From contig JACQOV010000051.1 in the NCBI GenBank assembly GCA_016202395.1, positions 1 to 57,414 on the forward strand: a stretch of 57,414 nt of DNA, in the 5' to 3' direction. Shown in pieces: positions 1 through 57,414 of the stretch. Position numbers and translations under genes: made by a program. Source of the DNA: Deltaproteobacteria bacterium (GTDB taxonomy: Bacteria; JACQOV01). Every line of letters begins with the position of its first letter. Position 1 is the stretch's first letter. The notes below the pieces were generated by a model. It searched no databases, had not been told where the DNA came from, and saw nothing but the letters and a program-made list of their open reading frames with translations.

Positions 1-67
1 GGGGTTCCGTTCATGGTTCGACATGCTCACCACGAACGGATTGTAAAGTGATTACTGAGACACTACA
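1..67 (-). mobile_element. Partial MITE (end truncated by window edge), second copy of the element at 49648-49783
   Basis: 1-67 is the reverse complement of 49648-49714 with ~5 mismatches; ends ...ACACTACA followed by CTAG (68-71). Confidence 0.8.
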
Positions 68-79
68 CTAGGAGACCTT

Positions 80-1096
80 ATGCTAGAACCCTCTGCGACT
101 CTATCTTCAGAACTTTTGAGGGAGATTGGGAGCGGGATCACCTCTTCTCTCGATCCCGAGGAGATTTTGTCCGCTATTGCCCATTACACCGAAAAATGGC
201 TGAAGCCGAAGGCAGTGGTTCTTTATCGTTATCATCCTTCCGTTCAGCAACTTTCCATTGACGCCATTCATGGAGTCGTTACGGGGCTTCGCCTCGGGCG
301 CAGTTTTCCGGTAGGAGAGGGGATGGTGGGGCTCTCGGTTCGGGAGAAGAAAACGATCGCGTTGCAAGATCCTCGAACAGAATCTTCCTACTCTTCTCAA
401 TGCGATATCCCATGGTTTGATATCGAGGGGGAATGGATTTGTATCCCTCTTCAATATGGGCAGGAGGTTTTAGGCGCCATTCAGATTGTTGTTCCTAAAG
501 GATGGGGCGGATGGGGGACGGAGAACGGAGCGGCGCTTTTGAAAACGATTGCCGATTTTAGCGCAGTGGCCCTGCGGAACGCCGATGCTATGGCGCGATT
601 GCGCGAATTAGCAGTCATCGATCATGTCACGGGACTTCACAACGGTCGCTATCTTCAAGAGATTCTCTCTCATGAGATTTCCAGAGCTCGACGTTATCGA
701 TCGACCTTTACTCTGATTTTTATGGATCTTGATTATTTTAAACGGGTTAATGATGAGTTTGGTCATCTCGTGGGGAGTCAACTCCTTCGTTCAGTGGGGC
801 AGTGGGTGAAAAAACAGCTCCGTGAAAGCGATATCTATGTCCGATGGGGAGGGGATGAATTTATTCTTTTTCTACCCAACACGTCCAAAGAAGGGGGAGC
901 CATTGTTGCCAAGCGTTTGTGTGTGCGCATGCCGGCAGAATCTTTCCTAGAGCAGAAACTTGTGGTCTCCGCCAGTTTTGGAGTGGTTGCTTTCCCTGAT
1001 GATGGCGGAGAGGTGGAAGAGTTAATTAAAAAAGCCGATGAGGCGATGTATCGAGTGAAGAATCATGGCCGCAACGGGGTAGAGATGTATTCGTGA
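80..1096 (+). CDS. GAF-domain diguanylate cyclase
   Basis: N-terminal GAF-like region; DLDYFKRVNDEFGHLVG, RxxD I-site (RESD) and intact RWGGDEF motif; RBS AGGAGA at 70-75. Confidence 0.93.
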   Translation: MLEPSATLSSELLREIGSGITSSLDPEEILSAIAHYTEKWLKPKAVVLYRYHPSVQQLSIDAIHGVVTGLRLGRSFPVGEGMVGLSVREKKTIALQDPRTESSYSSQCDIPWFDIEGEWICIPLQYGQEVLGAIQIVVPKGWGGWGTENGAALLKTIADFSAVALRNADAMARLRELAVIDHVTGLHNGRYLQEILSHEISRARRYRSTFTLIFMDLDYFKRVNDEFGHLVGSQLLRSVGQWVKKQLRESDIYVRWGGDEFILFLPNTSKEGGAIVAKRLCVRMPAESFLEQKLVVSASFGVVAFPDDGGEVEELIKKADEAMYRVKNHGRNGVEMYS

Positions 1097-2328
1097 CACC
1101 AGAATACACATTATTAAGAGATCCCATTCATGGATTTATTCGTGTGAATCGGTTTGAGCGGGAGGTGATCAATAGCGCCCCGTTTCAGCGATTGCGCCAC
1201 ATCAAGCAGTTAGCGCTCACCCACATGGTTTATCATGGGGCCGAACACACCCGTTTTGGTCATGCCTTGGGTGTGATGGCGCTGGCTTCGAGAGTCTTTG
1301 ACGTTTTAGCCCTTCAAAGCCGCGAGCAGATCCGCTCCCTTTTAGGTTGGAATGAGGAGGACACACAGCGGTATCGCCAACTTCTTCGATTAGCCGCGGC
1401 TCTCCACGACATTGGGCATCCTCCTTTTTCGCACGCCACGGAAAAAGACCTCTTTCCGCAAGGATTGGATCACACCACCTACGGGAAGAGAATCGTCGAA
1501 GAAACGGTGCTTCGAGAGATCATCGATACCCATGGAAAGCCGTTGGGGATCTCAACGGCCGATCTCATTCCTTTGTTTGGAAGTTTCGAGGGCTCTCGGT
1601 TGGCTTTTCTCCAAAAGATCTTCGCTGGAGATTTGGATGTGGATCGAATGGATTATCTTTTACGCGATTCTCTGTACACTGGTGTTTCGTACGGCCTGTT
1701 CGATCTCGATCGACTCATCCATACGATGACTCTTGCGGAAGATCCCAAAGGCGGGGAGCCGATCCTGGTGATAGAAGAAGGGGGAATTCACGCTGCGGAA
1801 GGATTATTGCTCGGCCGCTATTTTATGTTCACTCAGGTTTACTTCCACAAGGTTTGTCGCGCCTATAATATTCTTCTCACCGATTTTGTTCGGCAGATCT
1901 TGCCTCGGGGGAAGTATCCCAAAGAGATCCACAAGTTTTTGGAGCTCGATGATCTTTCGATTTACGCCAAGATGAAGGAGGATCGTGAGGGTTTAGGAAG
2001 CCGAATTTTGAGTCGTTCCCATTATCAGTGTCTCTTTGAAACTTCGGAAAGTGGGGTTTCTGAGGAGATTAAGAAGTTCGAGGAGTTTCGAGAAAAGATT
2101 TTGCAACGCTTTCCTGGAGTGGATTTAAAGGAAGACGTCTCCGATAGCGCTCCACATCGGTTCGCTCATGAAACTTTTTATGTGAAGAAGGGGAATGGAG
2201 AGCTCTCTCCGATGGATCAAGAGTCCTTGCTCATTCGAACTCTACAACCCATTCGGCAGAGGCGCCTCTATTTGAGAAATCCAGAAAGGATTGAAATCGA
2301 TGAATTACAAGTCGCTTCGAATCCTTAA
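1093..2328 (+). CDS. HD-superfamily phosphohydrolase (COG1078/SAMHD1-like dNTPase type)
   Basis: RDPIHG, QRLRHIKQL, HTRFGH, LHDIGHPPFSH, DVDRMDYLLRD motifs; GTG start overlaps upstream stop. Confidence 0.9.
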   Translation: MTPEYTLLRDPIHGFIRVNRFEREVINSAPFQRLRHIKQLALTHMVYHGAEHTRFGHALGVMALASRVFDVLALQSREQIRSLLGWNEEDTQRYRQLLRLAAALHDIGHPPFSHATEKDLFPQGLDHTTYGKRIVEETVLREIIDTHGKPLGISTADLIPLFGSFEGSRLAFLQKIFAGDLDVDRMDYLLRDSLYTGVSYGLFDLDRLIHTMTLAEDPKGGEPILVIEEGGIHAAEGLLLGRYFMFTQVYFHKVCRAYNILLTDFVRQILPRGKYPKEIHKFLELDDLSIYAKMKEDREGLGSRILSRSHYQCLFETSESGVSEEIKKFEEFREKILQRFPGVDLKEDVSDSAPHRFAHETFYVKKGNGELSPMDQESLLIRTLQPIRQRRLYLRNPERIEIDELQVASNP

Positions 2329-3118
2329 AGAGGATCCCATTGCGGAGGTTGTTTTAACCGGGCCTGGGAAAGGGAATGCCATGGGGCCCGATTTTTGGAA
2401 AGAGATGCCGGAATTATTTTCGTCACTGGATCGGGATGAGCGTGTTCGCGCCGTTCTTCTTCGGGGAGAGGGAAATAACTTTAGCTATGGATTGGACCTT
2501 CTCGCTATGATGGAGGATCTAGGGCCTCTGCTCCTGGGGGAGAATCTAGCGGGGAGCCGAACCCGACTTTTAGATAAGATCGGTCAGATGCAACAGGCTT
2601 GCCAAAAAGTGGCTCAGTGTCGAAAGCCGGTGATTGCCGCGATCCAGGGTTGGTGTATTGGAGGAGGGCTGGACCTTATCTCGGCTTGTGACGCCCGTTT
2701 CTGTTCCTCCGATGCCAGGTTTAGTTTACGAGAAGTCCAGTTGGCCATTGTAGCTGATTTAGGAAGTTTGCAACGTTTGCCCCGAATTATTGGAGAGGGG
2801 AGGGCGCGAGAGCTTGCCTTCACCGGCAAGGAGATCGATGCGGAGGAAGCCCTGCGGATCGGTTTAGTCAACCGGGTTTACAAGACCTCTGAAGAATTAT
2901 TGGAGGGAGCGCGTCAATGTGTTTGTGAGATTGCGAAGAACCCTCCTATCGCTGTGCAAGGGATCAAGCAGGTGATGAATGCGTGTGATGGGAAAACGGT
3001 CGAGGAGGGGTTGCGCTACGTTGCAACATGGAACGCCGCGTTTTTGCAGTCGTTGGATTTGGCGGAGGCATTTGCAGCCTTTGCTGAAAAACGTCAACCT
3101 CAATTTAAAGGGGAGTAA
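2300..3118 (+). CDS. Crotonase/enoyl-CoA hydratase family (delta3,5-delta2,4-dienoyl-CoA isomerase-like)
   Basis: GKGNAMGPDFW, FSYGLDL, KPVIAAIQGWCIGGGLDL, ADLGSLQRLP motifs; start moved to ATG 2300 (AGGA 9 nt upstream). Confidence 0.92.
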   Translation: MNYKSLRILKEDPIAEVVLTGPGKGNAMGPDFWKEMPELFSSLDRDERVRAVLLRGEGNNFSYGLDLLAMMEDLGPLLLGENLAGSRTRLLDKIGQMQQACQKVAQCRKPVIAAIQGWCIGGGLDLISACDARFCSSDARFSLREVQLAIVADLGSLQRLPRIIGEGRARELAFTGKEIDAEEALRIGLVNRVYKTSEELLEGARQCVCEIAKNPPIAVQGIKQVMNACDGKTVEEGLRYVATWNAAFLQSLDLAEAFAAFAEKRQPQFKGE

Positions 3119-3131
3119 GAAAGGAACAATT

Positions 3132-3935
3132 ATGGCGAAAGTTTTTTGTGAGGGTTTGTTAAAAGGAAAGGTGGCCTTTATTACCGGAGGAGGAAGCGGC
3201 ATTAATCTGCGGATTGCGGAGCGTTTCGCCGAGCAAGGGGCCCGTCTCACTCTGGTAGGGCGCCAACAGGAGAAATTGGATGCGGCCGTGAAGAGAATCG
3301 AATCTTTGGGCGCAAAGGCGCTCGGCGTTTCTGCCGATGTTCGAAATTATGAGGCCTTGGAGGACGCTTTTCGAAAAACAAAAGAGGCCTATGGAGAGGT
3401 GGATATCCTTATTTGTGGAGCCGCTGGAAATTTCCCAGCCCCTGCGGTGGGGATGTCGGCCAATGGGTTCAAGTCGGTCATCGACATCGATCTTTTGGGG
3501 GTGTTCCATACCTGCCGTGCCGGTTTCGAACATCTGCGCAAACCGGGAGCTTCCCTCATTGCCATTAGCGCTACGCATGCTTTCATCCCTTATCCGATGC
3601 AATCCCATGTGTGCGCGGCGAAGGCGGGGATCGAGCTCTTGTGTAAAACCCTTGCCATTGAATGGGGTCCCCTCGGTGTTCGTGTGAACACCATCGCTCC
3701 AGGACCGGTGGATGAAACCGAAGGGATGGATCGATTGACCCCAACGGCCGAAAGTCGAGAAAAGTTGATGAAAACGATCCCCTTAGGTCGCTATGCTAAA
3801 AAAGATGAAATCGCCGATCTTGCGATCTTCCTTTGTTCCGATGCCGCCCGCTACATCACCGGTGCGACCTTGGTGTGCGATGGGGGATCGGCTTTGGTCG
3901 GTTCCTCCGCTTTTATGCAGACAATGGGCCTATAA
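3132..3935 (+). CDS. SDR oxidoreductase, 2,4-dienoyl-CoA reductase-like
   Basis: TGGGSGIN, GAAGNF, HVCAAKAG (His in place of catalytic Tyr, typical of DECR-type SDRs), RVNTIAPGP; start at ATG 3132 after AAGGA. Confidence 0.9.
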   Translation: MAKVFCEGLLKGKVAFITGGGSGINLRIAERFAEQGARLTLVGRQQEKLDAAVKRIESLGAKALGVSADVRNYEALEDAFRKTKEAYGEVDILICGAAGNFPAPAVGMSANGFKSVIDIDLLGVFHTCRAGFEHLRKPGASLIAISATHAFIPYPMQSHVCAAKAGIELLCKTLAIEWGPLGVRVNTIAPGPVDETEGMDRLTPTAESREKLMKTIPLGRYAKKDEIADLAIFLCSDAARYITGATLVCDGGSALVGSSAFMQTMGL

Positions 3936-4071
3936 CTCTTTGTTTTCATAGGATTATCTATGTGATGGATTGTTAACAAGCCGATGTGAAGTCCACTTAA
4001 CGGTTCGATCTCCTTCAGAAACAACAAGTTAACCATTTTTTTCATTTTTAGCGTTAAAAAAATATTACACC

Positions 4072-4099
4072 TTGACACAATGTCCCAAAAAGTTGTAAT
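4072..4099 (+). promoter_or_regulatory. Possible sigma70-type promoter upstream of the first island operon
   Basis: TTGACA (4072-4077), 16 nt, TGTAAT (4094-4099) in AT-rich intergenic DNA. Confidence 0.35.
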
Positions 4100-4156
4100 T
4101 ATTCATTCCATTTTAAAATTAGATAGTTATAAGAAATAATCCGTATAAAATAAGAA

Positions 4157-4172
4157 TGGCATGTTTCTTGCA
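4157..4172 (+). promoter_or_regulatory. sigma54 (-24/-12) promoter
   Basis: TGGCATGTTTCTTGCA: GG-N10-GC, 24 nt upstream of ATG 4196. Confidence 0.85.
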
Positions 4173-4195
4173 GAAGTTGTAAATTTGCAGGATTT

Positions 4196-6295
4196 ATGAT
4201 TAGGTTATCCCACAAAATGGTTTATCCGATATTACCTCTTTTAATGATTTTGTTGACCGTTGCTTTGGGATGTGGAAAGGGGGACCTCTCAGGGAGTAGC
4301 AGTTCCTACGTTTCGGAGGAGGGGGGAGAGACGACCCTTCTTGCCCCACCGATGCCTACCGATCCAACTCCTAATACCACAAGTTCGGCGATTGGGATCA
4401 GCGCCCCTTATGAAGAAGATGGTCGAGTGATTCTTCGATCTCAGGAAGCCTTTAAGGTCGACGGGAAAGTTTACAATGGGGAATTTTCGATCTCAATCGA
4501 TAGTGTGGGCACATTATTGGAAACAGCCTCGGCAGAAGAAGGAACCTTTGAAGTGACCCTGAAATCGACCTCTTCGGAGTTACAACCGGGGACAGTTTTG
4601 TGTATTTCGATTGTGAACTTCTCAGGATGTATTGAAAAACTTACCGTTCCTGAAATAGGTTTGTTAAGCATCAGTCCCGTAGGGGCTGAGATTGGCGAAA
4701 AGGTAGTCTTCGAAGGGAACCGGTTCCATTTAGGCGGGGATCGGGTTTTCTTCAATGGTGTTTCAGCGACCGATGTTTCAGAGGTTCAATTTATAGATCA
4801 AGATGGCGTTACGAATTCGATCATCAGCGCCACAGTCCCTGAAGGGGCCACATCCGGCCCGGTGTGGATTGAGGTTTCTACAACAGGAGAAACCCTGACA
4901 AGTCACAAAATCCCATTCAGGGTGCTCGAGGTTTCGGAACTGTCGGCTCCTTTGGAGGTAGATCCAGGCTATGAGGCTTTTGGAAGCGCCATGACATTCT
5001 TGGATTTTGATGGGAGCGGTATAGACGATATTGTGATCGGTGATCCCAAATATGATGATGGAGACGTTGAAGACGTTGGGATCGTCGTGATCTATCGGGA
5101 TGGAAATCCCAACGATATTATTCGCATTCGTGGCGAGAGAGAGGATGAGAGATTTGGGGTCTCTCTGGCAAAAACAGAGATTCACGGAGAGGCGTTGGTC
5201 GTTAGCGCGCTGGGTCCCTCGAAGGGGACAGGAAGCCTTCATATCTTTTATGGTGAAACAGTGGGTTTAAAAACAGAGCTTCTTTCCGGCGATGCCGATG
5301 TGATTCTTGAAGATCTAAACCTTTTTACGGCTGTAGAGAAGAATTTCATGGGGGGATCTCCGAAAGTCTCTCCCATTTCTGAACTTGATATTTTTTCGGA
5401 GATGTCGGTCTTCCATGGCAATTCGTTAGGTTGGTCCATTGCGGTTGCGGGAAAGATCGATGGAGATGATCTCGAAGACCTGATCGTAGGTCGTCCCAAT
5501 TGGGATCGAGACCGGGGGGAGGTTTACATCCTTTTTGGGAAGGATCTCCAGTCTCAAAAAGTGATCAGTCATATCGATGACATTCCCCACATCACGATTC
5601 AGGGATCTGCAGAGGGGGATCTTTTTGGGGAAGCGGTCTCGGGGCTCGGAGATGTGAACGGAGATGGACAGGACGATTTCATGGTCGGGGCCCCCGCATT
5701 GGGGGTGAGTTATCTCTTTTTGGGAGGGAATGATCTATGGGTTGAAGGGAATGTGCTTTCCTCTAACGAGGCCAATGGGGTCATTGCTTCACCTAGGGTT
5801 GGAGACCGATTCGGATCGACGATTGTTCGGGCGGGGGATATAAACCAGGATGGGTTGAACGATATCCTTATCGGCGCCCCTGGCGATGGCGTGGTAAATC
5901 TCTTTTTTGGAAGCGACTCCCTTCTGGAGAGTCAGACAACCGCTTTGGATGCCGACGCCATCCTTAAGGATGTCTCTGAAGATTCCCTCTTTGGCGATTC
6001 GCTCGCTTTTGGCGATATCAACGGGGACGGCTTCCAGGATCTCTTTGTTGGAGGTGAAGAAAAGGTTCATGTCTTCTTGATCAATACAGGGCGCTTTTGT
6101 TCTTCTGTGGATTGCCAGTTCTTAGTTTCGAATCCAGATCTTATTTTACAGACTGAGAAAGAGCAGATCGGAAGCGGTTTTGGTGGCGCTATTGCCGCCG
6201 ATGGGGATGTCGATGGGGATGGGTTTGAGGACTTTCTCATTGGGGCGCCTGGAAGCAATAAAGTGTTTCTCTATAAGTCCCCTGAGGAGTTATGA
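4196..6295 (+). CDS. Lipoprotein with IPT/TIG-like domain and FG-GAP (integrin alpha-like) beta-propeller
   Basis: Lipobox VALGC; ISPVGAEIGEKVVFEG...VFFNG (IPT-like); repeated FGxxxA..GD(V/I)NGDGxxD(F/I/L)xxGAP motifs. Confidence 0.88.
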   Translation: MIRLSHKMVYPILPLLMILLTVALGCGKGDLSGSSSSYVSEEGGETTLLAPPMPTDPTPNTTSSAIGISAPYEEDGRVILRSQEAFKVDGKVYNGEFSISIDSVGTLLETASAEEGTFEVTLKSTSSELQPGTVLCISIVNFSGCIEKLTVPEIGLLSISPVGAEIGEKVVFEGNRFHLGGDRVFFNGVSATDVSEVQFIDQDGVTNSIISATVPEGATSGPVWIEVSTTGETLTSHKIPFRVLEVSELSAPLEVDPGYEAFGSAMTFLDFDGSGIDDIVIGDPKYDDGDVEDVGIVVIYRDGNPNDIIRIRGEREDERFGVSLAKTEIHGEALVVSALGPSKGTGSLHIFYGETVGLKTELLSGDADVILEDLNLFTAVEKNFMGGSPKVSPISELDIFSEMSVFHGNSLGWSIAVAGKIDGDDLEDLIVGRPNWDRDRGEVYILFGKDLQSQKVISHIDDIPHITIQGSAEGDLFGEAVSGLGDVNGDGQDDFMVGAPALGVSYLFLGGNDLWVEGNVLSSNEANGVIASPRVGDRFGSTIVRAGDINQDGLNDILIGAPGDGVVNLFFGSDSLLESQTTALDADAILKDVSEDSLFGDSLAFGDINGDGFQDLFVGGEEKVHVFLINTGRFCSSVDCQFLVSNPDLILQTEKEQIGSGFGGAIAADGDVDGDGFEDFLIGAPGSNKVFLYKSPEEL

Positions 6296-8610
6296 ACACG
6301 CTAGAAACTAAAAAAGAGACTCTGCTCCATTACCACACCATTGGAAGTTCGTACCTCCACCAGGGGGATTACTCGAGAGCCTCCAAGTATTTCCGTAAAG
6401 GTCTTCATCTCCTGAAGGAGGCCCATTCCACCGATCGAATGGATTTCATGGAGAGGATGGGGAATGTTTATCTCTTGAAAGGGGAATATCGAAAAACGGT
6501 GGACACCTGCAAAGCGGGGATGGATCATGTAGATCACTACTCCAACCAAAGGGAGATTGCGGCGCTCTGCCGAACTTTGGGGGCCGCGTGCAGTCGACTG
6601 AACGATTATGCTTCGGCCGAGAAGTATTTTTCGATTGCGCTAAAGATTTTTGGGGATTATGGGGATCGGAATGGAGAGGCCTTAACCCTTTTCAATCAGG
6701 CGATGCTCGATCAGAGTCGAGCCCGATATTCTGAGGCCTTGAAGACTTATAACCAATGTTTAAAGTTGTTCAAACGGAATAAAGATGAGGTGAACCTGAT
6801 CTCCACGATCATGAACTTGGGGACTCTCTATCATGAGATGAACGATTATGCGACCGCGTTGAAGCACTATCAAGCTTGTCTCCTTAGCGCTCGAAAGATC
6901 CAGAATCTTCCCCTCATTGCAAAGGTGTCCAACAATCTTGGGAACCTTTTTTTGTCGATGGGAAGCTATAGAGAGTCGGAAGAGCTTATTCTTTACTCTC
7001 TGCGATTGTGTCGGGATCTCAAGATTCCGTACCTCATTGGCTACAATCATCTTTTATTGGGAATACTTAAACTAAAGACGGGAGAGGGAGCGGAGTCTAT
7101 AGAAAACAGCTCCAAAGCCCTGCATAGTTTCCAGGAGGCCGACAGCCAACGAGAGGTTTGTCTTGCCGAGATTCATCTGGCCAACGCTTATTGCGAGAGT
7201 CGCAGTCGACGGTTGGCGGAGCAGCACTTGAGCGAGGCTTTTCGGTTGTCCAAAGAGATCGGTTCCAAAGAGCTGGCGATGCATGCTGTTGTCGTTAAGG
7301 CGAAACTGGAGCGGATCGGCGGGAATGGAAAGTGTGTCCTGGGGATGCTGGAGAAGGCAAAGGATTATTTTGAGGCATCTCAAAGATGGGAGCTTTTGTG
7401 GGAGATATTTTATGAAATCGGAAGGATCTACGAGGAGGCAGGGGACGTTGGCAAGGTTCAAGCCTCTTGGCGCCATTCGGCGAATTTCATCGAAAAGATT
7501 TTAAGCAAGATTCCGGAGGAGCGTCGAGGAGAATATCTTAAAGATCGAGATCGTCAGAGTGTGTATCAAAACCTTTATTCAGAAAAAGGGAGTCCGTATT
7601 CCCCCTTGGAAGCGCCCGATGGGTTTGACACGATGGTGGGGGGCAGCAAAGCGGTCTTGGAGATTCTAGACGCCATTGATCGTGTTGCTAACAGCTCCAT
7701 TCCCGTTTCGATTCAAGGAGAAACGGGCACTGGCAAAGAGTTGGTGGCTCGATTGGTCCATGGTCGCGGGAATCGGCGAGACAAGCCTTTTACGGTCATT
7801 GATTGCGCTTCACTCTCTGAGAACCTTGTGGAGAGCGAACTTTTTGGACATGAAAAAGGGGCCTTCACAGGGGCGTGCGAGCGCCGCATCGGGAAACTGG
7901 AATCGGTTCGTGGAGGGACTCTCTTTCTAGATGAGGTGGAGAATATTTCTCCTTACGTCCAAGGGAAATTGCTTCGCTTCTTGCAGGAAAAGGAGTTCAC
8001 CCGAGTCGGCGGGAACGAGATCGTTCGAGTGGATGCCAGAATCATCAGCGCATCCAAAAAAGATTTGGCGAAAGAGGTTGAAACGGGGATGTTCCGGGAG
8101 GATCTTTTTTATCGATTAAGGGTCTATCTCATTACACTCCCGCCGCTTCGAGAAAGGAGAGAGGACATCCCTTTGCTCATCGAACATTTCTTGGCTCAGG
8201 TCTCAAAAAATAATCAGCGAAAGATCACTTTGGAGCCCCAAGCCATGGATCTTTTATACCACTATGATTTTCCAGGAAATGTCCGACAATTAAAGAATGA
8301 AATTCTTCATGCCTGCATTTTGGCGGATTCCAAGAACGTTCTTGGCAGAGAGATGTTTTCCGAGAAGATTACGAGGGCTAAAGAGGGCGCCACGGAGATC
8401 CAAAATCGCAATGGCTCCTTTCTGCAGAAAATGGAGAACATGGAAAGAGATATTGTGATCGACGCCCTTATGATGAGAAGTGGAAACATTTCCAGAGCGG
8501 CTGAAGATTTAGGGCTAAGCCGATACGGTCTCTATAAAAAGATGAAACGTCTCAAAATTCAGAATTTCAAGAGCGATGTTCCGAAAAGCTTACAAGAGTG
8601 CCAACTCTAG
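6292..8610 (+). CDS. sigma54-dependent enhancer-binding protein with TPR sensor domain
   Basis: ~430 aa of TPR-like helices; GETGTGKE Walker A, ESELFGHEKGAFTGA, FLDEV, FREDLFYRL; C-terminal Fis HTH (NISRAAEDLGLSR..LYKKM). Confidence 0.93.
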   Translation: MNTLETKKETLLHYHTIGSSYLHQGDYSRASKYFRKGLHLLKEAHSTDRMDFMERMGNVYLLKGEYRKTVDTCKAGMDHVDHYSNQREIAALCRTLGAACSRLNDYASAEKYFSIALKIFGDYGDRNGEALTLFNQAMLDQSRARYSEALKTYNQCLKLFKRNKDEVNLISTIMNLGTLYHEMNDYATALKHYQACLLSARKIQNLPLIAKVSNNLGNLFLSMGSYRESEELILYSLRLCRDLKIPYLIGYNHLLLGILKLKTGEGAESIENSSKALHSFQEADSQREVCLAEIHLANAYCESRSRRLAEQHLSEAFRLSKEIGSKELAMHAVVVKAKLERIGGNGKCVLGMLEKAKDYFEASQRWELLWEIFYEIGRIYEEAGDVGKVQASWRHSANFIEKILSKIPEERRGEYLKDRDRQSVYQNLYSEKGSPYSPLEAPDGFDTMVGGSKAVLEILDAIDRVANSSIPVSIQGETGTGKELVARLVHGRGNRRDKPFTVIDCASLSENLVESELFGHEKGAFTGACERRIGKLESVRGGTLFLDEVENISPYVQGKLLRFLQEKEFTRVGGNEIVRVDARIISASKKDLAKEVETGMFREDLFYRLRVYLITLPPLRERREDIPLLIEHFLAQVSKNNQRKITLEPQAMDLLYHYDFPGNVRQLKNEILHACILADSKNVLGREMFSEKITRAKEGATEIQNRNGSFLQKMENMERDIVIDALMMRSGNISRAAEDLGLSRYGLYKKMKRLKIQNFKSDVPKSLQECQL

Positions 8611-8645
8611 TTGATGCGAATTTCACAAACTTAAGGAGACATAAA

Positions 8646-11030
8646 ATGAACCATTGGAGACGACCTTGGATTTCACTCTTCTCATTAACGCTTTCCTTTC
8701 TTCTCTTAGGAGAGGCTTGCTCTAAATCGACCTCCTCTCTTCCCGAATCGATAGTTCTTGTCGGAGAAGAATATCTCTTCACTAAACCCTCCTTTGCCTT
8801 CCAGATGCAGGATCCAACCGCCTCGAATGGGAAATCGGTCGTGCTTGTCAAAGGGGGAAAGATTCAGCTGGAGTTATTAGGATGGAACCCCGATTATTCC
8901 CGTTGTCAACTCCATCGGACGCACACCCTCTACGGGGTTATCCAGGTTCAACAAGCGAAGGCAAAAAATCCGAAGGCGCAAAAGAAGCATCTGCTCCGTG
9001 TCGGCGTTGAAACGCGAGGGGGCAAACTTGTGGCAGAGGCCCCTCTTTCTCTAGAGGAGCTATTGGCCCACAAACAGGACGCCAACGGATGGAGAACGGT
9101 CAAACTTTTAACCTTTACGTTCGAAAGAGATAGTAACGTGCAACTCATGCCGTTCACACATCCGGAGGTGGCAGAGTTGCGGGTCGACCGCCTCTATCTT
9201 GTCTCCGACTACTTGCCTGTTAACGAGGCCGAGAGAAACGAGAGGATCCAGTCTCTCTATCCCAAGGAGCATTACGCCAACCACTTTAAGGATTTTTCTC
9301 TGGCGCTACTCTACCGGATGAAAAATTATCTTAACGAAGATCCTCAAGCGATCTTAGAGCGCCAACTCTACGATATTCGGCTTCACCACGTTGATACCGT
9401 TTTTATGGCAGGGGTCCCGGCAAAGACCTCCCCCGAGGAAGCTGAAATCATTAATCGTGCGGCTTTAGATATCTCGCAAAGGTTGGGCCTTCGAGCGGCC
9501 ATTTCATTATCCTCGTTCTTTCCGAGAAATCTGACTGACAAATTCGGAGAGACTCAACTCCCCGACGAAAAAAACATGAAGATCATTCGTGAGGCGATGC
9601 AGCATTATCTCCCCCTTTTTAAAGATCACCCCGCGCTTTTGGGTTATGTGCTCGTCGACGAGCCTTACCCCCATCAGTTGCCTTTGTTGGTGGCCATCCA
9701 GAGGGTGATTGAGGAGATCGATCCTGTCCATCCCGTTCTCACCTCGGTGCAGTCTCCTCATCAGGTGTATACCTACGCCTCTTCTCAAAATATGATGTTT
9801 TCTGGTTCTTATCCGTATGGGTCTAAGAAAGATTATTCTTATGTGTGGAGCTTAAAAGATACTATCACACAAATTCGGAAAAATATCTTTGGAGGGTATT
9901 ATTGGGTCTGTCTTCAAGGGTTCACTCGGGGGATCGAGGATCGAGTCACTCGGGCCGATTATCGTTTGCAAACTCACGTACAGATGATGGCTGGAATCGA
10001 TGGTTTAATTCATTACACCTATTTCCCACACCGTTATTCCATCCGTTCTGAGCAGAGCGAGAACTTCGGTTTCATCGACTTTGTGGAGGCGCCTTATGAG
10101 GGAGAACTCGATCTTTGGGGAGAGATCGAGGAGCTGGATGAGAGGTATTTCCCTTTTCGTGAGATATTTTCAAGGCTCAGCTCCCCCTCCCAAGCTCTTT
10201 CTGTTCGTGTAGAGAGTGGTAGCATCGAAGGAAGTTTAGGGCCCCGACCGGCGATCGAATTGCGGGTTCAGGAGATGTCTGGAGTGGGATTGTGGTTATT
10301 TCTGGCGAACATCGACGTTCAAAAAACACATTCCGGAAAACTGATCTTTCCCGCGGAACTTTTCAAAGGGAAAAAGGTGTACGATCTTTTGCGACTCCAA
10401 GAGATAGGGGAGGCGGTCCCTTCCCAATTCTCGATCGCTCCAGGGGACCTCTCCATCCTCTTGATTGCAGAGCCCGCGGGATACTTGCAGATTCGCGAGG
10501 AGATCTCAAAAAATCGATTTAAGGAAGAGGTCGCCGTTTTTCGGCTTCGACTTCAACCGGTGGGCCTGCGCACTTGGGATCCGGTTCTAGCGGAATTGGA
10601 GAGCTCTTCCAAACCGATGGAGGAACTTTTAAAGAAATTTTCGGAGATTCAAATTCAGGCTCAAAAAGCGATCCTTGAAGATAAGGAGTTCCAAAGTTTT
10701 ACCGCATCTCTGAAAGAGGTTGAAGGGAAGCTTTCTCAAGCAGGGGACTTCATCAAATCTGAAAAAATTATTCATGACAGGGTTTCTGAGAAACAGGCCA
10801 GAAAACGGAAGGTAGAACCGGAGAGGAATTGGGAGATCACTTCTCAAGAGGTGGAAAAATTGGACAAACAATTTACGGCCCTTGCGGGAAAGTATCTCGC
10901 TCTTAAAACCCTCTACATCACCGGTCAGTGGAAGGGGCATGGGTCGGAGCTTCCGATTTTGCAGAAAGAGGCGGATCAACTTCTCCAGTCGCAGGAATCT
11001 CCCCCTTCTAAAAAACATGAACTGCCTTAA
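8646..11030 (+). CDS. Putative lipoprotein with glycoside-hydrolase-like TIM barrel and C-terminal helical region
   Basis: Signal/lipobox LLGEAC; HPALLGYVLVDEP motif typical of GH-like barrels; start ATG 8646 after AAGGAG; family not assignable by eye. Confidence 0.6.
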   Translation: MNHWRRPWISLFSLTLSFLLLGEACSKSTSSLPESIVLVGEEYLFTKPSFAFQMQDPTASNGKSVVLVKGGKIQLELLGWNPDYSRCQLHRTHTLYGVIQVQQAKAKNPKAQKKHLLRVGVETRGGKLVAEAPLSLEELLAHKQDANGWRTVKLLTFTFERDSNVQLMPFTHPEVAELRVDRLYLVSDYLPVNEAERNERIQSLYPKEHYANHFKDFSLALLYRMKNYLNEDPQAILERQLYDIRLHHVDTVFMAGVPAKTSPEEAEIINRAALDISQRLGLRAAISLSSFFPRNLTDKFGETQLPDEKNMKIIREAMQHYLPLFKDHPALLGYVLVDEPYPHQLPLLVAIQRVIEEIDPVHPVLTSVQSPHQVYTYASSQNMMFSGSYPYGSKKDYSYVWSLKDTITQIRKNIFGGYYWVCLQGFTRGIEDRVTRADYRLQTHVQMMAGIDGLIHYTYFPHRYSIRSEQSENFGFIDFVEAPYEGELDLWGEIEELDERYFPFREIFSRLSSPSQALSVRVESGSIEGSLGPRPAIELRVQEMSGVGLWLFLANIDVQKTHSGKLIFPAELFKGKKVYDLLRLQEIGEAVPSQFSIAPGDLSILLIAEPAGYLQIREEISKNRFKEEVAVFRLRLQPVGLRTWDPVLAELESSSKPMEELLKKFSEIQIQAQKAILEDKEFQSFTASLKEVEGKLSQAGDFIKSEKIIHDRVSEKQARKRKVEPERNWEITSQEVEKLDKQFTALAGKYLALKTLYITGQWKGHGSELPILQKEADQLLQSQESPPSKKHELP

Positions 11031-12081
11031 GTTCTTCTTAATCTTTTTGTTTTTGGCGGGGTGCTCTTCTAAAGAGGAAGAGACTCCTGTGAGTCCGGAG
11101 GAGGAAGATCCCAACACCTCTGAGGAAGAAGAAGTGACCCCTGCGCTCTACTTTTTCTACGCGAATCACACCCATCTCGAGGGGGATTACCTCCCCTACA
11201 CCGATTCCAATCTAGAGCAGATTCGACCGTTGGTGGCTGAGAACATCATCAGCACGATCAGCGCGATCGCCGATGTCTTTGATTCCTATGGCGCAAAGAT
11301 CACCTTTGAGGTGGTTTATGGAACCTCCAAGGGAATCTGCGAGCATCAAGGGATTCAGGACAACGTTTTTCTCGATATGTCCTCGCGAGGGCATGAGATT
11401 GGGGTCCATACGCATCGAACGGCCGACATCGAGAAGGCGATGCAGAATCTCACCGAGTATTGTCAAATCCCTGTTTCAACGGCCAGTGGATTCATGGCAG
11501 AGGTTCGGAATTCCGACACGCCGCAGGCCTCGTTGTCGGAGGCCCTCCAGAGCTATGCGCAATGGGGAATCCACGCGGCAACCGAGAATCTCGTTGATTT
11601 GGATAACTCTACGTTCTTGTTTGGAGAACTTTGCAATTATGAGATTGGGGTTGGAAATGACATGTGGGAGGCGACGGGGAATTTGATGTTTCCCTGGAAG
11701 CCCGATTATGAGAATGGGGATAATTGTGTTCATAATCCGGAAGGGGATATTGTGATGACCGATCACGTATCGATTGCATGGATGAATCTCCAAGGCCATC
11801 CCGACGTTTTAACGACGGAACATTTTGATAATTTAAAGAGGTACTTTGATGAAGCGCTCAACTATATGGAGAGAGAGAAACCTTCCAAAATTGCGGTGTG
11901 GGGTTTTGTGAGCCACTTAACCGAGTTCATGCTAGGGGATCAGGGGGAGAGCGGTCCTTTTACCCCCTCGCTCGATGCCTTGAACGAGTTCCTTGAATAC
12001 GTCGATTCCTACGCGCAGCAAGGGCGGGTTCAGTACGCCACGGTCTCTCAAATTCGGGATCTTTATCTCGACCTGGAGTAA
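11017..12081 (+). CDS. Lipoprotein, polysaccharide deacetylase (NodB-like)/GH57-like barrel
   Basis: MNCLKFFLIFLFLAGC lipobox, acidic linker, YGAKITF and RGHEIGVHTH motifs. Confidence 0.65.
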   Translation: MNCLKFFLIFLFLAGCSSKEEETPVSPEEEDPNTSEEEEVTPALYFFYANHTHLEGDYLPYTDSNLEQIRPLVAENIISTISAIADVFDSYGAKITFEVVYGTSKGICEHQGIQDNVFLDMSSRGHEIGVHTHRTADIEKAMQNLTEYCQIPVSTASGFMAEVRNSDTPQASLSEALQSYAQWGIHAATENLVDLDNSTFLFGELCNYEIGVGNDMWEATGNLMFPWKPDYENGDNCVHNPEGDIVMTDHVSIAWMNLQGHPDVLTTEHFDNLKRYFDEALNYMEREKPSKIAVWGFVSHLTEFMLGDQGESGPFTPSLDALNEFLEYVDSYAQQGRVQYATVSQIRDLYLDLE

Positions 12082-12160
12082 AATAATAGTGAAAAGTTTG
12101 CGTACCCATTCCGCACAATTTGCGTTTTTTATAGGGGAGTGTCTTTAAAAATACTAATAA

Positions 12161-12173
12161 TTTCAATTAGTTA
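12161..12173 (+). promoter_or_regulatory. IHF-like site
   Basis: TTTCAATTAGTTA, one mismatch to WATCAANNNNTTR, just upstream of the sigma54 promoter at 12188. Confidence 0.5.
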
Positions 12174-12187
12174 CGATTTTATCTTCT

Positions 12188-12203
12188 TGGTACGATTCTT
12201 GCA
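12188..12203 (+). promoter_or_regulatory. sigma54 (-24/-12) promoter
   Basis: TGGTACGATTCTTGCA: GG-N10-GC; lies inside the ORF-track N-terminal extension, supporting the later start at 12244. Confidence 0.8.
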
Positions 12204-12243
12204 TCAAACTCAAGGGGGCGAGGTGAAAAGTATGGAGGCGAAG

Positions 12244-13743
12244 ATGAAATTTAAGGTGTCGATAGGGATTTTGTCAGCCCTCTTCCTATGGGCGAGCCTG
12301 TGTTATGAACTGGGTTGTGGAGGGGATACGCGAACTCGAGGGACCGCCTCCGATGGGGCCGGCGATGCGATGGTGGCGGGGAACAGCTCATCGGAAGAAG
12401 CTGTCAGTCCCTGTGCCCCCTTAGTCAGCTCCAGTTCGTTAACCGCTTATGCGGGCAAAGTAACAGCCCTTAACTTTTCCGGGGGATCGGTGACCGTCGA
12501 TGGGGTAGAAAATGGGGTAGAAGAAGAGATAACCGTCTCAGCAAACGATGTGACGGGGGTTCAATTAGTGAACCCGATAACCTCTGAGGCTTGGGATGTA
12601 CCGATTGTGGGGAAGAATCTGGACGGTTCCAAATTAGTGGCTAAGGTCCCCCCCACAAGTGGTTTGCTATCGGATCAGGATTATCAGGTAAAAGTTTTAA
12701 CCGGCATTTCCGCCTGCAGCACGATCAATTTGAACGATCGATTATCAATGATCGACCGCCCCAGTTTAATTACTATCGCATCAGAGGGGACTCAAACAGT
12801 CTCTTCGGTGGGGCCCTTACTGGATATTTTCGAGTTGGAGGATGGGATTTCCCTTGTTGCGGGGACGACAGGGTTTAAAAAGATTAATGAGGCTAGGATC
12901 GTTATCTCCACGTTTAAAGTTCCTGCAGGAACGGGAGTCGGAGGGGGGAATACGATCAACCCATTTACTTTCACCAGTCCTAGTTCAATCGACGTGATCG
13001 CTTTTTCTCCGCCCACGGGGGAATCCGAGGCTACGCGGTCGATGTATATCGTGGACGGCGATGGGGAATTGTTGGCCACTGTGGATTCCGAATTGCCAGC
13101 ACTTCAGGCAATAGCTATCTCGCCTGATGGGACCCGCCTCCTATTCGGACTCCTCTGCAGTGTGAAGATGCTAGACATCTCAGCGGTCCTTGAGAATGAC
13201 AGTGGAGATCCTCTCAGTCTCTCGGGGGATGATGCAACCGCAGTGAGTGTTTCTAACAATTGTGGAGCCCTCAAAAAGATCCGATGGCTCCCAGCCGACA
13301 GTAGGAATTTTGTGCTAGTTCATGAGAACCGTATTTTTAAAAGAGATATTGAGGGGAGTACCAGTTTGAATTACACCACCACCGATACCCTTGTTGATGT
13401 GGTTTTGCCTCGCTCTGCTGAGTCAGAGGAGTTTGTTGCCGTCACCAGTCTCGGTAAGGTAAAGAGGATTCGATCTGCAGATCTTACCGATATAAGCGAG
13501 ATAGATTGCGCTCTAACAGGGGTTAGCGATTCTGTCATTAGCCACGATGATGGCACGGTCCACGTGATCAATGACTCGGGGGACACGGACTGTAGCGTTA
13601 ATCTAAGTAATGAAACTTCTACGAAGATGTCCCTGACTCTGACTGGAGCCATCAAACGGACTACGATTACAGGAGAATCCCTCTGGGGGGTTAATCCCGA
13701 TGAGGGCAACACCCTCATGAAAATATACGGTCAGGGTCAGTAG
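12244..13743 (+). CDS. Hypothetical lipoprotein, beta-rich (possible Ig-like plus beta-propeller)
   Basis: GGAGG RBS 5 nt before ATG 12244; signal ending ELGC-GG; AIAISPDGTRL propeller-like motif. Confidence 0.65.
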   Translation: MKFKVSIGILSALFLWASLCYELGCGGDTRTRGTASDGAGDAMVAGNSSSEEAVSPCAPLVSSSSLTAYAGKVTALNFSGGSVTVDGVENGVEEEITVSANDVTGVQLVNPITSEAWDVPIVGKNLDGSKLVAKVPPTSGLLSDQDYQVKVLTGISACSTINLNDRLSMIDRPSLITIASEGTQTVSSVGPLLDIFELEDGISLVAGTTGFKKINEARIVISTFKVPAGTGVGGGNTINPFTFTSPSSIDVIAFSPPTGESEATRSMYIVDGDGELLATVDSELPALQAIAISPDGTRLLFGLLCSVKMLDISAVLENDSGDPLSLSGDDATAVSVSNNCGALKKIRWLPADSRNFVLVHENRIFKRDIEGSTSLNYTTTDTLVDVVLPRSAESEEFVAVTSLGKVKRIRSADLTDISEIDCALTGVSDSVISHDDGTVHVINDSGDTDCSVNLSNETSTKMSLTLTGAIKRTTITGESLWGVNPDEGNTLMKIYGQGQ

Positions 13744-13772
13744 GGGGTCAGACCTAACTATCTAACTATTTG
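13744..13772 (+). repeat. RAYT-associated repeat R1
   Basis: 29-bp copy preceded by GTAG whose TAG is the stop of the upstream gene. Confidence 0.95.
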
Positions 13773-14733
13773 GGGGATAAAATCTTTTCTTGTTTTGAAT
13801 GAGCTTCCTTTCGAGATGAGCCATTTCTTTTTGAAGATTAGGGTCCTGATCGAGGAGCTTTTGGAGTCGTTTCATTTGCATCGTTAAGATCGTGGGTTCC
13901 CTTTGGTAGCGTTTTCCTACCTCTTTAAATGTTCCTCCCTTTAATCTCTTCCAGAAGTAAGCAATCCATATTCTTGCTCGTGCTTCTTTTCTTGTGCGAT
14001 CCGGATGCTGTAGTACTTTTGGGTAGGTGCCCAGGACTCTGCAGACTTCATTCTCTATTTCATCCAAAGAAATTTCCCAGAAACAAGAAAAAGTTTCTTG
14101 TAATTTCTTCTCCACTTTCGAGTTAAATTCGCTACTTCCTTGAATTCGTTGGCTGCCAATCTTTTCGAAAGGGTCTTCATAATTGAGGGAAATCCCGTCG
14201 AGGATAAATTGTGCGAAGCGATCTCGAGCGATTTCTATTTTTGATGAAAATTGGGAAAGTACGAGGTGAGTTTCAATCCAACTTTCTTGTCTTTGTCCTA
14301 TATAAACGGAATAGGTGGTCCATGGGTAATCAGCTAAATTTTGTGTGAGATTAGCTCGTAGAGGATTCAGGTGAACGTACCGGACGAGCTCAAGGAGGTA
14401 TGATTCTTTATCGCAGAGAATCGCTTTGTATCGCCCTTGAAAAAGGTGTCCCACTCTTCCGTACTTTTTGTTGAAGTATTGTGTATAGGAAGAGAGGAAA
14501 GCTTGGAAAATTTTACTGAGTGGGGTTTCCTGAGCCTCGATTAAACAATGGAAGTGATTAGGCATCAAGGCATAGGCATAAAGCTGGAAGGGGTATTTTT
14601 TGTGGTAGTGCTGAAGACGAGAAATGAATTCGCTATGGTCCCTTTGATCAAAGAAAATAGGTTGCTTTTGGTTTCCTCTTGAAAAGAGGTGATAAAAGGC
14701 GCCGGAATAATGAATGCGAGGCTTTCTTGGCAT
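13762..14733 (-). CDS. REP-associated tyrosine transposase (RAYT/Y1_Tnp) with C-terminal HTH-like extension
   Basis: MPRKPR..YHLFSRGN, LYAYALMPNHFH (HUH), GHLFQGRY, RYVHLNP (catalytic Tyr); stop codon lies inside the left repeat. Confidence 0.93.
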   Translation of the reverse strand: MPRKPRIHYSGAFYHLFSRGNQKQPIFFDQRDHSEFISRLQHYHKKYPFQLYAYALMPNHFHCLIEAQETPLSKIFQAFLSSYTQYFNKKYGRVGHLFQGRYKAILCDKESYLLELVRYVHLNPLRANLTQNLADYPWTTYSVYIGQRQESWIETHLVLSQFSSKIEIARDRFAQFILDGISLNYEDPFEKIGSQRIQGSSEFNSKVEKKLQETFSCFWEISLDEIENEVCRVLGTYPKVLQHPDRTRKEARARIWIAYFWKRLKGGTFKEVGKRYQREPTILTMQMKRLQKLLDQDPNLQKEMAHLERKLIQNKKRFYPPNS

Positions 14734-14782
14734 CCTAATAGTTCCTTCGACATGAAAGGTGCATTTGTTGCTTTTATTTCTT

Positions 14783-14811
14783 CAAATAGTTAGATAGTTA
14801 GGTCTGACCCC
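14783..14811 (-). repeat. RAYT-associated repeat R2
   Basis: Exact reverse complement of R1. Confidence 0.95.
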
Positions 14812-14873
14812 ATGGTTGTGAAGGATTGCTGACAGTGGGATGTAAGAGGATCTTCACAGTATTTTCATAGTAA

Positions 14874-14886
14874 TATCAATAAGTTA
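14874..14886 (+). promoter_or_regulatory. IHF site
   Basis: TATCAATAAGTTA, perfect WATCAANNNNTTR. Confidence 0.65.
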
Positions 14887-14952
14887 TAGAATCGTCCCTA
14901 TTTTCGCCAACCTTCGTTGACAATTCCACACCCCAAAAATAAGACATGCCCT

Positions 14953-14976
14953 GATGACGCAATGCATTGCGTCATC
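14953..14976. promoter_or_regulatory. 24-bp perfect palindrome, candidate upstream activating sequence
   Basis: GATGACGCAATGCATTGCGTCATC, ending ~70 bp upstream of the sigma54 GG at 15046. Confidence 0.65.
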
Positions 14977-15044
14977 GCGTTATCCTATTCAAATTCAATC
15001 CCTTGCAAAGCTCCCCTTGGATGAGCCTCTGTTGAAGCCCCCTT

Positions 15045-15060
15045 TGGCACAGGTTTTGCA
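15045..15060 (+). promoter_or_regulatory. sigma54 (-24/-12) promoter
   Basis: TGGCACAGGTTTTGCA: GG-N10-GC, near-perfect consensus. Confidence 0.9.
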
Positions 15061-15110
15061 AAGTCTCTTCGGTGCGAGGAGTCGTTGGACCTTTAAAAAG
15101 GGAGGGAAAT

Positions 15111-16820
15111 ATGGATCGCTTCAAAAACTTTACAGGGTTGCTAGCCGTGGTTGGGATCATCCTCACAGGTTGTGGCGGAGATGAAGAGACCCGATCAACG
15201 GGGGAGGGGGCTCCTTCCGAGGCCCTCGAGATTTCAAGCGTCGGCTCTTGTTATGCCGTTGTGGGGGAGTCCACCTCTCTCAGTCTTCAAGGAAGCGGTT
15301 TCCAAGGAGGAGCCACCGTCCTTTTTGGCCAGGAGAATGGAGAGGAATTTGGAATTGCCGATGAGAGCGCCATCTCCATCGAAGCCGTTACCGCTTCTTC
15401 TTCTGAAACAATCGATTTAACCGTTACCTGTCACGTGGAAGGATCCTTTGCCATCGCTGTTCAGAATCCAGATGGAACCTCCGATTCTATCGATGGCGTG
15501 TTCCAATGTTCGAGTGAGGCAATCGATTGCTCAGCTGAGCCGACTCCAGCCGATCCCGCTTCTATGGTAAATCTACTTGGAGATCTTCTGGATCAGTTGG
15601 CTCAGGGTGTGGTGGGAAATTTCACTCCCAACATCCTTGCTTACAGTCCTGAAACAGCCACAGCGGGGGAGGCCGTCAGCGTATGGGGATCAAGGTTGGA
15701 AGGGTTTGAGGTTCAGGTGGTGGGGCCTTGTGGGGATCCTCAAGCTGTCACCCGATATGAACCGCTTCTCTCGAACATTCTCGCAAAATTCGATATGCCG
15801 GATTTTGATGCCTGTGGAGAGACAGGGGATACCTTTCCTGTGGCTGTCCAATTCCTTAACCAGGGGGTTGTTGTCGAGTTGGAGGGGAAAGCCGTGGGGA
15901 ATTCCATCACCTTAAATTATTACATTCCGGAGCCCGAGCCTGCACCGACGGTAGAGATTACGGAGTATAGTCCCACGAGTGGAACCTCTGGCGATACAGT
16001 GACTCTTAAGACAAACCAGGGGTTGAAAGACCTATCCATTACCGTTTTTCTGGAAGGGAGAGCGGAGTTTCCAGTAGAGAGAACAGAGAATTCTCTGTGG
16101 TCCAATATCATGGCGACCTTCACCATGCCCTCTTTCGATGAGTATGGAAACTCGCTCGACACACTCGACGTGCGAATTAAATTCAAATCAGCCGAGGGAG
16201 AATCAGTTTCCCTGGTGTACAACGGAGGAACGGTAGGGTCTCTGGGTTTTGCCTATATTGTTCCTTTGAATCCTGCCGATGTCTTTGTGGCGACCGATAT
16301 CATTGATGTGCTCGGTAAGGTGCTGCATCCAGAAGAACCGGAGATCCCGGATGTGGAGGAGGTCATTCAAACGGTTGTCGATATTCTCAAAGATAAGGCC
16401 CCGATCGAGGAGGAGGAAGAGGGGATTACACCGGTTTTGATTATTCCAGATTTCGAAGGGGTGGTTCGAGCTACTGACGAGGAGGAGACGCTGAGCCCCG
16501 AGGATCTTTTGGAGAAACTTCGAAGGGTCGAGAGGATTTTTGGTCCTTCGGCGGAGGAGATTTTTAGAAAGGTCGTCGATATTCTTAACAAACTTTCTCC
16601 AGAAGAGGAGAAGCCCATCGTCCCGGTTTTGATCGTGCCGGATCTCGATCAGGCGATGAATCAGCTCGATCTCGTGGAAATCAACTCTGCGGATATCCTT
16701 GAAAGTTTGGATATCGGGGATCTCCTAAACGAGGTTTTTGATGAGGATCCCATCTCCCCGGTGTTGGTCATCGATGTGAAGGGGGCTGTGAGTCTTTTGA
16801 GAACAGCGCCAACGGAGTAA
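15111..16820 (+). CDS. Lipoprotein with IPT/Ig-like repeats and acidic C-terminal repeats; lead gene of cartridge operon 1
   Basis: RBS AGGGAGGG; lipobox ILTGC; two YSPxxxxxG(E/D)xV IPT-like starts; three PVL(I/V)(I/V) repeats. Confidence 0.7.
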
Positions 16821-16830
16821 AGGGGGAGTC

Positions 16831-17901
16831 GTGAAATGGATCTTTTATGCCGCGGGAATAGGGATATGGGGCTTGTCACTGGCTCACGCCTCTTTGACGC
16901 CGCTCCAAACCGAAACAGCTTTCTATCTTCTAGATCATTTGAGCAGCCTCCGTGTTGTGACCACTGAGGAAGGAAGCCCTCTCACTCATTATGTCTATTA
17001 TCCTTATGGCGAGACTCGGAACGAACAGCCAACCGCCAATGAGCAGTCGCCATTTCGATACACAGGGCAGCGATTCGATTCCGAGACCCATCTTTATGAT
17101 TACGGCGCTCGGTACTACGATCCTAAGATCGGCCGCTTCCTTTCTATCGATCCTGATCCGCAAGGTTTTCTCAGTCATTATTCTTACGTGAAAAACAACC
17201 CGCTGATTTATGTCGATCCGAACGGCCAATGGGAGGTGTGGTTTCACTACGCCCTCACGGTAGAAATAACAAAAAGTCTAGGGTATTCCGACCAAGATGT
17301 TGCGGAGATCGGTTACTTTGCCGCAAGGGTGGATAAGATGTGGACGGGGCCTTCAAAAAACTTCTCCTCTTTGGCTTTTATTGGTGTCCCTTCCCTCCAC
17401 TTTAAGAGCGCTTGGAGCAGCCTCTTTTTCCTGGACCGTTTGAAAATGTCTTGGTTGCCTCAGAATTATCGATTAGGGGCGTTGTTGCATCAAGCTCAAG
17501 ATTACGAAGCCCATGCCAATTTTTGGTTTCCGTCTCCTTTGGAGTCCCTTTTGCAACTCATTCATCATGTCGGTTTGGGAGAAAGGTTCTATCCCGATGA
17601 TCCAACCCAGAAACCGGATAAGACCTTGGCGGCGGCCGATGCGACAGTGGCTCAAATTTTGAAAGGTCCGCAATATAAAGGCCTGTCGGTGGAAGAAAAG
17701 ATCAAACTCCGCGACGAGATTGTGGAGGACGTGGTTCCCAAGATCTTGAATCATGCAGATGCCCGTCGATCGGCATTCGCTCAAATAGAGCCAGAGATTA
17801 TGGATCCGAATACCTCTAAGGAGGAGCAGGCAGAGTTGTACAAAAACTATCAGCAACAGCTAGGACAGATTGAAATGATCGAGGTCGGAAGTGAGGATTG
17901 A
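16831..17901 (+). CDS. Cartridge 1: signal peptide + Rhs-associated core + Zn-PLC/S1-P1/Het-C-like tip
   Basis: LSLAHA signal; [41 protein letters not shown]; tip starts QWEVWFH and has [10 protein letters not shown]. Confidence 0.85.
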
Positions 17902-17902
17902 G

Positions 17903-18880
17903 ATGTTGAGAGAATCTATTTTTTGGATGGGATGTCTATGTTTCTTCCTGTTAGTGCGCCATGGGGCCGCTTCCCCTTCTCCACAAACCGAGACAGCCTT
18001 TTATTTAACGGATCACCTTGGCAGCACGCGGGTGGTGACCAACCCACAAGGAAGCGCACTAGCCCGCCATTCTTATTATCCCTATGGGGAGGTGCGAAAT
18101 CCTCTCTCTGAATCCATGGAAACTCCTCATTTGTTTACAGGACAGGAATATGATTCGGCGGTAGAGCTCTATTATTACGGCGCTCGTTATTATGAACCCT
18201 CACTCGGAAGATTTCTAAGTCTAGACCCTCTTTTAAGGAAAGCCATACGAAGAGAGGAAGACAACCGTGGAAAGAGTTTTGTCGGCAGACCTATCGTATG
18301 GAATGGCTATGTTTACACTCGTAATAATCCCATTCGGTACCTGGATCCCACGGGTGAGGATGACCTCGAGTTTAAAGACAGCTATGACCTTAGTAGGCAG
18401 CTACATAACGGCAAACTTCGATTGGAACTGGGGGATGTGGTGTATCTTGCTCGTGAGGAGCAGGAATACACGGTGACTCGAGTTTTTGGTAAGAGTGACA
18501 AGGTTGAAGGGTATTTGTCCATTCGACCGAAAGATGAAGTGAAAGGGGAGTTATGGATTGCAACAGGCTCTGAAAAGGGGTTATGGGAGGAGTTGAGTGA
18601 TGCCTTAAGAGATCATCCAAAGACAACGGAGGAAATTATAGAAAATGCTTTTGAATTTGCGAAATTTGTAAAATCGCAAGAATTTGATGTGATTGCTGTG
18701 CTTCCCGTGGATGAGAAAGGAGATGTTATGATGGACTCACGACCTGAAAATGTCTATAGCCTCTTTTTTGATTCTATGGCTCTAGGAGAAGATGGTACCA
18801 TACCGCTTCCGTATCCTATCTCGCTGGACGGATTTTACGATGTTGTGAGGAAGCTATACGGCCCCCCTCCTGAAGATTAG
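17903..18880 (+). CDS. Cartridge 2: signal peptide + Rhs core + unknown acidic tip
   Basis: FYLTDHLGSTRVVT..YYYGARYYEP..NNPIRYLDPTG; ATG 17903 after GAGGA. Confidence 0.85.
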   Translation: MLRESIFWMGCLCFFLLVRHGAASPSPQTETAFYLTDHLGSTRVVTNPQGSALARHSYYPYGEVRNPLSESMETPHLFTGQEYDSAVELYYYGARYYEPSLGRFLSLDPLLRKAIRREEDNRGKSFVGRPIVWNGYVYTRNNPIRYLDPTGEDDLEFKDSYDLSRQLHNGKLRLELGDVVYLAREEQEYTVTRVFGKSDKVEGYLSIRPKDEVKGELWIATGSEKGLWEELSDALRDHPKTTEEIIENAFEFAKFVKSQEFDVIAVLPVDEKGDVMMDSRPENVYSLFFDSMALGEDGTIPLPYPISLDGFYDVVRKLYGPPPED

Positions 18881-18907
18881 GGGGTCAGACCTAACTATCT
18901 AACTATT
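18881..18907 (+). repeat. RAYT-associated repeat R3
   Basis: GGGGTCAGACCTAACTATCTAACTATT immediately after the TAG stop of cartridge 2 and 21 nt before cartridge 3. Confidence 0.95.
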
Positions 18908-18928
18908 GGCTAACTATGGTGGAGGAGA

Positions 18929-27139: not shown

Positions 27140-29515
27140 TCATTGCGAAATCGTGAAGGTGCCAGGGCTTGTCACAGGTTGTCCCCCAATAGTGAAGACG
27201 ACCCTGTAAGGTTCTCCTACGGTCACCCCCGAAGGAACGATAAATGTCCAGGCGGTGCTTGTTCGAGATACGACCGTTTGAACGGATACGCTCTGAGTGC
27301 CATTGACCAGCGTCACGGTTTGTGGATCGGTGGGCATGTTCGTTCCATTTACAATCATCGAAGCCCCTACAGCTGCGGAAGAAGTGGAAAAACTAGTTAT
27401 AGCCATGTTGTTTCCATTACCACCGAGTGATGCAACAATACGGATATAGTTTGAGGAGTTGGTGCTCCCGATCTTCAGATAATATTCTGCGTCCACCAGA
27501 GAAACGATTCCCGAAGTCAGAGTGCCGGTGAGCATCCCACTAGAACAGGCCGCAGAAGTGCTGTTGGTCAGAGTGAGTCCACTGGAATCGGTTCCACTAC
27601 TCTTTGGAGTAAATTTCATCGTAGTTCCTGCGGCAATGCTCCCAGAGGTCACACAGACATAAAGTGTTCCTCCCACAGGCACACTTGTTCCCGCAGGAAG
27701 AGCGGTCCCGGAAAGGTCCGAAATATGAAACACCGGCGCGGTTGTCGTCGTTGTCGTTGTAGTTGTTGTCGTGGTGCTGGTCGTGCCCGTTGTCGTCCCG
27801 CCAGTCCCTGTGGCAGGCTCACCCCCAAATTGGTTAGCAAAGTCAAAATTTTGGTCAATTCCAGCCTCCTGTTTAAATTGGCCGAAATCGGTATATTGGC
27901 TCAAATCTTGTCCCTCAAGCGCTCCCGTGTCTAATCCAAAAAATTCCTCGATACTGCTGTAACCCAAATCCCCCTTGGCCACATCAATCAACTCGCCAAA
28001 ATAAGCCACAGACACCGTTCCTCCAAATTGGTCTGCCATGTTAGCTACCTCATCAGGGTCCCGCAACTTCGAACAATCTGACACACTTGTAGGATTCGAT
28101 AGATCGATCGTCCCGCACTCTAGCTCCTCAAATCGACACGAATACTCTAACCTCTCCCGAAACACGGAAGGGGGAACCCCAGAGGCTGTTGCTCCCGCCT
28201 CCTCGGCTAACACATCGAGATCCTTCGCTAATGCCTCGTCACAAGAAAGATTTCCAATTTGGGTCTCAAAATCAAAACTTCCGCAACTAGAGCACTTTTC
28301 GACCGCCTGGTTTCCAAACGTTGCTCGAACATAGCCGCTGGGGTCTAAGAACATCTTTGCATCCGCCAATTTCATATCCTTAGCATCGACGGCTCCCTGG
28401 AAAGAGGTCCTCATCTCTGCGTAATCGGAAGCATCCACGAAGGCGCTGAACCCTCCCAACTCAAATAGCGTTAATCCCATCTCCATCGCCTCCTCAATCG
28501 CAAAGTGAGCGCTTTCAAAACCGGTCAGAAAATCGACATCGCCCGAATATTGGGACTTGAGGGCCGTTATCTTGGCTTCCCCCGCCGCTTTGACGGCGTT
28601 CTGAATGCCGGAGTACTTCTCCAGAGGAATCCCTAAGGCATCCCACTCTTCGTACATCTTCCCCCCCATTCGATCCAACACCGTGTTGAGATCGATAGAG
28701 CTCACAGCCATCTCCTTAACCATCTTTCCGAATGCGGCGCTTGAGCCCCGAAACGCGCTCATCCCCAAACTCTCATCCCCCAAAAAACTCTCCTTCCACA
28801 CCAAATTCTCCTCCCGAAATTGAGCCACCATCGCCGCCAATCGATTTCCAGTAGGGACTGTTTCCCCCGTGGCTAACCACTTGGAGGCCATGTCCGTCAA
28901 ATTCATAAAATGAGGGGTGGGAAACTCCTCGCTATAGTTGGCGATGGTTTCTTGGATGATCTTTCTTAAGCCCGAGATCTCAGGATTAATGGAACATTTG
29001 GCCTTTCCATCACTGGAATCGATAATATCGCTAATGGGAGTAATAATCCCAAACTCCTCCCCCACGTTGGGATTTCCTGTCAAGTCGACCACCACCTCAA
29101 TCATAGCCCCCGAATCGCTTGCCACATTCACAGAGGTTTCCGCAGTTCCATCGCCATCAACGTCGACGTTCACATCCGGAATCCCAAACGAAATCGTATC
29201 GTTGGCAATGCTTAAATTTAAAATCTCAATCGATTGGCGAGCCCCCTCAGTGCCATCGGTCACATAGAGGTAAGCCTGTACCTTCCCCTGGATGTCAGCA
29301 AGCTCTAAAGGAACTTTTCTAGAAAGCCCAGCAGATTTTATCCCTGCTGTTAGAGCCGATGCAGAGGTAGTGGTCATCGGCGCCTCAAAGTTGAGCGCCA
29401 CGGTGGGGGTCGTATCGGTGCTACTAGATCCACCCCCTCCTCCGCCTCCCCCGCAAGTCGTGAAGATAAGGCCCATAAAGCTAACGAATAAAAAGCCTTT
29501 GAAAGAGTTATTCAT
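27140..29515 (-). CDS. Large lipoprotein: Gly linker, helical middle, Thr-rich linker, C-terminal IPT/TIG-like domain(s)
   Basis: Start MNNSFKG after AGAAAGGGG RBS; IFTTC-GGGGGGGG; poly-Thr linker; ITSFSTSSAAVGASMIVNGTN. Confidence 0.7.
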   Translation of the reverse strand: MNNSFKGFLFVSFMGLIFTTCGGGGGGGGSSSTDTTPTVALNFEAPMTTTSASALTAGIKSAGLSRKVPLELADIQGKVQAYLYVTDGTEGARQSIEILNLSIANDTISFGIPDVNVDVDGDGTAETSVNVASDSGAMIEVVVDLTGNPNVGEEFGIITPISDIIDSSDGKAKCSINPEISGLRKIIQETIANYSEEFPTPHFMNLTDMASKWLATGETVPTGNRLAAMVAQFREENLVWKESFLGDESLGMSAFRGSSAAFGKMVKEMAVSSIDLNTVLDRMGGKMYEEWDALGIPLEKYSGIQNAVKAAGEAKITALKSQYSGDVDFLTGFESAHFAIEEAMEMGLTLFELGGFSAFVDASDYAEMRTSFQGAVDAKDMKLADAKMFLDPSGYVRATFGNQAVEKCSSCGSFDFETQIGNLSCDEALAKDLDVLAEEAGATASGVPPSVFRERLEYSCRFEELECGTIDLSNPTSVSDCSKLRDPDEVANMADQFGGTVSVAYFGELIDVAKGDLGYSSIEEFFGLDTGALEGQDLSQYTDFGQFKQEAGIDQNFDFANQFGGEPATGTGGTTTGTTSTTTTTTTTTTTTAPVFHISDLSGTALPAGTSVPVGGTLYVCVTSGSIAAGTTMKFTPKSSGTDSSGLTLTNSTSAACSSGMLTGTLTSGIVSLVDAEYYLKIGSTNSSNYIRIVASLGGNGNNMAITSFSTSSAAVGASMIVNGTNMPTDPQTVTLVNGTQSVSVQTVVSRTSTAWTFIVPSGVTVGEPYRVVFTIGGQPVTSPGTFTISQ

Positions 29516-29555
29516 ACCGAACCCCTTTCTTTCCCATGGTCCCAAGAGAAAGTGA

Positions 29556-29571
29556 TGCAAAAAGCGTGCCG
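29556..29571 (-). promoter_or_regulatory. sigma54 (-24/-12) promoter
   Basis: CGGCACGCTTTTTGCA on the minus strand, 40 nt upstream of ATG 29515. Confidence 0.88.
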
Positions 29572-29698
29572 AGATGAGCGGGAAAAATTAGAGTGTAACC
29601 ACTTGTTTTTATGTTGTTTTTTAGTTATTGGAAATGGGATATCGGAACAAATCTATGCAAAGAGTGTTCATATGTGCTCATTTGACTCAACCCAGTAG

Positions 29699-29724
29699 GG
29701 GGTCAGACCTAACTATCTAACTAT
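29699..29724 (+). repeat. RAYT-associated repeat R5
   Basis: GGGGTCAGACCTAACTATCTAACTAT preceded by GTAG, in the divergent promoter region. Confidence 0.93.
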
Positions 29725-29789
29725 CCCGAGATGTGAAGTTAGATTCACAGTGAGGGAGTATCAATTTTTTAACACCGTTTATTCTTAAT

Positions 29790-29802
29790 TATCAAGTAGT
29801 TA
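29790..29802 (+). promoter_or_regulatory. IHF site
   Basis: TATCAAGTAGTTA, perfect consensus. Confidence 0.65.
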
Positions 29803-29907
29803 CGAATTATCCCCTTTTTTAAGCAACCGCCGTTGACATTCTTTAGGGTTTTTTTTCACCCCTTTTCAGCGATAGTTCGTTGCGTCAAACAGAAATAAAG
29901 CCTTAAA

Positions 29908-29920
29908 AATCAAAAGATTA
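29908..29920 (+). promoter_or_regulatory. IHF site proximal to the sigma54 promoter
   Basis: AATCAAAAGATTA, perfect consensus, ending 31 nt before the GG. Confidence 0.7.
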
Positions 29921-29950
29921 ACCAGCCTGTTCTCTCATTCAATTCAGAAC

Positions 29951-29966
29951 TGGCACACCTTTTGCA
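29951..29966 (+). promoter_or_regulatory. sigma54 (-24/-12) promoter of the Rhs shell operon
   Basis: TGGCACACCTTTTGCA, essentially perfect consensus. Confidence 0.92.
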
Positions 29967-30046
29967 ATACAATAATGGCATCTCCAGAGTCACAGTTTAC
30001 CAGCGTGTTTAGAATACCGATGGTGGAGGGTGTAGGAGGTAGGGCG

Positions 30047-33000
30047 ATGGATAAAGGTAAGAGGGAATCTTGGTTCCGACAATTATTGGCCGTGTGGTTG
30101 ATATCGGCTTTACTTGTGTTTCCGGCGTCTTCCGGTTGGGCTGCTCCTTTGGCTAATGCAGATGATGCAAAGGCAAAAGCTGTTTCAGAGAATCTGGTTA
30201 CGAAGGAGGTTGCTTTTGGGGCGCGGTTAGCGACACAGCCGGGAGAAGCATCAGAGATTGCGGAAGAAGAGGAGGAATATAAGGAATTACCTTTACAGAA
30301 TATGACGGAGGAAACGCCACCGGGGCCCGAGAGCGCTCCTTTGAGTTCCATGCAGGTAAGTACGAATGTAGATTCCCATACGGGGTCAGCCAATGCCAGT
30401 GTTCCTATTAAAGTACCAGCTGGGCGAGGAAGGATCGAACCGAAGCTTTCATTGGTTTACAACAGTGGAGGAGCGGACACCCTCCTGGGGCCTGGTTGGA
30501 GTATGCCCATTGGGACGATTACGCGAAGATGGGATCGTATGGAGGGATTACAGTATCGCGAGGATGTTTCTTTTGTCACTGTCATTGGTGGAAAGAGTGA
30601 CACTTTGTATCCGGTGGATAACCGGACTACTTTCATATCTAAAGTTGAAGATCTTTCGAAGTATTACTTAGCTTCTGACAGTTTGTCATGGGAGGTCACA
30701 GACAAGAGCGGAACTCGCTACATTTTTGATCTACACGTAGCGAGGGATGGTGATGACGATTCTGCATCGTCTGTTAGCGATATTTATAAATGGTACTTAA
30801 CACGGATTGAGGATTTAAAAGGAAACTATCTCAGGATTGAGTACACCCGAGATCGTCCTTCTGATGATGAGTTTGCCGAAGAGTTTTATCCGGTGAGTAT
30901 TTATTACACTGGCCATTCAGATGATGAGAACTTTAGGAATCGGGTGGATTTTGTGTATGAGCGGAGGCCAGAACAGGTTCTGGTGGGGGATGGAGGGGAT
31001 TTTCGCTTGGTCAGCCATCACAGGCTTGTGGCGATTGAAGTTTATAGTGATCAGGGAAATGAACTCCTATGGAAATATGAGTTGGAATATCAAGCAGGGT
31101 ATTCCTGGATCGGAACACGATTAAAGAGCGTGAGGATGATTGGGGCCAACCCCTTGGATGAACTGCCACCGGTTACATTTACGTATTATGAGTTTCCGAT
31201 AGGCGAAGATGGAATGCCGAGATTCGTCGAGGAAGTGGGAGGAACTTGGCCAGGAGCTCCCACTACGGGTTATCTGCGATCTCATCGAGAGAGTGGACGA
31301 TGTGTTGTAAGTGATTTTGTGGACCTCAATTGCGACAAACTTACCGATTATGTGGAGGTGAGGGGGAGTGAGTGCCCTTATGATGGAAATGATATTAAAG
31401 GTTATGAGGTATTGAGTTGGGAAGGGCAATGGTGGAATGGTTGGTCGGAGGAGGAGATCGAGGAATGGGTTTGGCGGGAGCTGAGGGAAGATTATCAGCA
31501 ACTGGAATGGCGTTTTTATGAGAATAATGGAGAAGGCTTTGAGGCGTACAAGGTCTTTGAGTCACCTACCTCTACTAAACGTGAAAAGCTTTATGCCTGT
31601 GGTGATTGTGATAGTTATGTGGAAGTAGAAATTACTTATTACCTTTATACTGCTCTTTCTCTAGTGGATAACGATGGTGATGAACTATTCGATGTGATGG
31701 ATATCAATGGAGATAGTTGCCCGGAGTTGGTTGCGTCAGGAAAATACACGAATCGTCAAGGTTGGCTTGTTTATCACAATATCAATCGTAATGAGGATAC
31801 AGGCGGCGTTGGATTTGTTACGAACTCAGAATTTTGGGAAACGCCGGATGGATCGGTTCCTTACATATCCCGTACCCACCTCGATGAAGAAGCCAATCAA
31901 CTCACCCAAGGCTTCTTCCAATTCTATCCTTCTGATCCGCCAGAGTATCTCAATTCGGAGGCTAGCACGCCATATTGGAAGATTTATAAATTTAACGTGG
32001 GGGAGGAAACCTACGATCTTGAAAGCATCGAGGTGGAGCAGAAAAAAGTGGGACCGACGGGCATGTACTATCTTACGGCGCGGGGAGCAAAGAGTGTGAT
32101 AGGGGGTCTTTTTAATTTTCCAACGAGCAGTTCATTGAACTACGTAGTGGCTGATTACCCTGGAGAGGGAGATGGGAGTTGGTATTATTATGATCGGGAT
32201 AGTGAAGGGGATTTTTCTACATCGGCTGAGAGCTTTGAGGTTCCTTACACTGATGCGGCTGCGATATTTCAATCGAATGATTCGGGACAGACGCATGGAT
32301 TGCTTCCGATGGAGGGAAGGAACGATGACACACCGGACTACGTAACCACAACGGACGATCAAGGTAAAGCGACCACCACCTGGACGGTGTACATCAATAT
32401 GGGGGTAGGAAGTTGCTTTGGGAAGTATGATCCTGCTGGTGGGACAGAGCCTTTGTGTCGAGAGGGAGTAAGTTTTCAGGGACCTGGGGAATATTTGTCG
32501 GACTATAAGGGGGTGAATCTTGGGGCCGCCTTTGAAGATCTGGATCGGAGTGGGATTTCGGATTATGTAGTGGCAACTACCGATGGCTGGACGATCTATC
32601 GAGATCTGAAGGCTCCTTTAGATACGGCTGCAGCCGCAAGCATTGGCCCAGAGGCTCATGGGGTTTCTTCGGGGACTTTGTATTCAGTGAATAATGGGTT
32701 AGGTGGAGTCACCTCTTTCCAGTACACCCCTTCGAGCCAGTTTACGAATGCAAATAGTGACGGAAAAGATACTCTCTCTGTGGTTTTTCCCGTGGTGACG
32801 GAAGTGAAAATAGAGGATGGCTTTGGGAATAGTTATGTGCGCACCTTCGATTATGAAGGGGGATATTTTTATCAGGGGAATGAAGCGGTGAGTGTGGGGC
32901 CTGGGACTGTGACCTCTTGGGTAGATGAGTTTCGTGGATTCCAGAAGGTTAGGGAGACAGATCCCGAGGGTAAAGTGACGGAGACGAGGTTCTATCAAGG

Positions 33001-36000
33001 TAGAAAGGATGGAGCAACTTCCAATGAAAGGGATTATGCGTTGCAGGGGCAGGTGGTCAGTCAGACGGTTAAGGATTCAAGTGGGCGTTTAGTGAGTCAG
33101 ATGGATCATGAGTGGGAATTAGCGACATTCCAAGGGGGAAGGTATCCCAGGTTTAAGGGCAAGACGAGTTGGATCTATGATGAAAGTGGAGGGAGTCGGA
33201 AGCGGAAAGTGTCATTTGTCTATGACGCCTATGGGAATGTGGTGAAGATGCACGATCATGGAAATCCAGATTCAAACGATGGTGATGAGTTCAGTGAATG
33301 TGCGACTTACTACACACCTGATCTGGAATCAGGGGATCCATGGATATTAGATCGGAAGGCAAGTAGTTGGACACAGGAAGAAATAGTCTCCAACATTTCG
33401 AATGCTTGCCAAGGGAGTACAGGCCGACTGAATGAACGGGTTTACTTGTATGATTTGCAGGAACCGTGGGAAGGGGATCTACCAAATCTGAGCACATGGG
33501 ATGTGACAGAGTCGGGGAACTTGAGTGAGGAGTTTGTCCATTTAGTAGATAGTACGAGTGGAGTAGATCGTTGGATAGGGTATCGGTACAACGAGTATGA
33601 CGAGTATGGGAATTTGGTGGACATGTGGGACGCCCGTGAGAATCGGACGCACATCGTTTACGTTTATTTCGACACACTTGTGACAAGTGTGACAGAGGCT
33701 TATGAGACGGAGGAGGCTTATACGACTTACTATGAGTATAGTGAGCGCTTTAATGAGGGGACGGGCTTAGCGTCAGTGGAAGAAGATCCGAATGGGGCAA
33801 GGGTTGAGACCGATTACGATACCTTAGGTCGTGTGATTGAGACTCGTCGAGGAACCTATTCGACAACCTATTCCACCGAACGAATCGAATACAACAATTT
33901 AGGGGTCCTCCCTGGAACCCATTCCTCTTGTCAAAGTCGTCCAGAATCTCCCCCTGTGGAGAACGTGAATCGTTCGAAGTGGATAGCCATTCCTTCCGAT
34001 GAAGTGGAGCCTCAAGGCTCGAGGTGGTGGTTTCCATTTACGAAAGGGATTCAGTCCGTAATGCCAAAAGAGCGTGAGGAGTGTCAGAATGTTCGGAAGG
34101 AGGTAGTCGATAATGTCGGAGGGGGGACGACATGGGAGGTTTCCTATTTTGATGGGATGGGGAGAGGTTACAAGGCGGTGAAACCTTCGGATCAGGGGAT
34201 GGTGAAGTCGGTGGTGGAGTTTGATCTCTTGGGGCGTGTGTCGCAACGTTCTGTACCTGTTTTGTTGAGTCAGGCACTGGATCTTCAAGACAGCCGCCTA
34301 TGGATGAAAATGGAGTATGACGATTTCTCGCGAGTGAAGGTATTGGAGCGACCGTCTCCGGATTATTCTGTTGCAGAGCGATTTGAGGTAAGCCATAAGG
34401 GGTACGAAATAAAGATTAAGGATGCAGGTTACAATGCTTCGGGAAGCCCTGGAATGTTGACGAAAGTGAAGGTGAATTCGCAGGGGCGGCCCGTAGAAGT
34501 TCGAGAGTGTTTCGAGGAAAGCTGTTCAGGAGTAGCACTTACTCAATACAAGTATCATGCGGTGGGAGGGCTTAAAGAGATTAAAGTCACGCCTTACGAA
34601 AGTTCTTACGGAACCATCACTACTCAATTTACATACGATAGCCTAGGGCGCAGAGTTGTAGGCAAAGATCCTAATCAGGGGACGTGGAGCTATAAATATG
34701 ACGATTCGGGTAATATCGTGAGGCGTGTTGACGCCAAGGGGAATATCTGGCGATTTGAATACGATGCCAGAAATCGTCTAGATCGTAGATTTTTGGACAT
34801 GAACGACGATAGTGCGCCGGATGGGGCGGTTGTAGATTATCAATACGACACAGGTTCAAGTGGTTGTTATTCTCAAAGTCGGCTAACCGCTATTGTAACG
34901 ACCGGCTCCGACAACGATCATTCGATCTCTTACTGTTACGATCGACTGGGGCGTGTCGCCTTAAAAACAAGGACGTTAAGCGATGGTTCAGCGTATGGCT
35001 TTGCTTATGCCTACAATGGCCTGGATCAGGTTACCCAGATCACCTATCCGAGTTGGTATACGGTCCAATATGAATACGATGATACGACTCTTCAGCTCAA
35101 GCGTGTCAAAAGCGCGTTGGACAACCAACTCCTCGTGGAGGACATAAAATACAACGAGCGGGGAGGTGTTGCCCAAATCGATTACGGGAATGGAACCACC
35201 ACAATGATGGACTATGAAGAAGGCTCGCAGCGAACCGAAGAGATCCGTGTAGATCGGACGAGTGACAGTGCAAAACTTCTGGATCTGGTTTATCAATATT
35301 ATGCCAGTGGAGATGTGAAGCAGACAAAAGAAACGGCGTCGTCATGGACGGAAAACTTTTACTATGATGGTTACCATCGTTTAATACAAGCCACGCGCAC
35401 GGATCAAGGAAATCCCACTCATGACTATCTCTACGATTATGATTCCATCGGGAATATGATCCAGAACACCGCGGTCACCACAGGGGAATACCATTATGAG
35501 GATCCAAATCATCCTCATGCGGTGACCTCAATCGATAATTCATATGACTTTGATTACGACGACAACGGTAACCTTGTATCGAAATTTCGTGCAGATCGTT
35601 CGGTTGGGACTAACTACGGTTGGGATAGGGAAGAAGCTCGGCTCGATTATGTTTGGTCCATTGATTATGAAAATAAACTCAGTGACATTACCTATTTTTA
35701 CTATCATGCCGATGGTCAAAGAGTAAAAGTAGCGAGTGGTGATGCTATATCAGGACAACTCTCAGAGGTTTTGACGCTCGAAGGGCTTTATGAAGAGCGG
35801 GAAGGAGAAATCATCCATCATGTGTATATGGGGAGTCAGAAGGTAGCAGAGGTTACTATCCCGCAAGGAACCGATCTTCGTGCCACCTCCGCAGGCATTA
35901 TTTCAAACCACAGCGTCTCTTGGTTCTTCTCCCATTGGGATTCCTACGGGTGGGTTTTCTTCCTCTTCGCTTTTCTCATCTATTTCCTTGTTCTGTGGAT

Positions 36001-43700: not shown

Positions 43701-44783
43701 ATGGATTTCATTAAATCAAAAGTACTTCAAATTTTAATTGGAGCGATGCTTTTTGCGTTTTCTTCTCAAGCTCAGGAAGTTTTTTATCTGACCGATCATC
43801 TCGGCAGCGCGCGGGTGGTGACCAACGAATCGGGAGCCGAGCAGGCCCGCTATGCTTATTATCCGTTTGGGCAGATTCGGGGTTCCGATCTGAGCCAGTA
43901 TGCTACTTTTAATACCTACACGAATCAGAAATTCGACACCGAAAGCAACCTCTACTACTACGGCGCTCGGTATTATGAACCTGGCTTCGGCAAGTTCTTA
44001 AGTCCCGATCCCCTCCGAGAGATTTTGAATCTTTATACCTATGCTCGAAACAATCCGCTTTTGTTTATCGATCCTGATGGAAAACAGACTCAGATAGAGG
44101 ACCTCAAAGGGGATGAGGATCTGGAGACGGTGCAACAAGCTTATCGGAATACAGTCTACCAATGGGTGGATTACACGCCGATTCTAGGGCCTCTTCGGGA
44201 TGTTCATCGTGTGTTTTTTGATTGGGATCCTGTTGCGGATACACCGCATCATGAATCGGCTCAGGGAGAGAATGAAAGATTGGCTTGGGCCATTGTTCGA
44301 TTGGGGGGGGATGTGATGGCCTTGAGTTTGTTGATGCCGGAGGTAGGTGCGGCAGCTCAAGAGGGGAGAGCTGCTATCAGCCTGGAGGCTCGTGGAAAAC
44401 AATATAGGATCGCTCTCGGATTAAAGAAACCTCTTCGGTATCACGTAAAATCGCTTGAGGAAGGGCATGGATACGGCGATATCAAAACCTATTGGGGAGT
44501 CGTTTTAGATTCTAGGATCTCTCCGGACTCCGGGATGGAACTTTCCTTGATGCCTGGCAAGAAGACATTTTTCCCCAACATCAAGACCATCTTGGAGAAT
44601 CCCAATGTGGAGGCCCACTTTACGATGAACGATTTTAAAGTGCCTGAAGATATGGGGGCAGCGCTGGCAGGGGAATCGAGTCGGACAGATTTTGAATACG
44701 CCAAGATCATGAGGATCATCGAGAAAGATCCTACCCAAGCGGATCGGTTCCACTTTTATTACAATTTCGGGAATAAGAAATGA
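43701..44783 (+). CDS. Cartridge 11: signal peptide + Rhs core + pre-toxin-TG-like segment + putative nuclease-type tip
   Basis: SSQA-QEVFYLTDHLGS..NNPLLFIDPDG; VDYTPILGPLRD; IALGL..HFTMNDF..TDFEY..FHFY pattern. Confidence 0.85.
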   Translation: MDFIKSKVLQILIGAMLFAFSSQAQEVFYLTDHLGSARVVTNESGAEQARYAYYPFGQIRGSDLSQYATFNTYTNQKFDTESNLYYYGARYYEPGFGKFLSPDPLREILNLYTYARNNPLLFIDPDGKQTQIEDLKGDEDLETVQQAYRNTVYQWVDYTPILGPLRDVHRVFFDWDPVADTPHHESAQGENERLAWAIVRLGGDVMALSLLMPEVGAAAQEGRAAISLEARGKQYRIALGLKKPLRYHVKSLEEGHGYGDIKTYWGVVLDSRISPDSGMELSLMPGKKTFFPNIKTILENPNVEAHFTMNDFKVPEDMGAALAGESSRTDFEYAKIMRIIEKDPTQADRFHFYYNFGNKK

Positions 44784-46045
44784 TCTCTATATCCTTGAAG
44801 AAATTCATTGCGATCCCTTTGATAGCGATTTTCTCGGTGACGAGCTTTTCGTCCCCGGGGTTCCAGATTCCGTCGGTTCACGCGGCAGCCTGGGCTCCGG
44901 ATTCTCCCTCTAAGCCCTCTGTCAGTACCCTTCGATATTACAGTTGGGATCATTTAGGGAGCACGCGGGTGGTCACTGATGGCTTGGGTTCAGAGCAGGC
45001 CCGGTATTCTTATTATCCTTATGGTGAAATGCGGGGGAATTGGGATCTTGTACAGCTCCCTTCTTACAGTACCTACACGAGTCAGAAATTCGACACCGAA
45101 AGCAACCTCTACTACTACGGTGCGAGATACTATGATCCGAAGCTAGCTAGGTTCGTCAGCGCCGACCCCATTGTTACGCTGGAGCCTTATGCCTATAGTC
45201 GAAACAATCCTCTTTATTACACCGATCCCGATGGAAATTTTGCTCAGGCTGCAGTAGCGCCTCTTCTCCCTTTCGGCCCTGTGGGATGGGGGCTCGCCGC
45301 GGGGATCCTTGTGGGGGTTACGGTATACGGACTTTGGGCCACCGGGAATCTTCCCGGTTTGGAGGGGATCCGACCGGTTCCTTCCCCCTCACTCAACTAT
45401 CCCGGTTCGACCCCTGTCACTCTCCCTTCGCAGCCGGGGTATCAATCACCAGCTGTTAATACTAAGAATGCGCCGTTCCCTGTTACCGCCTCCCCTTCAT
45501 TGAAAGAGGTTTTTCCGGATGGAGCCGGGCTCCTTCCTCCTCCAGTTTTCCTGAGTCAGGATAAAACCTATGGTGAAGATCATCCCATCGTTGTAGGGAT
45601 AGGACAACAGGCACCACGGGCATACCTCATGCTGCAGCGGGGGGGTAATATAACGGGGGTTACGGCGGTGGATCCGGCGCTTGAACCCATGGGATTTAAC
45701 CCGAGCGTTGAGGAGTTAAGCATCACGGCGGGGGAGTTGGCAGAACTTGGATATCAAGGCATGCGGGTGTTTGTGGATAGACCCGGATTGTGGCAAGGGA
45801 ACACTGTGACTAGCGTTGCACAAATGATAGCTATGCAGGAGATCATGGAGGCAATGACATTAGTCGCTCCGGGTGGAACTCTTATTGCTTCTTACGATCA
45901 CGATGATATCTCTCCCCCTGCTATAGAGATTTTGGCAAAGAGCGGTTGGGGGCTTCTTGCTGCCGATGAGATGGTCCAGGTGATGGCGGACAGTGGTTAC
46001 TTCCCCACAGGGAGAGAGGTGGTTGGCTATCGAAAACCTCAGTAG
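44780..46045 (+). CDS. Cartridge 12: signal peptide + Rhs core + Gly-rich TM + Pro-rich linker + SAM-methyltransferase-like tip
   Basis: YSWDHLGS..NNPLYYTDPDG; IVVGIG, VTAVD and LVAPGGTL motifs. Confidence 0.85.
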   Translation: MISISLKKFIAIPLIAIFSVTSFSSPGFQIPSVHAAAWAPDSPSKPSVSTLRYYSWDHLGSTRVVTDGLGSEQARYSYYPYGEMRGNWDLVQLPSYSTYTSQKFDTESNLYYYGARYYDPKLARFVSADPIVTLEPYAYSRNNPLYYTDPDGNFAQAAVAPLLPFGPVGWGLAAGILVGVTVYGLWATGNLPGLEGIRPVPSPSLNYPGSTPVTLPSQPGYQSPAVNTKNAPFPVTASPSLKEVFPDGAGLLPPPVFLSQDKTYGEDHPIVVGIGQQAPRAYLMLQRGGNITGVTAVDPALEPMGFNPSVEELSITAGELAELGYQGMRVFVDRPGLWQGNTVTSVAQMIAMQEIMEAMTLVAPGGTLIASYDHDDISPPAIEILAKSGWGLLAADEMVQVMADSGYFPTGREVVGYRKPQ

Positions 46046-46046
46046 G

Positions 46047-46073
46047 GGGGTCAGACCTAACTATCTAACTATT
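46047..46073 (+). repeat. RAYT-associated repeat R7
   Basis: 27-bp exact copy one base after the GTAG containing the stop of cartridge 12. Confidence 0.95.
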
Positions 46074-46086
46074 GGAAGGTGGCACA

Positions 46087-47181
46087 ATGACGAATCCAAT
46101 CAAATCAAAAGCGTTTCAGATCCTAATTGGAGTGGCGCTTTTAGGGTCTTTTTCTCAGGCTCAGGAAGTTTTTTATCTCACAGATCATCTCGGCAGCACG
46201 CGGGTGGTGACGAACGAATTTGGGGCGGAACAGGCTCGCTATGCGTACTATCCGTTTGGTCAGATTCGGGGTTCGGATCTGGGGCAACTCGCTTCCTATA
46301 ACACCTATACCAGCCAAAAGTTCGACGCCGAAACGAGTCTCTTCTACTACGGCGCTCGGTATTATGATCCTGGATTGGGAAGGTTTGTGAGTGTCGATCC
46401 TGTTGTAAAATCTTCTATTCCTCAAGATCTGAACCCCTATGCCTATACTTGGAATAATCCGTTGAGAGTGATTGATCCCAGCGGGGGACAGGAAAAATAT
46501 TTCCAGATCCTTCAAGAGTATTTGCGATGGGTGTCAGGGAGAGTAGATAAACTGGATAATAAGATTGATAAGCTCATAAATGATGGAATAGATCTCCAAG
46601 AGCAATATGGTGAATTTGTGTTGCCTTCCGAAGAGAGTATGCGTAAGTGGTTGAAGCTTAACGTTGATTTTGGCTGGAAAACACAAGCTCAGGTAGATGA
46701 GATCCTAAACGACCCTGATAAAATGCAATCGCTTCTAACACGATCTGGAGAATTTGTGATCGATAAGAATAAGAATCCGATCATGTATGAAGCAAATGAG
46801 AAATTGCAGCAAAGGGTGCTCAAACTTATTGAACAAAAATTGCCCATGGATGACCTATTGGAAAGCGCTCATAGTGGTGGGTTGGATGAAGTGTATCAAG
46901 CAGCTTTGAAGGATAAGCAATTTGTAAAATATTTGAAGGGAATAGGGATGTTGTCTATCGCTTTATCTGTTGTGTCTCTTGCAGAAGAGGTGAGCGCTTC
47001 TGAGGATCCTTCTCAGGCCGCTGAGATCATTGATGAACACATTGAAAACTTTGTGGGTAACGGTCTATTGGGTCCCCCTTGGGAAATAATAGCAATAGGG
47101 GCGGGTCTACGCGAGTTACCTGAGCTTGAGGACCCTTACAGCTCGGAGGATTGGGGCCCTTATTTGGATCCTTTTAACTAG
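46087..47181 (+). CDS. Cartridge 13: signal peptide + Rhs core + helical tip + shared C-terminal tail
   Basis: FSQA-QEVFYLTDHLGS..WNNPLRVIDPSG; tail ASEDPSQAAEIIDEH..DPYSSEDWGPYLD. Confidence 0.85.
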   Translation: MTNPIKSKAFQILIGVALLGSFSQAQEVFYLTDHLGSTRVVTNEFGAEQARYAYYPFGQIRGSDLGQLASYNTYTSQKFDAETSLFYYGARYYDPGLGRFVSVDPVVKSSIPQDLNPYAYTWNNPLRVIDPSGGQEKYFQILQEYLRWVSGRVDKLDNKIDKLINDGIDLQEQYGEFVLPSEESMRKWLKLNVDFGWKTQAQVDEILNDPDKMQSLLTRSGEFVIDKNKNPIMYEANEKLQQRVLKLIEQKLPMDDLLESAHSGGLDEVYQAALKDKQFVKYLKGIGMLSIALSVVSLAEEVSASEDPSQAAEIIDEHIENFVGNGLLGPPWEIIAIGAGLRELPELEDPYSSEDWGPYLDPFN

Positions 47182-47200
47182 CCATCGTCAATTGAGTAGA

Positions 47201-47218
47201 GGGTCAGACCTAACTATT
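47201..47218 (+). repeat. RAYT-associated repeat R8 (one CTAACTAT unit missing)
   Basis: GTAGA-GGGTCAGACCTAACTATT directly upstream of cartridge 14. Confidence 0.88.
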
Positions 47219-47234
47219 GGAAGATGATGCGGTG

Positions 47235-48383
47235 ATGAGTTCCATCAAATCAAAAGTAGTTCAAATTTTCATTGGAGCGATGCTGTTTGCGTTTTCTTCT
47301 CAGGCTCAGGAAGTTTTTTATCTCACAGATCATCTTGGCAGCACGCGGGTGGTGACGAACGAGTTCGGAGCCGAGCAGGCCCGCTATGCCTACTATCCGT
47401 TTGGTTTTGCTCGCGGTGAATCGGGAGTTGGGATTCTCACTCATAGGTATACAGGAGGCCCATTGGATCGAGAGGCCTCCCTCTATTATCTTCAGGCTCG
47501 CTATTATGATCCAGCGCTAGGGCTGTTTGTTTCCGTGGATCCCATTCTTGAAACAGGTCAGCCCTATGCGTACGCTCGAAATAACCCAGTTCGGGTCGTT
47601 GATACAACCGGCCTTTCAGGTGAAGATAAAATCGATGACTGGGACTTATTGCGATTGTATTATTACAAAGGATCTTTAGGGGGGGAGGCCGGCATATTCG
47701 AGAAGAGAGGACCTATTGTTGCAGGGGGAGAACATTCGATGGCCGTTCCTAAAACCCTTTCTGGAAACAGTTGGGCCCATCGTCATAACGAAAGAGGGGC
47801 TATTCCTTCAAAGAAGGATATTGAGGTAACCACCCTGGCAGCGGAGGCAGCAGAAGAGGAGTTCTATCATACCGTGCTGGATCGATGGAAAAATGTGATC
47901 GACTTTAGCCTGAGCCCCGATGGAGAAATGACACTCTATCGAAACGACGGTGGAGCGGTTCATTTAGGAAGGGTCAGTGATATTATCGATGGCGCGGTCT
48001 ATCAAGGAGGGTTTGTGGAGGATATGGCTGACTGGACTGAGATCCGAACTTCTCGGGGAACGTTCCGTTTAGAATTGGACAAAAAATTGGGATTTTCATT
48101 AACTCACTTTGCTTTGAATGGTTCCCAACTAACGACTTACGCTATTGGGAGGGAACTTTCCGTATGGGGGGCGGTGAAGGCACGAATCCAAAGTGGAGGT
48201 AGATCGAGAGTGAAGGGGACCGCATTGACGGTGGGGATCTCTCTAGGGCTTAATCTTCTTTTCAAGGATGAAGCGGAGGGATTCGGGGATGTCGTAGGGC
48301 GAACGGCAATTGATATGATCGATCCCATGGTCCCCATTCGTGGTGAACTGGCTTGTGGGGTCGGTGAGGAGTGTCAGCCTTAA
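47235..48383 (+). CDS. Cartridge 14: signal peptide + Rhs core + JAB/JAMM-motif tip
   Basis: SSQA-QEVFYLTDHLGS..NNPVRVVDTTG; HRHNERGAIPSKKD = HxH-x7-S-x2-D with upstream GGEAG. Confidence 0.85.
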   Translation: MSSIKSKVVQIFIGAMLFAFSSQAQEVFYLTDHLGSTRVVTNEFGAEQARYAYYPFGFARGESGVGILTHRYTGGPLDREASLYYLQARYYDPALGLFVSVDPILETGQPYAYARNNPVRVVDTTGLSGEDKIDDWDLLRLYYYKGSLGGEAGIFEKRGPIVAGGEHSMAVPKTLSGNSWAHRHNERGAIPSKKDIEVTTLAAEAAEEEFYHTVLDRWKNVIDFSLSPDGEMTLYRNDGGAVHLGRVSDIIDGAVYQGGFVEDMADWTEIRTSRGTFRLELDKKLGFSLTHFALNGSQLTTYAIGRELSVWGAVKARIQSGGRSRVKGTALTVGISLGLNLLFKDEAEGFGDVVGRTAIDMIDPMVPIRGELACGVGEECQP

Positions 48384-48416
48384 GTGGCAAACTTGGCACA
48401 GAATGGGTTGGGGGAT

Positions 48417-49622
48417 TTATCGAGGAACGTTGGTGTATCGCGTGAATTGGGTTTCATTCAACGCGACCCCTGCGTCGTTTAGTAAATTACCTAAGTAACC
48501 ACCGAATTGATCAAGGTTCGTCTTGTAGTGCCCCGTCCAATCGATAATGTTTGTCATCTTTCCCCCTTCAAACTCAAAATAACCTGCGCCATAACTATTC
48601 TCTCCCCCAACGAGAGAACTATGACCGAAACGCCTCCCAAAGGGGGACTCTTCGAGATCCGCGGCGTTAAAGTAGATATTTCCTTCTCCATCCACGTTGA
48701 AGATGTAGAGCCCCTCGGCAAGCTCTCCCTCGATGCCATAGATGAGCCCATTCTCTCCGACATTTTCTTGCAAAATCAGATGTTGAGACTTTCCCCAATA
48801 CTCCGCCAAGCGGTCGAAATTCTCACGATCAAGAGTCTCTCTTCCATTCGACCATCCCCCTTCGGGTCCCGCGTAACCGTTCTCGGCGGTTGGGCCTCTC
48901 CGCCCCGCAGAAGAAAAACTGTTCCCCCGGGCTTCCCAGGCCGTTTTCAACGAAGTACGTGCATCGTAATAGGCGTCTACTGTGATCCCTGTGGCAACCA
49001 GAGTTAGTGGAACTGTTGCAACGGCCGTCGGAGGGCTCCCTATCGACGCGGCCCCACCTCCAACCATTCCAGCAACCCCTGCAACCATACGATAGGTCGA
49101 TCCCGCAAAGGCCCCCCATTGGAATGCGAAATCTTTCGGCGCAGTTCGGGGATCGTAAAAGGGGCTTGTCGCTGCGATCATCCCTGCCGCGAAACGCCAA
49201 TCCTCGGGATCGCGTCCATTGGGATCCACAAAGCCGAGTGGATTATTATTGGCATAAGTGTAGGGGGAATTATTTTTCAACGGATCGATGCTGATGAAGC
49301 AAGCCAGTTGTGGATCGTAATACCGTGCCCCGTAGTAGTGGAGGTTGGTTTCGGAGTCGAACTTCTGACCGGTAAAAAGGTAAGAAAGATCCCCCTCACC
49401 CCAACCCTCTCCCCTCTGGGGAGAGGGCGAAGGGTGAGGGGAAAATATCTCACCATAGGGATAGTAAGAATAACGGGCTTGCTCTGAGCCAAGACCATCG
49501 GTCACCACCCGCGTGCTGCCGAGATGATCTGTGAGGTAAAAAACTTCCTGAGCCTGAGAAGAAAACGCAAACAGCATCCCTCCAATTAAAATTTGAAGTA
49601 CTTTTGATTTAACGAAATCCAT
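48417..49622 (-). CDS. Cartridge 15: signal peptide + Rhs core (with palindrome) + Gly/Ala TM segment + ART-like tip
   Basis: MDFVKSK..SSQA-QEVFYLTDHLGS..NNPLGFVDPNG; YIFNVDGEG..HSSLVGG..GAG..GGKMTNIIDWTGHY. Confidence 0.85.
   Translation of the reverse strand: MDFVKSKVLQILIGGMLFAFSSQAQEVFYLTDHLGSTRVVTDGLGSEQARYSYYPYGEIFSPHPSPSPQRGEGWGEGDLSYLFTGQKFDSETNLHYYGARYYDPQLACFISIDPLKNNSPYTYANNNPLGFVDPNGRDPEDWRFAAGMIAATSPFYDPRTAPKDFAFQWGAFAGSTYRMVAGVAGMVGGGAASIGSPPTAVATVPLTLVATGITVDAYYDARTSLKTAWEARGNSFSSAGRRGPTAENGYAGPEGGWSNGRETLDRENFDRLAEYWGKSQHLILQENVGENGLIYGIEGELAEGLYIFNVDGEGNIYFNAADLEESPFGRRFGHSSLVGGENSYGAGYFEFEGGKMTNIIDWTGHYKTNLDQFGGYLGNLLNDAGVALNETQFTRYTNVPR
49392..49441 (+). repeat. In-frame palindrome copy P4
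   Basis: Encodes PHPSPSPQRGEGWGEG in minus-strand cartridge 15. Confidence 0.9.
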
Positions 49623-49638
49623 ATTCGTACCATCTTCC

Positions 49639-49805
49639 AATAGTTAGTGTAGTGTAACAGTAATCACTTTACAGGCCGTTCGTGGTGAGCCTGTCGAACC
49701 ATGAACGGAACCCCCCGATATATTTCACCCTTCGACAGGCTCAGGGTGAACGGGATATGTAAAGCCGTTACTGTTACACTACATTAGATAGTTAGGTCTG
49801 ACCCC
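49639..49805 (-). repeat. RAYT-associated repeat R9, split by the MITE
   Basis: AATAGTTAG (49639-49647) + TTAGATAGTTAGGTCTGACCCC (49784-49805); removing the MITE and one TTAG restores the 27-mer upstream of cartridge 15. Confidence 0.88.
49648..49783. mobile_element. 136-bp MITE with 16-bp TIRs and apparent TTAG target duplication, inserted in repeat R9
   Basis: TGTAGTGTAACAGTAA (49648-49663) / TTACTGTTACACTACA (49768-49783); TTAG on both sides; internal hairpins CCGTTCGTGGTGAGCCTGTCGAACCATGAACGG and TTCACCCTTCGACAGGCTCAGGGTGAA. Confidence 0.88.
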
Positions 49806-49811
49806 CCGCTT

Positions 49812-57414: not shown

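Follow-up and report, generated by a model that had tools for sequence, protein, structure and literature searches.

Solo end-repeats of a TIRYT enzyme upstream of Rhs cartridges in a Deltaproteobacteria genome

In a 57,414-nt stretch of a Deltaproteobacteria genome (the window), a repeat that brackets the gene of an HUH/Y1 tyrosine transposase recurs in seven further copies, five of which lie upstream of small Rhs cartridges and point into them. With a probability of roughly 0.5, we read these copies as TIRYT-dependent solo TIRs that settled behind stop codons in permissive array spacers and were amplified along with the 5′ modules of cartridges. New here are a second TIRYT, three TIR families of one design and 59 small Rhs cartridges in the genome.

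The TIRYT-1 gene and its repeats in the Rhs island

TIRYT-1, encoded at the edge of the Rhs island, matches Y1_Tnp (Pfam PF01797, E 1.3e-12), has HFH as its HUH motif and the catalytic Tyr within RYVHLNP, and scores 83.5 bits against NCBIfam REP_Tyr_transpos (NF047646; cut-off 80). A Bac_DnaA_C match (E 5.7e-5, 23.5 bits) falls under the Pfam gathering score of 31.5, and residues 219-311 match the DnaA C-terminus TIGR00362 (E 4e-8). The gene occurs once in the genome, plus one 51% paralogue. R1 and R2 form a perfect 29-nt inverted repeat around the ORF, 1010 nt apart. The pairing of repeat and enzyme in the initial annotation is supported: the repeat forms the cognate ends of the HUH/Y1 gene, whose product is intact. 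That annotation had taken the enzyme for a REP-associated RAYT; judged by its sequence, it is instead a TIRYT/TIRtron with non-palindromic TIRs, that is, an HUH/Y1 tyrosine transposase that belongs to the RAYT superfamily and carries a C-terminal DnaA-like HTH, in subclass 2.1.2.

TIRtrons and TIRYTs, a little-studied family, were described by Di Nocera, De Gregorio & Rocco 2013 (PMC3733652), and subclass 2.1.2 of the TnpA_REP-like proteins by Quentin et al. 2018 (PMC6006769). The TIRYT head consensus is GGGGWSAS, and TIR copies in TIRYT genomes are single, dimeric or grouped (PMC3733652, PMC6006769). The C-terminal HTH in this subclass is of the Bac_DnaA_C, HTH_23 or HTH_28 type (PMC6006769). 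A classic RAYT/REP system was considered and rejected on the non-palindromic TIRs, the extra HTH domain and the lack of a hairpin; the single-strand fold of the TIR gave no hairpin (-1 kcal/mol, z +0.8).

The 27-base repeat, family 1 below, reads GGGGTCAGACC-TAACTATC-TAACTATT. Searching with the core GGGGTCAGACCTAACTAT at up to 3 mismatches gave nine matches in the window (13744+, 14811-, 18881+, 27132-, 29699+, 43658+, 46047+, 47200+ and 49805-) vs 0.01 expected from shuffled sequence, which upholds the earlier count of seven copies beyond the 27-29-bp pair flanking the HUH gene. The features are:

13744-13772, plus strand: R1, left TIR of the TIRtron, overlapping the final 11 nt of the TIRYT-1 gene
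13762-14733, minus strand: TIRYT-1 gene, 323 aa, Y1/HUH domain and C-terminal DnaA_C-like HTH
14783-14811, minus strand: R2, TIR at the right end of the TIRtron, ~50 nt before the TIRYT-1 start
16831-27101, plus strand: cluster 1, ten Rhs_assc_core cartridges, only the third (18929) with a TIR
18881-18907, plus strand: R3, solo TIR, head abutting the TAG stop of the cartridge at 17891-18880
27115-27132, minus strand: R4, truncated solo TIR of 18 nt in a 38-nt convergent spacer
29699-29725, plus strand: R5, solo TIR in a divergent sigma54 promoter region, last base T>C
42483-50984, both strands: cluster 2, five cartridges on the plus strand and two on the minus
43658-43684, plus strand: R6, solo TIR upstream of the cartridge at 43683/43695-44783
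46047-46073, plus strand: R7, solo TIR upstream of the cartridge at 46087-47181
47200-47218, plus strand: R8, solo TIR upstream of the cartridge at 47217/47236-48383
49648-49783, minus strand: 136-bp MITE inside R9, TIR TGTAGTGTAAC..., target duplication CTAA
49784-49805, minus strand: R9, head part of a solo TIR upstream of the cartridge at 48417-49622

R1 begins directly after the TAG stop of the ORF at 12139-13743, and R2 lies 234 nt upstream of a sigma54 promoter at 15045. For R3 and R6 to R9, the reported placement upstream of cartridge starts and the inward orientation both stand, but not the reported gap of 16-21 nt. The distances from repeat end to the likely ATG span 10-21 nt: 21 nt for R3 (cartridge 18929-20098), 10 or 16 nt for R6, 13 nt for R7, about 17 nt for R8, and 16 nt for R9 (ATG at 49622) only once the MITE is subtracted. 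R7 follows the TAG stop of the cartridge at 44780-46045 with one extra G intervening, R8 carries G1>A and a deletion of one 8-mer, and the final 9 nt of R9 (CTAACTATT) resume at 49639-49647, past the inserted MITE, which has further copies at window 1-70, C99 and C105. R4 does end cluster 1, between its last cartridge (stop 27101) and an 806-aa minus-strand gene (stop 27140), but it is only 18 nt long and shares the orientation of that convergent gene, after whose stop it is placed. R5, correctly assigned upstream of the shell operon, lies 252 nt before the promoter at 29951 and adjoins a TGTGAA-N6-TTCACA palindrome.

The family-1 TIRs occupy short spacers, co-oriented with transcription, usually right after TAG and before the next RBS. 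A 5′ TAG precedes the head in 7/11 family-1 copies of the genome and GTAG in 5/11 (the motif is missing at R2, R4, R9 and the C46 copy); at R1, R3 and R7 the TAG also terminates the preceding ORF. TAG as a target is an idea drawn from 11 copies, and the flank in families 2 and 3 is a different one, AT. The inverted pairs R3/R4 and R5/R9 bracket cartridge blocks of 8.3 kb and 20 kb.

Distribution and conservation of the TIR families

The genome-wide count that had been proposed as a check gave 11 family-1 copies, singlets throughout, with nine on this contig and only two elsewhere in the 1.9-Mb, 108-contig genome. They are nearly limited to 36 kb adjoining their TIRYT gene; as previously stated, the housekeeping flanks (1-13743 and 50985-57414) contain none. 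The copy at C46:13113 sits after an FG-GAP/RCC1 surface-protein gene and that at C59:6810 upstream of an ABC-transporter operon whose end consists of two cartridges, and neither adjoins a cartridge start. The family-1 repeat was not found in the searched collections of genome contigs and metagenome contigs.

The second TIRYT (on C57, 51% identical to TIRYT-1) has its own TIRs and REPIN-like doublets. Each of the three TIR families opens with the conserved head GGGGTCAG and continues with two 8-mers in tandem, a design also found in 12 TIRYT homologues of other phyla. This head fits GGGGWSAS in every family, and 11 of the 12 homologue TIRs have GGGGTCAGG, the 12th being similar. In families 2 and 3 the repeats pair up as inverted doublets, with long hairpin folds of -38 and -32 kcal/mol; family 3 has no cognate TIRYT in the assembly, and its copies are decaying. 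Homologues of the enzyme were found in WOR-3, Nitrospirota, Bacillota, Desulfobacterota, Patescibacteria and others. Other TIRYT genomes carry 0-1 Rhs cores, and no excess of GGGGWSAS was seen before the Rhs cores of 80 other taxa.

Among 35 non-flanking TIR loci, ten immediately precede a cartridge and point into it, vs ~1.3 expected; cartridge starts hold 3.7% of intergenic length (binomial 4e-7, assuming independent loci). The association is repeated in families 2 and 3 on other contigs, each family on a different leader type, and therefore reflects at least three, probably six or more, separate same-orientation events at the equivalent position. A passive sink would be expected to give less regularity than this strong, oriented enrichment, which counts against that view of the arrays.

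TIRs are present at 5/16 cartridges in the window and 10/59 genome-wide, and on other contigs 43 cartridges have multiplied with no family-1 TIR. No 3′ partner site for the TIR was found at the cartridges. Comparing 61 tips all-against-all gave one 69% pair, of neighbours, and nine other related pairs at most 43% identical; the tips are essentially unique, and whole-cartridge copies are therefore absent. The TIR-bearing cartridges of cluster 2 (43683, 46072, 47217 and 49640-) have a common leader and signal-peptide module, and one of them, that of R9, is inverted. The R3, R6 and R7 cartridges fall in one supported clade along with a TIR-less paralogue, and all C28 cartridges form one clade. 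Unrelated small repeat families are also enriched in the spacers upstream of cartridges, and the genome is compact (92% coding).

The family-1 TIR is 27/27 identical, whereas the following 213 nt of leader are 47-80% identical. Were both to decay equally, the probability of TIR identity would be ~0.001 per pair at 78% flank identity and ~1e-7 at 55%. Homology among the R6-R9 units, which have one common leader and signal peptide, starts exactly at the TIR head, and the solo TIRs match the TIRYT's own ends despite diverged adjoining leaders. Perfect conservation of the TIR means that the repeat is still under constraint or has spread only very recently. Neither is called for by a by-product model, and this counts against it.

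Origin of the solo TIRs

We infer all mechanistic steps for the TIRYT. The seven extra copies would be solo TIRs, non-autonomous derivatives relying on the TIRYT enzyme. Its HTH may read the variable 8-mers, placing the Y1 domain on the conserved head and the TAG/GGGG junction, which would be nicked there. Insertion or retention 3′ of (G)TAG would leave copies behind stop codons; their orientation would therefore be fixed, and in tight arrays the TIR would fall right before the next cartridge. Cartridge recombination could co-amplify a TIR-leader-signal-peptide-core module, as in R6 to R9, with small repeats collecting in the arrays, a permissive sink within a compact genome. The TIRs would then mark cartridge boundaries as a by-product, not as a dedicated cassette-recombination site.

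The initial annotation, whose reading is supported in part, proposed an integron-like role in which the enzyme copies or shuffles cartridges; the tests made here do not support that role. It is possible, though unlikely, that a domesticated TIRYT recombines or nicks DNA at the TIRs and in this way copies, inverts or shuffles cartridges, in an integron-like manner or by nick-stimulated gene conversion. This would fit the TIRYT gene at the island edge, the strong oriented enrichment of three TIR families at cartridge 5′ boundaries, R6-R9 homology that begins exactly at the TIR head and the identity of the TIR to the enzyme's own ends, as well as the inverted R9 cartridge and the inverted pairs around the two blocks. 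A shuffling enzyme is harder to square with a TIR at so few cartridges, locally and genomically, with the 43 cartridges that multiplied elsewhere without family-1 TIRs, with the absence of a 3′ partner site and of whole-cartridge copies behind the unique tips, with other repeats in the same spacers, and with TIRYT/TIR families that thrive in genomes without Rhs. We likewise give a low likelihood to a TIRYT co-opted in this lineage that nicks solo TIRs between a stop and the next RBS and so leads to recombination or gene conversion among Rhs-tip cartridges and to toxin diversity.

Improbable in our view is a cis-regulatory role, in which the TIRYT HTH or another factor would bind the 8-mers 5′ of the RBS and control selected cartridges. 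No sigma70-like promoter or terminator was found in or at the TIR; R1, R4 and the C46 copy come after genes, not before; and R2 and R5 are oppositely oriented relative to their promoters. In its favour are the fixed position 10-21 nt before start codons, always in sense orientation, tandem direct 8-mers typical of dsDNA sites for HTH proteins, the strong TIR conservation, the equivalent placement of R2 before the TIRYT's own start codon, and the location of R2 and R5 ~230-250 nt upstream of perfect sigma54 promoters, beside TGTGAAG/CTTCACA palindromes. Pure hitch-hiking, in which tandem duplication passively copied one old TIR insertion together with the 5′ end of a cartridge and the enzyme is now uninvolved, would account for the common leader and signal peptide of the R6-R9 cartridges and for the clade of R3, R6 and R7 with its TIR-less paralogue. 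It is already disfavoured by the equal-decay estimates, by the independent association of families 2 and 3 on other contigs and by family 3, which lacks a cognate TIRYT in the assembly and does decay; we regard it as very improbable.

TIRYTs are widespread, with function or biochemistry unreported in PMC3733652 and PMC6006769, which put forward assays of the enzyme on its TIR as future work; the many solo TIRs found before Rhs cartridges in one orientation place them in a new context. The genome offers a natural test set of two paralogous enzymes with their own TIR families and a third, orphan family that is decaying. A common head with variable 8-mers predicts a division of labour, with the head recognised by the Y1 domain and the 8-mers by the HTH. 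If functional, the TIRs would tie HUH nucleases to polymorphic toxin diversification; if a by-product, they still indicate where such repeats survive in a compact genome. Co-option, if true, would give a TIRYT its first demonstrated biological function, and cassette variation of the integron or pilin type would have a counterpart based on an HUH nuclease.

Comparison with known systems

TIRYT-1 resembles TIRtrons in that the Y1/HUH enzyme combines RAYT-like motifs with an HTH of the Bac_DnaA_C type at its C-terminus, that the gene is bracketed by TIRs, one overlapping the 3′ end, that the head fits GGGGWSAS, that there are extra TIR copies, single, dimeric or grouped, and that the genome has more than one TIRYT gene, with a separate TIR family for each. 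It differs in that family-1 copies are few, singlets only and clustered beside the gene, that about one third of TIR loci lie right upstream of Rhs-tip cartridges, a context unreported in PMC3733652 and PMC6006769, and that the head with two tandem 8-mers, found here and in 12 homologues, is undescribed in both papers.

Like integron attC/attI sites, the TIR is a short conserved site in the spacers of a variable array of promoter-less-looking genes, with a recombinase gene at the array edge. However, every integron cassette carries its site, whereas only a minority of junctions hold a TIR; in place of an integrase-family tyrosine recombinase there is an HUH/Y1 nuclease, no folded attC-like structure is present, and the common 5′ module of the cartridges can recombine homologously.

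RAYT/REP-REPIN systems, reportedly treated by Nunvar in 2010, Bertels and Rainey in 2011 and Ton-Hoang in 2012, also have a single-copy HUH/Y1 gene with its cognate repeat at both sides; a further likeness lies in the inverted hairpin doublets of families 2 and 3, and possibly in the GTAG before the head in 5/11 family-1 copies. Family 1 differs in having no palindrome, hairpin or doublets, an enzyme with an extra HTH, and 11 copies vs tens to hundreds.

Rhs orphan-tip arrays and their recombination are said to have been studied by Jackson in 2009 and Koskiniemi in 2014. They likewise consist of core and variable-tip units, which gain diversity by recombining at their conserved core, with mobile-element remnants between units. 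H-rpt/ISAs1 elements occur in E. coli Rhs loci. Here, by contrast, each unit has a start codon, an RBS and a signal-peptide-like leader, and the lodged elements are TIRYT end-repeats, not IS copies. With respect to IS200/IS605 (IS608, ISDra2), the ends here are inverted repeats without subterminal hairpins or TnpB, and the element is not multiplied as a whole; the likeness lies in Y1/HUH chemistry, strand-specific orientation and a fixed short 5′ flank as a possible target or cleavage guide, TAG here and TTAC or TTGAT there.

Gene layout and identity of the HUH enzyme

The source genome spans 1.9 Mb in 108 contigs and is 89% complete, and the window is one complete contig (C28, 57,414 bp). Its ArgH shares at most 60% identity with any entry of the genome collection, the top match being a groundwater 'Nitrospirae' MAG, and a search of 40 relatives found none closer than 'same domain'. 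Genome-wide there are 62 Rhs cores; large shell proteins contain three of them, and small cartridges distributed over ~30 contigs contain the other 59. The cartridges are toxin-tip genes of ~350-430 aa that each have a start codon of their own and a leader resembling a signal peptide, and together they account for ~3.6% of the DNA.

Features of the window
1-4 kb: housekeeping genes
between these and the HUH/Y1 gene: FG-GAP protein, sigma54 activator and unknown genes
13762-14733, minus strand: HUH/Y1 gene (TIRYT-1)
upstream of cluster 1: unknown gene of 582 aa
16831-27101: ten small Rhs_assc_core cartridges (cluster 1)
after cluster 1, minus strand: 806-aa gene
29975-42414: two SpvB/TcdB_midN/RHS shell genes
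42483-50984: further cartridges, five plus-strand and two minus-strand (cluster 2)
after 50984: sulfatase gene, then lysine/arginine biosynthesis genes

Shell 2 (1666 aa, 37414-42483 region) has a C-terminus without a core; the cartridge at 42483 starts 68 nt past it with its own leader, at a junction without a TIR. Several cartridge cores contain, in either orientation, a near-perfect palindrome of 50-63 nt (CCCCTCACCC..CTCTCCCC TTTGGGGAGAG..GGGTGAGGGG; 20362-20411, 22698-22760, 42675-42737).

TIRYT-1 matches Y1_Tnp and, weakly, Bac_DnaA_C in Pfam, and its score for NCBIfam REP_Tyr_transpos is barely over the cut-off. TIRYTs are Y1 proteins flanked by TIRs in place of REP hairpins, and the unit of gene and TIRs was named TIRtron; the TIRs have a common motif, GGGGWSAS, and their copies are single, dimeric or grouped in some genomes (PMC3733652). 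Quentin et al. assigned TIRYTs to subclass 2.1.2, with Bac_DnaA_C-type C-termini and no adjoining REPs (PMC6006769). The head of the repeats bracketing TIRYT-1, GGGGTCAG, matches GGGGWSAS, and folding excludes a REP hairpin (-1 kcal/mol, z +0.8). The element is therefore a TIRtron, a new member of an already described kind, and not the REP/RAYT system named in the initial annotation.

Three TIR families

A search of the window for the 18-nt core GGGGTCAGACCTAACTAT returned nine matches (0.01 expected), confirming the nine annotated copies, R1-R9, and their stated coordinates. R1 and R2 form a perfect 29-nt inverted repeat bracketing the HUH gene, and R3-R9 are solo TIRs. The full unit of this family (family 1) is GGGGTCAGACC + TAACTATC + TAACTATT, in which two tandem 8-mers come after a head. 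Among the solo copies R3, R6 and R7 are complete; R8 has A as its first base and lacks one 8-mer, R5 carries a single change, and R4 is an 18-nt stump. R9 is complete, but a 136-bp MITE splits it after 22 nt, with a CTAA target duplication. Five copies had been placed before cartridge starts; R3, R6, R7 and R8 lie there as they stand, and R9 only after removal of the MITE. All five point inward, with 10-21 nt between the TIR end and the likely cartridge ATG. R4, described as ending cluster 1, is co-oriented with the 806-aa minus-strand gene and lies behind the stop codon of that gene. A degenerate remnant before cartridge 23686 (~14/24 matches) was too weak to call.

The rest of the genome holds only two family-1 copies, one on C46 following an FG-GAP/RCC1 surface-protein gene, and one on C59 that precedes an ABC-transporter operon, lies 4 kb away from two cartridges and is MITE-interrupted at the same CTAA as R9. 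The repeat is thus not scattered, but neither is it a general cartridge marker: five of the 59 cartridges are marked by it, none of these five more than 36 kb away from the HUH gene. The 23-nt core has no exact match in the genome_contigs or metagenome_contigs collections. The ORF upstream of R1 terminates directly before it in GGTCAG-GGTCAG-TAG (13725-13743), giving two extra partial heads, and on C59 a family-3-like head (GGGGTCAGGCTTCGAGTAG) lies directly 5' of the family-1 copy, suggesting that TIR heads tend to stack.

A paralogue, TIRYT-2, is encoded in a second TIRtron on C57 (8205-9260) and is 51% identical to TIRYT-1, with the Y1 half better conserved than the HTH half. It is bracketed by the family-2 TIR, GGGGTCAG + TTTTAAGT + (T/A)TTTAAGT, which also occurs genome-wide as ~nine REPIN-like doublets (C2, C11, C24, C36, C71, C93 and others) plus singlets. 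The TIR of the doublets was noted as GGGGTCAG-TTTTAAGT-TTTTAAGT. The doublets fold at -38 kcal/mol and contain an extra inverted head (A-B-A'-spacer-B'-A'). Family 3, GGGGTC(A/C/T)GGC + TTCGGTAT + TTCGGTAT (also written GGGGTCNGGC-TTCGGTAT-TTCGGTAT), comprises one perfect doublet and ~14 diverged copies (C57:3635-3700; C30:1168, 1755, 4730, 6645, 7311; C95:21539, 22354, 24767; C104:8778; C65; C89); no cognate TIRYT was found in the 89%-complete assembly. Most family-3 copies lie within Rhs arrays, and behind several of them come arrays of GTCATCCCCGCGAAAGCGGGGATCC-type hairpins.

Two MITE types, with different TIRs (TGTAGTGTAAC.. vs TAAGGGCACCTCT..) and a common inner palindrome (CCGTTCA..GAGCCTGTCGAA..), generate CTAA/CTAG target duplications (IS5-like YTAR). 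Copies lie at 49648-49783 and 1-70 of the window, on C59 (L032) at about 6630-6790, and at C99:6756-6872 and C105:9885-10003; the contig begins within one of them (1-70), the probable cause of the assembly break. Both types struck the internal CTAA of the family-1 TIR. A specific MITE-TIR link, considered for R9 and the C59 copy, was rejected since the CTAA/CTAG target occurs twice within the TIR. Perfect sigma54 promoters (TGGCAC-N5-TTGC) at 15045 and 29951 are preceded, at a distance of ~230-250 nt, by R2 and R5 respectively (regions 14811-15059 and 29699-29965), and each of these two TIRs directly adjoins a TGTGAAG...CTTCACA palindrome that could be an enhancer; weaker sites occur at 4157, 12188, 29571(-) and 52621(-). 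A sigma54-TIR link was set aside because R2 and R5 have opposite orientations and the cartridge-proximal copies lack such a promoter.

TIRs upstream of cartridges

The association between repeat and cartridges is borne out, and is wider than claimed, involving three TIR families on five contigs. Of 82 genome-wide occurrences of GGGGTCAG, 14 sit 96-270 nt upstream of the conserved DHLGS anchor of a cartridge (~0.2 expected), 13 of them pointing inward. Using a crude model of 1791 genes (92% coding), with doublets collapsed to single loci and TIRYT-flanking loci left out, we found 10 of 35 TIR loci directly upstream of a cartridge, in spacers that make up 3.7% of intergenic length (binomial 4e-7, loci within one family not being independent). 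These comprise 5/9 loci of family 1, 2/12 of family 2 and 3/14 of family 3. The leader/signal-peptide type differs for each family (MDFIKSK.., MKVRFEK.., MKRWFVS..), implying that the association arose at least three times. Within family 1, the R6-R9 units have a common leader and signal peptide. All C28 cartridges form one clade of the cartridge tree, in which those of R3, R6 and R7 cluster with one TIR-less paralogue; the tree is compatible with a single origin of the five TIR-bearing cartridges as well as with independent insertions.

R1, R2, R3, R6, R7 and reconstructed R9 are identical at 27/27 positions. The 213 nt past the TIR, in contrast, share 71-80% identity within R6-R9 and 47-56% with R3, and under equal decay of TIR and flank such a contrast would have a probability of ~1e-3 to 1e-7 per pair. 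Copies of family 3, for which no cognate gene was found, vary by 1-7 nt. Family-1 TIRs are thus young or constrained, and recognition by TIRYT-1 would most simply explain a constraint.

We favor, at a probability of roughly one half, the reading that solo TIRs depend on the enzyme, reside in array spacers and are amplified together with cartridge 5' modules. The integron-like role initially proposed, in which TIRYT would stimulate cartridge recombination, appears unlikely. The majority of cartridges have no TIR, and no 3' partner site is present. Among 61 tips, essentially all are unique apart from one neighboring pair at 69%, so no whole cartridge has been copied recently. Unrelated small repeats also gather upstream of cartridges, in regions amounting to 0.84% of the genome: 5/13 CCCGCGAAAGCGGG hairpins, 2/10 copies of the GAGCCTGTCGAA palindrome and 2/5 of GATTCTGCTGAAAAA. 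This pile-up points to a permissive-spacer effect; some of the hairpins are, however, joined to family-3 TIRs.

TIR families also exist where cartridges do not. Of six other TIRYT genomes searched, a WOR-3 MAG has 12 TIR copies and zero Rhs cores, and the other five hold 0-1 cores each. Upstream of Rhs cores at 80 loci of other taxa, GGGGWSAS is no more frequent than chance predicts: 25.7 kb contain 4 forward matches, none of them TIR-like. Together these results indicate that the association is specific to this genome. An operator role of solo TIRs is more doubtful still: no sigma70-type promoter or terminator was found within the TIR, which counts against the integron-like role as well.

TIR design and comparison with known systems

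The TIRs of 12 TIRYT homologues (WOR-3, Nitrospirota, Bacillota, Desulfobacterota and others) are built alike: after a GGGGTCAGG head come two short direct repeats, which vary between elements (for example TCAAGTAT x2, or TGCAT-type). This design is not stated in PMC3733652 or PMC6006769. A conserved head combined with element-specific repeats suggests that the Y1 domain may read the head and the HTH the variable 8-mers.

The 5' flank of family-1 copies is TAG in 7/11 and GTAG in 5/11, and at R1, R3 and R7 the upstream ORF uses this TAG as its stop codon. Insertions targeted to the 3' side of TAG would place TIRs behind stop codons in a uniform sense orientation, as this small sample suggests. 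In IS200/IS605 enzymes a fixed 5' flank guides target choice, and family-1 TIRs likewise often have a 5' TAG.

Follow-up and report, generated by a model that had tools for sequence, protein, structure and literature searches.

A predicted membrane hairpin with a signal-peptide-like second helix lies between shell and core in a deltaproteobacterial Rhs protein

The window analysed here is a stretch of 57,414 nucleotides from a Deltaproteobacteria bacterium (assembly GCA_016202395.1, contig JACQOV010000051.1, positions 1 to 57,414), in which two large neighbouring genes, Rhs1 and its shell-only partner Rhs2, are flanked on both sides by runs of small genes that we call cartridges (Table 1). Rhs1, an uninterrupted open reading frame of 2452 aa for which the gene caller places the start at M25 (nt 30047), is a fused TcB/TcC-like Rhs cocoon protein. 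It contains an SpvB N-terminal domain (PF03534, 38.4 bits) and a TcdB middle/N domain (PF12256, 33.6 bits), both above their Pfam cut-offs, together with RHS/YD repeats (PF05593 and TIGR01643 matches) and the TIGR03696 Rhs-associated core, which scores 69.6 bits against a cut-off of 32.5 bits (aa 2094-2189). The AF2 model of aa 1253-2452 is a shell of beta-strands, which reach aa 1962, and matches TcdB2-TccC3 with E 3e-34 and TMq 0.52-0.54. Rhs1 has an N-terminal signal peptide, as do its paralogues and the homologues of full length; that of Rhs1 ends in GWA↓A (arrows mark candidate cut sites) and the orthologue P0004 keeps the ending SWA↓AP. No PAAR family occurs among the Pfam matches of Rhs1, the N-terminus being a Sec signal peptide instead. 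The genome is diderm, with BamA encoded, and carries a signal peptidase I gene (TIGR02227, 173 bits). A genome search listed no relatives nearer than the level of the same domain, and the closest named homologues of its ArgH, at 56-60% identity, belong to several phyla.

The core opens with FFHSDRLGS (aa 2069-2077, nt 36179-36205) and ends in DPSGL, the autocleavage motif, which aligns with ..SSDP..DPDGL of TccC3. The core retains both catalytic aspartates, D2144 at nt 36404-36406 and D2185 at nt 36527-36529, equivalent to D892 and D933 of the model; they are invariant in alignment A2 and fall on the SSDP and DPDGL positions of TccC3. The C-terminal tip beyond it matches no Pfam family and can be aligned among Rhs1, P0003, P0004 and two paralogues, i.e. 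it is conserved and not polymorphic; polymorphic toxins with cognate immunity would have a hypervariable tip and an immunity gene behind it, but here the tip is conserved and the next gene, 80 nt downstream, is Rhs2. The tip starts with two strongly hydrophobic helices (Kyte–Doolittle means of 2.3 and 2.2), which might arrest in the membrane of the producer and would then complicate any simple topology of the protein.

Table 1. Positions of the features of Rhs1 and of the neighbouring genes, numbered from the first nucleotide of the window
Feature	Positions (nt)	Strand	Basis
Ten upstream cartridge genes: signal peptide (AxA), Rhs core, variable tip	16831..27101	+	
Rhs1	29975..37333	+	ORF, Pfam SpvB/TcdB_toxin_midN/RHS_repeat, TIGR03696, AF2 fold match
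N-terminal Sec-type signal peptide MDKGKRESWFRQLLAVWLISALLVFPASSGWA↓A (aa 25-56)	30047..30142	+	Read from sequence
Last shell strand HHVYMGSQKVAEV (aa 1948-1960)	35816..35854	+	Sequence; AF2
TM1 YGWVFFLFAFLIYFLVLWM (aa 1991-2009)	35945..36001	+	KD19, Hessa score, AF2 helix
Arg-rich loop RRRSWEPMWAFRVSSPLRR (aa 2010-2028)	36002..36058	+	Sequence; predicted cytoplasmic
TM2 GVASVLVVMLSLMTVAA (aa 2029-2045)	36059..36109	+	KD19, 19-mer score, AxA enrichment
Ser-rich linker RPVQQDLKTQSSSTRSSSAFEYQ (aa 2046-2068)	36110..36178	+	Sequence; low pLDDT in AF2 model
Rhs-associated core (aa 2069-2189)	36179..36541	+	TIGR03696
C-terminal tip (aa 2190-2452)	36542..37330	+	Pfam search, hydrophobicity, orthologue alignment
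Rhs2, shell-only partner, 1666 aa, without core	37414..42414	+	Pfam, TIGRFAM, sequence
Five downstream cartridge genes, same format	42483..48383	+	

A 106-aa insert separates the last shell strand of Rhs1 from the core, and the membrane hairpin that the original prediction had placed at this junction is confirmed: the reading frame is intact and the translation is as given. Its two helices are, as claimed, hydrophobic segments: the Kyte–Doolittle means over 19 residues (KD19) are 2.16 for TM1 and 1.97 for TM2, while the rest of the 2452-aa protein does not exceed 1.6, save for the N-terminal signal peptide and the two tip helices, and the AF2 model has helices, at low confidence, at aa 1988-2012 and 2025-2043. 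On the Hessa scale, applied additively, the 19-mer sums are -2.3 for TM1 and +3.6 for TM2, and 0.4% of the 19-mers from all ORFs of at least 250 aa in the genome are as hydrophobic as TM1, in which GWVFFLFAFLIYFLVLWM is the stretch at aa 1992-2009. The hydrophobic core of TM2 is merely 12-14 residues long. The loop between the two holds six Arg and one Glu, for a net charge of +4 to +5, includes an internal ATG at nt 36023 (MWAFRV, M2017) and has the motif RRR..EP.W...P.L.RR in common with P0003 and P0004. R-P follows directly on TM2, and V-A-A↓R-P, with the cut behind nt 36109, is a candidate site for signal peptidase I.

How unusual this arrangement is can be judged from relatives that lack it. 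Ordinary Rhs proteins had been said to pass from strand to core within a few residues, and this is mostly so: a BLAST search with the last shell strand (about 15 matches) gave inserts of 4-11 aa, apart from a small number of soluble inserts that span 28-61 aa, and the consensus of a 35-sequence alignment at the junction reads ..A, about nine residues, then Y.H.D.LGS. When the region upstream of the aligned core was scanned for hydrophobicity, a hydrophobic segment within 130 aa of the core was present in five of the 115 alignable Rhs matches, Rhs1 included, and the median maximum Kyte–Doolittle value upstream of the core was 0.53. By sequence, the insert was matched in three proteins only among 1.84 billion representatives; the same layout of a full TM helix, a positive loop, a short signal-peptide-like helix, an AxA end and a core nevertheless recurs in diverged members of the Rhs family, at least 18 in number. 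The whole insert is carried by P0003 (50% identity over 385 aligned columns) and P0004 (40%), and since these are two independent metagenome proteins the fusion in Rhs1 is not an assembly artefact. A syntenic locus (L001) also retains both the hairpin giant and its shell-only partner, at 40-61% identity. A sorting signal of the PEP-CTERM kind, made of TM1 and the Arg cluster, was considered and rejected: models of PEP-CTERM, Loki-CTERM and similar sorting domains do not match the Rhs1 insert, the tails of the shell-only proteins stay below the cut-off of 19.9 bits, at 13.1 bits for C95 and 17.1 bits for C29, and a search of the genome for exosortase signatures gave none.

The 18 hairpins, taken together, suggest that the two helices are of different kinds. 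The median 19-mer score of TM1 (1.10) does not differ from that of the polytopic TM helices of the genome (1.37, p=0.51), whereas that of TM2 (3.81) departs from those helices (p=2e-5) and resembles that of the 57 cartridge signal peptides (3.95, p=0.34), with TM2 scoring above TM1 in 16/18 pairs; an [AV]xA site not followed by Pro stands at the end of TM2 in 12/18 and at the end of TM1 in 4/18, against a background of 17.1% among 1066 segments (P=4e-6). As these sequences are not independent of one another, the P-values overstate the case. Every one of the 18 loops carries a net positive charge (+1 to +7), between flanks that are near neutral, and the c-regions that close TM2 in the paralogous giants, PSSVYA↓R and PYSVQA↓A, are of textbook form. 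The resemblance of TM2 to an internal signal peptide, as originally proposed, is therefore borne out at the level of the family, through the 19-mer scores, the [AV]xA ends and the stand-alone homologues P0257 and P0205 (see below). A topology with the shell outside, the loop inside and the core outside, also proposed at the outset, fits the N-terminal signal peptide, the uniformly positive loops and the small-x-small site at the end of TM2.

In Rhs1 itself, a positively charged n-region (..RVSSPLRR) lies immediately before the h-region; the latter has the length of a signal peptide h-region (about 7-15 residues) and not that of a 20-residue span; and the candidate site, V(-3)-A-A(-1)↓R(+1)-P(+2), has small residues at -3 and -1 and no Pro at +1. 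A helix breaker at -4 to -6, as expected of a c-region, is not found in Rhs1, where the sequence ..SLMTVAA has neither Pro nor Gly, but is present in the paralogues (PSSVYA, PYSVQA). The uncharged stretch of TM2 in Rhs1 runs for 17 residues and reaches the site without such a breaker, which is borderline for cleavage. The closest two orthologues have no clean site, P0004 offering VSS↓PP with Pro at +1 and P0003 only TTS↓I, so cleavage is not obligatory in the clade formed by Rhs1, P0003 and P0004. Overall, we regard a cut by signal peptidase I behind TM2 of Rhs1 as plausible, with the chances for and against it in rough balance. Nor does Sec export in itself require a hairpin, since 77/111 hairpin-less Rhs matches likewise have an N-terminal signal peptide.

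The 1.9-Mb genome has 57 stand-alone cartridge genes, i.e. autonomous core-plus-toxin genes of 292-445 aa encoding signal peptide, core and tip, as against only six shell genes, and the cartridge signal peptide ends in AxA, 2-10 residues ahead of the first core strand. Three shell-only partners are encoded, all ending in TM anchors. C95 and C29 finish right after a TM helix and an Arg cluster, the last residues before the stop being ..RRRRRS, from which it follows that TM1 can serve as an anchor alone. The C-terminal part of Rhs2 consists of a TM1 (nt 42124-42177), the residues RWGFRRW, a TM2 of full length (nt 42226-42291) and a tail of 40 aa; the orthologue in L001 has the same ending and was the single relative found in a search with the tail. 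The stand-alone homologues P0257 and P0205 use the segment equivalent to TM2 as their N-terminal signal, and the correspondence can be seen by setting stand-alone P0257, ..TTVEVKA↓APTYSPVFYYYH, against fused P0242, ..STREVNA↓ATYSPVFY.

Fused and stand-alone forms are intermixed in the core tree (FastTree on about 120 aa), in which the core of Rhs1 groups with P0003 and P0004, apart from the cartridges of this genome. This placement outside the cartridge radiation does not support the suggestion that the split layout is likely to have descended from Rhs1. As to the related claim of a cartridge-like format for the 3' part of the gene, the size agrees, a product counted from M2017 having 436 aa, but the tip, which in Rhs1 is not polymorphic, does not.

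Considering these results together, TM1 of the Rhs1 hairpin is probably a stop-transfer anchor and TM2 an internal signal peptide, with shell out, loop in and core out, and we think it likely that Rhs1 is a Sec-exported toxin cocoon of the Rhs/BC type whose chain is threaded twice through the inner membrane at the junction of shell and plug. The features of the sequence, how rare they are, their return in distant homologues and the statistics are observations; topology, cleavage and assembly we infer as follows. The N-terminal signal peptide would start export and the shell of about 1900 aa would emerge in the periplasm, until TM1 halts transfer and so anchors the shell in the inner membrane. 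The Arg-rich loop would remain cytoplasmic, and TM2, resembling a signal peptide in length and hydrophobicity, would re-initiate export, so that core and C-terminal tip also reach the periplasm, where the core could plug the shell. If V-A-A↓R-P is cut, the products would be an anchored shell and a free core-plus-tip module, the latter corresponding to what the 57 stand-alone genes yield after maturation; the core's own aspartyl protease would then free the tip at DPSGL↓F.

Three other readings deserve consideration. It is rather unlikely, in our judgement, that the hairpin is a stable and uncleaved anchor which tethers the assembled cocoon, with shell and core in one chain and the AxA-like end functionless in Rhs1, although the poor sites of P0003 and P0004, the c-region of Rhs1 without a helix breaker and the hairpin of Rhs2, which has no core behind it and a full-length TM helix as its TM2, all speak for such an arrangement. 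Against it stand the short, signal-peptide-like TM2 of the family, with [AV]xA ends far above background, and the use of the same segment as an N-terminal signal by stand-alone homologues. Translation of the 3' 1.3 kb from the ATG at nt 36023, with TM2 as an ordinary N-terminal signal peptide, would yield a product inside the cartridge size range, and GGGAG does occur upstream of this codon. At 3 nt, however, the spacing is short for a Shine–Dalgarno sequence, the orthologue has GTT (Val) in place of the ATG and no GGAG, and three independent sequences have this part in one unbroken reading frame with the shell; with neither element conserved, we rejected an internal start as the main mechanism and consider it hardly credible as an explanation of the hairpin.

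The helices might instead be a device for the target membrane, not inserted in the producer and leaving with the toxin to help it cross or enter the membrane of the victim. Such a role has been proposed for the N-terminal TM domains of prePAAR Rhs effectors of T6SS, which are reported to use TM helices for delivery (bioRxiv 10.1101/2020.10.28.356139), and many hairpin-type Rhs proteins bear hydrophobic, Gly/Ala-rich tips. Yet Rhs1 combines a Sec signal peptide with a lack of PAAR by Pfam, the Sec translocon would catch a stretch with the hydrophobicity of TM1, and neither a positive-inside loop in all 18 hairpins nor a peptidase site at TM2 is expected of a pair shielded in the producer, which makes this reading very improbable.

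The Rhs and Tc cocoons described so far enclose a toxin that is attached to the cocoon; for the Sec-exported members, Rhs1 gives a testable handle on where and how the cocoon is loaded. With an anchor and a probably cleavable internal signal at the junction, the shell and the plug with its toxin may reach the periplasm as separable units, and the container may stay tethered to the membrane of the producer. A cassette that begins at the internal signal would be export-competent alone, which would explain the excess of autonomous core-plus-toxin genes beside the few shell genes. Tentatively, and as a possibility that we put below an even chance, the Rhs1 hairpin could represent in cis an Rhs system that assembles in trans. 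In this system any of the approximately 57 cartridges, each exported by Sec independently, would load empty shells anchored in the inner membrane (Rhs2 and its two paralogues) once in the periplasm, and a signal peptidase cut behind TM2 of Rhs1 would give the same two pieces from a single gene. If such loading in trans is true, the Rhs cocoon would be a reusable, combinatorially loaded container and not a one-gene, one-toxin device. Proteins with the hairpin are currently annotated merely as 'RHS repeat-associated protein', for which the succession of a full TM helix, an Arg-rich loop, a short h-region, AxA and a core offers an annotation signature.

No report of a TM hairpin or an internal signal peptide in an Rhs protein, or of processing at such a signal, was found in the literature searched. 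The closest known systems are the TcB-TcC (BC) cocoons, such as TcdB2-TccC3, the best structural match, and YenB/YenC2, which have the same order of SpvB, TcdB mid-N, RHS-repeat shell and Rhs core and share with Rhs1 the catalytic Asp pair and the DPxGL motif; they differ from what is predicted for Rhs1, a membrane-anchored shell and a core with an internal export signal of its own. The hairpin aligns to none of the solved chains of BC, Rhs or teneurin proteins, all PDB sequence matches starting at the core, and a TcA protein (VRP1-type, PF03538) was matched neither in this 89%-complete genome nor in 14 control genomes. Among polymorphic toxins, the Sec-exported Rhs proteins of the 'TcdB/TcaC' trafficking class (Zhang et al. 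2012, PMC3482391) likewise combine signal peptide, SpvB, RHS shell and tip, and the text of that survey does not mention a TM hairpin or internal signal peptide ahead of the core; compared with this class, the tip of Rhs1 is conserved and hydrophobic, with no immunity-sized ORF after it. The hairpin relative P0242 has a GH-E nuclease tip followed by a downstream ORF of 126 aa. TM helices are also present in the prePAAR/TMD Rhs effectors of T6SS, where, as reported (bioRxiv 10.1101/2020.10.28.356139), they are N-terminal beside PAAR, need Eag chaperones and come without a Sec signal, whereas those of Rhs1 lie at aa 1991-2045 between shell and core of a protein with a signal peptide and no PAAR.

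Teneurins, which are among the fold matches of the Rhs1 model, similarly display a YD-repeat shell outside the cell on a membrane anchor, but they are eukaryotic, have a single N-terminal type II TM helix and lack an internal signal peptide at the shell/core junction. Orphan Rhs-CT cassettes, which lie behind classical rhs genes, resemble the cartridges in being core-plus-tip modules arrayed beside a full-length gene; the classical ones are not known to have translation or export signals of their own, while the 57 cartridges here have a start codon and an AxA signal peptide. The order proposed for Rhs1 has a parallel in proteins unrelated to it, namely the polyproteins of the flavivirus type and the FbcH cytochrome b/c1 precursor of Bradyrhizobium, which are cut at internal signal peptides: the internal signal comes after a stop-transfer helix, and signal peptidase acts on the far side of the membrane.

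The domain set of Rhs1 in Pfam and NCBIfam, comprising SpvB N-terminal, TcdB_toxin_midN, RHS/YD repeats and the Rhs-associated core TIGR03696 (aa 2094-2189, 69.6 bits against a cut-off of 32.5), makes it a fused TcB/TcC-like cocoon protein; TcA had no match in the 89%-complete genome, and control genomes were equally without one. An AlphaFold2 model of aa 1253-2452 gave a beta-strand shell (mean pLDDT 71, pTM 0.68), and its best PDB fold matches were TcdB2-TccC3 fusions (E 3e-34, TMq 0.52-0.54); T6SS Rhs effectors and teneurins ranked next. The Rhs autoprotease aspartates D2144 (..SPDP..) and D2185 (DPSGL) do not vary in an alignment of 35 sequences and align with SSDP and DPDGL of TccC3. Read from the gene caller's start, M25, the protein begins with a normal Sec signal peptide, MDKGKRESWFRQLLAVWLISALLVFPASSGWA↓A (arrows mark cleavage sites). 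Every defining feature of the Rhs/BC-cocoon family that was tested was found, and by sequence Rhs1 is a member.

Rhs1 differs from ordinary relatives at the junction between shell and core. The original prediction, that a final shell strand is followed by two membrane helices around a basic loop, a Ser-rich linker and FFHSDRLGS, was borne out element by element (see table), with AlphaFold2 placing low-confidence helices at aa 1988-2012 and 2025-2043. Its premise that the core ordinarily follows the last strand closely mostly holds, as the junction spans 4-11 residues in ordinary relatives, a few of which carry soluble inserts of 28-61 residues. Of 115 Rhs matches whose core could be aligned, a hydrophobic segment lies in the 130 aa upstream of the core in only five, namely Rhs1 itself, its orthologues P0003 and P0004, P0026 and P0036. 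Among the solved Rhs, Tc and teneurin chains, none aligns with the insert, every PDB sequence match starting at the core, and a junction search of 1.84 billion representatives returned only Rhs1, P0003 and P0004 at E<1e-30. These two orthologues, from independent metagenomes, keep the whole insert including the loop motif RRR..EP.W...P.L.RR, which indicates that the shell-hairpin-core fusion is real and under selection.

Features of Rhs1 and of related loci (aa, residues of Rhs1; other positions in nucleotides of the contig or locus named)
Feature	Position	Strand	Remark
Rhs1 ORF	window 29975..37333	+	2452 aa
Last shell strand	aa 1948-1960		
TM1, YGWVFFLFAFLIYFLVLWM	aa 1991-2009		KD19 2.16
Loop, RRRSWEPMWAFRVSSPLRR	aa 2010-2028		
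TM2, GVASVLVVMLSLMTVAA	aa 2029-2045		KD19 1.97; R-P after it
Ser-rich linker	aa 2046-2068		
FFHSDRLGS	from aa 2069		
TPR + sigma-54 activator (AAA+) + HTH_8 regulator	window 6292-8610; L001:588-2801		upstream of Rhs genes
Giant and shell-only pairs paralogous to Rhs1/Rhs2	C95:5182-20305; C29:1742-16224		
P0205, stand-alone core and tip gene	L007:1571-3238		TM2 and possibly TM1 kept at N-terminus
P0257, stand-alone core and tip gene	L005:862-2334		TM2 kept at N-terminus
TcB-like gene, TcC-like P0242, ORF	L002:7517-14633		separate TcB-like gene (827 aa), then P0242 with hairpin, then 126-aa ORF

In the proposed mechanism, the N-terminal signal peptide would begin export, TM1 would halt transfer and so anchor the shell, the Arg-rich loop would remain in the cell interior, and TM2 would restart export, carrying core and tip out. 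This arrives at the topology originally predicted (shell outside, loop inside, core outside), which we consider probable. Cleavage by signal peptidase I behind TM2 is well supported as a trait of the family. For Rhs1 itself, cleavage at the predicted site V-A-A↓R-P is plausible, with chances we judge about even; the points against it are that the c-region of its TM2 has no helix breaker, the uncharged span is 17 residues and the sites of the two closest orthologues are poor (VSS↓PP in P0004, TTS↓I in P0003). If cleaved, one gene would yield an anchored shell and a free core-tip module resembling a mature cartridge (the stand-alone signal peptide, core and tip genes), from which autoproteolysis at DPSGL↓F would then free the tip. 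Separate initiation at an in-frame ATG at 36023 (M2017), with GGGAG 3 nt 5' of it (window 36012-36025), would give a cartridge-sized protein beginning with the signal peptide, but is unlikely as the main route, as neither element is kept in the orthologue at L001, a syntenic locus from another metagenome.

The reading of TM2 as an internal signal peptide is supported at the level of the family. Further diverged Rhs proteins among the best 150 matches of a representative search share the layout directly before the core, TM2 ending in VWA↓A (P0129), AFA↓T (P0150), VHA↓Q (P0184), VNA↓A (P0242), VEA↓Q (P0267), AYA↓A (P0162), AMA↓G (P0220), ALA↓Q (P0224), ARA↓D (P0207), LFA↓L (P0178) and DWA↓T (P0144). 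The layout recurs in at least 18 Rhs proteins, and 18 such hairpins were compared. The net charge of the loop is positive in all 18 (+1 to +7), and the flanks are near neutral. TM2 ends in a strict [AV]xA-not-Pro motif in 12/18 (14 by eye). The motif ends TM1 in 4/18, and among 1066 internal hydrophobic segments of this genome its share is 17.1% (binomial P 4e-6, overstated as the 18 sequences are related). On an additive Hessa-type scale, the median TM1 score is close to that of TM helices in the genome's polytopic proteins (1.10 versus 1.37, p=0.51), whereas TM2 (3.81) is unlike these (p=2e-5) and matches the signal peptides of the 57 cartridges (3.95, p=0.34); TM2 outscores TM1 in 16/18 pairs (p=3e-4).

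The N-termini of the stand-alone P0257 and P0205 are plainly homologous to TM2 of the fused P0242, P0184 and P0267 (..TTVEVKA↓APTYSPVFYYYH compared with fused ..STREVNA↓ATYSPVFY), and both nest among these three in the core tree, which argues that fused TM2 and N-terminal signal peptide have been swapped for each other during evolution. Both genes belong to other organisms, each is followed by an ORF of 126-156 aa, and they look like orphan cassettes beginning at the internal signal peptide. That the hairpin is simply required by Sec export is argued against by the N-terminal signal peptides of 77/111 hairpin-less Rhs matches. The GH-E nuclease tip of P0242 and the 126-aa ORF behind it, which may be an immunity gene, indicate that polymorphic toxins of an otherwise ordinary kind can have the hairpin too; L002 is a metagenome contig, and the protein cluster includes a Verrucomicrobiae member. 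The tip of Rhs1 (aa 2190-2452; 36542-37330) is not polymorphic, aligning among Rhs1, P0003 and P0004 and loosely with those of both paralogous giants. At its start are two very hydrophobic helices, which could likewise lodge in the producer's membrane. Gly/Ala-rich hydrophobic tips are present in several other, unrelated hairpin-type proteins and suggest membrane-active payloads; no Pfam family was found for the hydrophobic tips of either Rhs1 or these proteins.

The window is an entire contig, and the genome to which it belongs (1.9 Mb, 89% complete) is that of a diderm organism (BamA at 655 bits) encoding signal peptidase I and three secretins. The Rhs core model matches 61 times, and phmmer gives 60 core-bearing ORFs, namely 57 of 292-445 aa (about 3% of the genome) and three giants; cores occur on contigs C2, C5, C22, C28 (the window), C30, C43, C59, C62, C95, C99, C104 and others. 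The short ORFs open with a signal peptide ending in AxA, and 2-10 residues separate this end from the first core strand, e.g. ..FGMAHA↓EVQYFHSDHLGS. Rhs1 had been proposed as the ancestor of this split layout, a view the core tree does not favour, as its core groups with its orthologues, apart from the genome's cartridge radiation. A 323-aa ORF (window 13762-14733, minus strand) separates the first cartridge cluster from the genes for exported proteins.

Each giant is followed by a shell-only gene, one paralogous pair on each of C28, C95 and C29, and in every one of the giants the hairpin precedes the core, TM2 having textbook c-regions in the C95 and C29 proteins (..VIPSSVYA↓R and ..SMPYSVQA↓A). 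All three partners terminate with a membrane anchor right after the last shell strand. On C95 and C29 this is one TM followed by a terminal RRRRR(S/YQS) and preceded by a G-C-S motif, tails that score 13.1 and 17.1 bits against Loki-CTERM, under the 19.9 cut-off; the 89% complete genome gave no exosortase signature. Rhs2 (37414..42414), the partner of Rhs1, has a terminal hairpin, the second helix of which is a full-length TM, and a 40-aa tail after it. L001 has a sigma-54 activator, orthologues of Rhs1 (hairpin included) and of Rhs2 (with a terminal hairpin) and, at the contig end, the beginning of a cartridge; the regulator lying 5' of the Rhs genes in both window and L001 indicates that this link is conserved.

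The only name that source annotation gives these hairpin proteins is ‘RHS repeat-associated protein’. A survey from 2012 of the ways in which polymorphic toxins are trafficked (PMC3482391) covers the signal peptide and SpvB class and describes no such insert, nor did the other Rhs papers searched contain a hairpin with internal signal peptide between shell and core. The nearest functional analogies to Rhs1 are polyproteins that are cleaved at internal signal sequences and, as to anchoring, the teneurins.
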